Assembly: GCA_965231095.1 (NCBI GenBank)
Contig: OZ246416.1
Span: 343,277 to 407,276 of the forward strand
From: an uncultured Gammaproteobacteria bacterium
Lineage (GTDB): Bacteria; Patescibacteriota; Patescibacteriia; XYB2-FULL-38-15
Direction: 5' to 3'
Length of the DNA stretch: 64,000 bases
Shown here: positions 1 to 64,000 of the stretch, piece after piece
How the letters are laid out: every line of letters starts with the position of its first letter
Position numbering within the stretch: the first letter of the stretch is position 1
Program-made: the position numbers and the translations under genes
The notes under the pieces: generated by a model
Databases searched by the model: none
The model's input: only the letters and a program-made list of their open reading frames with translations
What the model was told of the DNA's origin: nothing

Positions 1-314
1 TTCCCTTCCCAATATTTTTCCCAAAGAGTATCAGTGCCGTGCGCCCCGTCCAAATGCGCAAAAATATTTTCCACCGCGAGTGGCGACTGGCCGGGTTCAT
101 CCAAAACCGCCTTGGGAATATCTATTGCTAAAAAAATCCAGCGACGTTTTGCTTCATAAAGATTCTGCCGCCAATTAACCCAAATTTCCCATGAACCCCA
201 AAGAAAAACCCAGAGGATTATAATCCACCCTCCGTCAGCGAAAAGGCGCCACATGATCGCGAGTGGCGACATTGACGCTAAAGTATCAAAATAACTCAAA
301 TCAATAGTGATCAT
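1..314 (-). CDS. Partial CDS (N-terminal ~104 aa, runs off window): membrane protein with two TM segments then an IDIPK...AVENIFAHLDG region, resembling the N-terminus of the VirD4-like ATPase at 40577-43246
   Basis: Hand translation of minus strand from ATG (complement of ~312-314): MITIDLSYFDTLASMSPLAIMWRLFADGGWIIILWVFLWGSWEIWVNWRQNLYEAKRRWIFLAIDIPKAVLDEPGQSPLAVENIFAHLDG...; not in ORF track because truncated. Confidence 0.35.
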   Translation of the reverse strand, partial: MITIDLSYFDTLASMSPLAIMWRLFADGGWIIILWVFLWGSWEIWVNWRQNLYEAKRRWIFLAIDIPKAVLDEPGQSPLAVENIFAHLDGAHGTDTLWEKYWEG

Positions 315-442
315 CACTACGTAAATTACTTTTATTCACAGACCTCCACATCTTTAATTATTATACCACAAAAATGCGTCAAGGTTAATATTAAACAAAA
401 AACCGCCCTACGATATCGCAGAGCGGTGAATTATCCACACCA

Positions 443-1273
443 TTATTTTCTATATTGTTCGGGAAAATTAAGCCGGCTGACCAAAAATCTCACAATCATT
501 ATACAAACAAAAGGAAACATTGCCGTAAAAGAAATCAGGGCAAAAATCGGTTTATTGATATTTATGGCCGCAAGAATTGTAAAAAAACAAATCAGGGCAT
601 AACCGATAATCGGCGCGTAATCAAACAAGTTCTCCTCTTCCGGCCGCTCGCGTTCAAAGAAAATTTTATAAAGAAAAACCGCGGAAAAAGAAATCGCCAT
701 CCATCCTAAAAAATTACTGATGGGCACGCCAAAATATTCTCCGGGATTAAACCACGACCACCATTCCATTTCTATCGCCAACGGCTCAAGAGAAAAATCC
801 CAGGCGACGACAATAAGCGAAGTTAAAAGCGCGCACCAAAAACTTACCCAAAATTTCTGTAAAAAGTGCGTATGCTTTGTAAATCTGAAATTTGTGATGT
901 GTTCCGAGACTTGATAGGAAAGATAAATAATCGCCGTCCACATAAAAATTATAAGCGCGGGAATATTTAAAAATTTCCATCCTAAAAATTCTGAATAATT
1001 ATAATATCCGTAAAAATTATTTGCCAAATTCACGCCGATAAATTCCGCCCCCAAACTTATCAGAAAAACTATAACCAGAAAAAGAATCGCGTTTCGCGTT
1101 CCGAATTTTCTGAAAGCGTGCCAAAGAGTAAAGGCAAAAACCGACAAAGTAAAAAACGCCGTCAAAATAAATCCTTGTTCCAACTCGCCCTGCCACAACA
1201 TAAAAATATAAAAAATAACAATGGCGGCGAAAAATAAATTGGCGAGAAAAAAATTTTCGTTTTTTGATTTCAT
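443..1273 (-). CDS. Polytopic integral membrane protein of unknown function (about 7 predicted TM helices)
   Basis: ORF track 276 aa; long hydrophobic stretches throughout; no recognisable catalytic motif. Confidence 0.5.
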   Translation of the reverse strand: MKSKNENFFLANLFFAAIVIFYIFMLWQGELEQGFILTAFFTLSVFAFTLWHAFRKFGTRNAILFLVIVFLISLGAEFIGVNLANNFYGYYNYSEFLGWKFLNIPALIIFMWTAIIYLSYQVSEHITNFRFTKHTHFLQKFWVSFWCALLTSLIVVAWDFSLEPLAIEMEWWSWFNPGEYFGVPISNFLGWMAISFSAVFLYKIFFERERPEEENLFDYAPIIGYALICFFTILAAININKPIFALISFTAMFPFVCIMIVRFLVSRLNFPEQYRK

Positions 1274-1296
1274 AAAGTCAACTGTTAACTGTCAAT

Positions 1297-1752
1297 TCAC
1301 AATGCCCCCAACTCGCGGAGCGCATGTTCAAATGTTTTTATGGCTTTTTTTGCCATGGTGTGATTTAGAGAAAAAGTTGCTTCGTGGACAAGTTGATTAC
1401 GCAAAACATGCGCCCACCACACTTTTCGCAGGCGGCTATATCTAAAAGTCGCGAACCGGATTCTCTCTCCCATGTCTTTGCCGGACATTGACATTGATTT
1501 TAAAACATAATCAAGAAGTTTGTCGGCCTCCATCACGGCGAGTTTATAATTCATCTCGCCCGGACCGTCAAGCATGGCTTCAATTTCCTGCCAGCGTTTT
1601 TTAATCCCGGTTTTATCAAGATCATATTCTCGGCTTTTAAAAAAAGTGGCAATGCCTTTGTACGCGCGGTAAATCAAAAAAATAAAAGCGATGGCGGCGA
1701 GCAGTCCGCCGATAAATTTTAGTAAAGAATAGAGATCAATTTCAACGGTCAT
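1297..1752 (-). CDS. Hypothetical protein with N-terminal TM anchor
   Basis: 151 aa ORF; hydrophobic segment FIGGLLAAIAFIFLIY near N-terminus; no identifiable domain. Confidence 0.45.
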   Translation of the reverse strand: MTVEIDLYSLLKFIGGLLAAIAFIFLIYRAYKGIATFFKSREYDLDKTGIKKRWQEIEAMLDGPGEMNYKLAVMEADKLLDYVLKSMSMSGKDMGERIRFATFRYSRLRKVWWAHVLRNQLVHEATFSLNHTMAKKAIKTFEHALRELGAL

Positions 1753-1757
1753 AGTTT

Positions 1758-2267
1758 TTAATTTTGGCTAATCCAGTTTTTTACTTTTTGATAACCGATA
1801 TCCAGCCTATCTCCAAATTCGTTATCTGATAGGTGCAACCCGACGACATTCGGATATTGCTTCAAAAAATTTTCATGATCAGTTATAAAACTCTCAATTT
1901 TTTCCAAAGTCTCATGGTATCCTTTTGCTTTATAAAGAGACTTCAATAATTTTTCGCTCAAATCTAAACTAATAATAAACACTCGATAACCATAATTCTC
2001 TATTCCCTTTTTAAGTTTGGCCCATTCTCTATCTACACTGGCATCGTAAATAAATGATAGCCCACTTTTTGTTATCTCTTCCAGTCTGTTATCACGACGC
2101 TTTATATATTCTGTATTATCTGACGAGCCGATATCTTCGACGACCTCTGTTCGGATAGCGTCATTACTAAAAATCGGGAGGTTCAGTTTCCAACTTAAAT
2201 AATGAGCGATCGGCGTTTTCGAACTTCCTGCTGCTCCGGCAAATGTAATTAAAAACTTATTCTCCAT
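1758..2267 (-). CDS. Small P-loop NTPase / nucleotide kinase-like protein
   Basis: Walker A-like FAGAAGSSKT at N-terminus, 169 aa. Confidence 0.55.
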   Translation of the reverse strand: MENKFLITFAGAAGSSKTPIAHYLSWKLNLPIFSNDAIRTEVVEDIGSSDNTEYIKRRDNRLEEITKSGLSFIYDASVDREWAKLKKGIENYGYRVFIISLDLSEKLLKSLYKAKGYHETLEKIESFITDHENFLKQYPNVVGLHLSDNEFGDRLDIGYQKVKNWISQN

Positions 2268-2274
2268 AATATTT

Positions 2275-2865
2275 TTACTCTTCCTTCCTCGTCCACACTA
2301 CCCTTGCCGGCGCGTCTTCATCAGACCATTTAATTTCCAAATTCCCGCCTTTGAACGCCCGGGCGATTTGTTTGCCGATAGAAACGGCCAGCTGATTTTC
2401 CGTGGTCGTGACGCGCACCTTGCGGCCCATATCCTCAATTTTTATAATCTGATCTTCCGGATCTCGCTTGAAAGCTCGCGCTCCGACATTTCGCACCAAA
2501 TTTATCATTTCACTTTTTTCTTCTGGCACTAAATTTTCCAAAATCAACTCCCCTTCCCATCCGGTTTTATTTTTTCCCCCAACAATCCACTTGCACTCGA
2601 CGCATAATTCTTTTGTCACCGGTTTTGGAGACAACATTTTTTTATATATTTTTTCAAAATTTGGAATCGTGTGCCAATGCTCATCAAAATAAACCGCGCC
2701 GCAACGGGAACAAACGCGAAGCGGCTCCTTTCCTTTAACTTCTTTTTCCCACCAACTCGGGGCGATCCGCGGCGTGTGGCTGGCGGTTAATTTATTTTTT
2801 GCCGACCTTGTGGGCGCGGCTTGGCTTGTTAACTTTTTTCCTTTTTTAACGTTGATTTTTCTCAT
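2275..2865 (-). CDS. Zinc-ribbon protein (CxxC...CxxC), possibly NMD3-like family
   Basis: 196 aa; CSRCGAVYFDEHWH...CVECKW cysteine pairs; basic N-terminus. Confidence 0.4.
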   Translation of the reverse strand: MRKINVKKGKKLTSQAAPTRSAKNKLTASHTPRIAPSWWEKEVKGKEPLRVCSRCGAVYFDEHWHTIPNFEKIYKKMLSPKPVTKELCVECKWIVGGKNKTGWEGELILENLVPEEKSEMINLVRNVGARAFKRDPEDQIIKIEDMGRKVRVTTTENQLAVSIGKQIARAFKGGNLEIKWSDEDAPARVVWTRKEE

Positions 2866-2905
2866 AATATTATTTTTTTAACCCGACTAAAGTCGGGGCT
2901 CCTTA

Positions 2906-2935
2906 AAAACGGACTCCTCACTTTAGTGAGGACTG
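2906..2935 (-). terminator. Putative intrinsic terminator downstream of gatA (hairpin tcctcac/gtgagga followed by T-run on minus strand)
   Basis: Inverted repeat read directly; T-tract ccgttttt on minus strand. Confidence 0.4.
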
Positions 2936-2952
2936 CAAACCCAGTAAATTAT

Positions 2953-4365
2953 TTAAATCATCTTTGCTACTTCAAGCATTATCTCTTCGCCAAACCACGG
3001 CGCCATAATTTGAACACCAACCGGTAATTTGTCCGCAACGCCCGCCGGAACGGAAATGGCCGGAAGCCCGGCCACGTTTGCCGAAACCGTGAAGACATCG
3101 GATAAATACATCAATAGCGGGTCGTCAATTTTTTCTCCAATTTTAAATGCTGTGGTCGGCGCGGTCGGCATTACCAAACAATCAACTTCCTTAAAAACTT
3201 TAAGAAAGTCCTCGCGAATCAGCGTCCGCATTTTTTGCGCTTGCAAATAATATGCGTCATAATATCCGGCGGAAAGCGCGTAAGTCCCAAGCATGATCCG
3301 ACGCTTTACCTCATCACCTAAACCTTCGGCCCGAGTTTTTAAATATGTTTCCAATAATGTTTTTGCTTTTTTAGTTTGATAACCATATCGCACACCGTCG
3401 TAGCGCGCCATATTTGCCGAAACCTCAGCCGGCACAATCAAATAATAAACCGCCAGAGCGTATTTGGCATGCGGCAAACTGACATTAATAATTTCCGCGC
3501 CAGATTTTTTTAATTTATCCACTGCGTCGCGCACGCATTTTTCCACGTCTTTATCCATCCCGGCTATAAAATATTCCTTTGGCAAACCAATCCTCAATCC
3601 TTTAATATTTATTTGCTTATTAGTTTTTTTATTTATCTGCTCAACTGTTGTTGAATCCATCTTATCTTTCCCGCGAATTATATCAAAAACAATTTCCGCG
3701 TCTTCCACATTTTTTGTAATCGGTCCGATCTGATCCAAACTTGACGCCATGGCCATCAAACCATAACGGGAAACCGCGCCGTAAGTCGGTTTTAATCCGA
3801 CAACGCCACAAAAGCTGGCTGGCTGGCGAACCGATCCGCCCGTATCAGAACCAAGCGCGTAAATACACATATTGGCCGCGACCGCCGCCGCCGAGCCGCC
3901 CGACGATCCGCCGGCAACGCGAGCCATATCATGCGGATTTTTTGTCACGCCAAAATATGATGTCTCAGTTGACGCGCCCATAGCAAATTCATCCAGATTT
4001 GTTTTTCCCAAAATCACCGCCCCGGCGACGCGCAATTTTTCCACCACCGTCGCGTCGTACGTTGCAACATAATTTTCCAGAATTTTTGAGCCGGCCGTCG
4101 CGCGGATATCTTTTACTAAAATATTATCCTTCAGTGCCATCGGCACACCTTCCAAAATTCCGATCTTTTTCCCTGCGGAAATTTTTTTATCAACCGCTTT
4201 TGCCGCTTCCATCGCCTCACGCTCCGTCATGGTGATAAACGCGTTTAATTTTTTATTGAACTTTTTAATTTGCGCCAAACAAGCTTCAGTTAATTCAACT
4301 GAAGTAAATTTCTTTGCCACAAGTCCGTCATGAGCCTGTTGGATGGTTAGTTCATTTAATTCCAT
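2953..4365 (-). CDS. gatA: Glu-tRNA(Gln)/Asp-tRNA(Asn) amidotransferase subunit A
   Basis: 470 aa; amidase signature GGSSGGSAAAVAA; typical GatA length and flanking gatC. Confidence 0.95.
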   Translation of the reverse strand: MELNELTIQQAHDGLVAKKFTSVELTEACLAQIKKFNKKLNAFITMTEREAMEAAKAVDKKISAGKKIGILEGVPMALKDNILVKDIRATAGSKILENYVATYDATVVEKLRVAGAVILGKTNLDEFAMGASTETSYFGVTKNPHDMARVAGGSSGGSAAAVAANMCIYALGSDTGGSVRQPASFCGVVGLKPTYGAVSRYGLMAMASSLDQIGPITKNVEDAEIVFDIIRGKDKMDSTTVEQINKKTNKQINIKGLRIGLPKEYFIAGMDKDVEKCVRDAVDKLKKSGAEIINVSLPHAKYALAVYYLIVPAEVSANMARYDGVRYGYQTKKAKTLLETYLKTRAEGLGDEVKRRIMLGTYALSAGYYDAYYLQAQKMRTLIREDFLKVFKEVDCLVMPTAPTTAFKIGEKIDDPLLMYLSDVFTVSANVAGLPAISVPAGVADKLPVGVQIMAPWFGEEIMLEVAKMI

Positions 4366-4390
4366 AGAATAATTTTTGTGATTACCGCCC

Positions 4391-4429
4391 TTTTGTCTTT
4401 GCGAGGCGCCTTAGCGCCGAAGCAATCTC
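4391..4429. repeat. Left half of a split palindromic repeat (tttgtctttgcgaggcgccttagcgccgaagcaatctc), partner at 4738-4770
   Basis: Reverse complement matches 4738-4770 and the repeat is near-identical to 4797-4836. Confidence 0.6.
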
Positions 4430-4440
4430 CTCCTTCTCTT

Positions 4441-4731
4441 TTATAAATCATCACTTAAATCCCACCACTCTGAATTATCTTTTTCAATCAAGTCTATCTT
4501 TTTCTTTCTTGAACCACCTTTAATTTGTTTTTCTCTCGCGATGGCTTCTTCTACATTGGTGAAAATTTCGTAGTGAACTAATTTATTTAAATTGTATTTT
4601 GAGGTAAAACCTTTAATTAATTTTTGTTTATGCTGCCATGTTCTATTTGGTAAATTATTGGTGACGCCCGTGTACAAAGTGGTATTCCACTTGTTGGTCA
4701 ATATATAAACGTAATAATATCTTTCTTCCAT
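4441..4731 (-). CDS. GIY-YIG nuclease family protein (UPF0213-like, standalone ~96 aa)
   Basis: YYYVYILTN...LYTGVTNNLPNRTWQHK and REKQIKGGSRKKK motifs typical of small GIY-YIG proteins. Confidence 0.85.
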   Translation of the reverse strand: MEERYYYVYILTNKWNTTLYTGVTNNLPNRTWQHKQKLIKGFTSKYNLNKLVHYEIFTNVEEAIAREKQIKGGSRKKKIDLIEKDNSEWWDLSDDL

Positions 4732-4737
4732 GCTAAT

Positions 4738-4770
4738 GAGATTGCTTCGCTGCGGCTCGCAATGACAAAA
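4738..4770. repeat. Right half of the split palindromic repeat (gagattgcttcgctgcggctcgcaatgacaaaa)
   Basis: Inverted copy of 4391-4429 / 4797-4836 arm; near-identical to 4857-4887. Confidence 0.6.
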
Positions 4771-4796
4771 CGGGGGTTGTCTTTACGAGGACGGTG

Positions 4797-4887
4797 TTTT
4801 TGTCTTTGCGAGGCGCCTTAACGCCGAAGCAATCTCATCAATGTCGTTATCCGTGGGATTGCTTCGCTGCGGCTCGCAATGACAGAA
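4797..4887. repeat. Intact (unoccupied) copy of the same palindromic element: two arms separated by a 20-nt loop
   Basis: Arms 4797-4836 and 4857-4887 are reverse complements (gaagcaatc / gattgcttc core) and match the arms flanking the GIY-YIG gene. Confidence 0.6.
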
Positions 4888-4888
4888 A

Positions 4889-5182
4889 TTACTCAAATAC
4901 CGCTTTCACTTTTACCAAATTATCAATTCTCTCCGGCGCGGCGGCGACTAACTTTTTCATTGTTTCCTCGTCGCATTTTTTTACCTCATCCGGCCGGGCG
5001 ACATTTGTAAAAACTGTCACCTGTGCTGTAGGCACTGCCTTGCTTAAATCAACTTTTTGTAATTCTTTAAAATATCCCAAAACCGCGGACAATTGTCCGC
5101 CAAATTTCTCCTTTTCTTTTTCAGTCAATTCCAGCCGCGCCAAAGTGGCAATGTGTTCAACTTCTTGCTTTGTAAGTTTCAT
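4889..5182 (-). CDS. gatC: Glu-tRNA(Gln) amidotransferase subunit C
   Basis: 97 aa; conserved GatC N-terminus and position upstream of gatA. Confidence 0.9.
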   Translation of the reverse strand: MKLTKQEVEHIATLARLELTEKEKEKFGGQLSAVLGYFKELQKVDLSKAVPTAQVTVFTNVARPDEVKKCDEETMKKLVAAAPERIDNLVKVKAVFE

Positions 5183-5212
5183 ATTATTTTATTATACTGC
5201 GTCGACCATAAA

Positions 5213-7291
<2,079 letters not shown>

Positions 7292-7336
7292 TTAAATTTT
7301 CAATTCTCATTTCCAAAATCCGATTTCCTAAATTTT

Positions 7337-8218
7337 CTACGGACAAACCGCTTCGGCTCCTTTCACGAGCGAACATTCGCTAAATAAAACATAATCGTAC
7401 AGGCCGGACATCGGCGATTTTCTGGGCATTGTCACTCTGATCGCCTGACGCGCGACGCCGTATTCTCCAGCAGAACTTAAAACAATCCTCGCGGGAATTT
7501 CTATCTGCGGGGGGGCGGCGTTATCCGCTCCCCAAGAGGTAATTATAACATTATTTATATCACAATAAAGTGCCTTGATTCGGAGCCGATAAGACTTGGC
7601 CCCCGAAAAACCGTTATTAATAACCGGACTTGCGAGCGCACTGTATTTAAATTTCTGCTCCCCCGCTTCCGACCATCCGGCCGCCGGATCCCAGGCAACA
7701 TAACTAACTTCAATCATAGAAACCGCCGGCAGGACACAATCCGGCACCCATTCAATTTTAACAGATTCAACTCCCGCGGCAACCGCATTTTCCGGATCAA
7801 AAAGATCTATCTGCATGGAATTATCTTTTTCTACTTTTCCATAAATCTGCGGCTCGCGGTCAATAATTGTTCTCTCCCAAGAAGACCCATTACTCAAATC
7901 TCCGGCCGCCGAAATACATGCCTCCCCTCCCCCTGCCGAGCAAAATCCATTCGCCCCGCACGCTCCGGCTGGACAATTTAGGACTGCGTCTTCTTTTCTT
8001 AATTTATAAATCGCCTGCTCAACTCCCGCTTCGGAGGCAAAATAAGCCACCGTGGAAAAATCAATATTTCTCGCCTGTTTAATTTCATTTAAAATAATCG
8101 CGCCAATTCCAAGCCCAGCCGTCATAATTCCCGCCATGACAAGCAAGGCAAGCAATAAAACATTTCCATGTTCGGTTCCAAAATTTTTAATTTTGAATTG
8201 TAATTTTAAATTTTGCAT
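7337..8218 (-). CDS. Pilus-locus protein with N-terminal TM anchor (PilX-like position), function unknown
   Basis: 293 aa; N-terminal hydrophobic helix; lies at the distal end of the type IV pilus gene cluster. Confidence 0.4.
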   Translation of the reverse strand: MQNLKLQFKIKNFGTEHGNVLLLALLVMAGIMTAGLGIGAIILNEIKQARNIDFSTVAYFASEAGVEQAIYKLRKEDAVLNCPAGACGANGFCSAGGGEACISAAGDLSNGSSWERTIIDREPQIYGKVEKDNSMQIDLFDPENAVAAGVESVKIEWVPDCVLPAVSMIEVSYVAWDPAAGWSEAGEQKFKYSALASPVINNGFSGAKSYRLRIKALYCDINNVIITSWGADNAAPPQIEIPARIVLSSAGEYGVARQAIRVTMPRKSPMSGLYDYVLFSECSLVKGAEAVCP

Positions 8219-8231
8219 TTTTAATTTTGGA

Positions 8232-8810
8232 TTACCTGCGGTATATTCTTCCGGACACTGTCGTTTGTAAATAAATTGTTTCCTGCTCTTCCGCCCGGCC
8301 GCCGATTCCTTTCGTCACAAGCACTATTGTCACCCGCGGCTGATTGTTTGAATCATAAAGATTCATCATGTTTAATTTAAAAGGATCCAAAACGGGATCA
8401 ATATAAAATTTTAAATCTTCCACGTTATTTCCTTTCGAAGTGATGCTCGCCCAAGTCAACCCTTCGTCCTGGCTCACTACAAGACACTTTGCCGTCCCCA
8501 AAGGACAGTTGTCCGCGCTTTTTTTAAAAATAATTGAATTGTTATCCGCGTCGAGAAGCGCGAGTTCGTCTTCCGGCGAATTTATTCCTCCGGCATAGCC
8601 CGCCCAACTATAATCAATCATATCCATTTTTATTTCCCGAGATACGGCTTCCATGGAATACCGCGCGTCGGATTGAACTTTCTCTATTGCCAAAGTCCGG
8701 CGCTGGGCTTTTCCCGCCATCATAAAAATATCAATAATCACAACCGTAGCCACGGAAAAAATCGCAAGCACAACCATCATTTCAACCAAGGTAAATCCTC
8801 TCTTGTTCAT
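8232..8810 (-). CDS. Prepilin-type N-terminal cleavage/methylation domain protein (minor pilin/pseudopilin)
   Basis: N-terminus MNKRGFTLVEMMVVLAIF = class III signal peptide. Confidence 0.7.
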   Translation of the reverse strand: MNKRGFTLVEMMVVLAIFSVATVVIIDIFMMAGKAQRRTLAIEKVQSDARYSMEAVSREIKMDMIDYSWAGYAGGINSPEDELALLDADNNSIIFKKSADNCPLGTAKCLVVSQDEGLTWASITSKGNNVEDLKFYIDPVLDPFKLNMMNLYDSNNQPRVTIVLVTKGIGGRAEEQETIYLQTTVSGRIYRR

Positions 8811-8820
8811 AATATTTATT

Positions 8821-9423
8821 TCACCGCCAGTTATAAATTCTATCTTCGATTACCACATCGCGCGCGCGCCCGGAAAGAGTCCACTTCACTTCCGACTTAA
8901 TTCTTATTCCAATTTTTTCTTCCCCTCCGCCGCAAGGATTACCGGTAATATTTTCTGTTTGCGCCGCCACATTAAAACAAATCGGATCCAAAGTTATGAG
9001 CCGAAAATATTCAGTTGGCGTTCCTCCCAGTGGAATCACGTCTTGCAAATATAAATTTTCCGGACTGCGATATAATTTCGCCGCCGCGTCAGTTGCGGCA
9101 TTCGGCGTAAAATCAAGCCCCCACATTTTTGTCAGCGGATTAAAAACCGCGATTGCCGTAAAATCATTTCCCAAAGAAAGCCCCGAATCCCAAGCTAAAT
9201 TCTGAAGCCAATTTGCGTCGCGAAAATTACGCGCCACTTCCACTCCTTCTCGCGCGAGGTTTGACGCCACCACTCTCGTCCCAGCCTCATCCACTCCGGA
9301 CAAATTGGAAATGGTGAGCGTTAGGGCGCCAACCAAACCGGTTATAATAATGGCGATAGCGATAATCATTTCAACCAAACTCTGCCCGGATTGCGATCTC
9401 AAATTTTTAAAATTAGAAATCAT
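8821..9423 (-). CDS. Prepilin-type minor pilin
   Basis: GQSLVEMIIAIAIIITGL N-terminal motif. Confidence 0.65.
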   Translation of the reverse strand: MISNFKNLRSQSGQSLVEMIIAIAIIITGLVGALTLTISNLSGVDEAGTRVVASNLAREGVEVARNFRDANWLQNLAWDSGLSLGNDFTAIAVFNPLTKMWGLDFTPNAATDAAAKLYRSPENLYLQDVIPLGGTPTEYFRLITLDPICFNVAAQTENITGNPCGGGEEKIGIRIKSEVKWTLSGRARDVVIEDRIYNWR

Positions 9424-9432
9424 AATTCAATC

Positions 9433-9948
9433 TTATTCCACGTCAATGCGCCCGGAAATTCTATTTAAAATTATTTTTTTCATTTTACCGCTCAAGCTGT
9501 GTTTTAAAGTTATTGCGAGAAGATTATCAATCGTGCCGCCATTGATATAAGCCGTGGGCTTTGGCGGTTTGAAAGTCACAGCCGACGCCGCCGCGGGCGA
9601 AATTCCGGTAATAACAATATCGAGAGGCAGGGAGATTGACCCGCCAGGAAGGGCTTCGCCGTCATCATAAAAAAAATTCCCATTTTTGTCGGCAAAAATT
9701 ATGTATCCGTCCGGATTTCCTAAGTTAAAAGAGACGCCATATCCTCCGAGCGGCGTCATACCCAGAAATTGTTCTCCGGCCAAAGCCATGTTTTGCGCTC
9801 GGCGCAAATTGGAAGCGACTGTTTCCGCCGCGATTTTCAATTCATCACTTCGGCTCCCGCCACGAAAATTTGAGACGACCATAGTCGTCACAATAATAAA
9901 AATTCCCAAAGAAATAAGCAGTTCAATTATTGTAAACCCGCGTTTCAT
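9433..9948 (-). CDS. Prepilin-type minor pilin / pseudopilin (GspH/FimT-like)
   Basis: MKRGFTIIELLISLGIF N-terminal prepilin motif. Confidence 0.7.
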   Translation of the reverse strand: MKRGFTIIELLISLGIFIIVTTMVVSNFRGGSRSDELKIAAETVASNLRRAQNMALAGEQFLGMTPLGGYGVSFNLGNPDGYIIFADKNGNFFYDDGEALPGGSISLPLDIVITGISPAAASAVTFKPPKPTAYINGGTIDNLLAITLKHSLSGKMKKIILNRISGRIDVE

Positions 9949-9949
9949 T

Positions 9950-10792
9950 TTAAAAATTTAAATACCATTGTAAAATTTTTTCTCCCCAAAACATCGCGAC
10001 GATTGTTCCGGCCGCAAGAAATGTTCCAAACGGCACCTGGCTTTTCATCGTTTTAATTTTTCCGGCCACCAAAATTAATCCGATAATTGCTCCGACTACA
10101 TAAGAAAAAAACAACGCCACACCAAGCCCGCCCAATCCTAAAATCAAACCCATTAGCGCTCCCATTTTTATGTCCCCTCCCCCAATCCACCTTCCTTTTG
10201 AAATTATATATTGCAAAAGAAAAAATCCACCGCCCAAAACTGCCGCAATAATCGGACCAAGTATCCCCCACCAAGAAATTTCTCCGCCGTAAATTAAGGG
10301 AATTGTCACCGCGACCACGGCCGCCGCGGGATAAATTATTTTATCCGGAATCAAATAATATTTAAGATCATAAACAAAAATTATAATCATTGCGGAAATC
10401 ACAAACCACTCTTTTGCCAACAAAAAAAAATTATAAGTTGTGAGTCGCAAATCGTATGGCAAGTACGCAAGCAAAAATAAAACCCCGGTTGCAAGTTCCA
10501 CCATCGGATATTGCCACGAAATTTTTTTTCCGCAGTGCCGGCATTTCCCCCCTTGAATTAAAAAACTTAAAACCGGAATGAGTTCAAGGGGACCTAAAAC
10601 GTGGCGGCATTTGGGGCAATGCGACCGGCCGGTCAAAATTGACTCCTCCTTGTGCATGCGCCAAATAATAACATTCAAAAAACTGCCGATAATTAAGCCG
10701 AAAATAAAGGCGATTGCAAACATCATATTAAACAAATTATACCATAAAAAATAATCCCCCGGAATAGCGGATTTTAATGTACTGCAAAACAA
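9950..10792 (-). CDS. pilD: Prepilin peptidase (A24 family)
   Basis: 280 aa; N-terminal Cys tetrad CPKC...CRHC and multiple TM helices. Confidence 0.9.
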   Translation of the reverse strand: MFCSTLKSAIPGDYFLWYNLFNMMFAIAFIFGLIIGSFLNVIIWRMHKEESILTGRSHCPKCRHVLGPLELIPVLSFLIQGGKCRHCGKKISWQYPMVELATGVLFLLAYLPYDLRLTTYNFFLLAKEWFVISAMIIIFVYDLKYYLIPDKIIYPAAAVVAVTIPLIYGGEISWWGILGPIIAAVLGGGFFLLQYIISKGRWIGGGDIKMGALMGLILGLGGLGVALFFSYVVGAIIGLILVAGKIKTMKSQVPFGTFLAAGTIVAMFWGEKILQWYLNF

Positions 10793-10844
10793 AAACTCTC
10801 CCGATAAACAGGAGAGTTTTTATCTCAAAATCTTCTGACTAAAT

Positions 10845-11294
10845 TTACTGCAGACCAGCCGGAGTCAAGGTATGAGCGCCAGCCGCCAAATCTCCGGTCG
10901 CGCCTTCGAGCCAAAAGTTAATTTCATAACTTCCTGCCGCCGCCGCGCCAAAAGAATAATTACATTTTGCCGCCGCTGGATCAGCGCAAGCCGCCGCGAC
11001 TCCACCCGGATCTTTCAGGGTCACAACACCCGGCAAAAAGTCAGGCGCCAAGGCAGCGCAAGCGGAAACCAACGATGGATTAGTACAAGTCGCACCAGCC
11101 GGATAAGTGTTATTCGCGCTGTAATACAACTCCATGGCTGTTTGGACCTGTTTCATATCAGCGACTCTCTTTGAATCTCTGGCTTTGGTTCTGGCTGAAG
11201 TCAAGGCAACAACTGCCAAAGTTGAGAGCAAGCCGATGATCGCGATAACCACGAGCAACTCAATCAAGGTAAAACCTTTTTTATTTTTAAACAT
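10845..11294 (-). CDS. pilA: Type IV major pilin
   Basis: MFKNKKGFTLIELLVVIAIIGLL prepilin leader plus mature N-terminus; 149 aa. Confidence 0.8.
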   Translation of the reverse strand: MFKNKKGFTLIELLVVIAIIGLLSTLAVVALTSARTKARDSKRVADMKQVQTAMELYYSANNTYPAGATCTNPSLVSACAALAPDFLPGVVTLKDPGGVAAACADPAAAKCNYSFGAAAAGSYEINFWLEGATGDLAAGAHTLTPAGLQ

Positions 11295-11380
11295 TCTTCC
11301 ACCTCCTTTCGTATGTCACAACTTTAAGCTTCTAAGTCGTGACTTTTAGGATTAAATTATTAATGAATTATATCACATTT

Positions 11381-12481
11381 TTAAAATTGTGTCGCCAAAC
11401 TGTACATCGGTAAAATTACCGCCGCCACCATAATGCCGACGCCTATGCCCATCAAAAGCATGATGAGCGGCTCCATAATCGTCGTCAAATTTCTCACCAT
11501 ATTTTCCGTTTCTCTCGTATAAAATTCCGTAATTCTTTCTAAAATAATACTGATTTTTCCGGTTTGCTCGCCAATCCCCAACATCTGCGTCACCATCACC
11601 GGAATTTCTTTACTTTTGGCAAAAACCGTCGTAATCGGATTGCCGTCTTCCACCTCGCGCATCGTTTTTGAAATCAACTCTTTATAAACCGCGTTGCCGG
11701 TAATTTCTCCGGCGATTTTTAAACTTCCGACAATTTCCACCCCGCCGGCAAGAAGCGTCGAAAGGCCGCGAGTAAAACGGACAATGTAAATTCTTTTAAA
11801 CAGCTGGCCAAAAATCGGGAGCTTTAATTTCAACATATCCCAAGATTTTCTTCCGAGAGGAAAACTGATCAAATATCTTATTCCCGCAACAGCGCCCGCC
11901 GCGAGAATCGCGAGCGCCCACCAATAATTTTTCATCACATCTGAAGTCGTAATCAAAATCCGAGTGGAAAGAGGCAATGTCCCGCCCGCTTCACGCAAAA
12001 TATCCGTTAATTTTGGAATGACAAAAATCATCATCACAATTCCAACGGCCACTAAACCAAATAAAATAAACGCCGGATAAATCATGGCGCCTTTTATTTT
12101 ACTCTGCAGATCATAATCTTTTTCCCGCTGCGTCGCGAGATAATCCAAAACTTCGTCCAGTTTTCCCGTCGTTTCTCCCGAGCGAATTATATTTACAAAA
12201 AAATCATCAAAAATGTGCGGATATCTTCCAAGCGCGATGGAAAGCTTCGCGCCGCCCTCCACGTCGGCGGCAAGATTTGCCACAACATTTTTTAAATTTT
12301 TGTTGGCCGTCTGACGGATCAAAACTTTTAAAGACTGGACAACCGGCACGTCAGCGGAAATCATAACCGAAAGCTGGCGGGCAAAAATAACCAAGTCCTT
12401 GGTCGGGACTCGGTTTAAAAATGGAATCTTTGCCAGGTATTTATCAAGATTTATGTCTAGGGTCATAAATTTAGAAATCAA
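11381..12481 (-). CDS. pilC: Type IV pilus assembly platform protein (GspF family)
   Basis: 366 aa polytopic protein with duplicated GspF-type domains. Confidence 0.9.
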   Translation of the reverse strand: MISKFMTLDINLDKYLAKIPFLNRVPTKDLVIFARQLSVMISADVPVVQSLKVLIRQTANKNLKNVVANLAADVEGGAKLSIALGRYPHIFDDFFVNIIRSGETTGKLDEVLDYLATQREKDYDLQSKIKGAMIYPAFILFGLVAVGIVMMIFVIPKLTDILREAGGTLPLSTRILITTSDVMKNYWWALAILAAGAVAGIRYLISFPLGRKSWDMLKLKLPIFGQLFKRIYIVRFTRGLSTLLAGGVEIVGSLKIAGEITGNAVYKELISKTMREVEDGNPITTVFAKSKEIPVMVTQMLGIGEQTGKISIILERITEFYTRETENMVRNLTTIMEPLIMLLMGIGVGIMVAAVILPMYSLATQF

Positions 12482-12502
12482 CTTTTAGCTCCCCTCCGCT
12501 CC

Positions 12503-14233
12503 CTACTCCTGCGTCGCCCGCAGTATTTCTTCTACGGTCGTCAGCCCCTCAAGCACTTTCAAAAATCCGTCCTGCTTCATGCTAACCATCCCCTGTTTTT
12601 TTCTTTCTTCGTTAAAACTCTTTACGTTAAATCCTTCGGCAATAATTCTTCTCAAATTTTCCGTTCCTTCCAAAACTTCTGAAATAACCACCCGGCCAGT
12701 ATAACCTTCATTATTGCAACGAGCGCAACCTGCTCCATGCCAAAATTTAAGAGGAGAATTTAAATCAACTCCGGGCGGCAAAAATTTCTTGGGCGTATCC
12801 GCTAACTCTTTTTTAATATTTTCTACAACATCAGCGGGCGTGGCGACTTCTTCCTTGCAAAAAGAACAAATTTTTCTAACCAAACGCTGAGCGATAACTA
12901 CGTTTAAAGTTGATGATAGTAAAAATGGCTCAACTTTCATGTCAATCAAGCGCGGGATGGCTCCGGCAGCATCGTTTGTATGCAGGGTGGAAAAAATCAA
13001 GTGGCCGGTCAGGGCGGCGTGAATTGCAAGTTCCGCCGTTTCGTTATCGCGGATTTCGCCAACCATAATAATATTTGGATCTTGGCGCAAAAGTGAGCGA
13101 AGCCCGGCGGCAAAAGTAAAACCGATTTCCGGCCGGATCTGCGATTGGTTTACTCCTTCAACATAATATTCTATCGGATCTTCCAGGGTGACAAGATTAA
13201 TTCCTTCACGATTCACCATGGAAAGCGCGGTGTAAAGAGTCGTTGATTTGCCAGAGCCGGTCGGGCCGGTTACAAGAAGCAAGCCATGCGGCCTTTTTAT
13301 TTCCCGACCAATAATTTCCACCGCCCGTCCGCGAAATCCCAAATCTTCAAGCGTTGCCGCTTTTGTCGCCGTCTCCAAAACTCTCATCACAACTTTTTCC
13401 TGATCCATCAGGGGCAGCGTGGAAATACGAAAATCAACATTTCTTCCATTAATCACTTGTCTGATTCTGCCGTCTTGAGGGGTTCTTGTCTCGTCCAATT
13501 TTAAATTTGCTAAAACTTTAATTCTTGCCACCACGGCCGCGTGAATGTAGGCCGGAAGAGCAAGCCGCGGACGGAGAACTCCGTCAATCCGGTAACGAAC
13601 TCTTGATTCTTTAAACGCCGGCTCAATATGAATATCCGAAGCCTTATTATCAACCGCGTATTTCATGATCATAGCGACCATTTTGGAAACCGGGGCTTTT
13701 TTAATCACCTCCGCCACCTCGCCCATCGGAATTTCTTCAAGCTCCTTTTCTTCTTTAAATCTTTCTTCGGCGATTTCCAAAACTTTTTCCACCTCTTTTT
13801 TCAAAATCTCATATTTTTTTGCCGCATCGCGGAAACTGGCCGAAGAAATTATAAAATATTTCACGGAGAAATTTTTTTCTTTGGCCAAAAAATTAATCGC
13901 TTCTATGGCCGCGATATTTCCCGGATTTACAATACCCACATTAACCGCGCCATCAAGCTTAAGAAAAGAAACAGCCTGGTGATTTTCCGCCACGTCTTTC
14001 GAAATAATATTCAGATCTTCATATTTTATCTCCCGGCCGACCAAATTAACATATGGCAAATTAAAAACCTTGCCCTTTACTTCGGCCAGTTTTTCTTCCT
14101 CAATCTGGCCGGATTCATCAATAAGGGCTTCTATGCTTTTTCCCGTTTTTTGACTTTGCTCCAAAAGAACTCCCGCCTTTTCTCCGTCAATCAATTTTTC
14201 CTGAAGCAAAATACTAAGCAATGGGCTGTCCAT
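12503..14233 (-). CDS. pilB: Type IV pilus assembly ATPase (GspE family)
   Basis: 576 aa; Walker A GPTGSGKSTT, Walker B and C-terminal tetracysteine. Confidence 0.9.
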   Translation of the reverse strand: MDSPLLSILLQEKLIDGEKAGVLLEQSQKTGKSIEALIDESGQIEEEKLAEVKGKVFNLPYVNLVGREIKYEDLNIISKDVAENHQAVSFLKLDGAVNVGIVNPGNIAAIEAINFLAKEKNFSVKYFIISSASFRDAAKKYEILKKEVEKVLEIAEERFKEEKELEEIPMGEVAEVIKKAPVSKMVAMIMKYAVDNKASDIHIEPAFKESRVRYRIDGVLRPRLALPAYIHAAVVARIKVLANLKLDETRTPQDGRIRQVINGRNVDFRISTLPLMDQEKVVMRVLETATKAATLEDLGFRGRAVEIIGREIKRPHGLLLVTGPTGSGKSTTLYTALSMVNREGINLVTLEDPIEYYVEGVNQSQIRPEIGFTFAAGLRSLLRQDPNIIMVGEIRDNETAELAIHAALTGHLIFSTLHTNDAAGAIPRLIDMKVEPFLLSSTLNVVIAQRLVRKICSFCKEEVATPADVVENIKKELADTPKKFLPPGVDLNSPLKFWHGAGCARCNNEGYTGRVVISEVLEGTENLRRIIAEGFNVKSFNEERKKQGMVSMKQDGFLKVLEGLTTVEEILRATQE

Positions 14234-14234
14234 A

Positions 14235-14477
14235 CTAAAATTTCATGAAAGGATTTATTTTACCTTTTTGCCCGGCTTCAACCGGCAAAACCACATACTC
14301 CTTCAATCCTTCGAATTTTTCATTGGAAAAAATCTTAACATTAAAATTCGTCTCCATGGTTTTTGCAACGCCAAGCACGCTCTCGGGCTCGCCACTTACT
14401 AAATTATAATATAAAAAATATCCGCCGGCCGCGACAACCAACAAAATAATTATTAAAATTAAAGCTCGCTTTTTCAT
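14235..14477 (-). CDS. Small single-pass membrane protein in pilus operon
   Basis: 80 aa; N-terminal TM ALILIIILLVVAAGGYFLYY. Confidence 0.35.
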   Translation of the reverse strand: MKKRALILIIILLVVAAGGYFLYYNLVSGEPESVLGVAKTMETNFNVKIFSNEKFEGLKEYVVLPVEAGQKGKINPFMKF

Positions 14478-14481
14478 AAAT

Positions 14482-15105
14482 TTATGGAGTAATCTGGACG
14501 GCAGACTCCGCCGCCGCCATGCGGTAAGTTTTTAAATTCAGGGCATAAGTCGCTGTTTCCGGCGTATAATTTATTGAAACAATATCCATTAATCTCAAGT
14601 TCGCTTCCAAATCGGTTAAGAATTTTTTAAAATCATTGTAAGAATCTTCCGAGTCCGGACCGGCCGTAAGATTTAAGGAAGCTTGAATTTCCATCACGCC
14701 TGAATTTTCTAAAATTTCCGTTGATTCTTTTTCACTGATATCAACTCCCAAAACAATGATTTTATTTTTCTTCGCTAAAAATTCAAACAAAGTAAAAAGT
14801 CCGGCTTCATCAATTTCATTGGGCAGCATCGCCTCAATTTTTTCCTTATCTTCGGAAGAAATTTCGTCGTAATTTTTCAATAATTTATTGATGTCGCTAA
14901 AAATTTTTGATTCATCTTGGAGCGCCTGACTCTTGGAAACTATTTTCGCTCGGGCACCCTCTAGGCGTCCGTACTCCGGCCAAATTAAAAGATATGCCGC
15001 AACGGCAAAAATCGTAATCAATAAAAATATCAAAAGCGCGGAAGACGATTTTGCTTTCGGTTCTTCCGGTTTTTCCTTATTTTTTTTCTCCTCTGCTTTT
15101 TCCAT
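14482..15105 (-). CDS. PilO-like type IV pilus assembly protein
   Basis: 207 aa; N-terminal charged region, single TM, coiled coil; positioned between pilN-like and pilB. Confidence 0.5.
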   Translation of the reverse strand: MEKAEEKKNKEKPEEPKAKSSSALLIFLLITIFAVAAYLLIWPEYGRLEGARAKIVSKSQALQDESKIFSDINKLLKNYDEISSEDKEKIEAMLPNEIDEAGLFTLFEFLAKKNKIIVLGVDISEKESTEILENSGVMEIQASLNLTAGPDSEDSYNDFKKFLTDLEANLRLMDIVSINYTPETATYALNLKTYRMAAAESAVQITP

Positions 15106-15111
15106 AATTAA

Positions 15112-16179
15112 TTATTTCAGAAAAATTTTCGGATTGAATTGTAATTTCGCGTCAAAATTAATTTCCGTGACATTTCCTTCGGTGTCTACGCTCGCGGAAG
15201 CGGAAAGAACCGAAACTTTGGAAACTTGATCGCCGGCGCGGAATGCCGTAATTTGCCTTGCCATCGCCGCGTAACTTTTTGCCACGCCCGACATTACAAT
15301 CTGTCCGTCGTCTCCGCCGATTAAATTAACAAAATAAACATCCGCCACGGTATTTTTTTCCAAAAAAGAAAATAAGTTTGTCCAATAAATATGATTTCCC
15401 AAAATTTTATCCGCGATTTTTAATTTTTTCTGAAAATTTTGCGCCTCGCCTCTCTCCGAATCCAACGCTTGATTTTTTTCTCTCGCCGCACCTAAATCCG
15501 CCTCAATTTTTTGTAAATCCAAATCTGCTTGCCCCTGATACCAGCCCAAAATAAAATACAATCCTCCGCCACATAGGGCTAAAATAATTGCCACTGAAGC
15601 GAGGAGAATCGCTTTCTTGGAAGTTTTTCTCTTTTCTTTATCCGCCGATTCTTCTTCAGGAATCAAAGTAATATCAGGAGGAATTTTCTCTCCCGGCGGT
15701 TTTGAAAATTTTCCTCTTGGCGCGTTATTTTTCTGCCGCGGCGGTTCAACTTTTTGCGGGGGCTTCGGCACCGGTAAAGGTTTGTTTTCCATGGGCGGCC
15801 TTGGCGGCGCGGGAGGCAAAACTGGTTTTAGCGCGGGCGGCGGAGTTGGACGAGAAAAAACAGGCGAAACAGGCGGAGGCGGAGAAGGTGGAACCGATTT
15901 TGGAATTTCTCTTTGTATTTTAAAAACTGAAAGATCCGGCTCCGCAGCTGGCTTTGGGGAAGGCGCAACCCCTTGCGACGCGGGCGCGGGTTTTGGCGTT
16001 GGTTTTGAACTAAAAAATTTCCCCATGAAAGTTGGTTTTTGGGATTTTTCCTCCATTTCGGGAACAAATAATTTCACCTCCGGCCTTTCTTCTTTTTTCT
16101 TCCTCTCTTCCGGCTTTTGAAATTCAGGAGGTAAAAGTTCAATGTCGTCGCTCCCGATGTTTTTCGTGCCGTTCGGCAT
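15112..16179 (-). CDS. PilN-like fimbrial assembly protein with proline-rich linker
   Basis: 355 aa; Pro-rich N-terminal half, TM helix, C-terminal PilN-like domain; follows pilM. Confidence 0.5.
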   Translation of the reverse strand: MPNGTKNIGSDDIELLPPEFQKPEERKKKEERPEVKLFVPEMEEKSQKPTFMGKFFSSKPTPKPAPASQGVAPSPKPAAEPDLSVFKIQREIPKSVPPSPPPPVSPVFSRPTPPPALKPVLPPAPPRPPMENKPLPVPKPPQKVEPPRQKNNAPRGKFSKPPGEKIPPDITLIPEEESADKEKRKTSKKAILLASVAIILALCGGGLYFILGWYQGQADLDLQKIEADLGAAREKNQALDSERGEAQNFQKKLKIADKILGNHIYWTNLFSFLEKNTVADVYFVNLIGGDDGQIVMSGVAKSYAAMARQITAFRAGDQVSKVSVLSASASVDTEGNVTEINFDAKLQFNPKIFLK

Positions 16180-16210
16180 TGTTATTTTATTACTTTATCG
16201 TCTACTATTT

Positions 16211-17272
16211 TTATTCCAATTCGCGCATCGCGAGCCCGATTGCCACAGAAAATTTTGGCCCGATTTGATCCAAAATCGGTTTTAGTTCTTCTGGATAAAT
16301 TATTCTCGCCCAAGGATTCCCGGCGTAAACTCGGAGATTCAACGCTCCCGAAAGATATTCAACAAAATTGGGCAGAAGCGCTCCGCCGCCGGTCAAAATT
16401 ACTTTTTCAATTCTTTTTCCCGATCCCCCTTCTTGATTTTGATAAATATTGGAACAATATTTTATTTCATTCAAAAGCATTGACAGCGCCCGCTCTACGA
16501 TTTTAGAAACTCCCCCGCCCGCGCCCGGCGACATCCCGGCATCGTATTTCATCTGTTCGGCCTGATTAAAATCAATTCCAAGGCTCGTGCCAATTTCTTT
16601 AGTAATATTTATTCCACCAACGTTTAAAGAACGGTTCAAAAACGGCACACCATTTTCAATAATGGAAATCGCCGTGCTTGCCGCGCCCATGTCCACCACA
16701 ATCACCGTGGATTTATCAACTCCAACGAGCGCGCGAACTAGGGCAAAAGTTTCTGTTTCCAAACTTACCAAATTCAAACCGGCGCCCTTGAAAATTTCTA
16801 AATATTTTTTTACCAAATTTTTCGCCGCCGCCGTCAGAAGAACTCTTGTTGTTTTCTGCGGAGCCGCGACCGGCGCGCCAACAGTCGGCGAGGCAACTTC
16901 TCCGGAATTCAAAACTTTCCAATCCAAAATCATCTCTTCCAGAGGCAACGGAATAATTTTTTTTGCCTCCCATCGCACCGCTTCAGCCAGATCTTTTCCC
17001 GGCGCGGCCGGAATATTTATCACTGAACTGAAAACCGAGGCGCTGGGCAGTGCCGCTACGGCTTGCTTGGAAACCGTTCTCGCTTTAGCGGAAATTTTTT
17101 TAATCAAATCAATCGCCCGCTCCGGAGTTTCGGTAAATTCTTTTTCCGGAAAACCGACGCTCTGCTCGGTATATCCATAAGTTAGAAGCCGCGGCCTCCC
17201 CGCCTCTTCTTTTAATTCAACAATTTTAATGCTTGTCGCGCCCAAATCAACGCCCAAATAACTTTTGGTCAT
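16211..17272 (-). CDS. pilM: Type IV pilus assembly protein PilM (actin-like ATPase fold)
   Basis: 353 aa; N-terminal LGVDLGATSIKIVEL actin-fold phosphate-1 motif. Confidence 0.8.
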   Translation of the reverse strand: MTKSYLGVDLGATSIKIVELKEEAGRPRLLTYGYTEQSVGFPEKEFTETPERAIDLIKKISAKARTVSKQAVAALPSASVFSSVINIPAAPGKDLAEAVRWEAKKIIPLPLEEMILDWKVLNSGEVASPTVGAPVAAPQKTTRVLLTAAAKNLVKKYLEIFKGAGLNLVSLETETFALVRALVGVDKSTVIVVDMGAASTAISIIENGVPFLNRSLNVGGINITKEIGTSLGIDFNQAEQMKYDAGMSPGAGGGVSKIVERALSMLLNEIKYCSNIYQNQEGGSGKRIEKVILTGGGALLPNFVEYLSGALNLRVYAGNPWARIIYPEELKPILDQIGPKFSVAIGLAMRELE

Positions 17273-17345
17273 ATTTTATTAACAGTTAACAATTGACACT
17301 TAACAATTAACTTTATTATAGCACAAAAATAAGCCGCAAACCATT

Positions 17346-18926
17346 CTACGGCGCCGCCTCCCGCCAAACAGGCAGGGCTCCGATTAAATCAGCCATTCCC
17401 GGCGGCGTATTGGCCAGCACCCGGCCGTCGTAAATTACTTGTTCCGAACCGCGCTCCGCCGACTGCCAAAGCCGCTCAAATCTAAATTTTTTTGTAAGCA
17501 TTAATCCGCGAACCGTAAGCGGTACGTCGGTCCGGCGGTTATTAGTCGTCCCCGTACTGATTTCTTGTTCCGCGTAAAACGCCCCAACCAACTTTTCCAC
17601 TGCCGGATTAATTATTATTTTCCCTTTCATTCCGGAACCGTCGTCAAGCACCAGCCAACCGACCGAAGCCAAATTTGTTAAATTCGTCACTGCTCCGGCT
17701 TGATAAGCAAGATCGCCGGTAATTGTTAGATTTCCTTTGACCACAATCAGCCCCGCCCCACTTTGCCGCCCGGGGCCATTGCTGAACGTTTTAGCGTTAA
17801 TTGTAAGATCGCCATTTTTATAATAAACTTTTCCCGCGAGCAAATCCGGGATATCCCCTTCTCCCGCAATATTTTTTATCAACCCATATTCACCGGCTAA
17901 AATCCCATCCAAGTCAATTTTCCCAAAAATATTTGTATAAAGATTCGCCGACTTGGGAAAATCAAAATTTTCAAAAGGCGTCCTGATGCATCCTTCACTG
18001 CTTACAAAATGCGTAACCGCGCCCGTGGATAAAATACAATAAGTCGCATTATATTTATTAATCAATTCAACAAAACCGCTCGGCGATTCAACCGAAAGTT
18101 TTCCATAAATTTCTCCGTATTTTGTTTCAAGCCAAGGCGAAGCCAAGCCAAGCCCGCCCGGAGTCGGAGAAAAATTCAGCCAGCCGACGCCGACTGCCGG
18201 ATCATCATTTCCGTTCCAAGCCCACCCGACGATTCTTCCGTTTTGTCGATCAACCGACACTCCGTATTTGTCGCAAAAAGTGCAAGAGTTACACGTATCT
18301 TCCGACGCTCCCCGCGCGCAATCAAAACACTGGCCGCAAATATTTCCGATTCCTGTTTCTGACGGATCGGGAAATTTATCAGTAAAACAAATATTACATT
18401 GGTAATCAATTATTGGCGGATCCCCGGGAATTTCCACGTCCTGGCAATCAGCGCAGGCGCGATACGGCCCGCCCGGCATTCCAGCGTCCGGTCCGCGAAG
18501 TTTTAACCATCCTCCGTCTCCCAACGCCAAAACTTTTGCCCAACCCGTAATTCTTCCGAGAACCGAATCATAAATTGCCCGCGCCACCGCTCCGCCCGGT
18601 GCGAGCTCTCCAAGGGGATTACTAAAACGCACCCACCCAACATTTTCCGACCAAAGATAACCGCTAACTGTTCCATCATCTTCCACGTTCATTCCATAAT
18701 CAATTCTCCCGATGTCCGGACACAATCCTAAATTTGAACAATTCGCCGAAAACCAACCAAAATTATCCGATGACCATGCCCAACCCGCAACATTATCCCC
18801 CTCGCCGGCTTGAGCCTCATCAATCTTCTCTTTTACCAACAAAAAAGCGCTGATTGAAAAAATAAAAAACAAAATCAGCGCCAATTTAAAAATTTTACTG
18901 CTAAGGATTTTTCCTGCCTTTTTCAT
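17346..18926 (-). CDS. Large secreted cysteine-rich protein (signal peptide; CxxC clusters), possibly pilus-associated
   Basis: 526 aa; N-terminal hydrophobic leader; central region CADCQD...CNICFTDK...CGQCFDCARG...CNSCTFCDKYG. Confidence 0.5.
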   Translation of the reverse strand: MKKAGKILSSKIFKLALILFFIFSISAFLLVKEKIDEAQAGEGDNVAGWAWSSDNFGWFSANCSNLGLCPDIGRIDYGMNVEDDGTVSGYLWSENVGWVRFSNPLGELAPGGAVARAIYDSVLGRITGWAKVLALGDGGWLKLRGPDAGMPGGPYRACADCQDVEIPGDPPIIDYQCNICFTDKFPDPSETGIGNICGQCFDCARGASEDTCNSCTFCDKYGVSVDRQNGRIVGWAWNGNDDPAVGVGWLNFSPTPGGLGLASPWLETKYGEIYGKLSVESPSGFVELINKYNATYCILSTGAVTHFVSSEGCIRTPFENFDFPKSANLYTNIFGKIDLDGILAGEYGLIKNIAGEGDIPDLLAGKVYYKNGDLTINAKTFSNGPGRQSGAGLIVVKGNLTITGDLAYQAGAVTNLTNLASVGWLVLDDGSGMKGKIIINPAVEKLVGAFYAEQEISTGTTNNRRTDVPLTVRGLMLTKKFRFERLWQSAERGSEQVIYDGRVLANTPPGMADLIGALPVWREAAP

Positions 18927-18968
18927 GCTTTAATTATAACACAAAAAACTCTTCCTGTGATCTATAAA

Positions 18969-19128
18969 TAAATCAGCGATTTTATCGAAAAAACCTTGCG
19001 GAGGGCCGCAGCAAAATTTACACTTTCAAAAATATTTCCGCGGCCCGAGCTAGAGCGCGCGGAAAAAAGATATTTTCTCTAATAAAATTTCTTGCGACGC
19101 GTGTTTTTGAGATAAAATCGCTGATTTT
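18969..19128. repeat. Intergenic nested inverted repeats (outer ~18-bp IR aaatcagcgattttatcg / agataaaatcgctgattt; inner gggccgc...gcggccc)
   Basis: Reverse-complement matches read directly; lies in the promoter region of the 17346-18926 gene. Confidence 0.4.
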
Positions 19129-19532
19129 TAATGTTGGTCAATCGCTTCATTCACCAACTTATCCGCCTCTTTATTTTTTTCCCGCGGCACATGCGTGAAA
19201 GTAGCCTTTTTAAATCCCATACTCAAGTTCCAAGCCTGAACAAAAAGCGGCGCCAGATCTTTATCCTTAACTTTATATTCTCGATTTAATTGTTTAACCA
19301 CAAGCTCACTATCCAAAAAAAATTCCAATTCTTCCACGCTCAATTTTTTAACCTCTTCCAGCGCCAAAATCACGGCTTTGTACTCAGCCTGATTATTGGT
19401 TGCCACGCCAATATATTTTTTATGCCGCCCGACAAGCTCGTTTCCCGACCAGATGACCACGCCAATCCCGGCCGGCCCGGGATTACCGCGCGCGCCGCCG
19501 TCGGTAAAAATTTGAAGTTTATTATATTTCAT
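19128..19532 (-). CDS. rnhA: Ribonuclease HI
   Basis: 134 aa; TDGGARGNPGPAGIG ... AEYKAVILALE catalytic motifs. Confidence 0.85.
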   Translation of the reverse strand: MKYNKLQIFTDGGARGNPGPAGIGVVIWSGNELVGRHKKYIGVATNNQAEYKAVILALEEVKKLSVEELEFFLDSELVVKQLNREYKVKDKDLAPLFVQAWNLSMGFKKATFTHVPREKNKEADKLVNEAIDQH

Positions 19533-19536
19533 AAAT

Positions 19537-21261
19537 TCACTCGTTCAATTTTAAATCAACAATTTTCATTTGCAATTCCCTATTTCCGTTCCACTCATTA
19601 ACATCAACTTCAAAAACCACATCAATCTTGTCACCAATTTTTAATTTCTGACACCAATCTCCAAAACAAAACCCAATAAATTTTTTCCGCAAACCATTTC
19701 CCTGGCTCAAATTTATCCGCAAATGATTTCCATTTGTTCCGACACTTTCCAAACTTTCCACCGACATTCCTCGACCCAAATACCGCGGCCGCTCATTTGC
19801 TCGGCCAAACGGCGCAAATTTTTCCAAAAGCCCAAACAATTCCCAATTTATTTTTTCCAAATGCACTTCCGCGTCAATCTCTAGGGTCGGCGTAAGATCC
19901 GCCCCGTCCAATTTTTTCTCCGCGAATTTTTGCAATGCTTTTTTAAATTTTTTAAAATCTTTTTTATTTTTCAAAGTAAAACCGCACGCTCCGGCATGCC
20001 CGCCATAGTGAGACAAAAATTCTTTTGCCGCGCGAAGTCCTTCCATAATATCAAACTCCGGAATACTTCTCCCCGAACCCATAATCACGTCCTCGCGCTC
20101 AGTCATAACAAAAGTCGGCCGCCAAAATTTATCGGCAATTTTCCCCGCGACCAATCCGACAATCCCGACCGGCCAGCCCTCCCCCAGAGCGAACAAAACT
20201 TTTTCTTCCCCAATCTCTTCTCCGATTTGCGCCTTTGCCTCCCCCATAACTTTCTCGCTCAAACTCTGCCTGCTTTCATTTGTTTTATTTAGGGCGTCAA
20301 CAAGATTTTGAACTTCTTTTACGTCGTCGGTTTTTAAAAGTTCATACGCCTGATTGGCGTGATCAATTCTTCCCGCCGCGTTCAGCCGCGGACCGATTTG
20401 AAAACCAACATTTTTCGCGTCAAGATCTTTATTTTTATTCAAACTCAAAGACTCAATTAATTTTTTCAAACCAATCCTTTGAGTTTTATTCAAAACTAAA
20501 AGTCCATATTTCACGATCGTCCTATTTTCTCCCAAAAGCGGCATAATGTCGGTGATCGTCGCGATTGCTACCAAATCCAAAAGCCATTTTTCAAAAGCTT
20601 CGGGATCAAGCTGTAATCCACTGCTCGCGAACCGCGAACTTCGGAGTATCGCTTGCACCATTTTAAACGCCACGCCTGCGCCGGACAATTCCTTGAAAGG
20701 ATATTTTTCCCGGGCAAGATGCGGATCAATAATCGCGAACGCCGAGCTAGGCAATTCCGGCGGCTCGGCATGGTGATCGGTAATGATTACATCAATTCCC
20801 AACTCCGCGGCTTTTTTTATTTCCAGACGATTACTAATTCCACAATCAGTCGTGATAATCAATTTTACTCCATTTTTTCCCAACTCTTCCACGGTTTGCA
20901 TATTAAGTCCATAACCTTCAAGTTCGCGATGGGGAATGTAGACCCCAACATCCGCGCCCATGGCGGAAAGCGTGGACACCATTACTAACGCGGAGCAAAC
21001 TCCGTCGGCGTCGTAATCACCGTGCACAACAATTTTTTCTTTTTTTTCTATGCCCCCAAAAACCCGCTCCACCGCCTTTTCCATATCTAAAAATAAGAAC
21101 GGGTCATGAATATCCTGGCTATAATCAGGATACAAAAATTCATCAATTTGCTCTTGGGTTTTAATTCCGCGATTTGCCAATAATTGCAAAATCACCGGAT
21201 CAATTTCCGGGAATTTATTTTTAAACTCTTCACTGATTTGCTCGGCGACTTCCCACTTCAT
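19537..21261 (-). CDS. recJ: Single-stranded-DNA-specific exonuclease RecJ (DHH/DHHA1)
   Basis: 574 aa; DHH motifs HGDYDADGVCS and ITDHH; terminates with TGA, showing UGA is a stop in this genome. Confidence 0.9.
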   Translation of the reverse strand: MKWEVAEQISEEFKNKFPEIDPVILQLLANRGIKTQEQIDEFLYPDYSQDIHDPFLFLDMEKAVERVFGGIEKKEKIVVHGDYDADGVCSALVMVSTLSAMGADVGVYIPHRELEGYGLNMQTVEELGKNGVKLIITTDCGISNRLEIKKAAELGIDVIITDHHAEPPELPSSAFAIIDPHLAREKYPFKELSGAGVAFKMVQAILRSSRFASSGLQLDPEAFEKWLLDLVAIATITDIMPLLGENRTIVKYGLLVLNKTQRIGLKKLIESLSLNKNKDLDAKNVGFQIGPRLNAAGRIDHANQAYELLKTDDVKEVQNLVDALNKTNESRQSLSEKVMGEAKAQIGEEIGEEKVLFALGEGWPVGIVGLVAGKIADKFWRPTFVMTEREDVIMGSGRSIPEFDIMEGLRAAKEFLSHYGGHAGACGFTLKNKKDFKKFKKALQKFAEKKLDGADLTPTLEIDAEVHLEKINWELFGLLEKFAPFGRANERPRYLGRGMSVESLESVGTNGNHLRINLSQGNGLRKKFIGFCFGDWCQKLKIGDKIDVVFEVDVNEWNGNRELQMKIVDLKLNE

Positions 21262-21439
21262 ATCAAAACATCGGCGCGACAGTCCAAATAATCATGGAAA
21301 AAACAACCATGGCGCTTAAAATTATCCAAACAATTTTTTGTATATTTCTTTTTTTCATAAATAAATTAAAAAAATAAATATTGGACTATTATAGCACATT
21401 TTAAAAAACAAAAACACCGCCACCACATTACCCTCCTCG

Positions 21440-21473
21440 CCCCTCCGGGGAGAGGGTTGGGTGAGGGGGCAAA
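21440..21473. repeat. GC-rich palindromic repeat, copy 1 (cccctccggggagagggttgggtgagggggcaaa), bracketed by 20-bp perfect direct repeats aaaaaacaaaaacaccgcca (21403-21422, 21471-21490)
   Basis: Direct sequence comparison with copy 2 at 23176-23216. Confidence 0.5.
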
Positions 21474-21500
21474 AAACAAAAACACCGCCAGTCGGCGGTG
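21471..21500 (-). terminator. Putative intrinsic terminator for the GC-rich gene (hairpin caccgcc-agtc-ggcggtg, then TTTTTGTTTTTT on minus strand)
   Basis: Stem-loop and T-run read directly. Confidence 0.45.
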
Positions 21501-21703
21501 CCCTTGCGTGGGATTTAAAGATAGTCAAAAATGACTAAAATTTTATTTTTGTTTTGTAATCCCTTTTCTCCAAACCAACTTATGTTGATTTAGAGGAAAG
21601 GGACTTGGAGCAAGCGAACATCACTTTGCATCTTGCGATGTTTGGTGAATGCGGTCCGAATTGCTCGGACCTGCTTGCTCCAAGATCTGGGTTGGACTTC
21701 TCT

Positions 21704-22687
21704 CTAGCGGCGCTTGCCCTTGCCGCCCTTCTTGTCGCCGCCCTTGCCCTTGTGGCGGTTGGAGTCGTCACCGAACTGGAAGCGCACGCCGCGCTTCTCC
21801 ATCTCGGCCCTGTCGCGCGCCTGCTCGGCGGCGAGACGCTCCCGGCGCGCGTCGCGTCGCGCTTCCCGCTCGGCGCGGGAAAGCTTCAGCTTCGCCGGCT
21901 CGGCCACGGGGACGGCCACGACCGCCGGTTCGGGCTTCTTCGGGGGCGGGACGCTCTCTCCCGCCGCCTTCTTCTGCCGCCGTTCGGCTTCGAACGCGGC
22001 ACTGCGGTAGTAGTCAAAGGGGTTGACGTGCCGGAGCGCTCCGGCCTCGAGCAGGATCATGAACTGCTTCTGACAAATCCCCGCGACCTCGTACTTGCCC
22101 TCCGCGTTCTTCACGATCGCGAAGCGCGTGGCCAGACCCTCATTGCGGCAGAGCTTGCAGCCCGGCACCCCGCAGAGCACCTTGCCGCTCTCGTCGCGCC
22201 GCGCCTGGAGCGGCTCGGCCTTGGCGGCCACGACCGCCTTCCAGTAGTCCACGGCGGCCGCCTGGGCGTGGATCGCGGCGTTCCTCACGCCGACGATCCC
22301 GTAGAGCGCCCCGATCTTCATCAAACGGCGGCGCTCTTCGGGCGGCATCCGCTCCGCGCAGATGTTGCAGATCGGCTCGAAGCCCCAGAGCTTCAGCCGG
22401 TCCCGCACGACCTCGACCAGCAGGGCCAGCTTGATCTTCCCGACGCTGTTGCCGTCGGTGTGCCCGCACTTCGAGCACACCCTCTTCTTCGGCTTCGCGG
22501 GCTCGACGGCCACGACGATCGGGTCGACCGGCTTCTCCGGCTCGGCCGCGATCTCGGCCACGACCGCCTCCGCCACCTCCGTCTTCACGAAGGACGGCAT
22601 GGCGGCCGCGATCAGGGCTTCGTAGTCCTCGTCGGTCAGGGTGCCCATCGGCACCGGAACCAGGATCGCTTCCATCGTTTCCGCCAT
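21704..22687 (-). CDS. Hypothetical Cys-cluster protein encoded in a high-GC island (two CxxC...CxxC zinc-ribbon-like pairs; Ala/Glu/Arg-rich; K/G-rich basic C-terminal tail)
   Basis: 327 aa ORF with AAGGAG RBS 7 nt upstream of ATG; protein-like composition unlike the Arg-rich opposite-strand ORF; region roughly 70% GC. Confidence 0.6.
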   Translation of the reverse strand: MAETMEAILVPVPMGTLTDEDYEALIAAAMPSFVKTEVAEAVVAEIAAEPEKPVDPIVVAVEPAKPKKRVCSKCGHTDGNSVGKIKLALLVEVVRDRLKLWGFEPICNICAERMPPEERRRLMKIGALYGIVGVRNAAIHAQAAAVDYWKAVVAAKAEPLQARRDESGKVLCGVPGCKLCRNEGLATRFAIVKNAEGKYEVAGICQKQFMILLEAGALRHVNPFDYYRSAAFEAERRQKKAAGESVPPPKKPEPAVVAVPVAEPAKLKLSRAEREARRDARRERLAAEQARDRAEMEKRGVRFQFGDDSNRHKGKGGDKKGGKGKRR

Positions 22688-23029
22688 GTTCAGTCTCCTT
22701 TTTCTCTTCGGTGGCAGTTACGAAAAATCAGATCGGAAACCGATCTGACCTTGGCTTCCCGCTAAACGGGATGTGCCAGAGGAATTTGGAGGTGAGTTGG
22801 CCTGTTCTGATAACACAGAACTGGCCGGTGGCATTTTGGTCAATTAACTTTTAGTAACCCCGAAAATCGAGATACCGAAATTTAATTGAGCCTCATGCCG
22901 AGTCTCGCGGTCACCAATTAATGGTCCGCAAAAACCTTCCTCCTCCAAATTTCTCTGGCACTATTTTGTAAAGAACCAGCACGACAAGCACTCTTTTTGA
23001 TCTTTAAGCCTATTTCAGCTTAACAAGTA

Positions 23030-23058
23030 AGTATAACATATATTCCGTATTTTGTCAA
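23030..23058 (-). promoter_or_regulatory. Candidate sigma70 promoter (TTGACA-17-TATACT on minus strand) about 340 nt upstream of the GC-rich gene, implying a long hairpin-rich 5' leader
   Basis: Consensus hexamers read on minus strand. Confidence 0.4.
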
Positions 23059-23165
23059 GAGGTTTTGACATTATTTTATATAAAATTCATATTTTTGGCT
23101 TAAATTAGCCAAAATAAATTGTTTATTTAAACACGAAATTAACGAGTATTTACAAATTTTAACAA

Positions 23166-23216
23166 ATAATAAAAATCCCTCTCCCCGGTGGGGAGAGGGC
23201 AGGGTGAGGGGGCAAA
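23166..23216 (-). terminator. GC-rich palindromic repeat copy 2 acting as lepA intrinsic terminator (cctctcccc-ggt-ggggagagg, then T-run on minus strand)
   Basis: Hairpin plus atttttattatt on minus strand, immediately 3' of lepA stop. Confidence 0.5.
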
Positions 23217-23256
23217 TTACCAATTTTCCATGATTTCAACTCCTAACTTCCGGCCT

Positions 23257-25035
23257 CTACTTCTTCAAAACGGCTAAAAATGCCTCGGGCGGAATATCAA
23301 CTTTACCCATTGCCTTCATTTTTTTCTTGCCCTTTTTCTGTTTTTCTAAAAGTTTGTTTTTTCGCGTCACGTCTCCGCCGTACAGCTTCGCGGTCACGTC
23401 TTTTTTCATCGCCGGTAAATGTTCCGAGGCAATAATTTTTCCGCCGAGCGCCGCCTGAATTTTAACTTCAAACATTTGCCGCGGCAAAACTTTTTTTAGT
23501 GACTGAACAATTCTCCGGCCCACATCCTGCGCCGTGTCGCGATAAACAATTGTTGCCAACGCCTCAACCGGTTCGCTCGCGACCAAAATATCCATCTTCG
23601 TAACTTCGGCTTTTTTATATCTAAAAAATTCATAATTCAATGAAGCATAACCCGAACTCACACTTTTTAATTTGTCATAAAAATCCACAAGAATTGCCGA
23701 GAGCGGAATTTCATAATGCAAAATTACCCGATCGGCGTCAAGATATTCTGTGTTTGAATATACTCCCCTTTTTTCCTGAACCATTTGCATAATCCCGCCG
23801 ATGTAGGCGCTTGGCGAAACTACATCAATTTTTATCCACGGCTCTTCAATAAATTCTATCCGCGACGGATCGGGCAATTCCGCCGGGCTCTTTACAATTA
23901 CTGTTTCATTTTTTTGGTTAGTAACACGATAAGCCACGGACGGAACCGTGACAATCACATCTAAATTATATTCCCGCCGCAAACGTTCCTCCACTATTTC
24001 AAGATGAAGCAAGCCCAAAAGACCGCAGCGAAAACCAAAACCCAAGGCTTTTGATTGCTCCGTTTCAAAAGTGAGCGAGGCGTCGTTTAATTTTAATTTT
24101 AAAATCGCTTCGCGGAGTTTTGGAAAATCATCTCCTTCTTTGCAAAAAATCCCCGCAAAAACCATCGGCTTCACTTCTGTATATCCCGGTAAACCTTGCA
24201 CCATAGATTCTGAATTCTTACTTGTTATCGTATCGCCCACGCGGCACTTTTCAATTTCTTTCAAGCCCGTGACAATATAGCCGATTTCTCCGACTGATAA
24301 TTTTTCCGCCGTCTGAAATTTTGGTTTAAAATATCCTACTTCCAAAACTTCGCTTTCGGTTTTCGTCGCCATCAAAAACATCTTGTCGCCGCGGCGCACT
24401 TCGCCGTCAACCACGCGAACATAAGCAACAACGCCTTTATAATCATCGTACTTGGAATCAAAAATTAAAGCGCGAAGCGGCCGATCGGTTTTACCAACCG
24501 GCGGAGGAACTTTTTCCACGACCGCTTCCAAAATTTCCGGCACGCCAATGCCTGTTTTTCCGGAGGCCAAAATCACTTCTTCTCTGCTGCATCCGACCAA
24601 CGCCACAATTTCCTGAATTGTTTTTTCCACTTCCGCATTTTTTAAATCAACTTTATTGACAACCGGAATAATCGCGAGGTTTTGCTCCAGAGCCAGATAT
24701 AAATTTCCCAAAGTCTGCGCTTGCACGCCCTGCGTCGCGTCCACCAAAAGCAGAGCGCCTTCCACCGCGGCGAGCGATCGGGAAACTTCATAATTAAAAT
24801 CAACATGGCCCGGAGTATCAATTAAATTCAAAATATAATCTTTATAATTCATTCTGACCGGCTGAAGTTTAATCGTAATCCCCCGCTCCCGTTCCAAATC
24901 CATCATATCAAGCAGTTGATCTTTCATTTCTCTTTTGGAAACTGTTCCGGTAAATTCCAAAAGGCGGTCGGCGAGCGTCGATTTCCCATGGTCAATATGT
25001 GCAATGATACAAAAATTTCTTATTTTATCCTGCAT
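23257..25035 (-). CDS. lepA: Elongation factor 4 (translational GTPase LepA)
   Basis: 592 aa; G1 motif AHIDHGKST, DTPGHVDF, NKVD. Confidence 0.95.
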   Translation of the reverse strand: MQDKIRNFCIIAHIDHGKSTLADRLLEFTGTVSKREMKDQLLDMMDLERERGITIKLQPVRMNYKDYILNLIDTPGHVDFNYEVSRSLAAVEGALLLVDATQGVQAQTLGNLYLALEQNLAIIPVVNKVDLKNAEVEKTIQEIVALVGCSREEVILASGKTGIGVPEILEAVVEKVPPPVGKTDRPLRALIFDSKYDDYKGVVAYVRVVDGEVRRGDKMFLMATKTESEVLEVGYFKPKFQTAEKLSVGEIGYIVTGLKEIEKCRVGDTITSKNSESMVQGLPGYTEVKPMVFAGIFCKEGDDFPKLREAILKLKLNDASLTFETEQSKALGFGFRCGLLGLLHLEIVEERLRREYNLDVIVTVPSVAYRVTNQKNETVIVKSPAELPDPSRIEFIEEPWIKIDVVSPSAYIGGIMQMVQEKRGVYSNTEYLDADRVILHYEIPLSAILVDFYDKLKSVSSGYASLNYEFFRYKKAEVTKMDILVASEPVEALATIVYRDTAQDVGRRIVQSLKKVLPRQMFEVKIQAALGGKIIASEHLPAMKKDVTAKLYGGDVTRKNKLLEKQKKGKKKMKAMGKVDIPPEAFLAVLKK

Positions 25036-25069
25036 ACCAAAAAAATCCTAATTCATAATTCATAATTTA

Positions 25070-26698
25070 TTACCTCGGTCCTTCTTCAATATTAACAATC
25101 GGTTTTTTAATTCTGAATAATTTATATTTTACGGCGTCGCGAACCGCAGTCATTTCTCGCGAACCAAGTGTCAGGGCGACCGCAGAAAAAATTAAAATCC
25201 CAACCGATCCGGCGCCCAGTCCTTGCCCAAGCACGCCCAAAAAAGTTTGCATATCAACATAGGGCGCGAGAATCGCTTTCATTGTTTGTGCGGCAAAAGC
25301 CATGAGCGAAGCGGCGGCGGAAATTTTAAAAGTTGATTTCAAAATATTTCCTTCGTCAAGCGGCCCGAATTTTATCCGAAGCACGATCCAGAGTAAAATA
25401 AAATTCAAAACTGAAGCCAAGGAAAATGCCATAGCCAAACCGGCGACCCCCCAGGGCCCTACCAAAAAAATCGCCGCCAAAATATTTACTGCCGCGGAAA
25501 TTAAACCAATAAAGAACGGTGTTTTGCTATCCTGCAGAGCGTAAAAAAATCTTGCCAAAAGCGGGATCAGAGCTTGGGCAAACAAACTCAAAACAAAATA
25601 CGCGAGCGTATCGGCCGTCAAAATCGTATCTTCCCAATTAAAATATCCGGCGCCAAAAATAACGCGGACAATTTGCGCGCGAAGCACTAAAAATAAAACC
25701 GAAGCGGGAATAATAAAAAAAACAATTTGCCGCGTGGTCTCTGAAAAACTTTTTATCATTTCTTCTTTTTTTCCGGCGGCGGCAAATTCTCCCAAAAGCG
25801 GAAAGGCGGCCACGGCAAAAGAAATCCCAATTATCCCCACGGGAAAATATTGTAAATTATTCGCTAAATTAAAAATCGCCAAACTTCCCGGAACCAAAGC
25901 TGAAGCAATAATTGTCATTACGACTAAATTTATTTGCGACACGGCAAGCCCAAGAGTTCTGGGAATCATCATCTTCCCAATCGCCCTGATTTTTTTATTT
26001 GCTAAATCAAAAAGCGGAGCGTAACGAAAGCCTAGCCGCCAGGCGGCAGGCGCTTGAATTAACATATGTGCCGCGGCGCCCAAAACCACGCCCCAGGCCA
26101 AACCATAAATTCCCCACCATCGCGTAAAAAATAGAGCACCGATAATGATGCCGATGTTGTAAAAAATTGGCGCCAGGGCGTAAACAAAAAATCTCCTGAA
26201 AGATTGTAAAACGCTTCCTAAAATATTGGAAAATCCCAAAAAAATCGGCGAGAACATCATTATCTGTGTCATCGTGACCGTCATCGCCATTTTTTCCGGA
26301 CCAAATCCCGGAGTAATCACAGGAACGATCCATGGCGCGAGCACGATAAACAAACCGCAAAGCACGGCGAGCGAGGCGCCCATAATATTCATCACGCTGT
26401 TTGCGATTTTCCAGGCTTCTTTCGGCTCTTCATTTTTTTCTTTGGCGGCGCAAATCGCGGCGGTAAAAATCGGAATAAATCCGGCGGAAAGCGCGCCCAA
26501 AATCAACAAATTAAAAATCAAATCCGGAATGCGGAAGGCGGCATAATAAATATCCAGCGTGTCACCGGCGCCGAATTCTCCGGCGAGAACGCGATCGCGA
26601 AGAACGCCCAAAAAACGAGATGCCAAAGAAGCTGCTCCCAAAAGAAGAGCAGCTCCGGTAATAGTTTTTGATTCTCCGTTTAAAATCTTACCAAACAT
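25070..26698 (-). CDS. murJ: Lipid II flippase MurJ (MviN)
   Basis: 542 aa, ~14 TM; N-terminal LASRFLGVLRDRVLAGEFGAG...DIYYAAFRIPD. Confidence 0.9.
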   Translation of the reverse strand: MFGKILNGESKTITGAALLLGAASLASRFLGVLRDRVLAGEFGAGDTLDIYYAAFRIPDLIFNLLILGALSAGFIPIFTAAICAAKEKNEEPKEAWKIANSVMNIMGASLAVLCGLFIVLAPWIVPVITPGFGPEKMAMTVTMTQIMMFSPIFLGFSNILGSVLQSFRRFFVYALAPIFYNIGIIIGALFFTRWWGIYGLAWGVVLGAAAHMLIQAPAAWRLGFRYAPLFDLANKKIRAIGKMMIPRTLGLAVSQINLVVMTIIASALVPGSLAIFNLANNLQYFPVGIIGISFAVAAFPLLGEFAAAGKKEEMIKSFSETTRQIVFFIIPASVLFLVLRAQIVRVIFGAGYFNWEDTILTADTLAYFVLSLFAQALIPLLARFFYALQDSKTPFFIGLISAAVNILAAIFLVGPWGVAGLAMAFSLASVLNFILLWIVLRIKFGPLDEGNILKSTFKISAAASLMAFAAQTMKAILAPYVDMQTFLGVLGQGLGAGSVGILIFSAVALTLGSREMTAVRDAVKYKLFRIKKPIVNIEEGPR

Positions 26699-26707
26699 TT
26701 TCTGTTT

Positions 26708-27883
26708 TTACTTTTTTATTTTTTTCGCAATCATTAACTCTTCATTGGTCGGAATCGCCAAAACCCGCGGCGACCCGAAAATTTTCATATCTTTCATAAT
26801 TAAAGCTCTAACTATTTTATTTCTCTCCCCGATGCCAGCGGTAAAAACTATCGCGTCAACTCTTCCCAAAACCGCCCCGTAGGCTCCCAAATATTTTTTG
26901 ACACGGTAAATAAAAACCTGTAACGCGAGTTTTGCTAACTCCTTCTTCTCCGCGCTGACTTTTTTACTTTTGAAATTCGCCACTTTATAGCCGGCGGCAA
27001 GAAGTACGTCCCGCATATCGGAAAATCCAGAGAGTCCGAGCATGCCAGATTTTTTATTTAAAATATTATCAACTTCTTCGGGCTTTATTTTTAATTCGCG
27101 AATCAGATAAAGCGGAATTGCGGGATCAAGGTCGCCGGAACGAGTTGACATCACGAGTCCTTCAAGCGGCGTAAAACCCATACTCGTATCCACTGCCCGG
27201 CCGCCACAAATTGCCGTAATGGAGGCCCCGCTTCCCAAGTGACACGTGATGAGGTTTAATTTCGCGAGCGGTTTCTTTAAAATTTTTGCCGCCTCATTCG
27301 CCACATATTCATGCGAAATTCCGTGAAATCCATAACGACGAATCTTGTGCTTCTTATAAAAATCAATTGGCAGAGCGTAAGTATAGGCAAAATCCGGAAG
27401 AGTGGAATAAAAGCCCGTATCAAAAACCGCGACATTTTTTGCGCCGGGCAAAAGCTTCCCGCAAGCCCGAATTCCCATTAAATTTGCGGGGTTATGCAGC
27501 GGGGATAACTTATCATATTTTGATATTTTTTTCAAGACCGCTGGCGTAATGATTGTTGGTTTAGTAAACTCTTCGCCGCCGTGAACCACGCGATGGCCGA
27601 CCAGCGTGATTTCAGATTTCAGATTTGAGATTTTAGATAATTGCTCCAAAACTAATTTAAAAGCCTCTTCGTGATTTTTTACCGCGCGGAAAATTTTTAA
27701 CTCTCTCCCCGAAATTTTAAATTCCAAAAAACTTCCGCCCAAACCGATGCGCTCCACGACTCCCGATGCCGCCTCTTTCAAATTTCCAAAATCAAAAACC
27801 TTAAACTTCAATGTCGCGCTGCCGGAATTTATAACCAAAATATATTTCATAATTATTCTAAAATCAGTTCTCCAAAACTGCAA
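26708..27883 (-). CDS. ackA: Acetate kinase
   Basis: 391 aa; N-terminal ILVINSGSATLKFKVF, conserved HLGSGASITA and ERN motifs. Confidence 0.9.
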   Translation of the reverse strand: MQFWRTDFRIIMKYILVINSGSATLKFKVFDFGNLKEAASGVVERIGLGGSFLEFKISGRELKIFRAVKNHEEAFKLVLEQLSKISNLKSEITLVGHRVVHGGEEFTKPTIITPAVLKKISKYDKLSPLHNPANLMGIRACGKLLPGAKNVAVFDTGFYSTLPDFAYTYALPIDFYKKHKIRRYGFHGISHEYVANEAAKILKKPLAKLNLITCHLGSGASITAICGGRAVDTSMGFTPLEGLVMSTRSGDLDPAIPLYLIRELKIKPEEVDNILNKKSGMLGLSGFSDMRDVLLAAGYKVANFKSKKVSAEKKELAKLALQVFIYRVKKYLGAYGAVLGRVDAIVFTAGIGERNKIVRALIMKDMKIFGSPRVLAIPTNEELMIAKKIKK

Positions 27884-28434
27884 ACTTTTCCGCAGCCCGA
27901 GGCATTGGCTTCGTCAGTGTCAATATGGGCTGAAATATGAAAAGTCGGTTTGATGCGAACCACAACATTTTCAAAAATTAATCCCCGCTCGCCGGTAACT
28001 TTAACTTTTACCAAATCATCATTTTTTAATCCGAGCTCATCGGCTTCATTTTGATTAATATGTAAGTGTCGTTTAGCGATAATAATTCCTTCGACTAAAT
28101 CAACTTCGCCAGCCGGCCCGATAATTTTCGCGCCGGCCGAACCGGCCACATCTCCGGAAATCCGGAGCGGCGCGTCAATGCCCAAAGAAAACGCGTCAGT
28201 GTAGGAAAGCTCCACTTGTGTCGCGGATCGCACTGGCCCAACCACCCGCAAATTTTCCAAATTTCTTTTTGATCCAACTAAAGTCACGGTTTCCTCCGCC
28301 GCGAATTCCCCTTCTTGCGACAAATCCTTAATATTTTTCAAAACATAGCCCGCGCCAAAAAGTTTTTCCAAATCGACTTGATTAAGATGAATATGCCGCG
28401 CGGAAATTTCTACTTTTACTTTTATAGTTTTCAT
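27853..28434 (-). CDS. pduL: PduL-type phosphate acyltransferase (phosphotransacetylase analogue)
   Basis: 193 aa; duplicated RHIH / RHLH PduL repeats; overlaps ackA start. Confidence 0.75.
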   Translation of the reverse strand: MKTIKVKVEISARHIHLNQVDLEKLFGAGYVLKNIKDLSQEGEFAAEETVTLVGSKRNLENLRVVGPVRSATQVELSYTDAFSLGIDAPLRISGDVAGSAGAKIIGPAGEVDLVEGIIIAKRHLHINQNEADELGLKNDDLVKVKVTGERGLIFENVVVRIKPTFHISAHIDTDEANASGCGKVCSFGELILE

Positions 28435-28435
28435 A

Positions 28436-29434
28436 TTATTTTCCTATTAATTTTGTGACCGTTGTCCAAGCTAAAAGCGGCTCTTGCGCTCCGATGCCGG
28501 TCAAATTATACGCGCTGTTTAAGGCGGCGAGTTTCGCGGCTTTCAAAACATTTCCGCAATAGCGAATATAGCCGGCAAGAAAACTTGAACAAAATGCGTC
28601 TCCCGCGCCGGTCGTGTCCACAACTCTTTTGCTTAAAGAAGCTTGATGATAAATTTTTCCGCGAAGATAAATGTACGCGCCTTTCGCGCCGTCCGTAATT
28701 ACTAAAATTCCTGGACAAAATTCCGCCAAAACTCCAAAAAGATTTTTGGGCTGATTCAGCCACGCTGTGCCGGCTTTTTTATATTTTGGCAGAGACATTA
28801 CAAGTTCAATCGCCTCATCTTTATTTACAAAAAATATCGCCGTTTTTGCCAAATATTTTTTTAGGCCGGGAAGTCCGGCGGCTAGCTGTTTATTTCCTGG
28901 ATTCCAGGCAAGACGAGACTCTTTAGATATTACCGCATCCATCACGCCGCGCCAGCCGTCGCCGGAAAGCGACGCGACGTAAAACCAATTCGTTTTAAAT
29001 TTTAAATCACGCGCCGCGAGTTTTAAATTGTTATTCGCCCCGCGAAACAAAAACGCCGTGTGCTCCATCGCCGCGCCAAAAGTCACAATAAAAGAAAAAC
29101 TGGTTTTTAGAGCCGGATCAATTTGAACAAATTTTGCGTCCACTTTATTTTTTACCAAATTAGCCGCGACCGCCCGGCCATCTTCGTCTTTCCCCACTCG
29201 CGCGATTGTTGCGGTTTTTAAACCAAGCCGCGACAGGGCCACGGCGGCATTGGCTGCTCCTCCGCCAAAAGTAAAATGCGCTTTTTCAATTCCAATTTTC
29301 GCGCCGAATTCAAATCCCAAAAGTTTCTGCCGCAGGGGATCTTTCATCTGAGCGACTAATTTTCCTTCTTTAGTATAAAAAGTAATGTCTCGCGCCGCTC
29401 CGCCGACTGTCACGACGTCAAAATTTTTTGCCAT
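28436..29434 (-). CDS. PfkB-family carbohydrate kinase (ribokinase-like)
   Basis: 332 aa; N-terminal VVTVGGAARD and C-terminal DTTGAGDAFCSSFLAG motif. Confidence 0.8.
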   Translation of the reverse strand: MAKNFDVVTVGGAARDITFYTKEGKLVAQMKDPLRQKLLGFEFGAKIGIEKAHFTFGGGAANAAVALSRLGLKTATIARVGKDEDGRAVAANLVKNKVDAKFVQIDPALKTSFSFIVTFGAAMEHTAFLFRGANNNLKLAARDLKFKTNWFYVASLSGDGWRGVMDAVISKESRLAWNPGNKQLAAGLPGLKKYLAKTAIFFVNKDEAIELVMSLPKYKKAGTAWLNQPKNLFGVLAEFCPGILVITDGAKGAYIYLRGKIYHQASLSKRVVDTTGAGDAFCSSFLAGYIRYCGNVLKAAKLAALNSAYNLTGIGAQEPLLAWTTVTKLIGK

Positions 29435-29436
29435 AA

Positions 29437-29733
29437 TTATCTTTTTAATTTCTTTAATTGCGTAATCAATTTATCCTTTGCGAGGTCAATCGCCTCAACA
29501 ATTGTGTGGTCGTCTTCACTCACGAGAAAACTTTGTTTTGGCAATTTTAAATCGAAAGTAATCTTGTATGCGCTGTTTGTCATAAACTTTTCTGCCTTAA
29601 TCCGGAGCGAAACCGAATCTTCCGCTTGGCGGTGAATTAATTTTTCTAACTGCGGAATTTTCGTCTCCACATATTCTTCGCACCACTTCTTCTCCGCCGG
29701 AGTAAGATTTTTGAAAAAATAATCAATTTGCAT
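29437..29733 (-). CDS. hpf: Ribosome hibernation promoting factor (HPF/RaiA family)
   Basis: 98 aa; RaiA-like fold signature (IDYFFKNLTPAEKKWCEEYVETKIPQLEK...). Confidence 0.8.
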   Translation of the reverse strand: MQIDYFFKNLTPAEKKWCEEYVETKIPQLEKLIHRQAEDSVSLRIKAEKFMTNSAYKITFDLKLPKQSFLVSEDDHTIVEAIDLAKDKLITQLKKLKR

Positions 29734-29800
29734 ATATAAAATATTAGTTGTTAATTAGTAAATTATAGCATAAAATCACGAAAAGACGAAACTGAATCTA

Positions 29801-29829
29801 TTGACAATTTGTTAAATATCTGATATTAT
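29801..29829 (+). promoter_or_regulatory. Near-consensus sigma70 promoter TTGACA-17-TATTAT driving the GC-rich DUF218 cassette
   Basis: Hexamers and 17-nt spacer read directly; ~17 nt upstream of the GTG start. Confidence 0.55.
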
Positions 29830-29845
29830 TTAATGTCACAATTTC

Positions 29846-30391
29846 GTGACTAGAAAGAAGGATGCCGTGCGCTACTTGTTCATCCCGAGCTGCGAAGTGG
29901 CAACGAAAGATACGCTGGAGGGCACCACGACCGAAAAGCGTCTCATCCGCGGACTCGCGCTCTGGCAGAGCGGCAGGTTCGATGCGATCATCGTGACGGG
30001 CGGCGTCTATCTTCCGCCGGAACAGCAGACGCTCCCCTCGGGAATCCTGATGAGACAGTGGCTCGTCGAAAAGGGCGTCCCCGAGAAGGCGATCATCTGC
30101 GAAGATCGCTCGCGCGACACCTACGAGAACATCACCGGCGCCCTGACGCTCATCACCGACGACCCCGCGCCAGAGTTCACGGTCGTGACCCACTGGCAGC
30201 ACGCGCTGCGGTTTTGGGTGACCTTCCGCCTCGCGCACCGGCGCAAAATACGCCTCGTGCCGATGTGGTACTGGATCGGTCTCAAGGGTTTCGTGTTGGA
30301 GTGGGCGATGTTGCTCATCCACATCGTCGACCCGAGAGGAACCGGAAAAATCGCAACCCGGAATCGCGAAACGCGCAGCCAGAAGTCGTGA
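29846..30391 (+). CDS. DUF218 (YdcF/SanA/ElyC-like) domain protein encoded in a high-GC island; GTG start, TGA stop
   Basis: 181 aa; DAIIVTGG...LMRQWLVEKGVPEKAIICEDRSRDTYENI matches DUF218 core; region ~65% GC. Confidence 0.7.
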   Translation: MTRKKDAVRYLFIPSCEVATKDTLEGTTTEKRLIRGLALWQSGRFDAIIVTGGVYLPPEQQTLPSGILMRQWLVEKGVPEKAIICEDRSRDTYENITGALTLITDDPAPEFTVVTHWQHALRFWVTFRLAHRRKIRLVPMWYWIGLKGFVLEWAMLLIHIVDPRGTGKIATRNRETRSQKS

Positions 30392-30427
30392 AACGGTTCG
30401 CCGCGAACCACCGAGAAAGGAAAAAGC

Positions 30428-30658
30428 GTGGAAAACGAATTGAGGAGGCAACCCCGACAGTTCAAGTTCGTGGCAGTAGGAATGGCCTTGTTCGCGCTCT
30501 TGACGATTCCCAGTGCGGTCATTGCCCTCATCCTGCCAGCACCGATCGGCATGATGTTTTTCAAGCTGGTCATCTCCACCGGAACCGTGGCGATCGTGAT
30601 CTTCCTGGCGCTGGTGCGACGAAGCATCAAGCGACGAGAGAAGGGGGAGCACACCTAG
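30428..30658 (+). CDS. Small two-TM membrane protein of unknown function (GC-rich island, GTG start)
   Basis: 76 aa; two hydrophobic helices (VAVGMALFALLTIPSAVIALIL; ISTGTVAIVIFLALV). Confidence 0.45.
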   Translation: MENELRRQPRQFKFVAVGMALFALLTIPSAVIALILPAPIGMMFFKLVISTGTVAIVIFLALVRRSIKRREKGEHT

Positions 30659-30671
30659 CGACGGAACAAGT

Positions 30672-30727
30672 CGTAAAACCAGCCACACGGCTGGATCGAG
30701 AGCCTTCGACAAGCTCTCTTTTTTTAT
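30672..30727. terminator. Back-to-back intrinsic terminators: plus-strand gagagccttcgacaagctctc + T7; minus-strand ccagccgtgtggctgg + TTTT
   Basis: Two hairpins with flanking T-runs on respective strands. Confidence 0.55.
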
Positions 30728-31290
30728 TTAAACCTCACTGGCACAATTAACGAATCAGCGTATTCGGGAAGGCCGGAGGGATTATCTTTTTCTAAAATCA
30801 AAGTTCCGGTCGCAGTGGTTGGCGCGATAAATTCCAAAGTTGCTTCGAATGGCACAAAATTTTCCGTCATCCATTCCCCTTGCGCCTGGGCCGGAATAAT
30901 GGCGAGTTCGGCGCCATTTGCGTCCAAAAGCTTCACCGGAAAACTGGCTTCAAAATACCACGTACCGCGGGCTTGGCCGGTAATTTCGAGCGGACTGGTC
31001 ACGATCGCGTTCGGACGCGGCGAATCAATTTTTATTAAATTTGTTTTTTCCAATTCATTGCCGATGTATTCAATAAAATTTTGACCATTTGCCCGGCATT
31101 GGCGCGGATAAGATTCCATGACCGGATTTCCGGCGGCGACGCATTCTTCAAAGTTTGTGACTGTGCTCACGGGAACGTTTTGATTTTCATTTTCAGCTGG
31201 CGGAGTTGTTTTATAAAAATTGTAGTAATAAAACACTCCACCCAAAAGTAGGATAAGAACGATTAATAAAAGCGCGATTCTTGTTTTCAT
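30724..31290 (-). CDS. Secreted/anchored protein of unknown function (possible Ig-like Gmad2-type domain)
   Basis: 188 aa; N-terminal TM/signal anchor IALLLIVLILLLGGVFYYY. Confidence 0.5.
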   Translation of the reverse strand: MKTRIALLLIVLILLLGGVFYYYNFYKTTPPAENENQNVPVSTVTNFEECVAAGNPVMESYPRQCRANGQNFIEYIGNELEKTNLIKIDSPRPNAIVTSPLEITGQARGTWYFEASFPVKLLDANGAELAIIPAQAQGEWMTENFVPFEATLEFIAPTTATGTLILEKDNPSGLPEYADSLIVPVRFK

Positions 31291-31296
31291 AGTTTT

Positions 31297-31554
31297 TTAA
31301 ATTATTTCTAAAACTTTTTGTCGTGAAGTAAATCCAGAGACAATTCTGATGCGCGGCGGCGCAATTTTAAAATATCCGGCGATGGCTTTGATAATCGCCT
31401 GATTAGCCAAACCCTTAACCGGCGGCGCCGTGACTGACACATTAAAATTATTTTCATCCACGCGCTCCACTAAATCCTCATGCGCTCTTGGTTTTGCATT
31501 TACAAAAATTTTCATTTTAATTTTTTGCCGAAGCAACGAGATAGCTCGCGACAA
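31297..31554 (-). CDS. DUF167 (YggU/UPF0235) family protein
   Basis: 85 aa; KIFVNAKPRA...VSVTAPPVKGLANQAIIKAIAGYFKI matches YggU family; true start probably the internal MKIFV. Confidence 0.75.
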   Translation of the reverse strand: MSRAISLLRQKIKMKIFVNAKPRAHEDLVERVDENNFNVSVTAPPVKGLANQAIIKAIAGYFKIAPPRIRIVSGFTSRQKVLEII

Positions 31555-32248
31555 TCGCCGCAGTCTCGGCTCGTAAAGTTAATTTTCCCAAACTGACAAT
31601 CTGAAAATTTTTCTCTTGCGCCAATTTTATTTCTTCCTCATCCCAGCCGCCTTCCGGCCCAATCCAAACTCCCACTCTTTTTCCAAAATCGGCCGCCAAT
31701 TTTCTCTGCTCAAAACGCGACGCTTTCACCTCGAAAAATAAATTGGAATCATTTTTCCCGGCATGCGCCAGGGCATCCTTAAATTTTAAAATTTTTCCAA
31801 GCGCCGGCAAAACTCCTCGGCCGGACTGTTCCGCCGCCTCGCGGACAATTTTTTCCAATCTATCCATCCGTAAATTTATTTTTATAGTTTTCGCCGTTAT
31901 AACCGGAATAATTTCCGCCACCCCGGCCTCCACGGCTTTCTCCGCTACCAACTCAAAATTTTCTTTTTTCAAAATTGCCGCGTAAAGCACTGGCTTCATT
32001 TCCGGCTCGGAATCATTTGTTTCCACTTTTAAAATATTTATCCCCACGCTTTGTTTCCCAAAATCCATAATTTCCGCCAACGCTTCCCTTCCATGCCCGT
32101 CGCCCAAAATAATTTGCTCACCAGATTTCAGCCGCAAAACATTTTTTATTTGGTTATAAATTTCCTTATTGGCAATTCCCGTAATTTTTTTGTCAAAATC
32201 AAAGTGGCCGATGAACCTATGTGCTTTCATAAATATATTTTTACACAC
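31517..32248 (-). CDS. rsmE: 16S rRNA (uracil1498-N3)-methyltransferase
   Basis: 243 aa; N-terminal HRFIG..., C-terminal SLGKLTLRAETAAIVA SPOUT knot; likely start at MKAHRF (~32230). Confidence 0.85.
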   Translation of the reverse strand: MCKNIFMKAHRFIGHFDFDKKITGIANKEIYNQIKNVLRLKSGEQIILGDGHGREALAEIMDFGKQSVGINILKVETNDSEPEMKPVLYAAILKKENFELVAEKAVEAGVAEIIPVITAKTIKINLRMDRLEKIVREAAEQSGRGVLPALGKILKFKDALAHAGKNDSNLFFEVKASRFEQRKLAADFGKRVGVWIGPEGGWDEEEIKLAQEKNFQIVSLGKLTLRAETAAIVASYLVASAKN

Positions 32249-32722
32249 TTATCTGTTAATAAGATTAAAAATCACAATTCCGAAGGCTACGGCAACATTT
32301 AACGATTCCTTTTTCCCGCGCATCTTAATTTCTAAAATTTTATCCGCTCGACGTAAAATTCCCGGCGGCAAACCATTTATTTCATTTCCGACCACGACGG
32401 CCGTTTTTGCCAAATCTTTTTTTGATAATTTTATTTTTTGATATGGAATCGAGCGGTCGGATTGTTCAATGGCGAAAATTTTATAATCTTCTTTTTTTAA
32501 TTTATCAATAATCGCCGCCGTCCGTCCAACTTTTTCCCATTTAGTCCAATTCTCCGCGCCCAGCGCCACTTTACTGATTTTCTCATTTGCCCGGCCAAAA
32601 CGATCTCGCGGCGCCGGAGTAATTCCGCATAAATAAATTTTTTTGCAACCGGCCGCGTCGGCTGTCCGAAAAATTGATCCAACATTATGCGTGCTTCTAA
32701 CATTGTGCAAAATAACTACCAT
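32249..32722 (-). CDS. SpoU/TrmH-family RNA 2'-O-methyltransferase
   Basis: 157 aa; HNVGSIFRTADAAG and VVVGNEINGL SPOUT motifs. Confidence 0.85.
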   Translation of the reverse strand: MVVILHNVRSTHNVGSIFRTADAAGCKKIYLCGITPAPRDRFGRANEKISKVALGAENWTKWEKVGRTAAIIDKLKKEDYKIFAIEQSDRSIPYQKIKLSKKDLAKTAVVVGNEINGLPPGILRRADKILEIKMRGKKESLNVAVAFGIVIFNLINR

Positions 32723-32723
32723 A

Positions 32724-33725
32724 TTACTTCCCGCCGGCTAGCTGCCCGCAAGCGCCTTTTACTCCTCGGCCGAAACGATAGCGTTCGGTCGTAAAAATCC
32801 CAGCTCGAACCAGAATTTCCTTAAATTTAATAACGTCTTCTTTTTTTGACGGCAGAAAATCTCCCGTTGGATTATACAAAATTAAATTTACGAAAATCAG
32901 CTGGCGCGGAAGCTGGCCCAAAAGCGCCGCCAACTCGCGCGCGTGCTCCGGCCGATCATTAAAATTTTTAATCATTAAATACTCAAACATTACCTTGCGA
33001 CTGGTCGCCTCCAAATACTCGCCGACCGCCGCCATAATTTTTTTAATATTATATTTTTTTCCGACCGGCATAATTTCGCCACGTAATTTATCATTTGGCG
33101 CATGGAGCGAAATAGCCAAATTAACTTGCATTGATTCTTTGGTGAATTTTCTTATTCCTTCCACAATGCCGGCGGTAGAAATGGAAATGTGCCTGGCGCC
33201 GAGACCTAAACCTTTCTGATCATTTATAATTTTTATGGCCGCCAAAACATTTTCATAATTTAAAAATGGTTCGCCCATTCCCATAAAAACCACGTTATCA
33301 ACTTTTTGTTTTTCTTTTTTCAGTAATCTCGCTGAACACAAAACCTGTTCAACAATTTCGCCGACGGAAAGATTTCTTTTAAAACCCATTTTACCAGTAG
33401 CGCAAAAAGCACAAGCTAGGGGGCATCCGACTTCAGAGGAAACGCAAACCGTGTTTCGTCCTTCATGACGCATTAAAACCGATTCAATTTTTTCCCCGTC
33501 GGCAAGAGTAATTAAAAATTTAATTGTTGCGCCGTCGCTTGAAATAAATTTTTTAAAATCAATTTCAAGCGGAACTTCTTGATTTAATTTTTCCCGAAGC
33601 GCGGAGGGCAAATTACTCGCCTCCTCCCAATTCTCAATCAACTTGGAAAAAACCGCCTCCCGCGCCTGTTTTGTGCGATAAGCCGGTTCATCCGCAAGAA
33701 TTTTTTCTAATTTTTCTAAATTCAT
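32724..33725 (-). CDS. rlmN: 23S rRNA/tRNA A-C2 methyltransferase (radical SAM)
   Basis: 333 aa; CPLACAFCATG radical-SAM motif and MGMGEP. Confidence 0.9.
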   Translation of the reverse strand: MNLEKLEKILADEPAYRTKQAREAVFSKLIENWEEASNLPSALREKLNQEVPLEIDFKKFISSDGATIKFLITLADGEKIESVLMRHEGRNTVCVSSEVGCPLACAFCATGKMGFKRNLSVGEIVEQVLCSARLLKKEKQKVDNVVFMGMGEPFLNYENVLAAIKIINDQKGLGLGARHISISTAGIVEGIRKFTKESMQVNLAISLHAPNDKLRGEIMPVGKKYNIKKIMAAVGEYLEATSRKVMFEYLMIKNFNDRPEHARELAALLGQLPRQLIFVNLILYNPTGDFLPSKKEDVIKFKEILVRAGIFTTERYRFGRGVKGACGQLAGGK

Positions 33726-34363
33726 AATTTAATAGTATTTTTTTTCTTAAACTGTCCGACTCTTGTCCGTTCGAGCGCTGCCAAATATCCGCCCACTTTT
33801 AATTTTTTTCCCAAATCGCGCGCCAGCGAGCGAACATAAAATCCCGAACCGGAAATAATTTTTATTTTTAAGAATGGCCATTTATATTTTATTATTTTTA
33901 TATTTTTCACTTCTACCCGGCGTTTTTTTAATTTTGGAATTTCTCCGCGTCGCGCCAATTTATACGCCCGCTCACCTTTTATTTTTATCGCGCTGAAATT
34001 CGGCGGCAATTGCATTATTTTTCCGTGGAATTTTTTCAAAACTTTTTCTATGTCCGCGCGCGTTGGTTTTTTTATAAACTCCACAGCTACTTTTTCTCCT
34101 CCTTCGTCGTCAGTCGTGCTCTCCGCGCCGAATCGCACCGTCGCCACATATTCTTTTTCTGATTCCACGACTTCATGCAGTTTCCTCGTCGCCTCCCGCC
34201 CGATGCCAACAACCAAAACTCCGCTAGCCAACGGGTCGAGCGTTCCGGCGTGGCCGATTTTTTTGATGCCGGTGATTTTCCGCAATTTATGAATTATATC
34301 AAAAGAAGTCGGCCCTTTTGGCTTCCAAACCGCGACAATTCCTTTTTTTATTTTATTTTCCAT
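33722..34363 (-). CDS. truB: tRNA pseudouridine(55) synthase (short form without PUA domain)
   Basis: 213 aa; GHAGTLDPLASGVLVVGIG catalytic Asp motif. Confidence 0.9.
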   Translation of the reverse strand: MENKIKKGIVAVWKPKGPTSFDIIHKLRKITGIKKIGHAGTLDPLASGVLVVGIGREATRKLHEVVESEKEYVATVRFGAESTTDDEGGEKVAVEFIKKPTRADIEKVLKKFHGKIMQLPPNFSAIKIKGERAYKLARRGEIPKLKKRRVEVKNIKIIKYKWPFLKIKIISGSGFYVRSLARDLGKKLKVGGYLAALERTRVGQFKKKNTIKL

Positions 34364-34365
34364 TT

Positions 34366-34935
34366 TTATGGCTGCAAAATATCTTCAGTCCGGCCATTGA
34401 TGGAAATTATTACATCCGTCACAGTTGGAAATTGCTTTAAAGTTTCTCTGATTTGCGAAGCAATCGCCGCCACCCGGCATGACCCACCTACTTGAAATTC
34501 CAATTGCTCATCAAAATCAACATTAGCAACCCCGTTTGCGACAACCAAGCTTTGAATTTTTACTCCCGGGTTAATGCTCGTAAAATATCCTTCCTCTTTT
34601 TCCTCGTCAGTCGGTCCGGCAAGCAACTGCTCTAATGCCGCTCGCGCCACGGCTACCGTTTTTGGAATTACCCTTTCCACCGCAAAATTTTTACTGCAAT
34701 CCAAAACTTCCGGATCAAAAATACTGTTGCCAAAAAATACTTTCACGGTCATCGTCTCTTCCCCATTTTCCTCGCCACATGATTCGGTCGGCTGCGATGC
34801 GCCCGGATTTCCATGTTTTACCCATTCTCCATTTTGGCAAATCCAATTATCTTCCCCGCTCCAAAATCTCAAACCTAAAATTATTGCCGCGACGACGACC
34901 ACAACCGCCAAAATAATTAAAATTGTTTTTTTCAT
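34366..34935 (-). CDS. GerMN-domain lipoprotein-like protein
   Basis: 189 aa; N-terminal TM/signal; GerM-type motifs (VKVFFGN...VERVIP...ALEQLLAGP). Confidence 0.6.
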   Translation of the reverse strand: MKKTILIILAVVVVVAAIILGLRFWSGEDNWICQNGEWVKHGNPGASQPTESCGEENGEETMTVKVFFGNSIFDPEVLDCSKNFAVERVIPKTVAVARAALEQLLAGPTDEEKEEGYFTSINPGVKIQSLVVANGVANVDFDEQLEFQVGGSCRVAAIASQIRETLKQFPTVTDVIISINGRTEDILQP

Positions 34936-34981
34936 AAGTTAGCTTGTAAAATTTGTAAAGTTAATTGTTAACGGTCAACTG

Positions 34982-35707
34982 TTAACTGTTAATTTTATAC
35001 ACCACATCTTTTCTCTCCACCACAATCTCCCATCCCGCTCGCCGCGCCGCGTCATATAATCTTTTATTTGGATTAAAACAAATCGGCCGGTCCACCATTT
35101 TCAAAAATCTAATATCACTATCCGTATCGCCAACACCCACCGATCCGCGCAAAGTCAAATTTTCTTTTTCCACCGCTCGCGCCAAAACTTTTGCTTTATC
35201 GGAAATCAAATCAAGATAAAGCATCTCACTCGTAAATTTTCCCCGAGCGTCCACTTTATAAATCCGGCCATAAACCTTGTCAAACCCGAGCCCCTTGCAA
35301 AATCCTTGCACAATTTCCCGCGGCGAGTGCGATATGGCGAGCAAAAAATATTTTTTCTTTTTTAAATCGCGAACCAAATCTCTGGTAAAACGATAAACGC
35401 GGTTATGATGAAAAGCGATTACTTTTCGCGCCACTTCTAAAAAATCCGCGCGGCGCACACCTTTGATATTTTTATTGTAAGCCAAAACCACTGCGTTGAT
35501 ATATTTTTCATAAATATCGCGGCGATCCAACCATTTTTTGTAAGCCCCGGCGTATGTTTTTCTTAAATTTGCCGGAAACAAACCTTCGGAAATCATCGCC
35601 TCAACCAATTCAATTAGTAAGCTTGATCTAAAAATTGTCCCGTCAATATCAAATATCGCGACTTTCTTTTTCATATTTGAATGGGTTAAAATTTGTTTTG
35701 TAGTCAT
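34982..35707 (-). CDS. HAD-superfamily hydrolase (subfamily IB-like)
   Basis: 241 aa; motif I VAIFDIDGTI and C-terminal GVGDTDSD. Confidence 0.7.
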   Translation of the reverse strand: MTTKQILTHSNMKKKVAIFDIDGTIFRSSLLIELVEAMISEGLFPANLRKTYAGAYKKWLDRRDIYEKYINAVVLAYNKNIKGVRRADFLEVARKVIAFHHNRVYRFTRDLVRDLKKKKYFLLAISHSPREIVQGFCKGLGFDKVYGRIYKVDARGKFTSEMLYLDLISDKAKVLARAVEKENLTLRGSVGVGDTDSDIRFLKMVDRPICFNPNKRLYDAARRAGWEIVVERKDVVYKINS

Positions 35708-36347
35708 AAAAATCTTCCGACTCCGCCCGCTTCAGCCATTTTACAATTTTATAAGTCGCCGGAGTAAATAAAACTTCCACGCCGGTTTTAAATAAATAAT
35801 TTGAAATAATTAAAGTTAAAAGCAAACTGCTGGGCAAAACTCCCCAAAAAGCAATCAAGATAAAAAGTGTCGTATCAATTCCTTCGCCAATCAAAGTTGA
35901 ACCAATCGTCCGCGCCCAAAGTTTCTTCCCCTTCATCCAAATTTTCATCTTTGCCAAAATAAATGAATTGGAAAATCCTCCGGCAAAATACGCAATCAAA
36001 CTCGCGGCCACAATCCGCGGCGTGAGCCCCAAAATTTTATCATAAGCATCTTGGTTTTCCCAGCCCGCCGCCGCCGGAAGTTTGCCGACAATAATAAAAA
36101 CCACGGACATCAAAAGCGCCGCGCCAAATCCAAGCCAGATAACTTTTCGGGAACGCCGGTAGCCATAAACTTCAGTCAAAATATCTCCAAAAATATAGCT
36201 CAAGGGAAAAAGCAATGTCCCGCCGTCAAAAGTAAAAAATCCAAAATCCAAAATTTTTGTGGAGGCAATATTGGAAATTAAAAGCACGGCCACAAAAAAC
36301 GCGGTGATAACATCAAGATATTTAAAATTTTTGCGGCCTTCTTCCAT
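35649..36347 (-). CDS. yhhQ: Queuosine precursor transporter (YhhQ / VUT family, DUF165)
   Basis: 232 aa; ...LFPLSYIFGDILTEVYGYRRSRKVIWLGF... signature. Confidence 0.8.
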   Translation of the reverse strand: MEEGRKNFKYLDVITAFFVAVLLISNIASTKILDFGFFTFDGGTLLFPLSYIFGDILTEVYGYRRSRKVIWLGFGAALLMSVVFIIVGKLPAAAGWENQDAYDKILGLTPRIVAASLIAYFAGGFSNSFILAKMKIWMKGKKLWARTIGSTLIGEGIDTTLFILIAFWGVLPSSLLLTLIISNYLFKTGVEVLFTPATYKIVKWLKRAESEDFYDYKTNFNPFKYEKESRDI

Positions 36348-36350
36348 AAT

Positions 36351-37238
36351 TTAAAAATTTTCCTTTTCCACGCCGCGCGCCGCCCGACGATAATTGCAAT
36401 AATCGCAATCAGCCGCCGCCTCGGGAATTTTCTCCGCGGTAAGACATTTATGCGCGTCAACAATTGCCTGCTCAACCCATGAATCGTCTCCGGTGTAGCC
36501 AATTAATTTAACATCAAACTCCAACTTACCATCAAAGGCCTCTTTGTCGGTGTCGCCGTTGCAATAAACAAAATATCCCGTATCAGAAACTTTAAATTCG
36601 TTTTTACGAAATAACCATTGATAGATTTCCATTTGGCGCTTGTATCCAATTTGCCAATCAGCGTCAAGGCTCACCTCCCCGTTTTTGGACGTTGCTTTAT
36701 AATCCACAATAATTAACTTGCCGTTTGGATCCACCCAAACATCATCTACTCCGCCGGTGATAAGCAGATTTGTTTTTTTATGCAAAAATTGGATTCCGCG
36801 GCGAAGCGAGTCGCGCCACTCTTCCATTTTTTCATGCTTGAACGGGACAGCATCAACATTATATTTTTCCATCAAGGGGTGCGCGGTTTTTGCCGTACGG
36901 TGAATATCAAATTCTTTTTTTAAAAGAGCATCCACCGCCGAATTTAAACTAAAAGGAAATCCCGGAGGACGCCCGATACCCAAACGACGATCCAGATAAA
37001 AACACCTTTGACAATTCAAAAATAAATCAATCTTTGAACGGCTGACCCTGAACGGTTCGTTTGATTTTGGATCAAAGATATTTCGTGTCCGTGTTGCCCT
37101 GTAATATTCTGACATATATCCATATATTATCTGCACTCGCTCGGAAATGAATAAATTCATTTCTCTCACTCGCTTGATAATAAAAAATTGTTTAAATTTT
37201 AATAAATCCGAGTTACTTAAATTTACCACAAAAGGCAT
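36351..37238 (-). CDS. PD-(D/E)XK nuclease superfamily protein with C-terminal Cys cluster (Cas4/RecB-nuclease-like fold), standalone
   Basis: 295 aa; IIVDYKATS (D..K) motif and C-terminal CDYC; no CRISPR or cas neighbours. Confidence 0.55.
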   Translation of the reverse strand: MPFVVNLSNSDLLKFKQFFIIKRVREMNLFISERVQIIYGYMSEYYRATRTRNIFDPKSNEPFRVSRSKIDLFLNCQRCFYLDRRLGIGRPPGFPFSLNSAVDALLKKEFDIHRTAKTAHPLMEKYNVDAVPFKHEKMEEWRDSLRRGIQFLHKKTNLLITGGVDDVWVDPNGKLIIVDYKATSKNGEVSLDADWQIGYKRQMEIYQWLFRKNEFKVSDTGYFVYCNGDTDKEAFDGKLEFDVKLIGYTGDDSWVEQAIVDAHKCLTAEKIPEAAADCDYCNYRRAARGVEKENF

Positions 37239-37268
37239 TAATAATAAAGGGCAAAAAATTTAATAAAA

Positions 37269-37297
37269 TTGACAAAAATTTTCTCTACCGATAAGAT
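37269..37297 (+). promoter_or_regulatory. Near-consensus sigma70 promoter TTGACA-17-TAAGAT upstream of a GC-rich small gene
   Basis: Hexamers read directly; followed by AAGGAG RBS. Confidence 0.5.
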
Positions 37298-37309
37298 GCT
37301 TACAGTTCC

Positions 37310-37768
37310 GTGTGGGGAGGAAAAGGAGCAAGGAAATTGGAGGAACTTCTGACGCCCGTTCTTGGCATCTTGGGGCAACATCAGGGTCTGGGTGCAAAAC
37401 TATTCTGCTTCGTGGAAAAATTCGGCGGAGGTGAAGCTCACTGTGTAGGATCGCTGAATGTGGGTCACGTCCAATGGTATGGCACCAACGGCTTTGCTCT
37501 TCTTCTTTGCGGTTCCCCCGATGGCGCCTCACCGAGTCCGCCACGGCCAATCTCAACATGCGAAATGGGGCCGAAGCAATTTCACAGTGTCTTCCATGGC
37601 TCGACCCTGGCCGTAGCAGAGACTTTCCATGACGGCGATCGTGAGTACGTTGTAGTCTGCAACGAAACTCGGGGCCATCTGGCTCGTCAACGCACGCTCT
37701 TCTTGGCCCTACTCCGCGAGGTTGTGGAGAAGCTAGCGCGCGAAGCGGCAGAAAAAACAGAAGAATAA
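37310..37768 (+). CDS. Hypothetical ~145-aa protein in a GC-rich islet (likely start TTG at ~37337 after AAGGAG, or GTG at 37310)
   Basis: Promoter, RBS and strong terminator on plus strand; opposite-strand ORF is Arg-rich, low complexity. Confidence 0.5.
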   Translation: MWGGKGARKLEELLTPVLGILGQHQGLGAKLFCFVEKFGGGEAHCVGSLNVGHVQWYGTNGFALLLCGSPDGASPSPPRPISTCEMGPKQFHSVFHGSTLAVAETFHDGDREYVVVCNETRGHLARQRTLFLALLREVVEKLAREAAEKTEE

Positions 37769-37786
37769 CAAGGAGGAACGTAACTT

Positions 37787-37819
37787 CCCGCCGGGACACA
37801 ACCGGCGGGAGTTTTTTTA
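37787..37819 (+). terminator. Intrinsic terminator (cccgccggg-acacaa-cccggcggg + T7)
   Basis: Perfect GC stem and T-run read directly. Confidence 0.6.
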
Positions 37820-37901
37820 TACAAAAATTATTCTGATCAGCTGCTCACTTGTCTTGAATTTATATTTTTGATAGAGTAAATAAAAGTTTTGTACTCACCT
37901 T

Positions 37902-37972
37902 TCGGGGATCGTCTAGCGGTAGGACGCCAGGTTCTGGCCCTGGTAACCTTGGTTCGAATCCAAGTCCCCGAG
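37902..37972 (+). tRNA. tRNA-Gln (anticodon CUG)
   Basis: Hand-folded cloverleaf: acceptor tcgggga/tccccga, D-loop with GG, anticodon arm ccagg-ttCTGgc-cctgg, T-loop ttcgaat; CCA not encoded. Confidence 0.75.
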
Positions 37973-37989
37973 AAGTGGGCGCAAAAAAA

Positions 37990-38012
37990 CGGGAAATAGC
38001 TCCCGTTTTTTA
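37990..38012. terminator. Hairpin cgggaaatagctcccg with T-runs on both sides (bidirectional terminator for tRNA-Gln and dnaX)
   Basis: Stem-loop plus tttttta (plus strand) / ttttttt (minus strand). Confidence 0.5.
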
Positions 38013-38030
38013 TTTTTAAATTTTTAACTT

Positions 38031-39614
38031 CTACCCCACCACCGTTCCGCCAAATTCTTCCAAAACTCTCCCCACTTCAAGCGGCGGCGGGCCGGGTGGC
38101 TCGGGCAAATCGGCAACAACTCCACTCACCCTGACATCGCCTCCGGTCACTTCCTTAATCATATTTCTTAAAACCAAATTATTCTTGCTTTCATTAATTC
38201 TCTCTTTGTGAAAACGATATTTGAATCCAATCTGCAACGTTCCGTTTTCAATAACCATCGGCTGGCCGACACGCAAAATGAAAACCAACGCCGGACTTCG
38301 ATCTGCCGCCAAACGCAAAATATCAAACCATTTTTCCTTCACTTGTTCTAAAGTTAAATTAGTCGCAAGCAACGCCGCGTCTACCAAAGGCTCTTCTTTT
38401 TTTTCTACACTTTCTTTCCCTGGCAAGGGTTTTATTTTTGGCCGCTCTTCCATCATCTTTGGCGCGGGTGGAATTTTGGGTAGAGAAACCGTCGGCAATG
38501 CGGCAGCCGCGGAAAATCCTCCGACAATTTCCACCACTGCCATTTCAAGGGGCAGCTGGGCAATATCGGAAAATTTCAATTCTTGTTTTTTCTCAATGAA
38601 AAGTTCAAGCCAATCAATCAATTTGTGCGATTCAATATCTTTGGCAAGCTGAATAATTTTTTTTTCTGAATCCGAATCAAGATCAAAAGCAAACTCCGCC
38701 AAACTTCCACTCACTCCGGCAAGCAAAATTTTTCGTAAAAATTCCACGAGATCGGCGGTAAACTGTGACAAATCAATCCCCTCTTCCACGAGTTTATTTA
38801 CAAGCCGCAAAGCTTTTTCCGCGTCACGCGTCGCCAAAAATCCGACAAAATCGCCAACTAAATTAAAATCAGATTTGGGAATTACGAGCTCCGCCTGCTC
38901 GCGGCTGATTTTATTTTTCGCGTCGCGAAGAGCCAAAACTTGCCCGAGCAAACTTTCCGCGTCGCGCACGCATCCTTCCGACGACCGCGCAATGCTTTCC
39001 AAAATATTTTCATCAACTTCCACTCGTTCCATGCTCAAAACATATTTCAAGCGCTCCACGACTTCGCGGCGGGAAATTTTTTTAAAATCAAATCTTTGAC
39101 AGCGAGAAATAATTGTCGCCGGAACTTTATGAATTTCGGTCGTGGCCATAATAAAAATCACGCGGGGCGGCGGTTCTTCAATCGTTTTCAAAAGTGCGTT
39201 AAAGGCTGAAGTGGAAAGCATATGCACTTCATCAATGATGAAAACTTTGTATTTCCGTCGGCTCGGAGAAAATTTTGCGTTCGCCACGATATTGTCGCGG
39301 ACATTATCAACTCCGGTGTGGCTCGCGGCGTCAATTTCCACGATATCTAAATCTCGGCCAGAAGTAATCTCCTCGCACGAACTGCATTTATTGCACGGCT
39401 CGGATTCGGACGCTTTGCGATTTTCGCAATTCACGGCCTTAGCCAAAAGACGCGCGGCGGTAGTTTTACCAATTCCCCGCGGTCCGCAAAATAAATAAGC
39501 GTGGGCGACTTTGTCAGTTTCAATTTCATTCTGGATAGCAATCTTAATATGATTCTGGTTTGTCATTTCGCTCCACTTCTGCGGCCGATATTTTCTATAT
39601 AATGTTGTGGACAT
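38031..39614 (-). CDS. dnaX: DNA polymerase III subunit gamma/tau
   Basis: 527 aa; AYLFCGPRGIGKTT Walker A, Zn-binding CxxC, SRC motif. Confidence 0.9.
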   Translation of the reverse strand: MSTTLYRKYRPQKWSEMTNQNHIKIAIQNEIETDKVAHAYLFCGPRGIGKTTAARLLAKAVNCENRKASESEPCNKCSSCEEITSGRDLDIVEIDAASHTGVDNVRDNIVANAKFSPSRRKYKVFIIDEVHMLSTSAFNALLKTIEEPPPRVIFIMATTEIHKVPATIISRCQRFDFKKISRREVVERLKYVLSMERVEVDENILESIARSSEGCVRDAESLLGQVLALRDAKNKISREQAELVIPKSDFNLVGDFVGFLATRDAEKALRLVNKLVEEGIDLSQFTADLVEFLRKILLAGVSGSLAEFAFDLDSDSEKKIIQLAKDIESHKLIDWLELFIEKKQELKFSDIAQLPLEMAVVEIVGGFSAAAALPTVSLPKIPPAPKMMEERPKIKPLPGKESVEKKEEPLVDAALLATNLTLEQVKEKWFDILRLAADRSPALVFILRVGQPMVIENGTLQIGFKYRFHKERINESKNNLVLRNMIKEVTGGDVRVSGVVADLPEPPGPPPLEVGRVLEEFGGTVVG

Positions 39615-39728
39615 AAAAATATTATTACTTGCCCTATCTTATATCATTTTTCTGATTTTGGCAAATGAAGATAGATTTCAAAAGGCTGCTCTCAAGGAAC
39701 AGCCTTATAATTATTTATTTTTTAAAAT

Positions 39729-40529
39729 CTACTCCACTATTCTCTTAATCACATTCTCCACCGCCGCCCATTTTGACGGCGTATTTTTCGGGATCAAGAC
39801 AACCGCTTCGTCGCCGGGCTCGCCTTTAAAAAACGTCACCGGCGCGGTCAAAACTTTCCACTTTTTCCCGCCCGCCCCAACCGTCCAGCCGCCCGATTCA
39901 GATTCTTCGAGCGTTCCCACAATTCTATTCCGCTCAATCGGCCCGATTTGTTTAAAAAGGAAATTTCCGCGGGCGTTGATGGTTAATTTTAAAATATCAC
40001 CTTCCACCAATTTTGATTTTGAAGCATAATTAGCCGGCACTAAATATTCTTTTCCGTCGGCGCCAATCATATTTTGGCCGTTAAAAACTCCTTCCATAAT
40101 TCTCTCGCCCGATTCGCCATAAGCCACGTCCGGCTGGGAAACGGTTTTCAATCCGCTAAACATCGGCGAAACAGAGGGTGCAACGGCCGCCATATCCGAT
40201 TCAAGAAAACTTTGTTTAACTTTTTCTTCATATTTCGGCGCGTCCTCGCCCAAAAGACAGTTTATCCGCCGTAAATTATTTTGCGTTTCCTGAACAATTT
40301 TTTTGATCAATTCTATTTTTTCAAAATTGAAAGAAATTTCCAAATCTTTAAGTTCGGTTTTGGCCGGCGCGTCATAAATTTTTGGCACAACGTCAAGCGG
40401 AACGGACTCGGCGGGCATGGCCATTGGCTCCGCGACCTCCATTGCTTCTTGCCCCAACTCCTCCCGATTTTCCCCCAAACCGTCAATATTCCCGAAAAGA
40501 TCGTTTTGATTTTGATTTTGTTCGTCCAT
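39729..40529 (-). CDS. Hypothetical acidic protein, co-directional with and just downstream of the VirD4-like ATPase
   Basis: 266 aa; Gln/Asn-rich N-terminus; no recognisable domain. Confidence 0.45.
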   Translation of the reverse strand: MDEQNQNQNDLFGNIDGLGENREELGQEAMEVAEPMAMPAESVPLDVVPKIYDAPAKTELKDLEISFNFEKIELIKKIVQETQNNLRRINCLLGEDAPKYEEKVKQSFLESDMAAVAPSVSPMFSGLKTVSQPDVAYGESGERIMEGVFNGQNMIGADGKEYLVPANYASKSKLVEGDILKLTINARGNFLFKQIGPIERNRIVGTLEESESGGWTVGAGGKKWKVLTAPVTFFKGEPGDEAVVLIPKNTPSKWAAVENVIKRIVE

Positions 40530-40576
40530 AGAAATTTTTAATTTTAAATTGTAATTTTTTATTTTTTATTTTTAAT

Positions 40577-43246
40577 CTATAACGATCTCTCCCCTGCCAT
40601 TGGCCCGGCCACACTCGTCGGCGTGCCAAGTTGCGTCCGCTCGGAAATTTCCGATTCCACGATTGTTTTGTCGCGGCCGTATTTTAATCTGGCAAGTTGC
40701 TTTAGGGCTTGCGCCAATTCTGTATCGCCTTTTTGCGGCGGAATGGTTTGCATATTAAACGCTTTTGAAGCGGCGTTATCAATCAAAAGTTTGATGTAGG
40801 CCGTATATTTTTCCACATTCAATAAATCATATTCATTAACCGTCGGGGCGAATTCTTTAGCGATTGTTTCGACGTCGTCCACGCCGATTCTGAAAGATAT
40901 CATTGTGCCGGCATTGCCGAAAACCGCGTCGCGAATTTTCGTATTATTATCTTTTACCAACTGCCCGACGTACTGATGGGCAATCGTAAGGCACAGCCGA
41001 TATTTTCTCGCTTCGGATAAAATCGTGGCAATACTGTCGGTAATGAAATTTTGAAACTCATCAATATAAAGATAAAAATCATGGCGCTCGGCCTCGGGAA
41101 GTTCGGCGCGGCTCATCGCGGCCATTTGTAATTTTGAAACAATAATCAAACCCAGAAGTTCGCTGTTCACTTCGCCGGTTTTTCCCTTGGCGAGATTCAC
41201 AAGCAAAATCTTTTTCTTATCCATTATTTCCCTAAAATCAAAACCCGAATGCGATTGGCCGATTATATTTCGCATCATTTCATTCTCCACAAACCGGCCG
41301 ACTTTGGAAATCAAATATCCCAACATTTCCGACTTATGAAAATCCGAAGTTTTGGCCATTTCTTTTTCCCAAAAAGCGCGAACCACCGGATCTTTAACGC
41401 GCGCCACCCATGATTTTTGAAAATCATTATCGGAAAACATCCTGGGAATCTCGGCGATCGTTCCGGGGTTCGCCAGATCCGACATCAAGGTCAACATCAC
41501 ATTTCTCATATTATGCTCAAACATCGGGCCAATCATTTCCGGCGGAAAAAGTTTGTAAAAAATCGCGATCATTTCTTGCACGGCAAAATCTTTTTGCGAT
41601 TCATCTTTTGCCTCAAGCATATTGAGGCCAATCGGCCGATCGGCGTCGGAGGGATCAAAAATAATCACATCGTCCAGCCGCTCTTTTGGCACGCCGGTTA
41701 AAATATCTTCAATCAAATCTCCATGCGGATCAACTACCGCGACGCCCTCACCATTTTGGATATCTTGCTTTACCATATTGGACAAAAGCACGGATTTACC
41801 AACACCGGATTTACCAATAACATAAACGTGGCGGCGGCGATCTTCGCGCTTGATTTTAACCATCACTTCTGTCCCGCGGAAAATAGATTTACCAAGCGTC
41901 AAGCCCTCTTTGGGCATATTAACCGGCGGCGCGGCTTTTTTCGCGAGGAGCCATTCAATATTGGGCGCTTCGGTCCAGGGCGACGGGAAATGAAACAGGC
42001 TCGCCATCTCTTCCGAATTTAAAACAACTTTTTTCTTTTCATGAAAACCGCGATGAATAAAATCTTTGATCAATTTTTTGAGAGGATGGCCGCCCGGCGA
42101 GGTGCGCGCAAAACTATTTCCGTATTGATAAATATTATATTGGGAAAAAGCATTGGTAATATTGTCCAAATTCATTTTTGCCCGCGCGAAATTTGGCGAA
42201 GAAGAAACAATTCTGATATTAACATCAACTCCGGCTTTGCTCGCCTTCTCTTCAAGTCCTTTAACCATTTCCTCTTCCATGGGAGAGAGGCGATATGGTT
42301 CCGGCGTGGATTTTACGATTTGGTCTTCGGGTTTTTTCTTTGCCCCGCCGGCAAACATTTTTCCAAACTCACCCAAAATTTTCATAAAAATATTTCCGCC
42401 AACTGACGACATCGCTTCACCGAGTTTTTTCCCTTGTTGCATTTCTTGGGCGATTTTAATTCCCGGACGCCGCCATTCTTTTCGCGCGCTACGCAGAACA
42501 AACTGAATCGCCGCGCCTTCATTTTTTTCCAATTTTGACAAAACATTTGTCAGAGCGTTCATCGGATCCGTTTCCATTTTTTTATAAGTTTTTATCGGAA
42601 AAAAATGAGGACGTTTAAAAGTTAAATAAGCGCCACGGATATCTCCGGTCGGCGTGAAAATATTGTAATCTTTAACTTCTTCAATAAAAGCTTCGTGATA
42701 GTTCGCCCGAATTTGCTGTTCAACATATTCTTGCAGATGTTTTGGCACAGCAACATAAAAAGAAATCAAACCCTTGTCGGCGATAATTTCAAAAGAAAGA
42801 TAGTCCGTCCGGCCGGTAAGCCAAGCGCTAATTCCCTTTTGCGCCTTGAGCCCGCCGATTGACGCGAAAAGCGCTTCGGCCGTAGCCACTCCTTCTTGAA
42901 TGGTTTGAACGGTAATTTCCCTTTTTTCCTGCGCCTGCGCTCGATCCGCCGATTCTTTGGGCACTGTCACGAGCAAAACAATATTTTTAAAAGAAGTGGA
43001 CATCTTTGTCCTGTGATGCAGGAATCTTCTGGTAAACAAAATTAAAAACCACAATCCCAAAAAAATCGTGGCTAAAGTAAAAATCATTATTCCGATCGGG
43101 CTCTCTGCAAAAATTCCGACTTCCGGGGGAATCTCCGCGGTCGGCAGGGCAATTTGATAAAGAGAAAAAACAAAAATCGCGCCGAGCGCGGTCCCGGGAA
43201 TCCATCCTCTTATTCTATGCCAAATTTTTTTCTCTACATCCTCCAT
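40577..43246 (-). CDS. VirD4/TraG/TraD-like (type IV secretion coupling-protein-type, DUF87/HerA-like) P-loop ATPase with N-terminal TM segments
   Basis: 889 aa; Walker A YVIGKSGVGKSV, VDPHGDL, Walker B FYLYIDEFQNF; two N-terminal TM helices. Confidence 0.7.
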   Translation of the reverse strand: MEDVEKKIWHRIRGWIPGTALGAIFVFSLYQIALPTAEIPPEVGIFAESPIGIMIFTLATIFLGLWFLILFTRRFLHHRTKMSTSFKNIVLLVTVPKESADRAQAQEKREITVQTIQEGVATAEALFASIGGLKAQKGISAWLTGRTDYLSFEIIADKGLISFYVAVPKHLQEYVEQQIRANYHEAFIEEVKDYNIFTPTGDIRGAYLTFKRPHFFPIKTYKKMETDPMNALTNVLSKLEKNEGAAIQFVLRSARKEWRRPGIKIAQEMQQGKKLGEAMSSVGGNIFMKILGEFGKMFAGGAKKKPEDQIVKSTPEPYRLSPMEEEMVKGLEEKASKAGVDVNIRIVSSSPNFARAKMNLDNITNAFSQYNIYQYGNSFARTSPGGHPLKKLIKDFIHRGFHEKKKVVLNSEEMASLFHFPSPWTEAPNIEWLLAKKAAPPVNMPKEGLTLGKSIFRGTEVMVKIKREDRRRHVYVIGKSGVGKSVLLSNMVKQDIQNGEGVAVVDPHGDLIEDILTGVPKERLDDVIIFDPSDADRPIGLNMLEAKDESQKDFAVQEMIAIFYKLFPPEMIGPMFEHNMRNVMLTLMSDLANPGTIAEIPRMFSDNDFQKSWVARVKDPVVRAFWEKEMAKTSDFHKSEMLGYLISKVGRFVENEMMRNIIGQSHSGFDFREIMDKKKILLVNLAKGKTGEVNSELLGLIIVSKLQMAAMSRAELPEAERHDFYLYIDEFQNFITDSIATILSEARKYRLCLTIAHQYVGQLVKDNNTKIRDAVFGNAGTMISFRIGVDDVETIAKEFAPTVNEYDLLNVEKYTAYIKLLIDNAASKAFNMQTIPPQKGDTELAQALKQLARLKYGRDKTIVESEISERTQLGTPTSVAGPMAGERSL

Positions 43247-43322
43247 AGATTAGTATCTGGTATCTAGTATTTTATTCCGTAAAAAATCTTATACAAGACA
43301 CCACACCACGCGACACACTGTT

Positions 43323-43817
43323 TTAAATATTTTTATTTTTTTCTTCCGTCATCGTCATCAACTTGTCTGTCTTAATTTTCGCTTCCTGCTCCAGAAAAAA
43401 TTTATTAACTCCGGGAATAATTTTTAACCAGGCGCGGATCAATTTTAAAATTTTCCTGGCAACGGATTTTCCCGCCTCCATCATCTTTTCTATTTTTGTC
43501 GCCGTCTCCTCCCCTTTTTCTTTAAACGCCGCTTGTTTTTCCGGCGGCATGGAAAAATAAAAAGATTCAAGGTCTTCTTCCAAAATTTTTTCAATTTTAA
43601 CCAGGGATTCGCTTTTCGGCGGTTTTTCCGTAACGGGGTGAACGGCCGCGGCAACGAGCGGCTTTTTTCCGTTTTTTTCTTCGTCCGGAGAAATTTTTTC
43701 CCACTCCGGCTTCGGCGCCTTTTCCACTTCAACTTTTTTTTCGGGCGCGACGGGCTCCTGTTCCGGAATGGCTTCTTCCAGCCCGCCGATTTTTTCAATT
43801 TTATCCTTAATATCCAT
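43323..43817 (-). CDS. Hypothetical Lys/Glu-rich protein upstream of the VirD4-like ATPase
   Basis: 164 aa; low-complexity charged N-terminal half. Confidence 0.45.
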   Translation of the reverse strand: MDIKDKIEKIGGLEEAIPEQEPVAPEKKVEVEKAPKPEWEKISPDEEKNGKKPLVAAAVHPVTEKPPKSESLVKIEKILEEDLESFYFSMPPEKQAAFKEKGEETATKIEKMMEAGKSVARKILKLIRAWLKIIPGVNKFFLEQEAKIKTDKLMTMTEEKNKNI

Positions 43818-43913
43818 GTAAATAAATTATAATGTTTGCCACTAAATTTATAAATTGTACCACATTTTATAAATTTATGCTAAAATGAAGTTGTTGATAA
43901 CTTTAGGAGGAAT

Positions 43914-44825
43914 ATGTTAAAAACTGTTAGCGAATTTAAAAACGCTAAATTTTCCTGGATAAACGTCACAAAAAATGGTGAGAAAGAACTTGAATATCTG
44001 GGGAAAAAATTCGGTTTTCACGAACTTGATTTAAAAGATTGCTTGCCTCCGCTTCAGCGGCCGAAATTGGTAATTAGAAAAAATTACCTCTTCATGATTT
44101 TACTTTTCCCTGTTTTCAACAGAAAAACTAGGGTTCTCTACGCCGCGGAAGTGGATTTTTTTATTACTCCCGAAAAACTTGTTACGGTCGGCGGAAACGA
44201 ACTTATTCCTCTTCAAGAAATTTTTGATAAATGCCGCGCGAAAAAAATTAAATGTACCAACGCCCCCGACCTTCTTCACGAAATTTTACACGAACTTCTC
44301 CTCTCTTGTTTTCCGATGCTCGTCCATATTTCCAATGATATTGACAGCGTGGAAAACCAATTGCGTTCCGAATTTGAGAAAGGAACCATCACGGAAATTC
44401 TTCGTATAAAAACAAATATTGTAAATTTTCGAAAAGCGATGCAGCCGCACAAACAAGTAATCAGAGCTCTGATCGCCGAATCTCCCAGATTCTTCCGGGC
44501 GGAAAAAATAAAAATTTATTTTGAAAACTTAGTCGGTTATACTAAAGAAATTTGGGATCTTCTGGATAATTATAAAGACACAATTGACGCCCTCCATGAA
44601 ACAAACGTCTCTCTGATTGACTTCCGGATAAATGAAATAATGAAAACTTTAACAATTTTTTCTGTGATAGTTTTCCCGCTGACGCTTCTGGCCGCGCTTT
44701 TCGGAATGGATGTTCAGGGCATGCCGCTTGCCAACCATCCTTACGGTTTTTGGATAATTCTCGGCGGGATGACGTTTGGCGCTCTGGGACTGCTTTGGTT
44801 TTTTGAAAGAAAAAAGTGGCTGTAA
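43914..44825 (+). CDS. corA: CorA-family divalent cation transporter (GMN motif replaced by GMD)
   Basis: 303 aa; two C-terminal TM helices; signature ...ALFGMDVQGMP...; AGGAGG RBS 6 nt upstream. Confidence 0.8.
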   Translation: MLKTVSEFKNAKFSWINVTKNGEKELEYLGKKFGFHELDLKDCLPPLQRPKLVIRKNYLFMILLFPVFNRKTRVLYAAEVDFFITPEKLVTVGGNELIPLQEIFDKCRAKKIKCTNAPDLLHEILHELLLSCFPMLVHISNDIDSVENQLRSEFEKGTITEILRIKTNIVNFRKAMQPHKQVIRALIAESPRFFRAEKIKIYFENLVGYTKEIWDLLDNYKDTIDALHETNVSLIDFRINEIMKTLTIFSVIVFPLTLLAALFGMDVQGMPLANHPYGFWIILGGMTFGALGLLWFFERKKWL

Positions 44826-44827
44826 GT

Positions 44828-46264
44828 CTAATTTTTCTTTTTTACTTTCTGTCCTTCCGCTGTATCCTCTACTGTATAACCCGCTTCTTCAATTTTTTTT
44901 CTCACCTCATCAGCTTTTGCCCAATCTTTCGCGCTTCTTGCCTGCTCCCTACTTGCGAGCAGTTTTTTTATTTCTTCGGAAATTTTTTCTTCTTTCAACG
45001 TTTCCAAACCAAAGCCCAAAACGCCGTCCATCGCGAGCAGGGTTCTTTTGGCAATTTTTATTTCATCCTCAGAAATTCCGCGAGAAATCGCCGCGTTAAT
45101 TTCTTTTACAAAATTGAGCAGTGCCGCGAGCGCCCCGGAAATATTTAGGTCGTCGCCAAGCGCCGCTTCAAAATCAACAATATTTTTTTCCGCCGCCCCA
45201 AAAAGTTCTCGACCGCCGCCAGATTTACGGGCTACGCTATTAATTTTTGTCCAAGCCTCATCAATTTTCGCAATATTTTTTTCCGCCGCGCCGAGCCCGT
45301 CAAAAGTAAAATTCAATGAATCGCGATAATGGGTGGAAAGCAGAAGATACCGGACGGCTCGCGGAGAAAATCCCCTTTCCAAAACTTGATTTAAAGTATA
45401 AAAATTATTTTTTGACTTGCTCATTTTTTCCCCATCAACCATCAAATGCTTTGCGTGCAGCCAAAACCGGACGAATTTCTTTCCCGTCGCCCCTTCCGAC
45501 TGGGCAATTTCCGATTCGTGATGAGGAAATTTATTATCCTCGCCGCCGGTATGAATATCAATCGTTTCTCCCAAATATTTCATGGACATGGCTGAACATT
45601 CAATATGCCAGCCGGGATAACCCTTTCCCCAGGGCGAATTCCACTGCATAATGTGCGACGGATTTTTTATCCATAAAGCAAAATCGTATGGATTTTTTTT
45701 CTCGGGCAAAACTTCTACCCGCGCCCCGGCGATCAAGTCTTCCAGTTTATTTCCCGACAATTTTCCCCACCCGGAAAATTTTGATAAATCAAAATAAACA
45801 GAACCGTTAACCTCGTAGGCATAACCGTTTTTTATCAGCTTCAGAATAATTTTTATCATTTCCCGAACGTGATCGGTCGCCCTGGGATATTTCCATGCTT
45901 TTTCCAAATTTATTTTTTTAATGTCGGCAAAAAACGCCTTGGCAAAAAAATCCGCGACCTGCCAAGGATCTTTTTTCTCGCGCCGCGAGGCCGCCTCCAT
46001 TTTATCTTCTCCAATATCAGCATCAGCCACCATATGCCCGACGTCGGTAATGTTCATCACTTGTTTAACTTTATATCCTTCAAATTCCAAAACGCGCCGC
46101 AACAAATCAGCAACTAAAAAAGACCGTAAGTTTCCGATATGAACGTAATCGTAAACCGTCGGCCCGCAAGTATACATCGTCACCAATTTTTTCTTCTTTT
46201 TTTCTTCCGCCAGAGACCGAAAAATTTCTTTTTGTTTTGTAAGAGAGTTATAAAGTTTTAACAT
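44828..46264 (-). CDS. cysS: Cysteine--tRNA ligase
   Basis: 478 aa; HIGN (HIGH-class) and KMSKS motifs. Confidence 0.95.
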   Translation of the reverse strand: MLKLYNSLTKQKEIFRSLAEEKKKKKLVTMYTCGPTVYDYVHIGNLRSFLVADLLRRVLEFEGYKVKQVMNITDVGHMVADADIGEDKMEAASRREKKDPWQVADFFAKAFFADIKKINLEKAWKYPRATDHVREMIKIILKLIKNGYAYEVNGSVYFDLSKFSGWGKLSGNKLEDLIAGARVEVLPEKKNPYDFALWIKNPSHIMQWNSPWGKGYPGWHIECSAMSMKYLGETIDIHTGGEDNKFPHHESEIAQSEGATGKKFVRFWLHAKHLMVDGEKMSKSKNNFYTLNQVLERGFSPRAVRYLLLSTHYRDSLNFTFDGLGAAEKNIAKIDEAWTKINSVARKSGGGRELFGAAEKNIVDFEAALGDDLNISGALAALLNFVKEINAAISRGISEDEIKIAKRTLLAMDGVLGFGLETLKEEKISEEIKKLLASREQARSAKDWAKADEVRKKIEEAGYTVEDTAEGQKVKKKN

Positions 46265-46290
46265 TTTGTTTTAACAATTTTTTGTTTAAA

Positions 46291-48189
46291 TTACTGCGCC
46301 CGCAAACCCGTATCGGAATACGTACCGGCCCCGCCGCAAAAAACTTTCGCTTCACTGCCGCCGTAGTCCGCAATCAATCTTCCCTCGTTTGCCGCGCCGT
46401 CATTGCATCTGTAAATAATATGTATCCCAGCGGGAGCGGGACAATTTGTTCCATCCTGCAAGCAAATATTTCTCCCCAAAACCGTGGCGTTTCCATTAAC
46501 GCTCAATACCCCGGTGACATTTAAGTCATCCTGAACCTGGACAACCGTTCCTACATATGGAGCCATGAGCACTAAATTTCCCGGACTGATAACCCCGGCG
46601 GAGTTGGTATCCAAAATACCGTTGACTCCGTCATGCCGCAGTCTGATATTTTTCTGATTGCCCGGATCCGCCGCGGAAATCCAACTTCCGGAAATTGTGT
46701 TAATTCCTCCCGTCCCTGTCATTTGTCCTTCAATAAAAAATGCACTATTCAAATAAACCCTCGCCATCGCGTCTTGCCACTGTAAATATTTACTCCCGTC
46801 GTCAAAATAAATATAATCGTCATTCCCTACTGCGCCCATTCCGATTCTCAAATTACCGCCGACCGTGAGAACATCTGCCGCTTTATCATATGTTAACCCG
46901 GCATCGCCGCCAAAAGTTCCTACATCGTTAAATTGAATTTGTCCATTCACTCCGCCAGGCGCCGCGCCAGCCGGCCAAGCTCCAATGCAATTTCCTTGTA
47001 TACAAAGTTGCTCAGCGTTTAGTGTGCCGGGTCCCCTGTACGCACCCACCGCCGCGCCCACCACTCCGGCATCAACATAGACTCCCTTGCCCCCAATAAA
47101 ATATCCTGACCAAGCAGCGGCATCGGTGACAGTGGAATAGACTCCATAACCCGATCCTTGCGCTTTGAAATAGCCTCCATAATTTTTTCCCGGCGAACCT
47201 CCGCCTGCGGCCATAACTCCAATATTGTTATCGCCCCCCATAACAATCGCCGCGTTGCCGGCAAAAAATTGACCGCCTTTATTAAGCCCGATCAATGACG
47301 TCGCCGTACCGGAAACCGCCATGCTGCTTTCTCCGTTTGAAAGCCCGTAAACCCCAAAGCTCGCGTCGCCGTTCGTTATCCCATAGACACCAACTCCTCC
47401 CAAAGCTTCTGATTGAAAAAATCCGCCCGCGTCGCCGGAACTTATTCCTTGTATCGCCGGCGTTAAATTTGTGTTCGCGTTAATTTGCCCGGCCACATCA
47501 AGTTTATAAGCCGGATCCACTCCGATGCCGACATTTCCTCCGCTTGTCAGAATTAATCTGTTGTCAGTTCTCCAAAAACGAAGCTGATCCGTAGCGGCAT
47601 CGCGATAAATCGCCCAATGAGTGTCCATGGCCGGACTGCCAAAATCCAATTCCGGATTACTGCCGGGAACTGGCAGGAGATAAATTCTTGGTGCGACCCC
47701 GCCAACCATTAAATTAAAAGCTGTATTGGTTGTCCCAACTCCTACATTTCCCGCGGCGCCGATTTGTATCCGCCCGATGCCATTAGTTTCCAAAGACAGC
47801 GGCACATTATCATTTGTCCCCAAAACCGCCGTCGGACCAAATCCAACATTTCCTTCATCAACAAAAGCGCTGACTGCTTCCGGCCAATTAACGCGGCAAT
47901 TTCCCTGAATGCAAAGTTGCTCGGCATTCAGCGTTCCCAACCCCATATTTCCTCCCGCGGGCGCGCCAACAATTTGCCCGCCTCCCACGGAAAAATTTCC
48001 CCCAACTGTTAAATCGCCGGTTTTACTCTGCGCTCCGGCGCCAACATTAATCGGAGCCGGAACATTATCTCCCGGCGGAAGAGCCCCGGGTTCGGTCCAA
48101 GCGATTGCTGAGGCATAACGCAAACCAAAACCGCTCGCGATACTAAAAATTACAAGCACAAGTGAGATGAAAAAAAGTCTTTGACGCAT
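46291..48189 (-). CDS. Large secreted Gly/Ala/Asn-rich protein with an internal repeat (GTLNAEQLCIQGNC occurs twice); fibre/adhesin-like
   Basis: 632 aa; N-terminal signal/TM; repeats GLGTLNAEQLCIQGNCRVNWPE / GPGTLNAEQLCIQGNCIGAWPAG. Confidence 0.5.
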   Translation of the reverse strand: MRQRLFFISLVLVIFSIASGFGLRYASAIAWTEPGALPPGDNVPAPINVGAGAQSKTGDLTVGGNFSVGGGQIVGAPAGGNMGLGTLNAEQLCIQGNCRVNWPEAVSAFVDEGNVGFGPTAVLGTNDNVPLSLETNGIGRIQIGAAGNVGVGTTNTAFNLMVGGVAPRIYLLPVPGSNPELDFGSPAMDTHWAIYRDAATDQLRFWRTDNRLILTSGGNVGIGVDPAYKLDVAGQINANTNLTPAIQGISSGDAGGFFQSEALGGVGVYGITNGDASFGVYGLSNGESSMAVSGTATSLIGLNKGGQFFAGNAAIVMGGDNNIGVMAAGGGSPGKNYGGYFKAQGSGYGVYSTVTDAAAWSGYFIGGKGVYVDAGVVGAAVGAYRGPGTLNAEQLCIQGNCIGAWPAGAAPGGVNGQIQFNDVGTFGGDAGLTYDKAADVLTVGGNLRIGMGAVGNDDYIYFDDGSKYLQWQDAMARVYLNSAFFIEGQMTGTGGINTISGSWISAADPGNQKNIRLRHDGVNGILDTNSAGVISPGNLVLMAPYVGTVVQVQDDLNVTGVLSVNGNATVLGRNICLQDGTNCPAPAGIHIIYRCNDGAANEGRLIADYGGSEAKVFCGGAGTYSDTGLRAQ

Positions 48190-48277
48190 ATTCTATAAAC
48201 TTTATTAACTTTATTTAAGTATAACATAAATCAGAAAGACAAAAAATACCCCCGCGCCAAGGCAGCGGCATGCGACA

Positions 48278-48316
48278 AATAAAAAAACGCCGGACAAAAG
48301 CACAAGTGTCCGGCGT
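48278..48316 (-). terminator. Intrinsic terminator of the GC-rich LysM gene (acgccggaca...tgtccggcgt + T8 on minus strand)
   Basis: 10-bp perfect stem and T-run read directly. Confidence 0.6.
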
Positions 48317-48360
48317 AGAAAAAACAACCAAGAAAAATCCTCCCAAAAATATCGCCGAAT

Positions 48361-50334
48361 TTATTCGGGCTTCGGCAAACCCGTATCGTGTGTGGCGTGT
48401 TCCCAGGCGTATTCTTCGGCCGAAACAGCCCGCCTGCACACGCTGCAGTAGAACTCGCTCTCTTCGTGCGAGGGCTCGGCGGCGACCGGAATATGCGGTC
48501 CGGTTTCGTGAGAGACATCCGCACTCGCCGGGGGTGGCGGCGCGCACGACCCAAGATGCGCTTCCCGAGACGCGAGGGGAACTTCTTCTCCGTCTGGCCG
48601 CACGCACGTTTTCGAACCGGGGATTTCTTCCCTCGCGCCGATGCCGTGCGCCACGGCCCGATGTTCGTCCAGCTTGTCGAACGAAACCTCGTGTCCGCAG
48701 TCGGGACAGAGAACCTTGGTCACCCCCATCACTGGTTCCGAACCGGGCGGATCGATACCTGTCATGTCGCTCGGATCGTCTGGGGGCGGAGGGAGCCTTC
48801 TTGTTTCTCCTTCGTCGTCCGCCTCACGGGACAGATCTCTGTGCCGTTCTTCTCGGTCATCCAGCCCACGCGCTCGATCTTCGAGTTCCTGTCGCGCTTC
48901 AGCGGTGAATCGCTCGAATTCGGCTTGCCTCCTCCGAAGATCATCCTCGGCTCTGGCGAGCCTTTCTTCCACCGCTCTCACGTCCCGCTCGCGCCCGGCA
49001 AGAACTGCCGAATGGTCTGTCACTTCGCCTTCCCGCCGAGTAACTTCGTCCTCTCTGGCCTTGAGTTGACGCCTCTGCTCCTCAAGAGCAGGGACGTCTT
49101 CGTCAAGGCAACGCATGGCTCCTTCCACTGCGCCGCGCTGCTTGGCAAACTCGGCCTGTTCGGTGCGAAACTGCGCGGAAGTTTGGTCTAGAATTTCACG
49201 GAGACTGGCAAGCCTTCTCTCCTTCTCTTCCTGAGTTGCCGCTTGCCCCTCAAGCCTTGCTTGCGTGCCGTTCAGTTCACCGCGAAGTCGCCCGAGGCGT
49301 TCGTCTTCCTCACGGACATGCGTTGAAAAAGCCTTGGTGCGTCCCAGAAGTTGGTGCTCCGCTTCCTTGATCTCGCCCTCGCGGCGAGTGCAAGTCGCTT
49401 CCCGATCGGCCACAGCCCTCTTTGCCGCATCCAGATCGGCCTCGCCCTGCTTCTGCGTCGCCTCGCGCGCTGCCAGATCCTTCTCCTGTTTGTCCTGCTC
49501 GGCCTTCTCTTTGCCGAGCTTGGTCCCGAGATCGTCCTGCTCGCGCGCTTGCCGGTCGAGTTTCTTCTCCCACAGGTCCAGCTCCGCGCCGCGCTTCTTG
49601 TTCTTCTCGGCCTGCGCGATGAGGCCCGGATGGACAACCTGCACGAGATGATTGAACTTCTTGCCCTTGCGGTACGAGACGAACACGATGGCCAAAACCG
49701 CGACGAACGCGGTAAGCGCAACGGCCAAGACGATGTGGGTGGCGTTCGTCGCCCGAACTTCCACCTGCTTCGGCTGATGGGAAAGCACGGTTTCCAGATT
49801 GGACTGGAGTTCGTCGTGCTGGCCACTGGCCTCCGCCCTTGCCGCGACAAGACCCTTGTTCTCATCTCGCAAATCGTCGAGTTCGGAAATGAGATCGTCG
49901 CGCTCTTGCCGCACTTCGACGAGGTCGGATTTCTCCGCCTCGTACTTCTCTTCCAGCTCGGCCATTTCGGCTCGAAGCGCCTCAAGCTCAGTACGCAACG
50001 CGCCATTCTCGGCCTGGATCAAAATCCGCGGCTCGGGAACGATGAGTGTCTTGCCGGCGATGAGGTAAACCCTCGGCCGGCCGCAAACAAACCGAATCGT
50101 TCCGTCTCGAAGCTCAATCTTCTGCGGCCTGTCGCAAGCAATGCCGTAGGCCGAGCGCGGATTGGCCGCCAGGAGCTCTTCTCCTGTCAGACCGTACCGC
50201 GCCGCTACCCGCTCCAGTCGATCTCCCGGCTGGACCGTGTAGGTTCCGGGCTCACTGGCCGAACCTTCCGCCGAAGCGGAAGCCGCCCGAACGAACCCGA
50301 GCGCCAGAGCGAAAAGAACAACTACCTTTTTCAT
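48361..50334 (-). CDS. GC-rich island protein: signal peptide - LysM domain - coiled coil - TM helix - long Glu/Arg/Ala coiled coil - two C-terminal C2H2-type zinc fingers
   Basis: 657 aa; LysM YTVQPGDRLERVAARYGLTGEELLAANP; TM HIVLAVALTAFVAVLAIVFVSY; CPDCGHEVSFDKLDEHRAVAH and CSVCRRAVSAEEYAWEHATH (C-x2-C-x12-H-x3/4-H); GGGAGGG RBS; ~62-65% GC. Confidence 0.65.
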   Translation of the reverse strand: MKKVVVLFALALGFVRAASASAEGSASEPGTYTVQPGDRLERVAARYGLTGEELLAANPRSAYGIACDRPQKIELRDGTIRFVCGRPRVYLIAGKTLIVPEPRILIQAENGALRTELEALRAEMAELEEKYEAEKSDLVEVRQERDDLISELDDLRDENKGLVAARAEASGQHDELQSNLETVLSHQPKQVEVRATNATHIVLAVALTAFVAVLAIVFVSYRKGKKFNHLVQVVHPGLIAQAEKNKKRGAELDLWEKKLDRQAREQDDLGTKLGKEKAEQDKQEKDLAAREATQKQGEADLDAAKRAVADREATCTRREGEIKEAEHQLLGRTKAFSTHVREEDERLGRLRGELNGTQARLEGQAATQEEKERRLASLREILDQTSAQFRTEQAEFAKQRGAVEGAMRCLDEDVPALEEQRRQLKAREDEVTRREGEVTDHSAVLAGRERDVRAVEERLARAEDDLRRRQAEFERFTAEARQELEDRARGLDDREERHRDLSREADDEGETRRLPPPPDDPSDMTGIDPPGSEPVMGVTKVLCPDCGHEVSFDKLDEHRAVAHGIGAREEIPGSKTCVRPDGEEVPLASREAHLGSCAPPPPASADVSHETGPHIPVAAEPSHEESEFYCSVCRRAVSAEEYAWEHATHDTGLPKPE

Positions 50335-50416
50335 TTTTCCCTCCCTTGACCCCTTGGGCCAAGAAGTCGGTTATAAAGGAACAAAGCCCAACCCATCATT
50401 GGGTAAGCCTCCGTAT

Positions 50417-50445
50417 ATTTAAATCGTTTTCTCTGATTTTGTCAA
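50417..50445 (-). promoter_or_regulatory. Candidate promoter on minus strand (TTGACA-17-TTAAAT) for the LysM/ZnF gene
   Basis: Hexamers read on reverse complement. Confidence 0.45.
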
Positions 50446-50446
50446 C

Positions 50447-50480
50447 CCCAAAAACAAAAATCGCCGCCAAACCAAGCGGC
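50447..50480 (-). terminator. dnaJ intrinsic terminator (gccgc...gcggc hairpin + TTTTTGTTTTTGGGG on minus strand)
   Basis: Stem-loop and T-run read directly. Confidence 0.5.
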
Positions 50481-50509
50481 AATTTTTAAAATTTTAAAAT
50501 ACCAAAAAC

Positions 50510-51586
50510 TTAACTCTTATCCAATTCTTCCAATAATTCTTTTTGCCGACGGGAAAGATTGGTCGGCGTCATAACAATAACTTCCACCAGTTGATCCCCG
50601 CGGCCGTAACTATTTAAATGCGGCACGCCTTTTCCTTTCAAACGGAAAATCTGTCCCGACTGCGTTCCCTCCGGAATGGTTAATTTTATTTTTCCATCCA
50701 AAGTTTCTATTTCAATTTTTTCACCCAGCGCCGCCTGACTAAAATTTATTTCCACCCGACTTAAAATATCATCTTTCTTTCTTTTAAATTCTTTATCCGG
50801 CGCGATACTCATTGTCACAAATAAATCTCCTGCCTTTCCGCCGTGTTCGGCTGCCTCCCCTTCTCCGGAAATTTTTATCGTCTCGCCGTCATCAATCCCG
50901 GCCGGAATTTTTATTTTCAATTTTTGGCTGTCGCGGGTAACGCCTTTGCCGCGGCAAACTGAACATTCTTTTTCCGGAATTTTTCCCGCCCCGCCGCACT
51001 TACTGCAAGTCGCAACTGTTTGAATATTTCCTAAAAATGTTCGCTGGAGAACTTGCACCCGACCCGATCCGCCGCAATTTACGCAAGAGACAACTTTACT
51101 TTTGGGATCCGCGCCGCTTCCCCCGCAATTTTTACAAACGGAGGGCTTATACATTTCTAAAACTTTTTCCGTGCCAAAAATTGCTTCGCGAAAATCAATC
51201 CTCATTTCAACTTCAATATCCCGGCCGCGGGAGGCGCGCGATTTTTTTCTTCCGCCGCCAAAAACATCGCCAAATCCAAACATCTCTCCCAAATCTCCCA
51301 TATCAAAACCATTAGCAAAACCGGAAAAATCCCTGAAGCCCTCAAAACCAGAAAAACCACCTTGACCCTGAGCGTTTTCAAAGGTGGTTCCGAATTGGTC
51401 GTACTGTTGGCGTTTCTCCGGATTTCCCAAAACTTGGTAGGCCTCGTTGATTTCTTTAAACTGATCCGCGTTCCCGCCATTTTTATCCGGATGATATTTG
51501 TGCGCCAACTCGCGGAAGGCTTTTTTAATTTCTTCCGCTGACGCAGTTTTCGAAACGCCTAAAATTTTATAATAATCTTTTGCCAT
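50510..51586 (-). CDS. dnaJ: Molecular chaperone DnaJ (start placed at MAKDYYKILGV with AAGGAAA RBS; ORF track extends to 51709)
   Basis: J-domain HPD motif (KYHPDKN), G/F-rich linker, four CxxCxGxG zinc repeats. Confidence 0.9.
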   Translation of the reverse strand: MAKDYYKILGVSKTASAEEIKKAFRELAHKYHPDKNGGNADQFKEINEAYQVLGNPEKRQQYDQFGTTFENAQGQGGFSGFEGFRDFSGFANGFDMGDLGEMFGFGDVFGGGRKKSRASRGRDIEVEMRIDFREAIFGTEKVLEMYKPSVCKNCGGSGADPKSKVVSCVNCGGSGRVQVLQRTFLGNIQTVATCSKCGGAGKIPEKECSVCRGKGVTRDSQKLKIKIPAGIDDGETIKISGEGEAAEHGGKAGDLFVTMSIAPDKEFKRKKDDILSRVEINFSQAALGEKIEIETLDGKIKLTIPEGTQSGQIFRLKGKGVPHLNSYGRGDQLVEVIVMTPTNLSRRQKELLEELDKS

Positions 51587-51616
51587 CTTCTTTTTCCTTT
51601 TTTCTTTCCGGCGAAA

Positions 51617-51744
51617 ATTAGTCGCTAAGAAAAACTTGCGGAGGCCTCGCGGGCATGGTTTGTCGCGAAGCGACAAGAGCGAGGCCGAGCATTGAGCAGC
51701 GATTTTCACGCTGGGAAAATAGACTGCGTTTTTTCTTGTGACTA
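51617..51744 (-). promoter_or_regulatory. Structured dnaK-dnaJ intergenic element: ~20-bp long-range IR (aattagtcgctaagaaaaa / tttttcttgtgactaatt) enclosing GC stem ggcctcgc...gcgaggcc and inner hairpin ttgtcgcgaagcgacaa
   Basis: Nested inverted repeats read directly. Confidence 0.4.
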
Positions 51745-51755
51745 ATTCGAGCCTC

Positions 51756-53666
51756 TTATTTTACTTCTTCAAACTCCCCTTCCACTGTCTTATCTTTTTT
51801 CTTTTCATCTTTATTCCCTGAGCCTGTCGAAGGGCCGGCTCCACCTTGCGGCGGCTGTTGCTGCTGCTGCGACTGGTACATCGCCGCGCCGACTTTCTGC
51901 GCCGTTTGCGCTAAATCATCAGCCGCTTTCTTGATGGCTTCTTTATCATCGCTATCCTTCACTTTTTTCAACGCTTCCATTTTTTCTTCAATCGCTTTTT
52001 TGTCTTCAGCCTTAACTTTATCTCCCGCGTCTTTTAACATTTTTTCCGTGGTATAAATTATCGTCTCGGCGGTATTTCGCAAATCAATCAATTCTTTTTT
52101 CTTCAAATCATCGGCCGCGTGCGCCTCGGCTTCTTTTTTCATCCGCTCAATTTCATCTTTTGACAAACCGGTTGAGGCAGTAATGGTGATTGATTGTTCA
52201 ACGTTCGTGGCTTTATCTTTTGCTTTCACATTTAAAATTCCATTAGCATCAATATCAAAAGTCACTTCAACCTGCGGCACGCCGCGCGGCGCCGGAGGAA
52301 TTCCCGAAAGCATAAATCTTCCCAAAGTTTTATTATCCGCCGCCATTGGCCGCTCGCCTTGCAACACATGAATCTCAACCGAAGTCTGGCCATCAGCAGC
52401 CGTAGAAAATACTTGCGACTTGGAAGTCGGGACTGTGGTATTGCGGTTGATTAATGGAGTCAAAACTCCGCCCAATGTTTCTAAGCCCAAAGTTAATGGT
52501 GTAACATCAAGCAATAAAATATCGCGCACTTCTCCTTGCATAACTCCGGCCTGAACCGCCGCGCCAATCGCCACAACTTCATCGGGATTGACCGACAAGT
52601 TTGGTTTTTTTCTAAAAAAGTTTTCCACGGTCTGCAAAACCAAAGGCATTCTTGTCATTCCGCCGACCATGACCACTTCCTGAATATCTTTAATATCCAT
52701 TTTCGCGTCGGCCAATGCTTTTTTGCACGGCTCCAAAGTCGCCTGAACCAAATCGCCAACCAATTCTTCCAATTTTGCCCGCGTCATTTTCATTACCAAA
52801 TGTTTCGGTCCGCCGGCGTCGGAAGTAATGAATGGCTGATTGATTTCCGATTCCATGGCGGTTGATAATTCTATTTTCGCTTTTTCCGCCGCTTCTTTAA
52901 TTCTTTGCAACGCCAAATTATCTTTTGATAAATCAATCCCCTGATCTTTTTTAAATTCATTCAAAATCCAGTGAATTATTCTCTGGTCAAAATCGTCGCC
53001 GCCCAAATGCGTGTCGCCGTTTGTCGCTTTCACTTCCACCGTGTCCTGGCCAATATCCAAGACCGAAACATCAAAAGTTCCGCCGCCCAAATCGTAAACG
53101 ACAATTTGCTGTCCTTTTTTCTTATCCAAACCATAAGCCAAGGCCGCGGCGGTTGGTTCGTTAATAATTCGGCGAACTTTCAAGCCCGCGATTTCTCCGG
53201 CTTCTTTGGTCGCCTGGCGTTGCGCGTCGTCAAAATAAGCCGGCACGGTGATGACCGCTTCTTCAATTTTCTCCCCGATTTTTTCTTCCGCGTCGCTTTT
53301 CATTTTCTGCAAAACCATGGCGGAGATTTCCTGCGGAGAATATTCTTTGTCCGACATTTTTATTTTCACCCCGACTCCGGATTGGACAATTTTAAAAGGC
53401 AAAACTTTCATATCGCGCTGTACTTCCGTATCGTCAAAACGCCGGCCGATTAAACGCTTAATGGAATAAAGTGTGTTTTCCGGATTGGTCACCGATTGGC
53501 GTTTAGCAATCTGTCCGACCAATCTTTCGCCGTTTTTTGAAACAGCGACAACCGAAGGCGTGGTTCTCGCGCCCTCTTTATTTTCCAACACTTTCGGCTC
53601 GCCGCCTTCAATGACGGCCATGCAAGAATTAGTAGTTCCGAGATCTATACCTAAAATCTTTGGCAT
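51756..53666 (-). CDS. dnaK: Molecular chaperone DnaK (Hsp70)
   Basis: 636 aa; [19 protein letters not shown]-terminal EEVK-like tail. Confidence 0.95.
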
Positions 53667-53684
53667 ATTATTTATACTTTGTAA

Positions 53685-54386
53685 TTATTTATTTTTGTTA
53701 ATTATATTTTGTGCGTATTTTGACGGCACACAAAGCCCCATGTTGGCAGGAATGTCCGCAACTTTTCCGTCAGGCAACGGAATTTTTGAAGAAATTTTTC
53801 CGCTTGCCATCGCCACAACTTTTCCGCTATCTACGGAAAAAACCGGCGAACCGCTGGAGCCGTTATTAATGTGTGTATCAACCATAAAAAAATGCAACGA
53901 GCCATCAACGCCTCTCCTTTTGACAGCGCTGATAATACATTTACTCGCATTCATCGTGACGCCAAAATTCATCATCATGAGTTCTAAAGCCAACGGATAA
54001 CCCAAAATCAAAACTTCGTCACCTTCGTTAATTTTTTCCGAGTCATCAAATCCTTCAATTGCCTGAAATTCCGCCGCACTATCCGTTATCTGCATTAATG
54101 CCGTGTCATTTTCAACATCAATATCCAAAAACTTCATTGGATATTTTTTGTAGTGAGCAATTCCCCTTTCGTCAATTTTGTCTGGAAGCATAATGCCCAA
54201 ATACTGCCGATCATTTTCTGCGATTTGGTTGTAGACGTGTGCACAAGTTAAAAATTTACCGTCCGAGCTAACTACAAAACCCGTGCCGCGTATGCTAACC
54301 TGGCTTTGTCCATTTGCCGACGGTTTTTCAATCGCCACTAAACCGATTGATTTTTTGTTTTCTCCAATAATTTTTGACGTTTTCAT
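53685..54386 (-). CDS. Trypsin-like (S1/S1C-type) serine peptidase, apparently cytoplasmic (no signal peptide, no PDZ)
   Basis: 233 aa; His motif TCAHV, Ser motif GSSGSPVF. Confidence 0.75.
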   Translation of the reverse strand: MKTSKIIGENKKSIGLVAIEKPSANGQSQVSIRGTGFVVSSDGKFLTCAHVYNQIAENDRQYLGIMLPDKIDERGIAHYKKYPMKFLDIDVENDTALMQITDSAAEFQAIEGFDDSEKINEGDEVLILGYPLALELMMMNFGVTMNASKCIISAVKRRGVDGSLHFFMVDTHINNGSSGSPVFSVDSGKVVAMASGKISSKIPLPDGKVADIPANMGLCVPSKYAQNIINKNK

Positions 54387-54393
54387 ATCAATT

Positions 54394-54945
54394 TTATTTA
54401 TAAATTATTTTTTTATTAAAATTTACGAACTCCCCAATTTTATTATCTAATCTCTCTCGGTACCTGGGATAATATTTTTCAGGACTACCGTATTTTTGTA
54501 GAGCGCTTGCTTTCGGTAAAAAAAATATTGGTTTTTGGAAAGCCAAACAGGAAAGGACTACTACGTGATAGTCGGAAGTTGCTCGGACGGGGTAAATTCC
54601 TCCCATAGCCAACGCCACATCGAAGGGTCCATACTTTTTGACCATCTCATCAATAACGGGACCCTGGGTGCCCGAAAGAATTTGTTCGAGTTTGAGTTTT
54701 TCAAATCTTCCGTCAGAATTAGAACAAAGCTCTCCCTCTAAAGTAAGAATTCTCGTCCCTGCGCTAATTTCACCGCCGTAACTTGAATAAATATCGCCCC
54801 TTGTACAACAGGCGTCCAGAACGATACTCCCCGTACGGCCTTGTATTAATTGCCTAGTCAAACTCGATCCCCAATCTACAATTTCTGATTTAACTCCGCC
54901 GCCGTCAGGAGTGTTTAAAAAACATTTTAAAATTTTTTGAGACAT
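54394..54945 (-). CDS. Hypothetical protein co-operonic with the trypsin-like peptidase and dnaK
   Basis: 183 aa; 8-nt gap to downstream peptidase gene; no recognisable domain. Confidence 0.4.
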   Translation of the reverse strand: MSQKILKCFLNTPDGGGVKSEIVDWGSSLTRQLIQGRTGSIVLDACCTRGDIYSSYGGEISAGTRILTLEGELCSNSDGRFEKLKLEQILSGTQGPVIDEMVKKYGPFDVALAMGGIYPVRATSDYHVVVLSCLAFQKPIFFLPKASALQKYGSPEKYYPRYRERLDNKIGEFVNFNKKIIYK

Positions 54946-55031
54946 AAAGTTATAAATTATTTATTTTAATTCTCCGCAAATTTCTGTTCTCCGCCTTGGG
55001 CGGAGGACAATTTATCTGCAAACAATTACTC

Positions 55032-55059
55032 TTGACTTTTTTTAAATTTGTGATAGAAT
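55032..55059 (+). promoter_or_regulatory. Near-consensus sigma70 promoter TTGACT-16-TAGAAT upstream of a GC-rich small gene
   Basis: Hexamers read directly. Confidence 0.5.
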
Positions 55060-55119
55060 TTTTCATTCGGATGATCATTTTCTCCCCCTGAGGGAGCGAC
55101 CGAAAAGGAGGGCAAACCA

Positions 55120-55413
55120 GTGGAAAAACCTCGGGACATAAATCTGCTCGGTCTGGCTATCATCGAACATCGCGGCGACGGCGAGACCGTTGTCGGCAGA
55201 ATCGAATTCGCCAGTGTGACCGGCGATGGCTGTCTCGACGTTGACTGGCATCACACCGGCGACTGGGTGATGGGCAGAGAGACGCTGTTCATACCGAAGT
55301 GCTGGCGCTGCAACGTCGCGGCGAACGGCATCTTCCTCGAGCGCACCAGCAAGGAGCCGCACGGACTCAAGAGTCCGTGGCACGACGCAGAGCTGTACGA
55401 GATCCTGTGGTAG
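55120..55413 (+). CDS. Hypothetical 97-aa protein in a GC-rich islet (GTG start, AAGGAGGG RBS, TAG stop)
   Basis: Promoter-RBS-ORF-terminator architecture on plus strand; ~60% GC; contains CWRC and WHH motifs but no recognised domain. Confidence 0.5.
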   Translation: MEKPRDINLLGLAIIEHRGDGETVVGRIEFASVTGDGCLDVDWHHTGDWVMGRETLFIPKCWRCNVAANGIFLERTSKEPHGLKSPWHDAELYEILW

Positions 55414-55443
55414 AGGGCGACAGCGATCCCGTTCCGCCTCATC

Positions 55444-55485
55444 AACGCGTTCATTCGGAACTCTTCCGGGTGGCGCGTTTTTTTA
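55444..55485 (+). terminator. Intrinsic terminator (aacgcg...cgcgtt stem with nested cggaa/ttccg, then T8)
   Basis: Read directly; abuts the hsp20 stop on the opposite strand. Confidence 0.55.
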
Positions 55486-55896
55486 TTTCTTCCCCTTCAC
55501 CACTTTCACTTTAATCGCCTTGCTCTTCGCTTCCGGCGCTTTGGGGATTGTGATTTTCAACATTCCATTTTCCGATTTGGCTTCGGCTTTGTTCCCGAGA
55601 ACCGCGACCGGCAAGCGGACCGAGCGGTGAAAACTTCCGTAGCGGACTTCTTTGCGGTAAAAATTCTTTTCATCAACTTCGCTTTGCCGTTCAGTTTTTC
55701 CGTCAACGGTTAAGACATCATTTTCAATGGAAACTTCCACATCTTCCGGATCAATGCCGGTAAGCGGAGTTTCAACAACGACCGCGTCTTTGGTTTGATA
55801 AATATCCAACGCCGGGACAAAACCGCCCACGCCTTCTTCAAAAAATCTGTCCAAATCTCCAAATTGTTCCCAGGGATTCCATTTGATAATTGGCAT
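55483..55896 (-). CDS. Hsp20/alpha-crystallin family small heat shock protein
   Basis: 137 aa; alpha-crystallin domain (DIYQTKDAVVVETPLTG...GMLKITIPK). Confidence 0.85.
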   Translation of the reverse strand: MPIIKWNPWEQFGDLDRFFEEGVGGFVPALDIYQTKDAVVVETPLTGIDPEDVEVSIENDVLTVDGKTERQSEVDEKNFYRKEVRYGSFHRSVRLPVAVLGNKAEAKSENGMLKITIPKAPEAKSKAIKVKVVKGKK

Positions 55897-55918
55897 AGTT
55901 TTTTAAATTAATAATTTT

Positions 55919-56404
55919 TTATTCACTAACAATTACTTTTGCCGCGATGAGCGTTTTTCCATTCATCTTATATCCGCCAGCAACTTCTTCAACTATCATA
56001 TCCGATTCCACGCCTTCTTTTTTCATCCGGCTCACCGCTTCGTGAAATTCCGGATTGAATTTTTCTCCGACAGATTTTATTTCTTCCACGCCGAATTTTT
56101 TAAAAACTTCCTCAAATTGTTTTTTGATATTTAAAATTCCCTCAACCCATTTATCTCCGCTATTTTCCATGGCGCACGCTTTTTTCAATCCGTCGTAAAT
56201 CGGCAAAAATTTCATCAACATCCCGCCCGCGACAAATTGCGCCAGCTCCGCGCTCGCTGTTTCATTTTCTTTTTTTAAATTCAAATAATCGGCTTTCGCC
56301 CGTTTCCATCCATTCAAATATTCTTCCGCCTGTTTTTTACACGCTTCCAATTCCGAGAGAGCCGCATCTTTTTTTTCTTCTGTTTTTTGCTTATCGTCTG
56401 CCAT
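55919..56404 (-). CDS. grpE: Nucleotide exchange factor GrpE
   Basis: 161 aa; coiled-coil N-terminus and C-terminal GrpE beta-domain. Confidence 0.85.
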   Translation of the reverse strand: MADDKQKTEEKKDAALSELEACKKQAEEYLNGWKRAKADYLNLKKENETASAELAQFVAGGMLMKFLPIYDGLKKACAMENSGDKWVEGILNIKKQFEEVFKKFGVEEIKSVGEKFNPEFHEAVSRMKKEGVESDMIVEEVAGGYKMNGKTLIAAKVIVSE

Positions 56405-56406
56405 AA

Positions 56407-57099
56407 TTATATTTTATTTAACAAATCTTTCACTTCGCGGATAAGGGCGATGTTTTTTCCGTAATCCATCCGGATCGGTCCCAAAACCGCAACAAGTCCA
56501 GTCTTTTTATTTTTTCCGCGGTATTTGCTGACGACCGCGCCGCAACTTTCGCTGAACGGATTTTTCTTGCCGATTAAAACTTTTATTTCCTCTTTTGTCT
56601 CTTCAAAAATCTCATTTATAATTTCGTCCAAATGATCAACGACTTCGCCGATCCGATAAACCAAATCCTGGTCGTGGAATTCCGGCTTGGCAAAAAGATT
56701 GGAAAGTCCGGTGTAATAAACATCATTTTTCCCGAAAGCCAAAATCACGGCTTCCTCAGTTAGTTCGGCCAGAACTTTAGCCAAACTTTTTTCCGGATAT
56801 TCCGTTGCCCGCGCCGCCCGTTCCAGTTCTTTTTTTTCTTTTCCCGCGGCTTCCAGTTTTCCTTCCGGCAAATTGGCCAGATAAAAATTAAAACCTGCCT
56901 CGGTCGGAATCCGGCCGGCGGAAGTGTGCGGCTGAACAAGATATCCTTCTTCTTCCAAATCCGCCATCTCATTTCGTAATGTTGCCGAACTTATTTTAAA
57001 ACCGCCCCGTCCGGCCAACATTTTTGAAGCAACCGGCGTGGCTTTTTTTATATATTCGTGGATAACCGACAAGAGCAATTTTTCCTTTCGTTTTTCCAT
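56407..57099 (-). CDS. hrcA: Heat-inducible transcription repressor HrcA (short form)
   Basis: 230 aa; N-terminal winged-helix region LLSVIHEYIKKATPVASKML...SSATLRNEMADLEEEGYL. Confidence 0.85.
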   Translation of the reverse strand: MEKRKEKLLLSVIHEYIKKATPVASKMLAGRGGFKISSATLRNEMADLEEEGYLVQPHTSAGRIPTEAGFNFYLANLPEGKLEAAGKEKKELERAARATEYPEKSLAKVLAELTEEAVILAFGKNDVYYTGLSNLFAKPEFHDQDLVYRIGEVVDHLDEIINEIFEETKEEIKVLIGKKNPFSESCGAVVSKYRGKNKKTGLVAVLGPIRMDYGKNIALIREVKDLLNKI

Positions 57100-57119
57100 A
57101 TTAAACTATTTTATACCTG

Positions 57120-57146
57120 TTAGCAATCGGCGTCAAGGACTGCTAA
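57120..57146 (-). promoter_or_regulatory. CIRCE operator (TTAGCAATC-N9-GACTGCTAA) upstream of hrcA-grpE
   Basis: Matches CIRCE consensus TTAGCACTC-N9-GAGTGCTAA at 15/18 positions; ~25-50 nt upstream of hrcA start. Confidence 0.7.
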
Positions 57147-57201
57147 TACCATTTTACAAAACCAAAAAGCAGCCGTCAAGGCTGCCTTTCTTAATCTCTA
57201 A

Positions 57202-57852
57202 TTACTTATTAAACTGATGCCCAATTTCCGAAAGAAGAACATTTTCCACATGAATTCCCCGCGGATGGAAAATTCTGTCCAGCTCGTTCGTGATCGCCAT
57301 TTCAATTTGATTTCTCTGGAGCGAGACAATATCTTGTCCGGAGTAAAGCGAAGCAATCATGCGGAGCCGGCTTCTAATCGTCGGCCGAATAATTTTTTCC
57401 ACAAAATCTTCGCCGATGTTTTGCCAGATGTATGGAATCTGTTCCATATCCAGCCGCAAAAGAATTGTTCCTTCAATTCCAATATTTTTACTATCAAGCG
57501 TCACGGCGCCAATCGGCGCGTCGCCTAAAGCGCGGAGATTATTAACATTAAAATCTTTGCTGATATTATATTCCAAAGTTTGAGTATTAAACAATTTTGC
57601 TCTCTGCCAGAATGGAATTTTCAAATGCAAACCGGGATGCAAAACTTTTTTCAGGACTCCCCTGCCCAAATCGTAAACGCAAGCAACATAACCCGGCGGG
57701 ACAGTGATAAAAAAGCCCTTTAAGACGTCCTCCACGACAAACGAATACATTATTTTGTCTAAGGAATCAGCCATAAATAAGTGAAAAGTTAAAAGTCGAC
57801 CTAATGCTATATTAGCGGATTCACGCTTTTTGTCAAGGACACAAGACCCCAT
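57202..57852 (-). CDS. SPFH/band-7 domain protein (prohibitin-like); probable start at MADSLDK
   Basis: 216 aa ORF; SPFH-like core ...KIPFWQRAKLFNTQTLEY... Confidence 0.75.
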   Translation of the reverse strand: MGSCVLDKKRESANIALGRLLTFHLFMADSLDKIMYSFVVEDVLKGFFITVPPGYVACVYDLGRGVLKKVLHPGLHLKIPFWQRAKLFNTQTLEYNISKDFNVNNLRALGDAPIGAVTLDSKNIGIEGTILLRLDMEQIPYIWQNIGEDFVEKIIRPTIRSRLRMIASLYSGQDIVSLQRNQIEMAITNELDRIFHPRGIHVENVLLSEIGHQFNK

Positions 57853-58089
57853 TAGAAGTTTATGTAAATCTACGTATCCGGCCGGAGCAACGGATATTTT
57901 TATTAAAATTATTTATTTATCTAGTTTAAAAACCTTTACTTCTAACGGGGTTAATAACTGCCAACGAAATTTTATTCGCCCGCGGCTCTAAAATTTCGGG
58001 CCAGTTAATAAAAGAGCGCCGTGACGAATGAATCGTCACGGCGCCGTATCGCGACTTCCTCGCGCGGAGGATTTCCGCACTTGGAAGTA

Positions 58090-58800
58090 CTGATCGAATT
58101 GCGGACACCGCAGAGCGAACGGGGTTGATGCGGGTATCTAATCCGCTCCCGACGCCCGGAACCGTGCTGGCGCCTTGCAGCCCAGATCGATCACGGTTGT
58201 GTCCGCCGTCCACTTGGAGAAAATCCTGGCCTCGAGCTTAGGGTCTTCGGATTTCCACCAAGTGTGCGCCCTCGCCGTGGCGCGCCCGAACCGCCGTAGC
58301 GGTTGGACTTGGGTAAGTAACGCGGGGGCCCCGCGCGTTCTCCCCATACGGCGACTTCATTGCAGTCAGCACAGAGCCTGTGGCCAAAAGCCCGAACCAT
58401 GCTCTCCTTGCTGCTGCAACGTTCCCGCGCCGGGCTCTATCCCTAACCCTTCCAGGGCATAGGCGGATGTCGCGGCAGCACCCCCTTGGGTGGCCCGCTC
58501 GTCCGAGAGCCGGTGGCGCAGGTTGCGCGGCGGTCGAAGGACGGACGGAGGAAGATCGGGGCCGCTGGCGCCGACTCTGTCCATGCGTCCCCATCGAACC
58601 GACCGCGACTTCGTACCGCGCCGAAGCGCGATGTTTTTTGGAGCCCGGCGGCGGCATCTGATCCTGAGGGACCGCCGCCGGGCAAGGAAGGAGGCACACC
58701 GTCGGGTCCGGACTTTCCGGAACAAGAGGTCGCTACGCACCTCCGTGGACGGTGTGGCTGCGGCAGATGGGGCACGGGACGATCCCTGCCGCAACTTTAT
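58090..58800 (-). ncRNA. rnpB: GC-rich structured RNA, probable RNase P RNA (rnpB) with expansion segments; boundaries approximate
   Basis: Minus strand carries GGAAAGUCCGG (P4 5' strand, plus 58709-58719), then AAGGGUUAGGG, GCAAGGCG and CACGGUUCCGGGCGUCGGG segments in the same order as bacterial RNase P CR-I to CR-IV; no plausible ORF; adjacent to tRNAs. Confidence 0.4.
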
Positions 58801-58833
58801 GCCAACGCGAGCTTGCGCTCGCGGAAGCTTCGG

Positions 58834-58904
58834 AGCGGGTGAGAGGACTTGAACCTCCAACCTGCGGACTGAGATCCGCCGTTCAACCATTGAACTTCAC
58901 CCGC
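58834..58904 (-). tRNA. tRNA of uncertain identity (GCGGG acceptor, U73; anticodon arm gcgga-ucucag-uccgc has a non-canonical 6-nt loop)
   Basis: Hand-folded: acceptor gcgggtg/cacccgc, D arm gttc-aatggtt-gaac, T arm ggagg-ttcaagt-cctct. Confidence 0.55.
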
Positions 58905-58931
58905 TCACGACGAAAAGAACAACTTGAGTAG

Positions 58932-59005
58932 CGGGACTGGGAGGGATTGAACCTCCGACCTGCGGATATTGAAAATCCGCTGCTCTACCACTGAGCTACA
59001 GTCCT
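58932..59005 (-). tRNA. tRNA with anticodon UCA (Trp-like loop UUUCAAU, discriminator G): would decode UGA
   Basis: Hand-folded: acceptor gggactg/cagtccc, D arm gctc-agtggta-gagc, anticodon stem cggat/atccg, loop tttcaat (anticodon = plus 58970-58972 tga), T arm ggagg-ttcaatc-cctcc. Confidence 0.6.
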
Positions 59006-59192
59006 CACACGGCAGTTGCCTGCCGTGTCCGTCGGCAAAAAGCCGCCGGAAATTTAACACACTTTAGTATTTTTGTACTTTCTTTATACCAAACCTCAAA
59101 AAATTAGTCAAGCGATTACGCCATAAATAAAACCAGCCTCTCGGCTGGAATTTTTTCCAATTACTACTCACCATTTACCAATTACTCAATTT

Positions 59193-59918
59193 CTACTTCC
59201 CCTTCACCGCCGCACCCTCCCCCGCTCCCATTCTTTTTTTAAACATCTGTCTAAAGAAGATAACTACAAACGAAAAAAGTAAAGAAGTCAAAATGAAAAT
59301 TGATTTGGCCATCGGAAGAATCCATAAAATAAAAAAACATGCCGCCGGAAAAAATATCATGTAGGCCACTTCGGATTTTGTGAGCCCGCTTTCTTTACCG
59401 CGGTAGTCAATAAAAATTTCAAAAAATAAAATCACACCAACCAGGCCGCTCCAAAATAAATTTTTCACTTCTCCCAAGTCGGCTCCCCAAAAATTAGTAT
59501 TAATAAAATCCGGATGCGTCACCCAAGAATACAGGTCGCCAAGTTTTCCATTAATTCCGCCAATAAAAACTTGATACAAGAGAACCAAAGTCAAAGCCTG
59601 CACGCCAAGCACCATAACTTTCGCCCAGGGACTCACGCGGTGTTCGCGCATCACCTTGCGAATCATCTCTTTTTTCTGAATAGGATCATTTTTAAAATCC
59701 TCCCCGATTTTATCTATTTTTTGCCCAAGCCTTTCATACAAAATTTTGCTGCGCTCGGAGACAACAGTAAAGGGCAAAAGAACAATACGGATAAGAATTG
59801 TTAAATAAATAATCGCCACACCCAAATTTCCAAAAGCCGGAACGTTATAAAGCCAAATCAAAATATTCAAAAGAGGGGTGTAGAGAAAATCGTGCCAAAT
59901 GGTTGAAAACATAATCAA
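59193..59918 (-). CDS. yidC: YidC/Oxa1-family membrane protein insertase (short form)
   Basis: 241 aa; 5 TM; ...IIYLTILIRIVLLPFTV..., basic C-terminal tail. Confidence 0.75.
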   Translation of the reverse strand: MIMFSTIWHDFLYTPLLNILIWLYNVPAFGNLGVAIIYLTILIRIVLLPFTVVSERSKILYERLGQKIDKIGEDFKNDPIQKKEMIRKVMREHRVSPWAKVMVLGVQALTLVLLYQVFIGGINGKLGDLYSWVTHPDFINTNFWGADLGEVKNLFWSGLVGVILFFEIFIDYRGKESGLTKSEVAYMIFFPAACFFILWILPMAKSIFILTSLLFSFVVIFFRQMFKKRMGAGEGAAVKGK

Positions 59919-59955
59919 CTAACTTTTAACTTTTCACTTTAAACTTATAACTTTT

Positions 59956-60033
59956 TGGTAGCCCCATCGGGATTTAAACCCGAGTTTCCTCCGTGAGAGG
60001 GAGGCGTCCTAGATCAGGCTAGACGATGAGGCC
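59956..60033 (-). tRNA. tRNA-Glu (anticodon CUC), CCA encoded; acceptor stem with two G-U pairs and a D-loop lacking GG
   Basis: Hand-folded: anticodon arm cctcc-cuCUCac-ggagg, T arm tcggg-tttaaat-cccga, 3' tggggct-a-CCA; architecture parallels bacterial tRNA-Glu. Confidence 0.55.
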
Positions 60034-60111
60034 GTAACATTTCTAATCTAAACTGATTTTTAGTATATCAAAAAAAGAAAAATTTGTCGATAGAAAAAGG
60101 CTCTCAATCAA

Positions 60112-60262
60112 ATTGACCAAGAGCCGGGGTGACCCATATAGCAACATAGAGTTTGACTCTGTGTCACAGACATTGACTTATGCCTCGAGCACAAGCCTCC
60201 GTCGCCCGGCCCCGTCGGACCGGCATACCGCCCACGGGTCTGTTAGCGGCTCTTTATTTATA
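60112..60262. ncRNA. Candidate small structured RNA: GC-rich ~150-nt element closed by terminal helix aagagccg...cggctctt, followed by T-rich tract
   Basis: Terminal inverted repeat and internal GC helices read directly; no ORF; family not identified. Confidence 0.3.
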
Positions 60263-60339
60263 AAGCATAGTGGGAATTTTGTCAAGTATCAGCAAATACT
60301 TAAAAGCGAGTCTTGCGACTCGCCTTGATTTTAAAAATA

Positions 60340-61701
60340 TTAATTTCTCTTTCTCGCCCACTCCGGATCCTGGCGGACCAAAAGTTCCGCGGCCATAAGC
60401 GGCTCTGCCATCAACTCCTTCACCACTTTTTCCATCCTCATCCCCTGCGAACCTTTGACCAAAACCACATCGCCTTGTTTCATTTTTCCCTGGACAAAAA
60501 GCCCGGCTTCTTCTGGTGTCGGAAAGTTTGAAATTTTATCTTCACTCATCCCGGCCTCTTTGGCCGCCCGAGAAATATCACGCGACCGTTCGCCAACCGT
60601 CACCAAAAAATCAACGCCGCTTGCCGAGGCCGCCCGACCAACTTGTTTATGACCTTCTTCGCTGAAACTCCCAAGTTCCAACATATCTCCAAGCACCGCA
60701 AATTTTTTATCATCTTCTGCCGGCAATTTTATTGATTGCAAAACTCCGAGCGCCGCCTCAACCGGAATTGGCGAAGCGTTATATGTATCATCAATAATCA
60801 AAGTTCTCTTAATTCCGGGGATCAAATTCATGCGGCCTTTTGGCGCCGTGTATCTCTTTAAACTTTCCGCAACTTCAACAAGATTCATTCCATGAATTAT
60901 GCCAACCGCCGCGCCGGCCAACGCCGCGTAAATATGTTGTCGCCCCAAAACTCCGGAGAGAAAAATCGGAACCATGGCACCGGCATAACTCAATTTAAAA
61001 TTCATTCCTTTAATTTCCACTCCTTCGCCGATCACGCTTTCTTCCTGCGCCCGAACTTCGGCATCAACTCCAAAACCATAAGTTAAAACCTTGGCCCGCG
61101 TTTTATCACGCATCTCAAAAACTTTTTCATCGTCACGATTTAAGACGGCAAAACCGTCAGGTTTCAAATGGCTGACAATAATTCTTTTTTCCTTAATTAT
61201 TTTTTCCACACTTTCAAAAAATTCCAAATGCGCCGGGCCGATTCCTGTCACCACTCCGACCTTACAGGGCGCGAGCTCGGTCAAATATTTTATATCGCCC
61301 GGATGGTCGGCTCCCATTTCCAAAACTAAAATCTGCGGATAATTTTCGTCGCGGCCAATCCATAATTTTAATCCATGAAAAATTACCCCAAGCCATTTTA
61401 TAACTGATTTGCGCCCGGACGGAACTCCCAAAACCGAAAGCGGCAGCCCCAATTCATTATTATAATTTTTCAAATTCTGGCGCGCGCGAAATTTCGCAGA
61501 GAGCACGGCAAAAATCGCCTCTTTGGTTGAGGTCTTGCCCATACTGCCCGTAATGCCAATTACTTCCGGTTTATATTTTTTTAAAACTCTTCTGGCCAAA
61601 ACGTATAAAATTTTCTGAACTATTTTTTTCATAAATGAATTTATATGTAAACACAGATTAGCTCCTCGGCTCGGAAAAAATGTAAACATTTTTTCTCTCA
61701 C
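60340..61701 (-). CDS. murF: Mur ligase, MurF-like (UDP-MurNAc-peptide D-Ala-D-Ala adding enzyme); start ambiguous (GTG 61701 or ATG ~61632)
   Basis: P-loop GITGSMGKTSTKE and IIDDTYNASP motif; follows ftsI in dcw order. Confidence 0.8.
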   Translation of the reverse strand: MREKMFTFFPSRGANLCLHINSFMKKIVQKILYVLARRVLKKYKPEVIGITGSMGKTSTKEAIFAVLSAKFRARQNLKNYNNELGLPLSVLGVPSGRKSVIKWLGVIFHGLKLWIGRDENYPQILVLEMGADHPGDIKYLTELAPCKVGVVTGIGPAHLEFFESVEKIIKEKRIIVSHLKPDGFAVLNRDDEKVFEMRDKTRAKVLTYGFGVDAEVRAQEESVIGEGVEIKGMNFKLSYAGAMVPIFLSGVLGRQHIYAALAGAAVGIIHGMNLVEVAESLKRYTAPKGRMNLIPGIKRTLIIDDTYNASPIPVEAALGVLQSIKLPAEDDKKFAVLGDMLELGSFSEEGHKQVGRAASASGVDFLVTVGERSRDISRAAKEAGMSEDKISNFPTPEEAGLFVQGKMKQGDVVLVKGSQGMRMEKVVKELMAEPLMAAELLVRQDPEWARKRN

Positions 61702-61724
61702 CTTACGTCGCTAATAAATCAAAA

Positions 61725-63593
61725 TTACCTGCTTGGAGGCACTTTCAGATAGTTTAGCATAAATTTGGCAATTTCGCCAAATAGCGGCGCGGCGGTGGAT
61801 TCCGCCCAAATCGTAGAGCGAGGATGATCTATTTTTGTCAACATTACAAACCTCGGATCTTCCACCGGCGCAAAACCGACAAATGAACCAATCGTCGCGT
61901 CAGCCTCATAGCCGCCTCCTCCTTTTTTCGGAATCTGCGCCGTTCCGGTTTTCCCGGCGACATAATATCCCGAAACTCCGGCGCGCCGGCCATGCCCGTT
62001 TTCTACTACCGAAACTAACATCCCGCCCAAAAGCGTGGAAGTTCTCGGCACAATTACTTGCCGCAAAACTTTTGGCTCTGTTTTAATTACTTGTCCGTTT
62101 ATTTTTATAATTCTATCAACAATATGCGGCTCCATAAGTTTTCCGCCGTTCGCAATCGCCGAAAAAGCGGTGACAATCTGAATCGGCGTGACCGAAATTC
62201 CTTGACCGAACGACCCGGTCGCGCTCCAAATTTTTCCTTTTTTGCCCAAAGAACTGATGCTACCGGAATTTTCAAAATCCAGTTCAATCCCCGTCTCCGC
62301 CCCAAACCCAAAATCCTCCACGTATTTTTTAAAAATTTCCGGGCCGATTGTGTTCACCGCGTAAACCGCGCCGGTATTTAATGATTCATCCAAAACTTGC
62401 GTCATTGTTTGCACGCCGTGCGCTTTCAGATCGGAATTTTTAATCGTGCGGTCGTCAACTTTTATTTCTCCTTCATCAACATAAGTCGTAGTCGGAGTAA
62501 TTTTCCCGACATCCAGCGCCGCGGCAATGGTAATGGCTTTAAAAATTGATCCCGGCTCATACTGATAAAAAACCGCCGGATTATTGTAAATATTAATATC
62601 ATCCACTTTAGCATATTCGTTCGGATTAAAATCCGGATAAGAACACATCGCCAAAATCGCGCCGGTTTTTGGATCCATAATTATCACTGTCCCACCGTCC
62701 GCGTCATGGCGCTCCACCGCCTCTTTTAATTTTCCACAAGCAAAATATTCAATATTTCTGTCAATCGTAATCACAATATCCGCGCCGTCTTCCGCTTTCT
62801 GCCATTCTCGGCCGGAAATCGGAATCCACCGCCCGGCCACGTCTTTTTCCGAAGAAAGAAATCCCTGGACACCGCCAAGTTCTTTTTCAAAATATCCTTC
62901 AAGCCCGTACTGCCCGATTTTTTTATCATCTTTTATTCCAACAAATCCCAAAAGATGGCTGGCTAAACTATTTTCCGGATAATAGCGCGCTTCTTCTTCA
63001 ATAAAACCTATCCCCTCCGCTTTCAGTTCTCTAATTTTTTCGGCCGTCTCCTCGGCGATGCCGCGGCGCAACGGCTCATACGGATCATTTTCCTTTTTCA
63101 ATTTTGCCAAAAATTCTTCTTCTAAATTTTTTTTCTCAACAAATTCAATATCTTCAATTTCTTCCTCGCTTAACTCTTCTCCTTCTTTTTCTTCTCTTTT
63201 ATATAAAATTTCCGCGAGCTCTTCCGCCAACTTTTGGGCCCCCACAATTTTTCGCGGATCAACATAAACGAGATATAAAGATTGGTTCGTGGCCAGAGGA
63301 TATAATTTTTCACTGCCGCTATTCTCATCTGATCCGATTTCTTGCATCAAAATTCTTCCCCGCTCGGGAAAAATCTCTTTGTAAATTTCGTGCTGGCCGG
63401 CGGCAAGCGCCGAATAAAAATCATTATTTATAACTTGCAAACTAAAAAGGCGGAGAGCGATAATCCCCGCCAATAAAAAAATAATCACCCGCAGAAGGCG
63501 GAGGCGGCGATCCCCTTCGTTGATTTTTTCCCGAATTTTTTTTCTCTCTCTAAACTTCATCATAAACTTCCTTCTAAGGTAATTTCCATCCAA
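61725..63593 (-). CDS. ftsI: Penicillin-binding protein 2/3-type peptidoglycan D,D-transpeptidase (FtsI-like)
   Basis: 622 aa; N-terminal TM anchor; SxxK (GSIFK), SxN region, KTGT. Confidence 0.85.
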   Translation of the reverse strand: MDGNYLRRKFMMKFRERKKIREKINEGDRRLRLLRVIIFLLAGIIALRLFSLQVINNDFYSALAAGQHEIYKEIFPERGRILMQEIGSDENSGSEKLYPLATNQSLYLVYVDPRKIVGAQKLAEELAEILYKREEKEGEELSEEEIEDIEFVEKKNLEEEFLAKLKKENDPYEPLRRGIAEETAEKIRELKAEGIGFIEEEARYYPENSLASHLLGFVGIKDDKKIGQYGLEGYFEKELGGVQGFLSSEKDVAGRWIPISGREWQKAEDGADIVITIDRNIEYFACGKLKEAVERHDADGGTVIIMDPKTGAILAMCSYPDFNPNEYAKVDDINIYNNPAVFYQYEPGSIFKAITIAAALDVGKITPTTTYVDEGEIKVDDRTIKNSDLKAHGVQTMTQVLDESLNTGAVYAVNTIGPEIFKKYVEDFGFGAETGIELDFENSGSISSLGKKGKIWSATGSFGQGISVTPIQIVTAFSAIANGGKLMEPHIVDRIIKINGQVIKTEPKVLRQVIVPRTSTLLGGMLVSVVENGHGRRAGVSGYYVAGKTGTAQIPKKGGGGYEADATIGSFVGFAPVEDPRFVMLTKIDHPRSTIWAESTAAPLFGEIAKFMLNYLKVPPSR

Positions 63594-63889
63594 TCATTTT
63601 GCGCCTCATCCCACTTGTAAGCTTTAAATTTTTGGCTCTTTTCTGTTTCTGAATAAAGATATTCTACCGATGCCTGACTGCCCATTCTCTTTGACCCCAA
63701 GGTTTTTTTTCCGGTGACAACAGCCCTGGTCGTGCGCTCAATTTTCATTTTTCCAAGCGGCCCATTGAAAATCACAAACTCACGAAAACCGCGGCCAACT
63801 TCCTCGGGTAGATCTTCCTTTCCCTCTTCCAAAACCGGAAATTTATCTTTGAGCGTGGCGATTGTATCTAACCATCTTTCGTCGGTCAT
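63560..63889 (-). CDS. Hypothetical 109-aa protein at the FtsL position of the dcw cluster (no TM helix)
   Basis: Overlaps ftsI start by 34 nt; no recognisable motif. Confidence 0.4.
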   Translation of the reverse strand: MTDERWLDTIATLKDKFPVLEEGKEDLPEEVGRGFREFVIFNGPLGKMKIERTTRAVVTGKKTLGSKRMGSQASVEYLYSETEKSQKFKAYKWDEAQNDWMEITLEGSL

Positions 63890-63902
63890 ATGGGAAAATT
63901 AT

Positions 63903-64000
63903 TTTTTAAAATATTTTCTGCCTTTTAATTTTTCCGGAAAATAATCTTGATGGACGGGTTCTTTAAAATTTGGATTATATTTATATCCCTTTCCGTAACC
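63903..64000 (-). CDS. Partial CDS (C-terminal ~32 aa of an upstream minus-strand gene running off the window)
   Basis: Hand translation ...GYGKGYKYNPNFKEPVHQDYFPEKLKGRKYFKK* ending with TAA near 63903. Confidence 0.3.

Follow-up and report, generated by a model that had tools for sequence, protein, structure and literature searches.

A likely Ssn/SRM module at the gatC–gatA junction of a probable Patescibacteria genome

The block at positions 4366–4888 of the window, as we call the whole stretch of 64,000 nucleotides analysed here, is likely to be an Ssn/SRM module inserted at the gatC–gatA junction, probably in a Patescibacteria genome. This reading is carried by the observed anatomy of the block, its insertion, the homology of its protein to the Ssn family and the association of gene and repeat. 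We infer the substrate, the cut position and the role by analogy with the Ssn system, which has already been described (Chenal et al., Nat Commun 2025, PMC11893778). The repeat units in the block are presumed to be the cognate repeat of the encoded nuclease. What had been described as an empty palindrome consists of two inverted units that form a dimer, like those of the CGTC-tagged REPs (Di Nocera, De Gregorio and Rocco, BMC Genomics 2013, PMC3733652).

The nuclease gene and its protein family

The Ssn family (CDD model cd10448) consists of single-domain GIY-YIG nucleases and has SsnA of Neisseria meningitidis as its founder. These enzymes cut single-stranded DNA (ssDNA) a few nucleotides upstream of a cognate hairpin repeat, termed NTS/SRM. 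In the characterised members binding and cutting are orientation-specific and confined to ssDNA, with no action on dsDNA or RNA, and both activities were demonstrated directly on the cognate repeats for four Ssn enzymes. The ssn genes are typically flanked by NTS/SRM repeats, 29 curated examples are listed, and the IS-like 'repeat-gene-repeat' layout was noted. Of the genomes with more than 200 SRMs, 81% had an Ssn homologue. Restriction of transformation by repeat-bearing ssDNA was shown in Neisseria, and the hypothesis of a mobile element was raised there without a test (PMC11893778).

The open reading frame at 4441–4731 of the window (minus strand, 96 aa) matches the Pfam GIY-YIG family PF01541 (E=1.1e-15). 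This is the sole Pfam match; it covers residues 5–78 and there is no second domain. Homologues have a length of 94–100 aa. In a tblastn search the protein hit a locus of N. gonorrhoeae (E=1e-18, 49% identity, 93% of the query) with a 94-aa ORF that contains Y6, Y17, and E64 and is flanked by CGTCATTCCCGCGCAGGCGGGAATC repeats. Because size, residues, and repeats match SsnA of PMC11893778, this locus was taken as the SsnA orthologue. The pairwise BLASTP comparison with the 94-aa orthologue gave 49% identity (E=1e-28), and Y9, Y20, and E67 of the window protein align to the catalytic Y6, Y17, and E64. These three residues as well as R30, H34, and N86 are invariant in an alignment of 21 homologues. 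The published limit for family homology, E < 1e-10 to Neisseria SsnA (PMC11893778), thus includes the window protein.

Searching NCBIfam with the window protein gave no match, and neither did a tblastn search of the INPHARED phage collection. Among solved structures, the UPF0213 proteins 1zg2 (E=1.7e-6) and 1ywl come nearest. With a GC content of 30%, compared with 45% for the window, the ssn ORF is AT-rich and foreign-looking. An exact look-up returned no record for the window protein or for a near-identical protein of 78 aa (P0009).

Repeat units, hairpin and insertion site

The block contains four complete repeat units and one truncated unit, paired as two inverted dimers with the GTC heads pointing outward. 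One inverted pair encloses the gene, the other one is the gene-less palindrome. The arms are not plain palindrome halves: each arm is one unit, in which a variable segment separates the outer from the inner core, following the consensus (T/C)GTC-ATTGCGAG-variable mini-hairpin-CGAAGCAAT-C. Unit 1 (4394–4429, plus strand; TGTC-TTTGCGAG-GCGCCTTAGCGC mini-hairpin-CGAAGCAATC-TC) lies downstream of ssn and unit 2 (4738–4767, minus strand; TGTC-ATTGCGAG-CCGCAG-CGAAGCAATC-TC) upstream of it, both with the head outward. Between the occupied and the gene-less copy, a solitary truncated head (TTGTCTTTACGAGG) of a unit-1-type repeat is found at 4777–4790 (plus strand), and its arrangement 'CTCGCAAAGACAAAAACACCGTC(T/C)TCG(C/T)AAAGACAA' is present in another locus (L001) too. 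Unit 3 (4801–4837, plus strand; TGTC-TTTGCGAG-GCGCCTTAACGC-CGAAGCAATC-TCA) and unit 4 (4854–4884, minus strand; TGTC-ATTGCGAG-CCGCAG-CGAAGCAATC-CCA) form the gene-less dimer, and the end of unit 4 is 4 nt away from the gatC stop codon. All four units carry TGTC; their tails are CCA and TCA/TC. Adjoining the last unit on the other side is the flank 'aagggcggtaatcac' (4376–4390, minus strand). Here an additional arm may have decayed to a remnant, as judged from 'aagggtggcaatca', which is kept after the single dimer of the related locus L204, and from similar 'ggcaatcac' remnants that adjoin the arrays in L001 and L002.

An earlier note on this DNA had placed the GIY-YIG ORF between inverted arms, with an unoccupied copy of the same element adjoining. 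Computed alignment bears this out. The arms 4384–4409 and 4752–4777 are inverted and 85% complementary over 26 nt, the arms 4418–4429 and 4738–4749 are 100% complementary over 12 nt. As direct copies, 4391–4441 and 4798–4848 are 88% identical over 51 nt, and 4737–4770 and 4854–4887 are 94% identical over 34 nt. Two distances had to be corrected: the arms recur after 27 nt (4770 to 4797), not after 90 bp, and the inner stems of the gene-less hairpin are separated by an unpaired gap of 16 nt (4838–4853) instead of a 20-nt loop. This spacer was delimited by the inverted-pair comparison and has similar counterparts in L001 and L002. Within the window the arm cores form one cluster only, with no further copy of the arms elsewhere; their numbers, three matches (0.04 expected) for one core and four (0.58 expected) for the other, are far above chance. 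An inner-core match at 37570 has one mismatch, lies inside a coding sequence and was put down to chance.

The gene-less copy is predicted to fold into a long imperfect hairpin, as the earlier note had expected. The RNA fold has –49.2 kcal/mol for the plus strand (z=–6.5) and –36.5 kcal/mol for the minus strand (z=–4.1), the DNA fold –26.5 kcal/mol (z=–5.5); 0 of 200 shuffles fold as well. The stem of a unit has ATT at its opening and AAT at its close, but it is interrupted by an internal loop after 5 continuous bp, and a single arm folds weakly. Where the variable segment is short, single arms reach –2.7 to –3.5 kcal/mol as ssDNA, no better than shuffles. Unit 1 reaches –9.0 kcal/mol, and its fold has the register of the neisserial NTS. 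According to these predictions it is the hairpin between the arms that is stable, and this hairpin might mask the repeat units.

The comparison with close relatives identified the 523-bp block as a true insertion between two essential genes, placed between the gatA start codon (4365–4363) and the gatC stop codon (4891–4889), all read on the minus strand. In four relatives (L203 and L206–L208; GatC 80–84% identical) the junction reads gatC-TAA-T-ATG-gatA with a 1-nt spacer and no insert. Two further relatives, L204 and L205 (GatC 82%), have a spacer of 137 nt with one gene-less dimer inside. The junction consequently forms an allelic series of 0, 1, or 2-plus dimers, which by this comparison of relatives documents insertion. 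Site prediction found no promoter-like or terminator-like sites within 4366–4888, and a promoter or terminator role for the block was rejected. Since the block is situated in the same-strand gatC/gatA operon and has no internal promoter or terminator, it must be transcribed through.

The repeat class and its association with the gene

Further copies of the palindrome exist with and without the gene, which clearly disposes of the complete lack of other copies that the earlier note had named as refuting its reading. The exact pattern GTCATTGCGAG-N(3-14)-CGAAGCAATC was found in at least 120 stretches of genome contigs and in at least 120 stretches of viral contigs. The exact 21-base core is present in many phyla and in phage contigs; the repeat-bearing phage contigs carry portal, terminase, and capsid genes. 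Throughout the class the stems are almost invariant. The central segment has a length between 3 and more than 40 nt, and its commonest form is CGNAG. Dimers predominate, 63 of the 69 pairs in genomic loci having a spacer of 60 nt or less. Among the matches listed, the gene occurs within 8 kb in 3 of 120 genomic loci and in 0 of 120 viral loci. Of 126 elements, 71% have C and 21% have T at position –1. Conservation in these elements ends 2 nt outside of GTC, so that the boundaries are sharp, and neither a target-site duplication nor a target consensus was found in them.

The association with the gene was assessed at 80 metagenomic loci encoding homologues of 55–67% identity. A unit of the ATTGCGAG...CGAAGCAAT class is located not more than 150 nt from the gene at 65 of the 80 loci. 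All four core halves surround the ORF in the expected order at 39 of them, compared with a rough chance estimate of about 3e-6 per locus, and the head-outward geometry is seen at 30. The left arm ends 5–30 nt before the ATG and the right arm starts 0–20 nt after the stop codon. The association of gene and repeat is therefore far above chance. In Azospirillum, Sinorhizobium, Planktothrix, and Neisseria the repeats on either side of the homologues are specific to the lineage and share the GTCAT-hairpin-ATCC architecture, and the neisserial dRS3 repeat adjoins an ssn homologue.

We compared the class with the published SRM search pattern, HGTCWYN(0-2)YYVSBRHN(0-5)WNVSBRGN(0-2)RNCYNB. Both the neisserial NTS and the repeat of Azospirillum are recognised by this pattern. 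In the window it fits no arm, its single match in 64 kb being unrelated (0.26 expected), and near the gene it has a match at 1 of the 80 close-homologue loci. As the window arms miss the pattern, their equivalence to SRM repeats rests on architecture and gene association, not on the published definition. The determinants of the NTS are kept, namely GTC just 5' of the palindrome, a stem opening ATT and closing AAT, and a C immediately 3' (cf. PMC11893778). The two systems further agree in the single GIY-YIG domain of about 95 aa with the catalytic Tyr, Tyr, and Glu, in the inverted hairpin repeats on both sides of the gene, and in the many gene-less copies. In contrast to the perfect 8-bp stem of the NTS (ATTCCCGC/GCGGGAAT), the core ATTGCGAG...CGAAGCAAT has a stem that is interrupted by a GAG/CGAA internal loop and includes a variable mini-hairpin. 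The gene is usually inside a head-outward dimer here, whereas in Neisseria, Azospirillum, and Sinorhizobium it is situated between head-inward dimers. The probable host group, Patescibacteria, is not mentioned in the main text of PMC11893778. What the sequences add to the published pattern is modest: a repeat class that the pattern misses, its 21-base core across phyla, a gene usually inside the dimer, and the insertion series.

The CGTC-tagged REPs, compared here by their superfamily description, have the terminal CGTC/TGTC tag, a stem opening AT, and a short tail close to CCA in common with our repeats. They too are mostly intergenic inverted dimers, with spacers of 20–100 bp. Bradyrhizobium and other Alphaproteobacteria are rich hosts in both cases. 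The CGTC-tagged REPs comprise four families defined by consensus sequences, and dRS3 belongs to the superfamily. They differ in having stems of 8–9 bp and loops of 4–5 nt, where our class has the interrupted stem and the long variable segment, and no associated enzyme was found for them (PMC3733652). Literature searches for GIY-YIG proteins with palindromic, MITE, or RAYT elements, and for the repeat sequence itself, returned nothing relevant.

An integron attC site was also considered. Such sites end in RYYYAAC/GTTRRRY cores. The ends of our elements lack these cores, and no integrase was seen in the annotated 6.3 kb of L001 and 3.6 kb of L002; this candidate was rejected.

Predicted action, mobility and rival readings

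By analogy with SsnA, the protein would bind a repeat unit only when the DNA is single-stranded, e.g. during replication, DNA uptake, or conjugation. Binding would be orientation-specific and the cut would be placed a few nucleotides 5' of the GTC head. With the heads outward, the predicted cuts fall just outside each dimer, one per strand. Two consequences can be envisaged. First, incoming or exposed ssDNA bearing the repeats could be restricted as in Neisseria transformation; second, the unit and its gene-less derivatives could spread in an IS- or REPIN-like manner.

The second consequence leads to a tentative reading, possible but rather doubtful, in which [repeat-ssn-repeat] is an autonomous transposable element mobilised by a GIY-YIG ssDNA nuclease. 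The gene-less dimers would be MITE- or REPIN-like derivatives, and movement between phyla would occur partly on phages. The polymorphism at gatC|gatA, the sharp ends without target-site duplication, and the AT-rich ORF fit this reading, as do the head-outward geometry with predicted cuts just outside both ends, two gene copies (paralogues) of 96% identity on one contig, and the same 21-base core across phyla and on contigs with phage genes. The gatC|gatA series and the repeats on phage contigs are comparative evidence of insertion, not of mobility driven by Ssn. REPIN/RAYT systems (REPtrons) are similar in that a nuclease gene is flanked by inverted REP units, gene-less inverted dimers fold into long hairpins, target-site duplications are absent, and the hairpin is recognised as ssDNA (predicted in our case). 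The enzyme here is a hydrolytic GIY-YIG nuclease, whereas theirs is an HUH/Y1 transposase with a covalent intermediate; RAYT repeats are lineage-specific and vertically inherited, whereas the core described here is identical across phyla and occurs in phage contigs. If the autonomous-element reading is true, it supplies the enzyme that Di Nocera et al. did not find for the CGTC-tagged REPs (PMC3733652) and represents a kind of ssDNA-based mobile element without an HUH transposase.

The earlier note had suggested a homing-endonuclease-like cassette. The nested gene, the adjoining unoccupied copy, and the insertion on which it was based stand, and the protein shares the GIY-YIG catalytic domain with free-standing and intron-encoded homing endonucleases (I-TevI, Seg proteins), and like them it is encoded by a small gene that may be present or absent at a defined site. 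In classical homing, a double-strand break in the loop of a gene-less palindrome would be repaired from an occupied copy and the ORF thereby written in, the palindromes being pre-existing host or selfish targets. The loop is indeed almost exactly filled by the ORF, the two paralogues on one contig would suit such copying, and homing endonucleases are matched weakly in PHROG (E about 1e-3). The L001 locus shows a near-precise presence/absence of the ORF between an occupied copy, '...cccatcaac[ATG..TAA]agcaaattaatgag', and a gene-less copy, '...cccacaaacagcaaaaatgag'; however, this clean indel is one comparison only and would fit either a gene entering the loop or gene-less dimers arising from gene-bearing units. 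We nevertheless consider classical homing unlikely. To judge from its sequence the protein is not a classical GIY-YIG homing endonuclease, because it is a single SsnA-like domain of 96 aa, without a C-terminal DNA-binding domain, from a family whose characterised members cut ssDNA only. Its closest characterised relatives, at 49% identity, leave dsDNA uncut and place their cut outside the repeat instead of within the loop (PMC11893778), and the cut predicted here would likewise not be at the gene insertion point. Repair could draw on only about 35 bp of arm homology on each side, and among the matches listed gene-less dimers vastly outnumber occupied ones.

Alternatively, the repeats could be ordinary CGTC-type REPs moved by another, unlinked enzyme, with the GIY-YIG gene as a passenger or neighbour that is often met. 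In favour of this, ssn is missing from the vicinity of most dimers among the matches listed, and no dedicated transposase was found for CGTC REPs (PMC3733652). We searched for one around gene-less units at 240 loci. Of the recurrent ORF families, the four with the highest numbers of loci were an ATP-dependent DNA ligase (the largest cluster), DUF2460, an SU10-type adaptor, and a portal protein; annotations were also obtained for capsid, large terminase, a second portal protein, and an ABC transporter. None of the Pfam-matched recurrent families at the 240 loci is a transposase (two further sampled families have no Pfam match), and no Y1 transposase recurs near the gene-less dimers there. Another mobilising enzyme beside the dimers was therefore rejected as a candidate, only phage structural or replication genes and the ABC transporter being recurrent. 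Together with the four cores around the gene at 39 of 80 loci and the direct repeat binding and cutting known for four Ssn enzymes (PMC11893778), this makes an unlinked enzyme distinctly improbable.

That the arms act as a processing, stabilising, or translational-control hairpin in the gatCAB transcript, with the nuclease gene as incidental cargo, is very improbable. In its favour, the block should be transcribed through on the strand of gatC and gatA, its RNA folds are strong, and many such REPs were argued to be transcribed (PMC3733652). Against it, the better RNA fold is antisense to the operon (plus –49.2, minus –36.5 kcal/mol), and the 21-base sequence is exact across phyla and symmetric on both strands, as would suit a DNA site recognised by a protein. 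RNA is not bound by SsnA (PMC11893778). In Rfam the region had no match, neither at the gathering thresholds nor with E values up to 10, and a described structured RNA or ribozyme was rejected.

Implications of the Ssn assignment

Under the preferred reading as an Ssn/SRM module, the unannotated 'GIY-YIG nuclease family protein' is tied, together with the odd cluster of palindromes, to an experimentally defined system, and with this a predicted substrate and cut position are obtained. The published SRM pattern misses the large ATTGCGAG...CGAAGCAAT class that accompanies a whole Ssn subfamily. As 65 of 80 loci have a unit of the class and 1 of 80 has a match to the pattern, present estimates of the association of Ssn with repeats are probably too low. 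Patescibacteria are thought to depend on DNA uptake. A nuclease restricting ssDNA would be biologically meaningful in this group, and the protein and its repeat are a possible new enzyme/site pair for ssDNA tools.

Insertion between gatC and gatA

The earlier note had described a GIY-YIG ORF between inverted arms with a second pair of arms adjacent to it, and apart from small corrections this geometry was borne out. The ORF (ssn, 4441-4731, minus strand, 96 aa), with GIY-YIG (PF01541, E=1.1e-15) as its sole Pfam match, is situated between gatA (2953-4365) and gatC (4889-5182), all on one strand and with ligA upstream. By comparing the repeats of the window we found that both ssn flanks are inverted copies of each other and that the flanking sequences are repeated as direct copies at 4798-4848 (88% identity) and 4854-4887 (94% identity). 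Only 27 nt, and not the 90 bp that had been stated, separate this gene-less copy from the occupied one. An incomplete arm head lies between the two copies at 4777-4790. The gene-less pair does constitute the long imperfect hairpin that had been proposed, folding far more stably than shuffled controls both as plus-strand RNA (-49.2 kcal/mol, z=-6.5) and as DNA (-26.5 kcal/mol, z=-5.5). The arm cores occur three to four times in the window (0.04-0.58 expected), and no further copies of the arm pair were found elsewhere within the 64 kb. The GC content is 30% in the ssn ORF, 45% in gatA and in the window, and 50% in the repeat parts.

The orthologous junctions of close relatives were retrieved via a GatC search. 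At four of them (L203 and L206-L208, GatC 80-84% identical) only a single T separates the TAA of gatC from the ATG of gatA. The junctions L204 and L205 (GatC 82% identical) have a 137-nt spacer with exactly one gene-less dimer, that is, an inverted pair of repeat units, and its right flank aagggtggcaatca matches aagggcggtaatcac at 4376-4390 of the window. The window junction itself measures 523 nt and consists of a gene-less dimer, the incomplete head and the gene-bearing dimer. The block between gatC and gatA is an insertion, and it comprises repeat units and an intact Ssn-type gene. Unequal recombination between tandem units could convert the window state into that of L204, or the reverse.

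Since no promoter-like or terminator-like site was found inside the inserted block, it is presumably transcribed together with the gatC/gatA operon. A strong Shine-Dalgarno-like AAGGAGG (4429-4435, minus strand) directly follows the end of ssn; with 63 nt between it and the start of gatA, it is too distant to serve this gene. No comparable motif was found ahead of ssn or gatA in the window.

Repeat units with and without the gene

In gene orientation, a unit consists of (T/C)GTC, ATTGCGAG, a variable segment, CGAAGCAAT, and a C with a short tail; paired units are inverted with their GTC ends facing outward. The gatC-side unit of each window pair has the 6-nt CCGCAG as variable segment, whereas the gatA-side unit has a 12-nt GC mini-hairpin, and its stem begins with T instead of A. 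The resulting heterodimer is found consistently in the window and in the relatives L001, L002, and L204. Among 654 units from other loci CGNAG is the commonest variable segment (CGAAG 90, CGCAG 35, CGTAG 28, CGGAG 15), the alternatives being the 11-nt GAGCGNAGCGA or GC-rich hairpins of differing, unrelated sequence. Thus the segment varies in sequence but retains its structure. In this commonest segment, CG-N-AG within GCGNAGC, G and A are fixed and the middle base is free, a pattern that resembles the highly stable DNA mini-hairpins with a GNA triloop.

A word-indexed search with the ssn protein returned more than 8000 relatives; among the matches listed, identity was mostly 61-76% and reached 90% for the closest, and the names included Patescibacteria, Deltaproteobacteria, Moduliflexus, and Firestonebacteria. 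At E up to 1e-3, an exhaustive search of representatives yielded 11,313 clusters, and at 1e-10 it yielded 3,907. The catalytic residues Y9, Y20, and E67 as well as R30, H34, and N86 are invariant across 21 homologues. One contig of a second genome (CAZYOM010000006.1, GCA_964649075.1) carries two ssn copies (L001, 2600-3540; L002, 2860-3627), separated by an 877-aa gene and identical at 280 of 291 nt, nine of the 11 differences being synonymous. Each is placed inside the same kind of dimer, adjoined by tandem arrays of gene-less dimers. Solitary TCGCAAAGACAA end fragments are present near these ssn dimers.

The association of gene and repeats was assessed at 80 metagenomic loci encoding homologues 55-67% identical to the window protein. 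All four core halves surrounded the ORF in the correct order at 39 loci, and at least part of the set was present at about 70. The left arm ends 5-30 nt ahead of the start codon and the right arm begins 0-20 nt past the stop codon. A ATTGCGAG-class unit was found within 150 nt of the gene at 65 of the 80 loci. The commonest layout in this subfamily is head-outward with the gene inside the dimer (30/80); seven loci are head-inward. The association of the subfamily with ATTGCGAG-class repeats is strong and general.

The exact pattern GTCATTGCGAG-N(3-14)-CGAAGCAATC occurs in at least 120 stretches of the genome collection, where the titles among the matches listed comprise Alpha-, Gamma-, and Deltaproteobacteria, Bacteroidia, Chloroflexi, cyanobacteria, Planctomycetota, Patescibacteria, Helicobacter, and Sporomusa. 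It is also present in at least 120 stretches of IMG/VR viral contigs. Most of these are gene-less inverted dimers: among the matches listed, the spacer is at most 60 nt in 63 of 69 pairs at genomic loci, and its length is bimodal, either short or one ORF long. In the IMG/VR contigs (L209-L328, for example L231, L309, L313, and L221 with six units) ATTGCGAG...CGAAGCAAT units occupy intergenic gaps, and the contigs encode portal, terminase, capsid, and ATP-dependent ligase. No ssn homologue was found in the 1.09 Mb of these viral loci, nor did the window protein give a tblastn match in the cultured-phage collection. A Bradyrhizobium-type dimer of the same repeat class was observed at 39 places of a 1.76-Mb replicon of Novosphingobium resinovorum (H28, NZ_CP017076.1).

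Relation to the Ssn nucleases

In plasmid and replicon records tblastn revealed homologues in cultured organisms, with differing flanking repeats and the same architecture. The repeats are CCGTCATCCCCGCGAAGGCGGGGATCCAG in Azospirillum lipoferum, CTCATCCCTGTG...CACAGGGATCC in Sinorhizobium meliloti, GTCATTCTGAG...CGAAGAATC in Planktothrix, and, in Neisseria gonorrhoeae, CCGTCATTCCCGCGCAGGCGGGAATC, recognisable as the neisserial dRS3 repeat. In Neisseria, Azospirillum, and Sinorhizobium the layout is head-inward, with the gene between complete dimers. The Azospirillum homologue (L330, strain 4B, plasmid AZO_p3, 255506-255799), flanked by complete dimers, lies between sufB and sufC and is another insertion inside an operon. 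The Planktothrix agardhii homologue (L329, plasmid p1, 65% identical) has an MmeI-type restriction-modification gene on one side and DISARM drmA on the other, and is accompanied by arrays of GTCATTCTGAG heads.

The dRS3 repeat and its kin form the 'CGTC-tagged REP' superfamily, whose members carry a CGTC or TGTC tag and a CCA tail, have stems that open with AT, and mostly occur as inverted dimers (Di Nocera et al. 2013, PMC3733652). The N. meningitidis protein SsnA (94 aa, cd10448), which has GIY-YIG as its single domain, binds the 28-nt NTS CGTCATTCCCGCGMAVGCGGGAATCYRG solely as ssDNA and in one orientation, cuts a few nucleotides upstream of the repeat, and is inactive on dsDNA and RNA (Chenal et al. 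2025, Nat Commun, PMC11893778). The three bases 5' of the NTS palindrome control cutting, binding depends most on the C just 3' of it, and cutting is lost on mutating Y6, Y17, or E64. In the same study, Ssn homologues number thousands, with an Ssn-related motif (SRM) nearby in 71% and on both sides in 42%, SsnA reduces transformation by NTS-bearing DNA in Neisseria, and 'NTS-ssnA-NTS' is likened to an insertion sequence.

The gonococcal ORF beside the repeats also has 94 aa and contains Y6, Y17, and E64, to which Y9, Y20, and E67 of the window protein align (49% identity, E=1e-28). Like the NTS, the window unit has GTC directly 5' of a stem opening with ATT and closing with AAT, followed by C. 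In contrast, the published SRM pattern, which matches the neisserial and Azospirillum repeats, matches none of the window arms and was found near the gene at only one of the 80 close-homologue loci. Single arms with a short variable segment fold weakly as ssDNA, although the register of the fold is that of the NTS. Because of the homology and the kept NTS determinants, yet with the SRM pattern unmatched and the single-arm folds weak, we class the window protein as a putative member of the Ssn family whose presumed cognate repeats form a divergent class outside the published SRM definition.

The repeats (2013) and the enzyme with its link to them (2025) are already in the literature, and the window locus is a further member. 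Four features seem not to be covered by the main text of either paper: the repeat class missed by the published pattern, its presence in Patescibacteria and phage contigs (both absent from the 2025 main text), the nested head-outward geometry, and the three-state allelic series that shows insertion into an essential operon.

Possible mode of action and further repeats

By analogy to SsnA, the 96-aa protein would recognise units 1-4, the complete arms of the window block, once the DNA is single-stranded, and would nick a few nucleotides outside the GTC heads. If the cut is 5' of the head as in the relatives, one cut would fall outside each dimer end, on opposite strands. Such predicted cuts agree with the sharp boundaries of the element: in 126 elements conservation ends two bases beyond GTC, and neither a target-site duplication nor a target consensus was found. 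The outcome may be restriction of incoming repeat-bearing ssDNA as in Neisseria, an IS/REPIN-like spread, driven by the 96-aa protein, of the unit together with derivatives that lack the gene, or both. The unit may be a true transposon with a GIY-YIG ssDNA nuclease as its enzyme, which, if so, would be of far greater interest.

Classical homing, with a double-strand cut in the palindrome loop, would fit the near-exact presence and absence of the ORF in L001. However, the protein is single-domain and the properties of the characterised relatives, acting on ssDNA only and cutting upstream of the repeat, conflict with this explanation, which we regard as improbable. Even less probable is that the repeats are mobilised by an unlinked enzyme: the annotatable recurrent ORFs beside gene-less units encode phage ligase, portal, capsid, terminase, DUF2460, SU10-type adaptor, and ABC transporter, and no alternative mobilising enzyme was found among these families. 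A purely RNA-level role of the arms is likewise improbable, as the strand of the better fold and the exact sequence conservation across phyla conflict with it and no Rfam match was found.

Other repeats were observed in the window. The 27-nt AT-rich motif AAAATTTTTAATTTTGAATTGTAATTT, which may be an intergenic signal, has its best pair at 8180-8206 and 40531-40557 (93% identical) and weaker copies at 7286, 8200, 15121, 21536, and 40552. A TTAAC/GTTAAC-rich 38-nt inverted pair (ATTAACAGTTAACAATTGACACTTAACAATTAAC..., 92% complementary) is located at 17278-17315 and 34956-34993, 17.6 kb apart. Finally, a 25-nt inverted repeat, also 92% complementary, is found at 18970-18994 and 19103-19127 with 108 nt between its arms.

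Follow-up and report, generated by a model that had tools for sequence, protein, structure and literature searches.

Most GC-rich single-gene islands between housekeeping genes of a Patescibacteria genome are very probably resident units held GC-rich, not recent imports

The 64,000-nucleotide stretch of DNA analysed here (the window), from a Patescibacteria (CPR) genome, carries short GC-rich islands in gaps between housekeeping genes, and comparison with related genomes indicates that most of these islands are very probably resident and syntenic, are held in their GC-rich state, and are not recent imports. The original prediction had taken the same contrast as a mark of recent horizontal acquisition. 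This applies in part to islands 2 and 5, which are patchy among close relatives, but islands 1, 3, 4 and 6 have syntenic orthologues.

Composition and organization of the islands

The coding stretches of islands 1–5 have a G+C content of 0.55–0.69 and GC3 of 0.52–0.93, compared with a backbone GC3 of 0.43 ± 0.04. In 400-bp windows, G+C is 0.68–0.70 in island 1 (21.6–22.8 kb), 0.57–0.62 in island 2 (29.8–30.7 kb), 0.55 in island 3 (37.4–37.8 kb), 0.59–0.65 in island 4 (48.4–50.4 kb) and 0.54–0.57 in island 5 (55.0–55.6 kb), and about 0.43 elsewhere. Gene by gene, GC3 is 0.432 ± 0.037 in 55 backbone ORFs (maximum 0.494), whereas the island ORFs have 0.93, 0.82, 0.77, 0.52, 0.67 and 0.78 (z = 13.4, 10.3, 8.9, 2.7, 6.3 and 9.2, in the same order). 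Composition is thus not uniform, with the islands as outliers by both measures, and the five coding islands that had been predicted are real (GC3 z 2.7 to 13.4), although a sixth, non-coding one at 58.0–59.0 kb (G+C 0.61–0.68) had been missed. The C-ending share of NNY codons is 0.63–0.93 in the islands and 0.11–0.38 in the backbone, with disjoint ranges, and the two codon classes are bimodal rather than graded. The enrichment ends at ORF ends: GC3 stays ordinary in lepA, recJ and dnaJ to the very border of the islands, and the leader of island 1 (330 nt) is not GC-rich. The genes for DnaK, Hsp20, HPF and pilins show no codon shift, and the window holds no ribosomal-protein gene. The genes of islands 1 (21704–22687) and 4 (48361–50334) lie on the minus strand, like the backbone, while islands 2, 3 and 5 lie on the plus strand, where corA is the fourth gene. 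Genes for tRNA-Glu(CUC) and tRNA-Gln(CUG) are located beside islands, and type IV pilus and competence-type machinery (PilM, T2SS E/F, pilins) is encoded in the window.

As predicted, the islands are self-contained transcription units in gaps between housekeeping genes, and the -35/-10 hexamers, Shine-Dalgarno sites and terminators occur where they had been placed. The features are as follows.

21435–21480, plus strand: direct repeat around island 1, downstream copy, a REP/hairpin-like element of 46 nt
21704–22687, minus strand: island 1 ORF, 327 aa, GC3 0.93
22688–23025, minus strand: putative island 1 5' leader RNA with closing helix, three stems, hairpin and terminator
23030–23058, minus strand: island 1 promoter TTGACA-17-TATACT, invariant across the five-genome alignment
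23178–23223, plus strand: direct repeat around island 1, upstream copy, a REP/hairpin-like element of 46 nt that is an insertion when compared with relatives
29801–29829, plus strand: island 2 promoter TTGACA-17-TATTAT, read from the sequence
29846–30391, plus strand: island 2 ORF a, DUF218/YdcF-family, 181 aa, GC3 0.82 (with the GTG at 29867 as a possible true start)
30428–30658, plus strand: island 2 ORF b, two-TM peptide, 76 aa, GC3 0.77
30698–30726, plus strand: island 2 terminator
37269–37297, plus strand: island 3 promoter TTGACA-17-TAAGAT, conserved in L131
37337–37768, plus strand: island 3 ORF, 143 aa, TTG start per P0054
37784–37818, plus strand: island 3 terminator (whole unit 37269–37818)
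48281–48316, minus strand: island 4 terminator (whole unit 48281–50445)
48361–50334, minus strand: island 4 ORF, 657 aa
50417–50445, minus strand: island 4 promoter TTGACA-17-TTAAAT
55032–55059, plus strand: island 5 promoter TTGACT-16-TAGAAT
55120–55413, plus strand: island 5 ORF, 97 aa, GC3 0.78
55451–55483, plus strand: island 5 terminator (whole unit 55032–55483)
58010–58831, minus strand: island 6, hairpin-rich, GC-rich putative RNA of about 0.8 kb, non-coding
58832–58904, minus strand: tRNA-like element with abnormal anticodon loop, in the 5' part of the island 6 unit
58931–59005, minus strand: tRNA-like element, anticodon UCA, in the 5' part of the island 6 unit
59083–59111, minus strand: island 6 promoter TTGACT-17-TATAAA (5' part of the unit, 58832–59111)

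A simple scan counted 38 promoter-like sites against 23.5 expected in 20 kb of this AT-rich DNA; the real support for the promoters is the conservation of those of islands 1 and 3 in relatives.

Residency across relatives

Orthologues of islands 1, 3, 4 and 6 were found at the same position and in the same orientation in every relative that covers the site, and they are GC-rich in every relative. These relatives come from independent assemblies of several projects and samples (JAHIRI01, JBAZEY01, JBMORR01, JBGSRW01, JGI 3300048655, 3300037810, Ga0265297, Ga0172379, ENA and Logan assemblies). The island proteins are only 30–67% identical across relatives, compared with 85–95% for the flanking proteins, and the flanks have dS of 0.7–1.5, near saturation, with dN of 0.04–0.10. 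Since flanking dS is near saturation and GC3 is steady in all lineages, the contrast is no sign of recency. Together with the absence of a donor (see below), the syntenic GC-rich orthologues and saturated flanks point to GC richness as a maintained equilibrium. There is no amelioration toward host composition: GC3 is equal in all lineages and G<->C changes are over-represented. For example, third-position singletons from G or C comprise 26 G<->C and 29 changes to A/T in island 1, compared with 11 and 52 in lepA.

Island 1 occupies the gap between lepA and recJ in the window and in relatives. Its protein has zinc-ribbon modules, a Gly/Lys-rich basic tail and the invariant motif R-x-C-x2-C-G-H-x-D-G-N-S-V-G, and evolves with dN about 0.3 and nearly equal divergence at the three codon positions (0.27/0.26/0.28), while GC3 is 0.89–0.94 in every lineage. 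A probable orthologue in Falkowbacteria has GC3 0.52 against 0.30–0.35. The allele classes are incongruent with the flanks, separating L005 and L007 from L045; the island 1 protein of L005 is 33% identical, though the flanks of L005 are as close as those of L001. Island 3 has only two homologues, about 50% identical, in a large protein database search. The L131 locus has the same synteny as the window, with a PD-(D/E)XK nuclease gene (85% identical), the island 3 homologue (G+C 0.57, GC3 0.68) and tRNA-Gln in this order.

The island 4 protein has a signal peptide, a LysM domain (Pfam PF01476, 25.2 bits against a cut-off of 20.9, residues 32–69), a TM segment, an extended coiled coil and Cys/His pairs near the C terminus. 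Zinc-finger models score under their cut-offs. Its orthologues occupy the gap from dnaJ to the neighbouring gene x632 in L047, L049, L051, L053 and L058, with GC3 of 0.58–0.72 (0.84 in the 181-aa fragment of L058). Identity to the window is 30–50% for island 4, compared with 85–93% for dnaJ in L047–L053. Island 4 has dN of about 0.42 and dS of 1.4–1.6, with GC3 0.58–0.72 in every lineage. The neighbour x632 also evolves fast (dN 0.26–0.29) and yet has an ordinary GC3 of 0.36–0.46, and therefore speed alone is not the source of GC richness.

In islands 1 and 4, every codon position has elevated G+C. In L127 3033–3917, GC1 and GC2 are 0.56 and 0.32 but GC3 is 0.85, so that the bias there is essentially synonymous. 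In the loci compared, GC richness travels with the gene (DUF218, island 1) and not with the locus.

Patchy cargo in islands 2 and 5

ORF a of island 2 matches Pfam PF02698 with 69.1 bits (cut-off 27.6, E = 4.7e-19). Its DUF218 homologues number 31, and all those with a source name are from Parcubacteria/Patescibacteria. The gene is present in L002 but absent in L005 and L045. It recurs among different neighbours in L127 (GC3 0.69 against a backbone of 0.29–0.40) and in L130, a genome with GC 0.53 (GC3 0.82 against 0.55–0.60). ORF b shares its frame with the TGA stop that ends ORF a, and L002 has no such ORF. A homologue of island 5 was found only in L050 (48% identical, GC3 0.76); island 5 is absent from L049, L052 and L057, where its slot is filled by other cargo. 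Slots of both islands also hold AT-rich cargo in some genomes. As cargo differs from genome to genome, gene gain and loss occurs there, and islands 2 and 5 are gain-and-loss cargo in hypervariable slots.

A structured leader upstream of island 1

The promoter of island 1 sits about 340 nt ahead of the ORF, an interval occupied by a structured leader. A 20-bp closing helix (22773–22792 with 22942–22961), in which an SD-like GGAGGAGG is paired with a CACCUCC anti-SD-like strand, surrounds three stems; a small hairpin comes next in the 3' part, and then an intrinsic terminator (about 22723–22753) just before the RBS. The leader folds strongly (MFE z = -9.0). Across eight genomes, the pairing holds in 97% of cells, and both sides have changed in 18 pairs, compared with 7.7 ± 1.9 in shuffles (0/500) and 2–4 in slid controls. 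The leader was found in 10/10 loci with the gene and nowhere else, and is co-inherited with it out to Falkowbacteria. No credible Rfam covariance-model match was found in 21300–23300 at E <= 5. The covarying leader is a candidate new RNA of about 260 nt upstream of the island 1 gene.

Folding of the coding mRNA beyond what composition explains is weakly enriched in island 1 (z = -4.2) and not enriched in island 2 (z = -0.6).

Island 6, a putative non-coding RNA

Island 6 lies between YidC and SPFH genes, a site with high G+C in L049 and L052 too. It has no codon periodicity, ends 3' in a strong terminator (58015–58045), and folds strongly (MFE z = -12.2; -8.9 for its L049 counterpart), while relatives show little conservation of its sequence and a different arrangement of its modules. 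The elements at 58832–58904 and 58931–59005 score 54 and 61 bits as Rfam tRNAs; their anticodon loops have an extra or missing base, and ARAGORN calls the anticodons as 'tc' and UCA, respectively. In L049 and L052, this site gives no tRNA call with ARAGORN. Across 57850–60350, Rfam returns only tRNAs at E <= 1, with no family for the island 6 RNA, which could alternatively be an array of palindromic REP-like elements.

Origin of the islands and of their GC-rich state

It had been suggested that the islands came from high-GC donors into neutral intergenic sites through one insertion mechanism. The compositional contrast, the direct repeats around island 1 and the lack of islands 2 and 5 in some relatives would fit such a recent import, but we consider it very improbable, given same-site orthologues with flanks near synonymous saturation, which contradict it for islands 1, 3, 4 and 6. 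Nor do the islands share a mechanism of insertion. The direct repeats are real (46 nt, 80% identical) but private to this genome, the 46-nt element being absent from all 130 loci compared. No integrase or transposase lies beside the islands, no attC-like element, shared end sequence or shared 3' imperfect inverted repeat was seen at them, and their terminators, read from the sequence, are unrelated to one another. Integron gene cassettes were rejected as a model, as the units are dispersed, have their own promoters and lack integrase and attC. A donor homologue was not found either in large protein databases, which were searched with islands 1, 2 (DUF218) and 3: the island 1 family had 13 matches among 1.84 billion representative proteins, and 11 in a second search, none outside the family, and the families of islands 1–3 occur only in CPR-type assemblies. 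Against PADLOC models of anti-phage defence, island 4 had nothing beyond weak coiled-coil matches (E >= 0.003), and the other islands had no match. An assembly chimera or engineered construct, which the textbook units (consensus promoter, strong RBS, clean terminator) might bring to mind, has a negligible probability, because the arrangement recurs in assemblies made independently in several projects, and the sequence of each has diverged in its own way.

The islands are very probably clade-restricted Patescibacteria units that carry their own promoter, RBS and terminator and occupy fixed gaps between housekeeping operons. Islands 1, 3, 4 and 6 are inherited in place across the clade, islands 2 and 5 are gained and lost, and all evolve far faster than their neighbours. 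Usage of G/C-ending codons is a stable state, in which a filter removes G/C-to-A/T changes. The data show these steps; beyond them, we tentatively propose that the filter is selection on transcripts and their decoding. Island genes may constitute a codon class of their own, with strong transcription from consensus promoters into long-lived GC-rich mRNAs, which would be decoded via C-ending NNY codons and, for Lys, Glu and Gln, G-ending codons by C34 tRNAs, e.g., the tRNA-Glu(CUC) and tRNA-Gln(CUG) mentioned above. Their expression might thereby stay independent of the AT-rich bulk transcriptome, for instance in starvation or dormancy, and island 1 might be further gated by a riboswitch- or attenuator-like leader RNA. 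Taken whole, with this mechanism included, the explanation has, in our estimate, somewhat less than an even chance of being right. The enrichment that ends at ORF ends, the consensus-like signals of each unit and the bimodal codon classes speak for selection. However, strong synonymous selection is unexpected in slow-growing, small-genome organisms and in fast-changing proteins, the genes for DnaK, Hsp20, HPF and pilins are unshifted, a preference for AAG, GAG and CAG is not the usual signature of translational selection, mRNA folding beyond composition is weak (island 1) or absent (island 2), and the same slots also hold AT-rich cargo. The G+C shift that islands 1 and 4 also show at the first two codon positions and the incongruent allele classes of island 1 also count against selection, and would fit recombination-linked biased conversion as well.

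Such GC-biased gene conversion associated with recombination, or a locally A/T-to-G/C-biased repair, seems rather unlikely to us. Hypervariable alleles would be swapped between related strains with flanks, leader and terminator as homology arms, and each exchange would favour G/C, so that GC3 rises, positions 1 and 2 are dragged along and protein change accelerates. Besides the shift at three positions and the incongruence (L005 and L007 against L045), the accelerated protein evolution with nearly equal divergence by position in island 1, the excess of G<->C changes, the patchiness of islands 2 and 5 and the pilus and competence-type machinery in the window agree with this. Conversion tracts should spill over, though, whereas the edges are sharp at ORF ends and the leader is not GC-rich; moreover, heteroduplex is impossible between alleles only 30–60% identical, the property follows DUF218 to different loci, the shift in L127 3033–3917 is purely synonymous, and AT-rich cargo sits in the same slots. 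A steady influx of alleles from mobile GC-rich genes that have escaped sampling (in phages, plasmids or GC-rich CPR lineages), with replacement too frequent for amelioration, is improbable. It would account for variable slots with different cargo per genome, for DUF218 in unrelated neighbourhoods, for the incongruent island 1 alleles, and for a promoter and terminator in each unit, as expected of cargo that works wherever it lands. Yet no relatives were found in IMG/VR, GenBank phages or PLSDB plasmids, and no genome was found in which the composition is native, as DUF218 exceeds even the backbone of L130 (GC 0.53). In addition, islands 1, 3 and 4 never change position, and the island 1 leader is co-inherited out to Falkowbacteria.

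Comparison with known systems

Like genomic islets detected by composition, the islands show a sharp G+C and codon contrast, lie between core genes, encode unannotated products, and vary to some extent in presence (islands 2 and 5). Unlike such islets, most are syntenic orthologues that remain unameliorated despite saturated synonymous sites, and neither a donor lineage nor a gene for mobility or an attachment site is associated with them. They are also GC-richer than the genome, whereas genes of foreign or orphan origin are usually AT-richer. An unusual base composition is commonly taken to mean recent horizontal transfer, and this reading fails here, where genes with GC3 of 0.6–0.9 stayed so in a genome with GC3 0.43 while the synonymous sites of their neighbours turned over completely. 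If this is general, composition-based transfer calls in CPR genomes would be unreliable, and a strong gene-limited force on base composition, with transcript selection and biased conversion as candidates, would be exposed where selection on codon usage was thought weak. It would also single out, for study in a poorly characterised lineage, a set of fast-evolving genes specific to the clade, along with two candidate new RNAs.

The mouse gene Fxy, after its move into the pseudoautosomal region, reportedly rose in GC3, dragged positions 1 and 2 along and changed faster in protein. The islands resemble this case and bacterial GC-biased conversion in their GC3 far above the genome, faster amino-acid change and shifts at all positions. 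However, their effect is much larger than reported for bacteria, is confined within single ORFs with sharp edges, and follows DUF218 to other loci. The bldA/TTA system of Streptomyces is a codon-dependent regulon, and here too a minority of genes uses genome-rare codons, which could tie expression to particular tRNAs; but the islands are recoded over whole ORFs and in the opposite compositional direction, and regulation by tRNA supply is hypothetical.

With riboswitch and attenuator leaders, the island 1 leader shares a conserved multi-stem domain with covariation and an intrinsic terminator before the RBS, and it differs from them by its SD/anti-SD-like closing helix and by belonging to no Rfam family. 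It could instead be a separate small RNA. GOLLD and ROOL are large ornate RNAs often found next to tRNAs, and island 6 is similar in its 0.8 kb of structure and its 5' tRNA-like elements, but differs in its lack of an Rfam match (E <= 1), its poor conservation and its rearranged modules. A broader reading, which we consider doubtful, is that Parcubacteria-type CPR have a second maintained compositional compartment of rapidly diversifying single-gene units with G/C-ending codons (GC3 up to 0.93 in a 0.43 genome) across genera and loci, caused by a codon/tRNA programme that would mirror bldA/TTA control on the scale of whole genes, or by unusually strong cassette-limited conversion, and forming with 16S-mimicking RNAs a translation/dormancy module. 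These RNAs would copy sites of 16S rRNA, namely the anti-SD in the island 1 leader and the 790-loop GGAUUAGAUACCC, which island 6 carries at 58132–58144.

Composition and coding of the islands

Sliding-window composition recovered five sharp G+C peaks against a backbone of ~0.43, at the positions where high-GC cassettes had been proposed, and revealed a sixth in the window at 58.0-59.0 kb. The third-codon-position G+C (GC3) of the six island ORFs is 0.93, 0.82, 0.77, 0.52, 0.67, and 0.78, compared with 0.432 ± 0.037 (maximum 0.494) for 55 backbone ORFs, and C-ending codons make up 0.63-0.93 of two-fold NNY codons in the islands vs. 0.11-0.38 in the backbone. Codon usage therein forms two classes with no gradient between them. 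An expression-level gradient as the source of the contrast was rejected, as the indices are bimodal and DnaK, Hsp20, HPF, and the pilins are ordinary. DGR-like adenine mutagenesis and one-strand deamination were also dismissed, with AT skew and the codon table indicating no A depletion on the sense strands.

Because three-base periodicity is strong, the coding frames of the islands are fixed:

Island 1 gene: 21704-22687, minus strand, a 327-aa ORF with three-base periodicity
Island 4 gene: minus strand, a 657-aa ORF
Genes of islands 2, 3, and 5: plus strand

A 386-aa plus-strand ORF antisense to the island 1 gene was considered as dual coding, but it is a shadow ORF, as expected from a GC3 of 0.93, and is broken in relatives. 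Promoter hexamers, Shine-Dalgarno sites, and terminators are readable at the positions proposed for the islands, although in AT-rich DNA a consensus scan by itself offers weak support.

In the island 1 protein, two to three modules resemble zinc ribbons, the motif CxxCGHxDGNSVG is invariant, and the tail is Gly/Lys-rich; island 2 encodes a YdcF/DUF218 protein and a two-TM peptide; and the island 4 protein combines a signal peptide, LysM, a TM segment, a long coiled coil, and Cys/His pairs. Islands 3 and 5 encode small proteins for which no family match was found, and exact-product look-ups with the window genome's own proteins gave no match. A shared style is the sole link among these products; nothing else joins them as one system. 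The DUF218 TGA stop and the 76-aa TM ORF after it share a frame (window 30389-30430), so that read-through would fuse both, but DUF218 in L002 (a relative's locus) ends with TAA and no TM ORF follows; the shared frame was treated as coincidental.

Outside the islands, G+C also rises locally to 0.52 at window 15600-16200, with GC skew reversed, inside a 355-aa ORF (15112-16179) that is the least conserved protein of its block (43-61% identity in the closest relatives).

Position of the islands in related genomes

With window RecJ and DnaJ as queries, Patescibacteria (CPR) assemblies were found in several projects independent of one another, and these assemblies exclude the chimerism or engineering that had been raised as alternatives. 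Gene order is kept in the relatives, with flanking proteins 79-96% identical, and islands recur between the same genes (L-numbers denote relatives' loci):

Island 1: lepA-recJ, same strand, in L001, L002, L005, L007, L045, and L134; 29-64% identity to the window, GC3 0.89-0.94
Island 3: PD-(D/E)XK nuclease-tRNA-Gln, in L131; 50% identity (nuclease 85%), GC3 0.68
Island 4: dnaJ-x632, in L047, L049, L051, L053, and L058; 30-50% identity, GC3 0.58-0.72 (L058 fragment 0.84)
Island 6: YidC-SPFH, in L049 and L052; non-coding, G+C raised

The island 3 promoter is also kept in L131. At the island 1 site, L003 (Falkowbacteria, G+C 0.37) carries a 210-aa Cys-pair protein with 27% identity to the island 1 protein (pairwise E = 6e-5), whose gene has a GC3 of 0.52 while its neighbours have 0.30-0.35. 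L007 (9000-9650) and L004 (1-520) have another GC-rich stretch, located between recJ and the island 1 gene, and both copies contain ..EASD.GPPSVGQ.S.E..GA.KEGGG.. in one frame; the window is without this stretch.

Islands 2 and 5 are patchy. In the hpf-Gmad2 gap, the window and L002 have DUF218, L005 has an AT-rich gene, and L045 has other genes. In the hsp20-dnaK gap, the window and L050 have island 5, and L049, L052, and L057 carry unrelated cargo that is mostly AT-rich. The heat-shock cluster hrcA-grpE-hsp20 ... dnaK-dnaJ is interrupted here by a hypervariable slot with different cargo in every relative:

Heat-shock hypervariable slot: window 53685-55482; L049 5979-8046; L052 5972-7560; L057 1598-3482; L050 1-1930

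The window cargo includes a trypsin-like protease and a 183-aa orphan, and that of L049 a 555-aa AT-rich protein that appears DUF262/GmrSD-like by eye.

GC richness also follows genes to other loci. In L127 and L130, DUF218 has different neighbours and again stands alone, equipped with a TTGACA promoter and a terminator; its GC3 is 0.69 vs. a backbone of 0.29-0.40 in L127 and 0.82 vs. 0.55-0.60 in L130. L127 further contains a lipoprotein-like gene (3033-3917; GC1/GC2 0.56/0.32, GC3 0.85) and two small membrane proteins (GC3 0.58 and 0.69). Therefore, counting L003, L127, and L130, discrete stand-alone GC3-rich genes occur in at least three further sampled CPR lineages. L127 10786-11040 and 11494-11811 and L130 6827-7830 are likewise among the Parcubacteria loci with further stand-alone GC3-rich genes, which suggests that the phenomenon is widespread.

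Recent import or a maintained state

When the window is compared with its nearest relatives, dS in flank genes is 0.7-1.5 and dN 0.04-0.10, that is, neutral sites are essentially turned over. Despite this, GC3 is ~0.9 in island 1 and ~0.6-0.7 in island 4 in every lineage. The fast-evolving neighbour of island 4, x632, which flanks it opposite dnaJ and evolves almost as fast, has an ordinary GC3. Since majority-rule polarisation of third-position changes is uninformative at saturation, only the ratio of G<->C to towards-A/T changes was used: third-position singleton changes from G or C comprise 26 G<->C vs. 29 to A/T in island 1, and 11 vs. 52 in lepA, and therefore G+C-lowering changes are filtered out. 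The NG86 dS of island 1 (0.37-0.43) is probably too low, third positions being restricted to G/C, and its dN/dS of 0.75 was not relied on.

No donor is visible. For island 1, only 11 family members were found among 5.8 billion proteins by a word-indexed search and 13 among 1.84 billion representatives by a profile search, some of them Lys/Glu/Asn-rich with a low-GC-type composition; 31 close DUF218 relatives were found, the source-named ones all from Parcubacteria/Patescibacteria, and two relatives of island 3. In IMG/VR, GenBank phages, and PLSDB, only distant YdcF proteins matched. The original prediction of recent horizontal acquisition through a shared mechanism is thus unsupported for most units, given their conserved positions, the turned-over flank sites, and the lack of a visible donor. 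The direct repeats reported to flank island 1 are present in the window, but they are absent from the 130 loci compared, and, set against the relatives, the upstream copy is an insertion:

46-nt hairpin element (CCCTCTCCCC..GGGGAGAGGG-GGGTGAGGGGGC): 21435-21480 and 23178-23223, two copies in the window

This looks like a genome-specific REP/MITE-like element.

Taken together, these data show that the islands are resident, clade-specific units that evolve fast and in which a gene-limited GC-rich equilibrium is maintained. The finding becomes one of persistently GC-rich resident genes, together with two new RNA candidates; literature searches on GC-rich gene classes in CPR gave no relevant report.

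Possible causes of the GC richness

We rank first selection on transcripts and decoding, which would hold the islands GC-rich. This would fit an enrichment that ends at ORF ends and moves with the genes between loci, a shift that can be purely synonymous, and the strong expression signals that accompany it. Close behind is recombination-linked biased conversion, which might keep the islands GC-rich and is favoured by islands 1 and 4, where every codon position has raised G+C and amino-acid change is accelerated, and by allele classes incongruent with the flanks, e.g., the L005 island 1 allele is 33% identical while its flanks are as close as those of L001. Supply from an unsampled GC-rich mobile pool would come third.

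Structured RNAs associated with the islands

The island 1 gene is preceded by a ~330-nt leader with conservation far above that of the ORF:

Island 1 leader RNA: window 22688-23025, minus strand; in relatives L001, L002, L005, L007, L045, and L133-L136, and L003 1040-1230

It consists of a 20-bp closing helix, in which an SD-like GGAGGAGG pairs with an anti-SD-like CACCUCC, three covarying stems, a small hairpin, and then a terminator just before the RBS, with an MFE z of -9.0. Across eight genomes, 97% of cells are paired and 18 pairs show double changes, compared with 7.7 ± 1.9 for shuffled and 2-4 for slid controls. The leader is present in all 10 loci with the island 1 gene and nowhere else, with a diverged copy in L003, and matches no Rfam family; it is probably a new structured RNA.

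Island 6 is a ~0.8-kb GC-rich non-coding RNA with many near-perfect hairpins (MFE z = -12.2 for the window and -8.9 for L049). It has a promoter and a terminator of its own, and in the window genome two tRNA-like elements lie at the 5' end:

Island 6 RNA: window 58010-58831, minus strand; counterparts L049 2125-2950 and L052 about 2050-3060
Two tRNA-like genes: window 58832-58904 and 58931-59005, minus strand; near-identical anticodon stems, abnormal loops

A gene or pseudogene was rejected, as codon periodicity is absent from three genomes and no long ORF appears even when TGA is treated as a sense codon. The genomes share the promoter, the final 100 nt, and the terminator, while the intervening modules are rearranged, and the island may represent a large ncRNA or a palindromic-element array. 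The 13-mer GGAUUAGAUACCC (GGATTAGATACCC), which we take to be identical to 16S rRNA 785-797, occurs once in the window (58132-58144, minus strand) and once in 136 loci, only in the homologous L052 island (2271-2283), where it sits in a tRNA-like element. ARAGORN found none of the island 6 tRNA-like elements in L049 or L052. One of the window pair has the anticodon UCA, which would read UGA, and the other a 6- or 8-nt loop (AUCUCAGU). The UGA recoding thereby raised was rejected, as backbone ORFs are intact under table 11; TGA is the stop in 5 of 55, with short read-through extensions.

A further GC-rich, hairpin-prone patch lies between tRNA-Glu(CUC) and the Mur ligase gene (window 60100-60260; no Rfam match at E <= 1). 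This tRNA, near 60100-60260, and tRNA-Gln(CUG) at 37901-37973 each adjoin an island, and both read G-ending codons only.

Follow-up and report, generated by a model that had tools for sequence, protein, structure and literature searches.

A putative peptidoglycan-anchored, envelope-spanning scaffold protein with a C2H2-like zinc-finger tail in Patescibacteria

What purpose could be served by joining a LysM domain and C2H2-like zinc sites in a single bacterial membrane protein? The question is raised by one gene in a window of 64,000 nucleotides (the whole stretch of DNA that was analyzed), whose host is an uncultured ultra-small Patescibacteria bacterium. A sequence-only reading of this DNA had taken the product for a one-component transmembrane signaling protein that senses the cell wall and binds nucleic acid. 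Our analysis favors another role. We propose, with a probability of about 45%, that the protein is a type I bitopic scaffold that spans the envelope, is anchored to peptidoglycan and carries a protein-docking zinc-finger tail.

The gene itself is genuine. Its differences from the L005 orthologue amount to 0.22, 0.19 and 0.38 by codon position, and therefore the minus-strand frame, the one chosen by the sequence-only reading, is the coding frame. The long plus-strand ORFs opposite the gene are a by-product of its GC-rich composition. All the features discussed below are collected in Table 1.

Table 1. The gene, its protein domains and the flanking elements, with positions in the window
Feature	Position	Strand	Basis
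dnaJ intrinsic terminator	50455..50488	minus	14 pairs and T-run; conserved in orthologous upstream regions
Promoter-like TTGACA-17-TTAAAT	50417..50445	minus	Read from sequence
Structured 5' leader, two hairpins	50335..50413	minus	DNA-level conservation, consensus folds
Ribosome-binding site GGGAGGG	50345-50339	minus	Read from sequence
CDS, 657-aa LysM / coiled-coil / TM / coiled-coil / zinc-finger protein	48361..50334	minus	ORF, Pfam, AlphaFold2, hydropathy
Signal peptide, aa 1-22 (MKK, hydrophobic core, ASASA)	50269..50334	minus	Hydropathy peak aa 3-22
Extracytoplasmic LysM domain, aa 30-100	50035..50247	minus	Pfam, AlphaFold2, conservation
External coiled-coil stalk, aa 103-184	49783..50028	minus	One AlphaFold2 helix, block pLDDT ~67-87
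TM helix, aa 199-222, then positively charged RKGKK	49669..49740	minus	Hydropathy
Cytoplasmic coiled-coil rod, aa 236-505	48820..49629	minus	AlphaFold2
Zinc finger 1 (putative), aa 540-563, C543-x2-C546-x11-H558-x4-H563	48646..48717	minus	Sequence, AlphaFold2
Degenerate finger-like unit, aa 576-597, C577...H593-x3-C597	48544..48609	minus	Sequence, AlphaFold2
Terminal zinc finger (putative), aa 623-649, C630-x2-C633-x12-H646-x2-H649	48388..48468	minus	Alignment, AlphaFold2
Intrinsic terminator, perfect 10-bp stem, 10-nt loop, T-run	48281..48316	minus	Read from sequence
Downstream neighbor, secreted 632-aa fibre-like protein	46291..48189	minus	Adjacent in nine loci

The order of domains and the topology proposed earlier held up. 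From the N-terminus, the protein consists of a signal peptide, a LysM domain with a two-cysteine insertion, an external coiled coil of ~80 residues and a TM helix, followed on the cytoplasmic side by a coiled coil of ~270 residues and a tail with C2H2-like zinc sites. Only two segments are hydrophobic (aa 3-22 and aa 195-223). The first belongs to the signal peptide, which is probably cleaved and whose ASASA motif is kept across the family alignment. The second reaches a hydropathy maximum of 3.13 at aa 201 and is followed by a net charge of +4 (RKGKK), which by the positive-inside rule puts the C-terminus on the cytoplasmic side and LysM outside.

The LysM assignment is backed by Pfam, in which PF01476 scores 25.2 bits over aa 32-69 (E = 1.6e-5) and so exceeds its gathering score of 20.9 bits. 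An insertion ahead of the last strand restricts the alignment to model positions 1-33 of 43. This insertion, a beta-hairpin of ~25 residues, carries two nearly invariant cysteines (C67 and C84). AlphaFold2 predicts a strand (30-33), two helices (40-46 and 51-57), inserted hairpins (63-91) and a final strand (96-99) with pLDDT of 75-84 for the region; the predicted fold is thus beta-alpha-alpha-beta. A weak match to TIGR04211 (aa 107-222, E = 5e-4, 19.7 bits, far under the 65-bit cut-off) points to a likeness with ‘SH3 domain plus anchor’ (YgiM-like) proteins, which also have a wall-side binding domain, a coiled coil and a TM anchor. Unlike the window protein, they end with the anchor and lack a cytoplasmic domain.

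On the cytoplasmic side, the rod is predicted as two helices (236-363 and 368-505, pLDDT ~74-90) with a break at aa 364-367. It contains a family-wide motif (V403, R408, E412, D413 and P415) that is present in distant members too. The cytoplasmic domain as a whole has a net charge of -25 and a pI of 5.2. Matches to SMC and CRWN proteins reflect coiled-coil composition and were set aside. The same applies to a phage or defense assignment, as the PHROG and PADLOC matches (tape measure, endolysin, JetC, LeoC) are limited to stretches of coiled coil or LysM.

The tail was earlier described as ending in two classical, eukaryote-like C2H2 fingers. Both complete sites are present, but each of the claimed spacings is off by one. 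Like classical C2H2 fingers (including the UBZ, Di19 and TRAF-type ones), the sites have Cys-x2-Cys followed by His...His and a hydrophobic core in register, and a beta-beta-alpha fold is tentatively predicted for them. However, neither fits the classical pattern C-x2-4-C-x12-H-x3-5-H (x2/x11/x4 in finger 1, x2/x12/x2 in the terminal one), and both are acidic single units without TGEKP-type linkers. Some orthologues possess a C2HC unit with exact classical spacing (C-x2-C-x3-F-x5-F-x2-H-x3-C), which is missing from the window protein. Between the two complete sites sits a degenerate third unit with three obvious ligands. The AlphaFold2 model of the tail contains three putative beta-beta-alpha units (pLDDT 59-89), namely finger 1 (85-89), the degenerate, beta-beta-alpha-like unit (64-72) and the terminal finger (59-75), the finger folds being predictions from shallow alignments of 10-11 sequences.

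Conservation differs among the three units. Finger 1 is found in some orthologues only, and the degenerate unit is kept in P0001-P0004, P0019 and P0020. In the terminal finger, Y629, C630, C633, Y642, H646, A647 and H649 are invariant in all 11 close members, and the distant member P0012 has its second Cys replaced by His. Ligand invariance and this Cys-to-His swap lend indirect support to the putative binding of one zinc ion per finger. The ligand set of the terminal finger is uncertain because its H-x2-H is shorter than the classical spacing. The true set may differ, and aa 623, an H-or-C position seven residues N-terminal to the first cysteine of this finger, could be a ligand.

Profile searches gave no grounds for calling the fingers eukaryote-like. 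No C2H2 Pfam model reached its gathering score with the window protein; zf-Di19 (19.8 against 27.5 bits) and zf_UBZ (19.0 against 25.6 bits) came closest, both of them also being sub-threshold matches of finger 1, and the best PDB profile match had E = 0.018. Among the orthologues, P0005 exceeded the zf-met threshold over the whole sequence (22.9 vs 21.2 bits), with no single stretch passing. Family tails match many Pfam models of the C2H2 clan (CL0361) weakly, and zf_UBZ, a protein-binding finger, is matched by 7 of 10 of them. A Foldseek search with the tail model against PDB returned no match with E<=0.001; the top matches, none significant, were the protein-binding finger arrays of Cep104, TRAF6 and Rad18 UBZ. 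The four-finger tail of P0004, used as a query, recovered only fragments of its own family, and the tail module was therefore not found in other architectures. As for the zinc-binding anti-sigma (ZAS) motif H-x3-C-x2-C, the tail has only H593-x3-C597 with no C-x2-C after it. The sole PDB match to an M. tuberculosis membrane protein in the profile search was 3hug_B (E = 0.047).

How might such a protein work? Once the signal peptide is removed, the LysM domain would bind the cell's own peptidoglycan from the tip of an external coiled-coil stalk of ~12 nm. A single helix would cross the membrane, and inside the cell the ~270-residue coiled-coil rod would bear an acidic, proline-rich tail in which short motifs are conserved and from one to four C2H2-like zinc fingers stand as single units. 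This tail would offer a docking site to one or more cytoplasmic proteins and would thereby fix them to a place defined by the wall, much as landmark proteins of the HubP/FimV kind do. Docking of other proteins rather than DNA is the most likely task of the tail. We infer the existence of a protein partner, as we do the scaffold role and peptidoglycan binding by this LysM domain. A conserved promoter and leader of its own, together with a fixed locus in nine genomes, fit a vertically inherited cellular component. It is odd, however, for a scaffold with fixed partners that the coiled coils and the tail evolve fast: whole-protein identity between orthologues is 35-63%, compared to 66-95% for the neighboring genes.

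The sequence-only reading knew no characterized protein of this architecture. The combination is unusual indeed, but not without parallels. According to PMC12918733, the polar hub proteins HubP/FimV, in which a long acidic cytoplasmic region recruits proteins, and TspA (all from Gammaproteobacteria) share with it an N-terminal extracytoplasmic (periplasmic) LysM, one TM segment and an acidic cytoplasmic region. Unlike HubP/FimV, the window protein has coiled-coil rods on both sides of the membrane as well as terminal zinc fingers, and its host is a wall-bearing Patescibacterium, whereas theirs are diderm. No FimV model, representing the C-terminal (TPR-like) FimV domain, was among the Pfam or NCBIfam matches, and therefore we did not class the protein as a HubP/FimV member. 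Past LysM, no sequence relationship to HubP/FimV was detected. Judging by this analogy, the best reading is that the window protein would be built on HubP/FimV logic without being homologous.

ZitP of Caulobacter and MapZ of Streptococcus are one-pass bitopic positioning proteins that combine an extracytoplasmic domain with a cytoplasmic protein-recruiting module. The recruiting module of ZitP is a zinc finger that binds PopZ, and the outer domain of MapZ binds peptidoglycan. Both have the opposite orientation (N-terminus inside), other domains and no long coiled coils. The searches that we ran found no similarity between either of them and the window protein.

The genomic context suggests possible partners. 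At 9 of the 10 loci examined, the gene lies 3' of dnaK-dnaJ (directly after it or no more than two genes from dnaJ) and 5' of the gene for a secreted fibre-like protein; where visible, the heat-shock cluster reads hrcA-grpE-hsp20-dnaK-dnaJ. It might thus be argued that the protein is an anchor or assembly factor of the fibre-like protein, with the stalk or LysM fastening the fibre to the wall while the cytoplasmic part couples it to its export or placement. We regard this as rather unlikely, even though the two genes adjoin in nine loci (the farthest syntenic locus, L013, among them) and the neighbor has a signal peptide and a PHROG tail-fibre match (E = 2.6e-9), with no significant Pfam match and no NCBIfam match. 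A strong terminator separates the genes, co-transcription is not obvious, and the large cytoplasmic part is left unexplained. The fibre-anchor reading is compatible with the scaffold model, not opposed to it. The fibre-like protein is best treated as context and a possible partner, not as part of the gene.

The role closest to that of the sequence-only reading is a membrane-tethered one-component regulator, in which LysM would sense wall fragments and the fingers would bind DNA or RNA, either in place or after proteolytic release. The topology would suit information transfer from outside to inside, C2H2-like fingers often bind nucleic acids, and the PDB profile matches are mostly to DNA-binding C2H2 proteins, but with E = 0.018 or worse. 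The properties of the tail make this improbable. In the window protein its net charge is -19 and its pI 4.64, and each of the 11 aligned members is acidic over its last ~100-180 residues (pI 4.2-5.4, net -5 to -16), a charge that speaks against binding of nucleic acids. Glu and Asp abound in the finger helices. The fingers stand singly and widely apart, with long, proline-rich, low-confidence linkers between them, their number ranges from one to four per orthologue, and a rigid rod of ~270 residues separates them from the membrane. No ROS_MUCR, HTH or winged-helix match was found, nor any output domain for one-component signaling. Ros/MucR is a bacterial protein that likewise has one C2H2-type zinc site. 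However, it is a small, basic, soluble DNA binder, whereas the tail considered here is acidic and membrane-tethered. Acidic fingers do not strictly bar DNA or RNA contacts through other parts of the protein.

About equally improbable is a role in heat shock or envelope stress, with the zinc-finger tail recruiting DnaK/DnaJ or their clients to the membrane. Proximity to dnaK-dnaJ speaks for it, but in small genomes with conserved synteny, constant neighbors say little about a common function. Moreover, the terminator of dnaJ separates the gene from the upstream heat-shock operon. As the sequence-only reading had stated, the gene has its own promoter, GGGAGGG ribosome-binding site and perfect 10-bp-stem terminator, and is its own transcription unit. 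In the promoters of five genomes, TTGACA does not vary and TTAAnTATA is conserved; both are seen in L008 and L010, too. The consensus scan left this promoter unscored because its -10 hexamer has T at position 2, and the gene's terminator was missed because its loop of 10 nt exceeds the 3-8 nt allowed by the scan tool. Direct control by HrcA was rejected, since the only CIRCE-like site in the window (57120-57146) lies upstream of hrcA and none is found at the gene.

The conserved structured leader also seems to favor a heat-shock link, as the 3' arm of its second hairpin extends into the ribosome-binding site. Minimum free energies of the leaders range from -31 to -42 kcal/mol, and consensus folds show compensatory changes at 5 of 30 pairs (five sequences) and 2 of 19 pairs (seven sequences). 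The L007 leader has a 22-nt insertion inside the first hairpin, and no Rfam family matches the leader even at E<=10. However, the computed unpaired probability of the ribosome-binding site stays flat between 10 and 45 C in all seven leaders, and we therefore discarded the RNA thermometer. Two other candidates were dropped. A 22-codon uORF read by eye in the leader, with its stop overlapping the start codon (ATGA), has ATA in place of ATG in L007 and shifts frame between genomes; we set it aside in favor of RNA structure. A perfect 15-nt complementarity that links dnaJ (50650-50664) with the codons of finger 1 (48696-48710) is absent at five other loci and is attributed to chance.

The gene had also been described as a GC-rich island. 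The anomaly is real: the CDS has 61.4% GC and GC3 of 0.669, the neighboring genes have GC3 of 0.43-0.47, and the shift begins and stops at the CDS borders. Yet the gene occupies the same locus in nine genomes and the shift is common to eight of them, so the gene was not inserted recently, and its GC richness is ancient and conserved. That the gene is recently acquired foreign DNA, a phage or mobile-element island, is highly improbable in spite of its GC3 (0.67 vs ~0.44), its codon use (AAG encodes 81% of Lys vs 15%) and a distant homologue in a 65% GC contig, since locus, promoter and leader are shared by related genomes, gene identities track those of neighboring genes in rank, the PHROG matches are coiled-coil and LysM noise, and no integrase or tRNA was found, nor any tandem repeats or flanking direct repeats marking an insertion. 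In the ancestor of the clade, the gene might have been replaced long ago by that of a GC-rich relative.

The gene's GC3 is 0.60-0.67 in genomes with ~43-48% GC. A second gene in the window has GC3 of 0.93 and shows stronger conservation at synonymous sites than the housekeeping genes next to it, which would point to gene-specific pressure at the nucleotide level. Candidates for such pressure are codon-biased translational control, mRNAs that resist an AU-directed nuclease and strong biased gene conversion. Tentatively, and with more doubt than confidence, we suggest that the gene belongs to a group of lineage-specific Patescibacteria genes that are actively kept GC-rich at fixed loci and, separately, that the protein may be an undescribed hub linking peptidoglycan to a cytoplasmic partner through acidic zinc fingers.

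The family is small and confined to Patescibacteria, and it accounts for ~20 clusters in a set of 1.84 billion representatives. Searches through GTDB genomes and JGI metagenomes, whose reach was limited by narrow search patterns, added only three loci. Patescibacteria make up a large share of bacterial diversity, and the way in which the envelope and the interior of their tiny cells are organized is hardly understood. A conserved protein that leads from the wall to a cytoplasmic docking tail would provide a concrete handle on this organization. It would also extend the bacterial uses of C2H2-like fingers beyond Ros/MucR by a membrane-tethered, probably protein-binding one. In these genomes, moreover, a compositional ‘island’ does not equal recent horizontal transfer.

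The region contains an ORF coding for a 657-residue protein (hereafter the LysM gene; coordinates of all features are given in the table). Pfam maps a LysM domain to residues 32–69 with a score above the gathering score (25.2 versus 20.9 bits), as the sequence-only reading had expected. According to hydropathy, only two segments are compatible with a membrane, residues 3–22 and 195–223. The former is a signal peptide with ASASA at its end, while the latter is directly followed by RKGKK (net charge +4). Based on these segments and the positive flank, the LysM domain is placed outside together with the first coiled coil, and everything past residue 222 inside. The initially proposed order and topology of the LysM domain, transmembrane helix and coiled coils are supported. 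In the full-length AlphaFold2 model (alignment of 11 sequences, mean pLDDT 69), a LysM fold into which two hairpins are inserted (pLDDT 75–84) is followed by a helix at residues 103–184, the transmembrane helix, and helices at residues 236–363 and 368–505. The two cysteines of the LysM insertion (C67 and C84) are conserved almost without exception across the family, a pattern that would fit an extracytoplasmic disulfide.

A word-indexed search over 5.8 billion clusters identified 11 full-length or nearly full-length relatives. Every named one belongs to Patescibacteria, including one from Candidatus Falkowbacteria. When 1.84 billion representatives were searched exhaustively with HMMER, 20 proteins came up at E≤1e-30; the architecture is common to about 16 of them and to a few weaker matches, and unrelated multi-LysM proteins appear further down the list. 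The family is so far described only by the automatic label 'LysM domain-containing protein', and we agree with the previous view that its architecture is unusual.

The protein has ten cysteines. In its last 120 residues five Cys and five His make up two complete zinc sites and a partial one. Two complete sites had been noticed before, but each of the reported spacings was off by one. The best Pfam matches of the tail (residues 506–657), zf-Di19 (19.8 bits) and zf_UBZ (19.0 bits), are under their cut-offs (27.5 and 25.6, respectively). A PDB-sequence search with a profile of ten tails returned mostly classical C2H2 proteins with E-values of 0.018 or worse, and Foldseek gave no significant match for the tail fingers, with finger arrays (Cep104, TRAF6, Rad18 UBZ) in the top rows. 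Judging from these sub-threshold, weak and non-significant matches, the fingers are best labeled C2H2-like at the clan level and not assigned to any specific family; their description as 'eukaryote-like' is not demonstrable. Family members have one to four fingers. Seven residues of the terminal finger (Y629, C630, C633, Y642, H646, A647 and H649) are invariant in the 11-sequence alignment, and about half of the aligned members have finger 1. In P0012, a more distant member, the second Cys of the terminal finger is replaced by His; this swap of ligand for ligand supports the metal site. Seven residues before the terminal finger some members have His and others Cys, which could provide an extra ligand. 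Many members, the window protein not among them, have an additional C2HC unit, C-x2-C-x3-F-x5-F-x2-H-x3-C, with the exact classical core spacing. Short conserved motifs occur in the linker (e.g. ETGPxIPxA right before the terminal finger) and in the middle of the cytoplasmic rod (V403, R408, E412, D413, P415).

What might such a protein do? The tail is strongly acidic (net charge −19, pI 4.64; −25 for the whole cytoplasmic domain), and so are the last ~100–180 residues in 11 of 11 aligned members (pI 4.2–5.4). Exposed positions of the finger helices bear Glu and Asp, and the fingers, variable in number, stand singly between long proline-rich linkers. All this speaks against an array that binds nucleic acid and is in keeping with protein docking. 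The polar hub proteins HubP/FimV have LysM outside, one transmembrane segment and, inside, a long acidic region that recruits other proteins (PMC12918733); the window protein shares this overall plan. It does not have the C-terminal FimV domain, which defines those proteins. It would act like a hub protein, yet is not in the HubP/FimV family. Considering both the tail and the shared plan, we tentatively favor (probability of about 0.45) a LysM-anchored bitopic scaffold: LysM would anchor the protein to peptidoglycan, the scaffold would span the envelope, and the zinc-finger tail would dock cytoplasmic proteins.

For genomic context, we compared ten loci, the window and contigs L001, L002, L005, L007, L008, L010, L013, L015 and L019 of other genomes. 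In nine of them the family gene lies directly after dnaJ or within two genes of it, surrounded, where visible, by the hrcA-grpE-hsp20-dnaK-dnaJ cluster. At these nine loci the next gene downstream codes for a secreted protein of about 630–900 residues, followed by cysS where the contig reaches. Pfam gave no significant match for this protein, but in the window it matches a phage tail-fibre family (PHROG, E=2.6e-9) and, very weakly, an Mtd domain (E=0.14); the motif GTLNAEQLCIQGNC occurs in it twice. The main alternative, an anchor or assembly factor for this fibre-like neighbor, is compatible with a scaffold and in our estimate rather unlikely. A transmembrane regulator binding nucleic acid, as the sequence-only reading had it, is quite improbable given the acidic tail and the single, widely spaced fingers of variable number. 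A chaperone-linked stress protein is similarly doubtful: the LysM gene is a separate transcription unit, and the sole CIRCE-like site in the whole window precedes hrcA, so that there is no link between the LysM gene and regulation by HrcA.

Features of the window and of related loci
Feature	Position	Strand	Remarks
LysM gene	48361–50334	−	657 aa
Finger 1	C543-x2-C546-x11-H558-x4-H563		predicted beta-beta-alpha, aa 540–563, pLDDT 85–89
Degenerate unit	C577...H593-x3-C597		predicted beta-beta-alpha-like, aa 576–594, pLDDT 64–72
Terminal finger	C630-x2-C633-x12-H646-x2-H649		predicted beta-beta-alpha, aa 627–645, pLDDT 59–75
5' leader	50335–50413	−	~80 nt, two hairpins; matching stretches in L001, L002, L005, L007, L008, L010
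Downstream neighbor	46291–48189	−	secreted, Gly-rich, 632 aa; adjoins LysM gene at nine loci
Probable hrcA (by synteny with other loci)	56407–57099		230-aa ORF
CIRCE-like inverted repeat	57120–57146	+	2 mismatches; ~20 nt upstream of the 230-aa ORF; operator expected for the heat-shock cluster
VirD4/TraG-like coupling protein	40577–43246	−	889 aa; a few genes from LysM gene; conserved synteny, 88–91% identical across related genomes
327-aa ORF	21704–22687	−	GC3 0.93 in 43% GC genome
Its orthologues	L016 6001–6933; L017 6001–6924		same place, between lepA and recJ
DUF218 gene	29846–30391	+	Pfam E=4.7e-19; GC 0.61, GC3 0.82; among the few plus-strand genes
GC-rich stretch	58020–58830	−	~800 nt, 63% GC; terminator-like hairpin at end
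tRNA pair	58834–58904; 58932–59005		just upstream of the GC-rich stretch

The previously proposed promoter and terminator of the LysM gene are both supported. The terminator of dnaJ lies upstream, the putative promoter has an invariant TTGACA and a conserved TTAAnTATA, and a perfect 10-bp terminator stem follows the stop codon. The leader DNA is more conserved than the coding region; its hairpins show some compensatory changes between lineages, and in L007 the first one carries a 22-nt insertion. The leader has no match in Rfam, and the computation of its folding shows no response to temperature. Possibly, it is an undescribed cis-acting RNA element.

Elsewhere in the window, the stretch at 58020–58830 has no convincing ORF and no Rfam family even at E≤1. 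It contains GGAAAGTCCGGAC (58706–58718), which resembles the conserved RNase P RNA core. One of the adjacent tRNAs (74 nt, anticodon UCA) would read UGA, and the other has a 6-nt anticodon loop. Across the window (1–64000), GC skew stays negative and the minus strand carries nearly all long ORFs; probably the whole stretch belongs to a single replichore in which gene orientation is strongly biased.

The LysM gene also stands out by composition (GC 0.614, GC3 0.669 versus 0.43–0.47 in neighboring genes). The edges of this real and sharp shift coincide with the CDS borders. AAG is used for 81% of Lys (versus 15%) and GAC for 59% of Asp (versus 28%). The protein contains 10.3% Arg and 4.9% Lys, whereas in neighboring genes Lys is about twice as frequent as Arg (269 versus 138 codons). 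Same-locus orthologues (L001, L002, L005, L007, L008, L010 and L019) have GC3 of 0.60–0.66 next to neighbors with 0.29–0.56. Therefore, the GC enrichment noted initially is genuine, but it does not stem from a recent insertion, and its reading as a foreign island is not supported. In L013, whose orthologue is the most distant of the syntenic ones, GC3 is normal (0.45) and the rod is rich in Glu and Lys. The LysM protein evolves much faster than its neighbors (identity 35–63% versus 66–95%), and divergence at its four-fold sites is about equal to theirs or greater.

Two explanations remain. A copy from a GC-rich relative may have taken the place of the ancestral one, with slow amelioration. In L015, the exception among the loci, a 65% GC contig holds a distant homologue, P0096, and an immediately adjoining paralogue that begins with the same LysM N-terminus (positions 1138–2937 and 3311–5365), which means that GC-rich lineages with duplicated copies exist. 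Alternatively, gene-specific pressure may hold the gene GC-rich. The 327-aa ORF, which has CxxC motifs as well as a highly basic tail of Gly, Lys and Arg and matches nothing in Pfam, NCBIfam or PHROG, bears on this choice. Its orthologues in the Patescibacteria contigs L016 and L017 have GC3 of 0.93–0.94 versus 0.36–0.53 in their neighbors. The three proteins are only 62–67% identical, and their shared four-fold sites are 74–77% identical (saturation expectation 43–45%). For flanking housekeeping genes the respective values are 83–94% and 41–57%, so the four-fold sites of the 327-aa gene are the more conserved ones. At its third positions, change seems to be limited to exchanges of G and C. 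This second case favors gene-specific pressure. In the LysM gene, a GC shift that is both confined to the gene and conserved adds to its interest.
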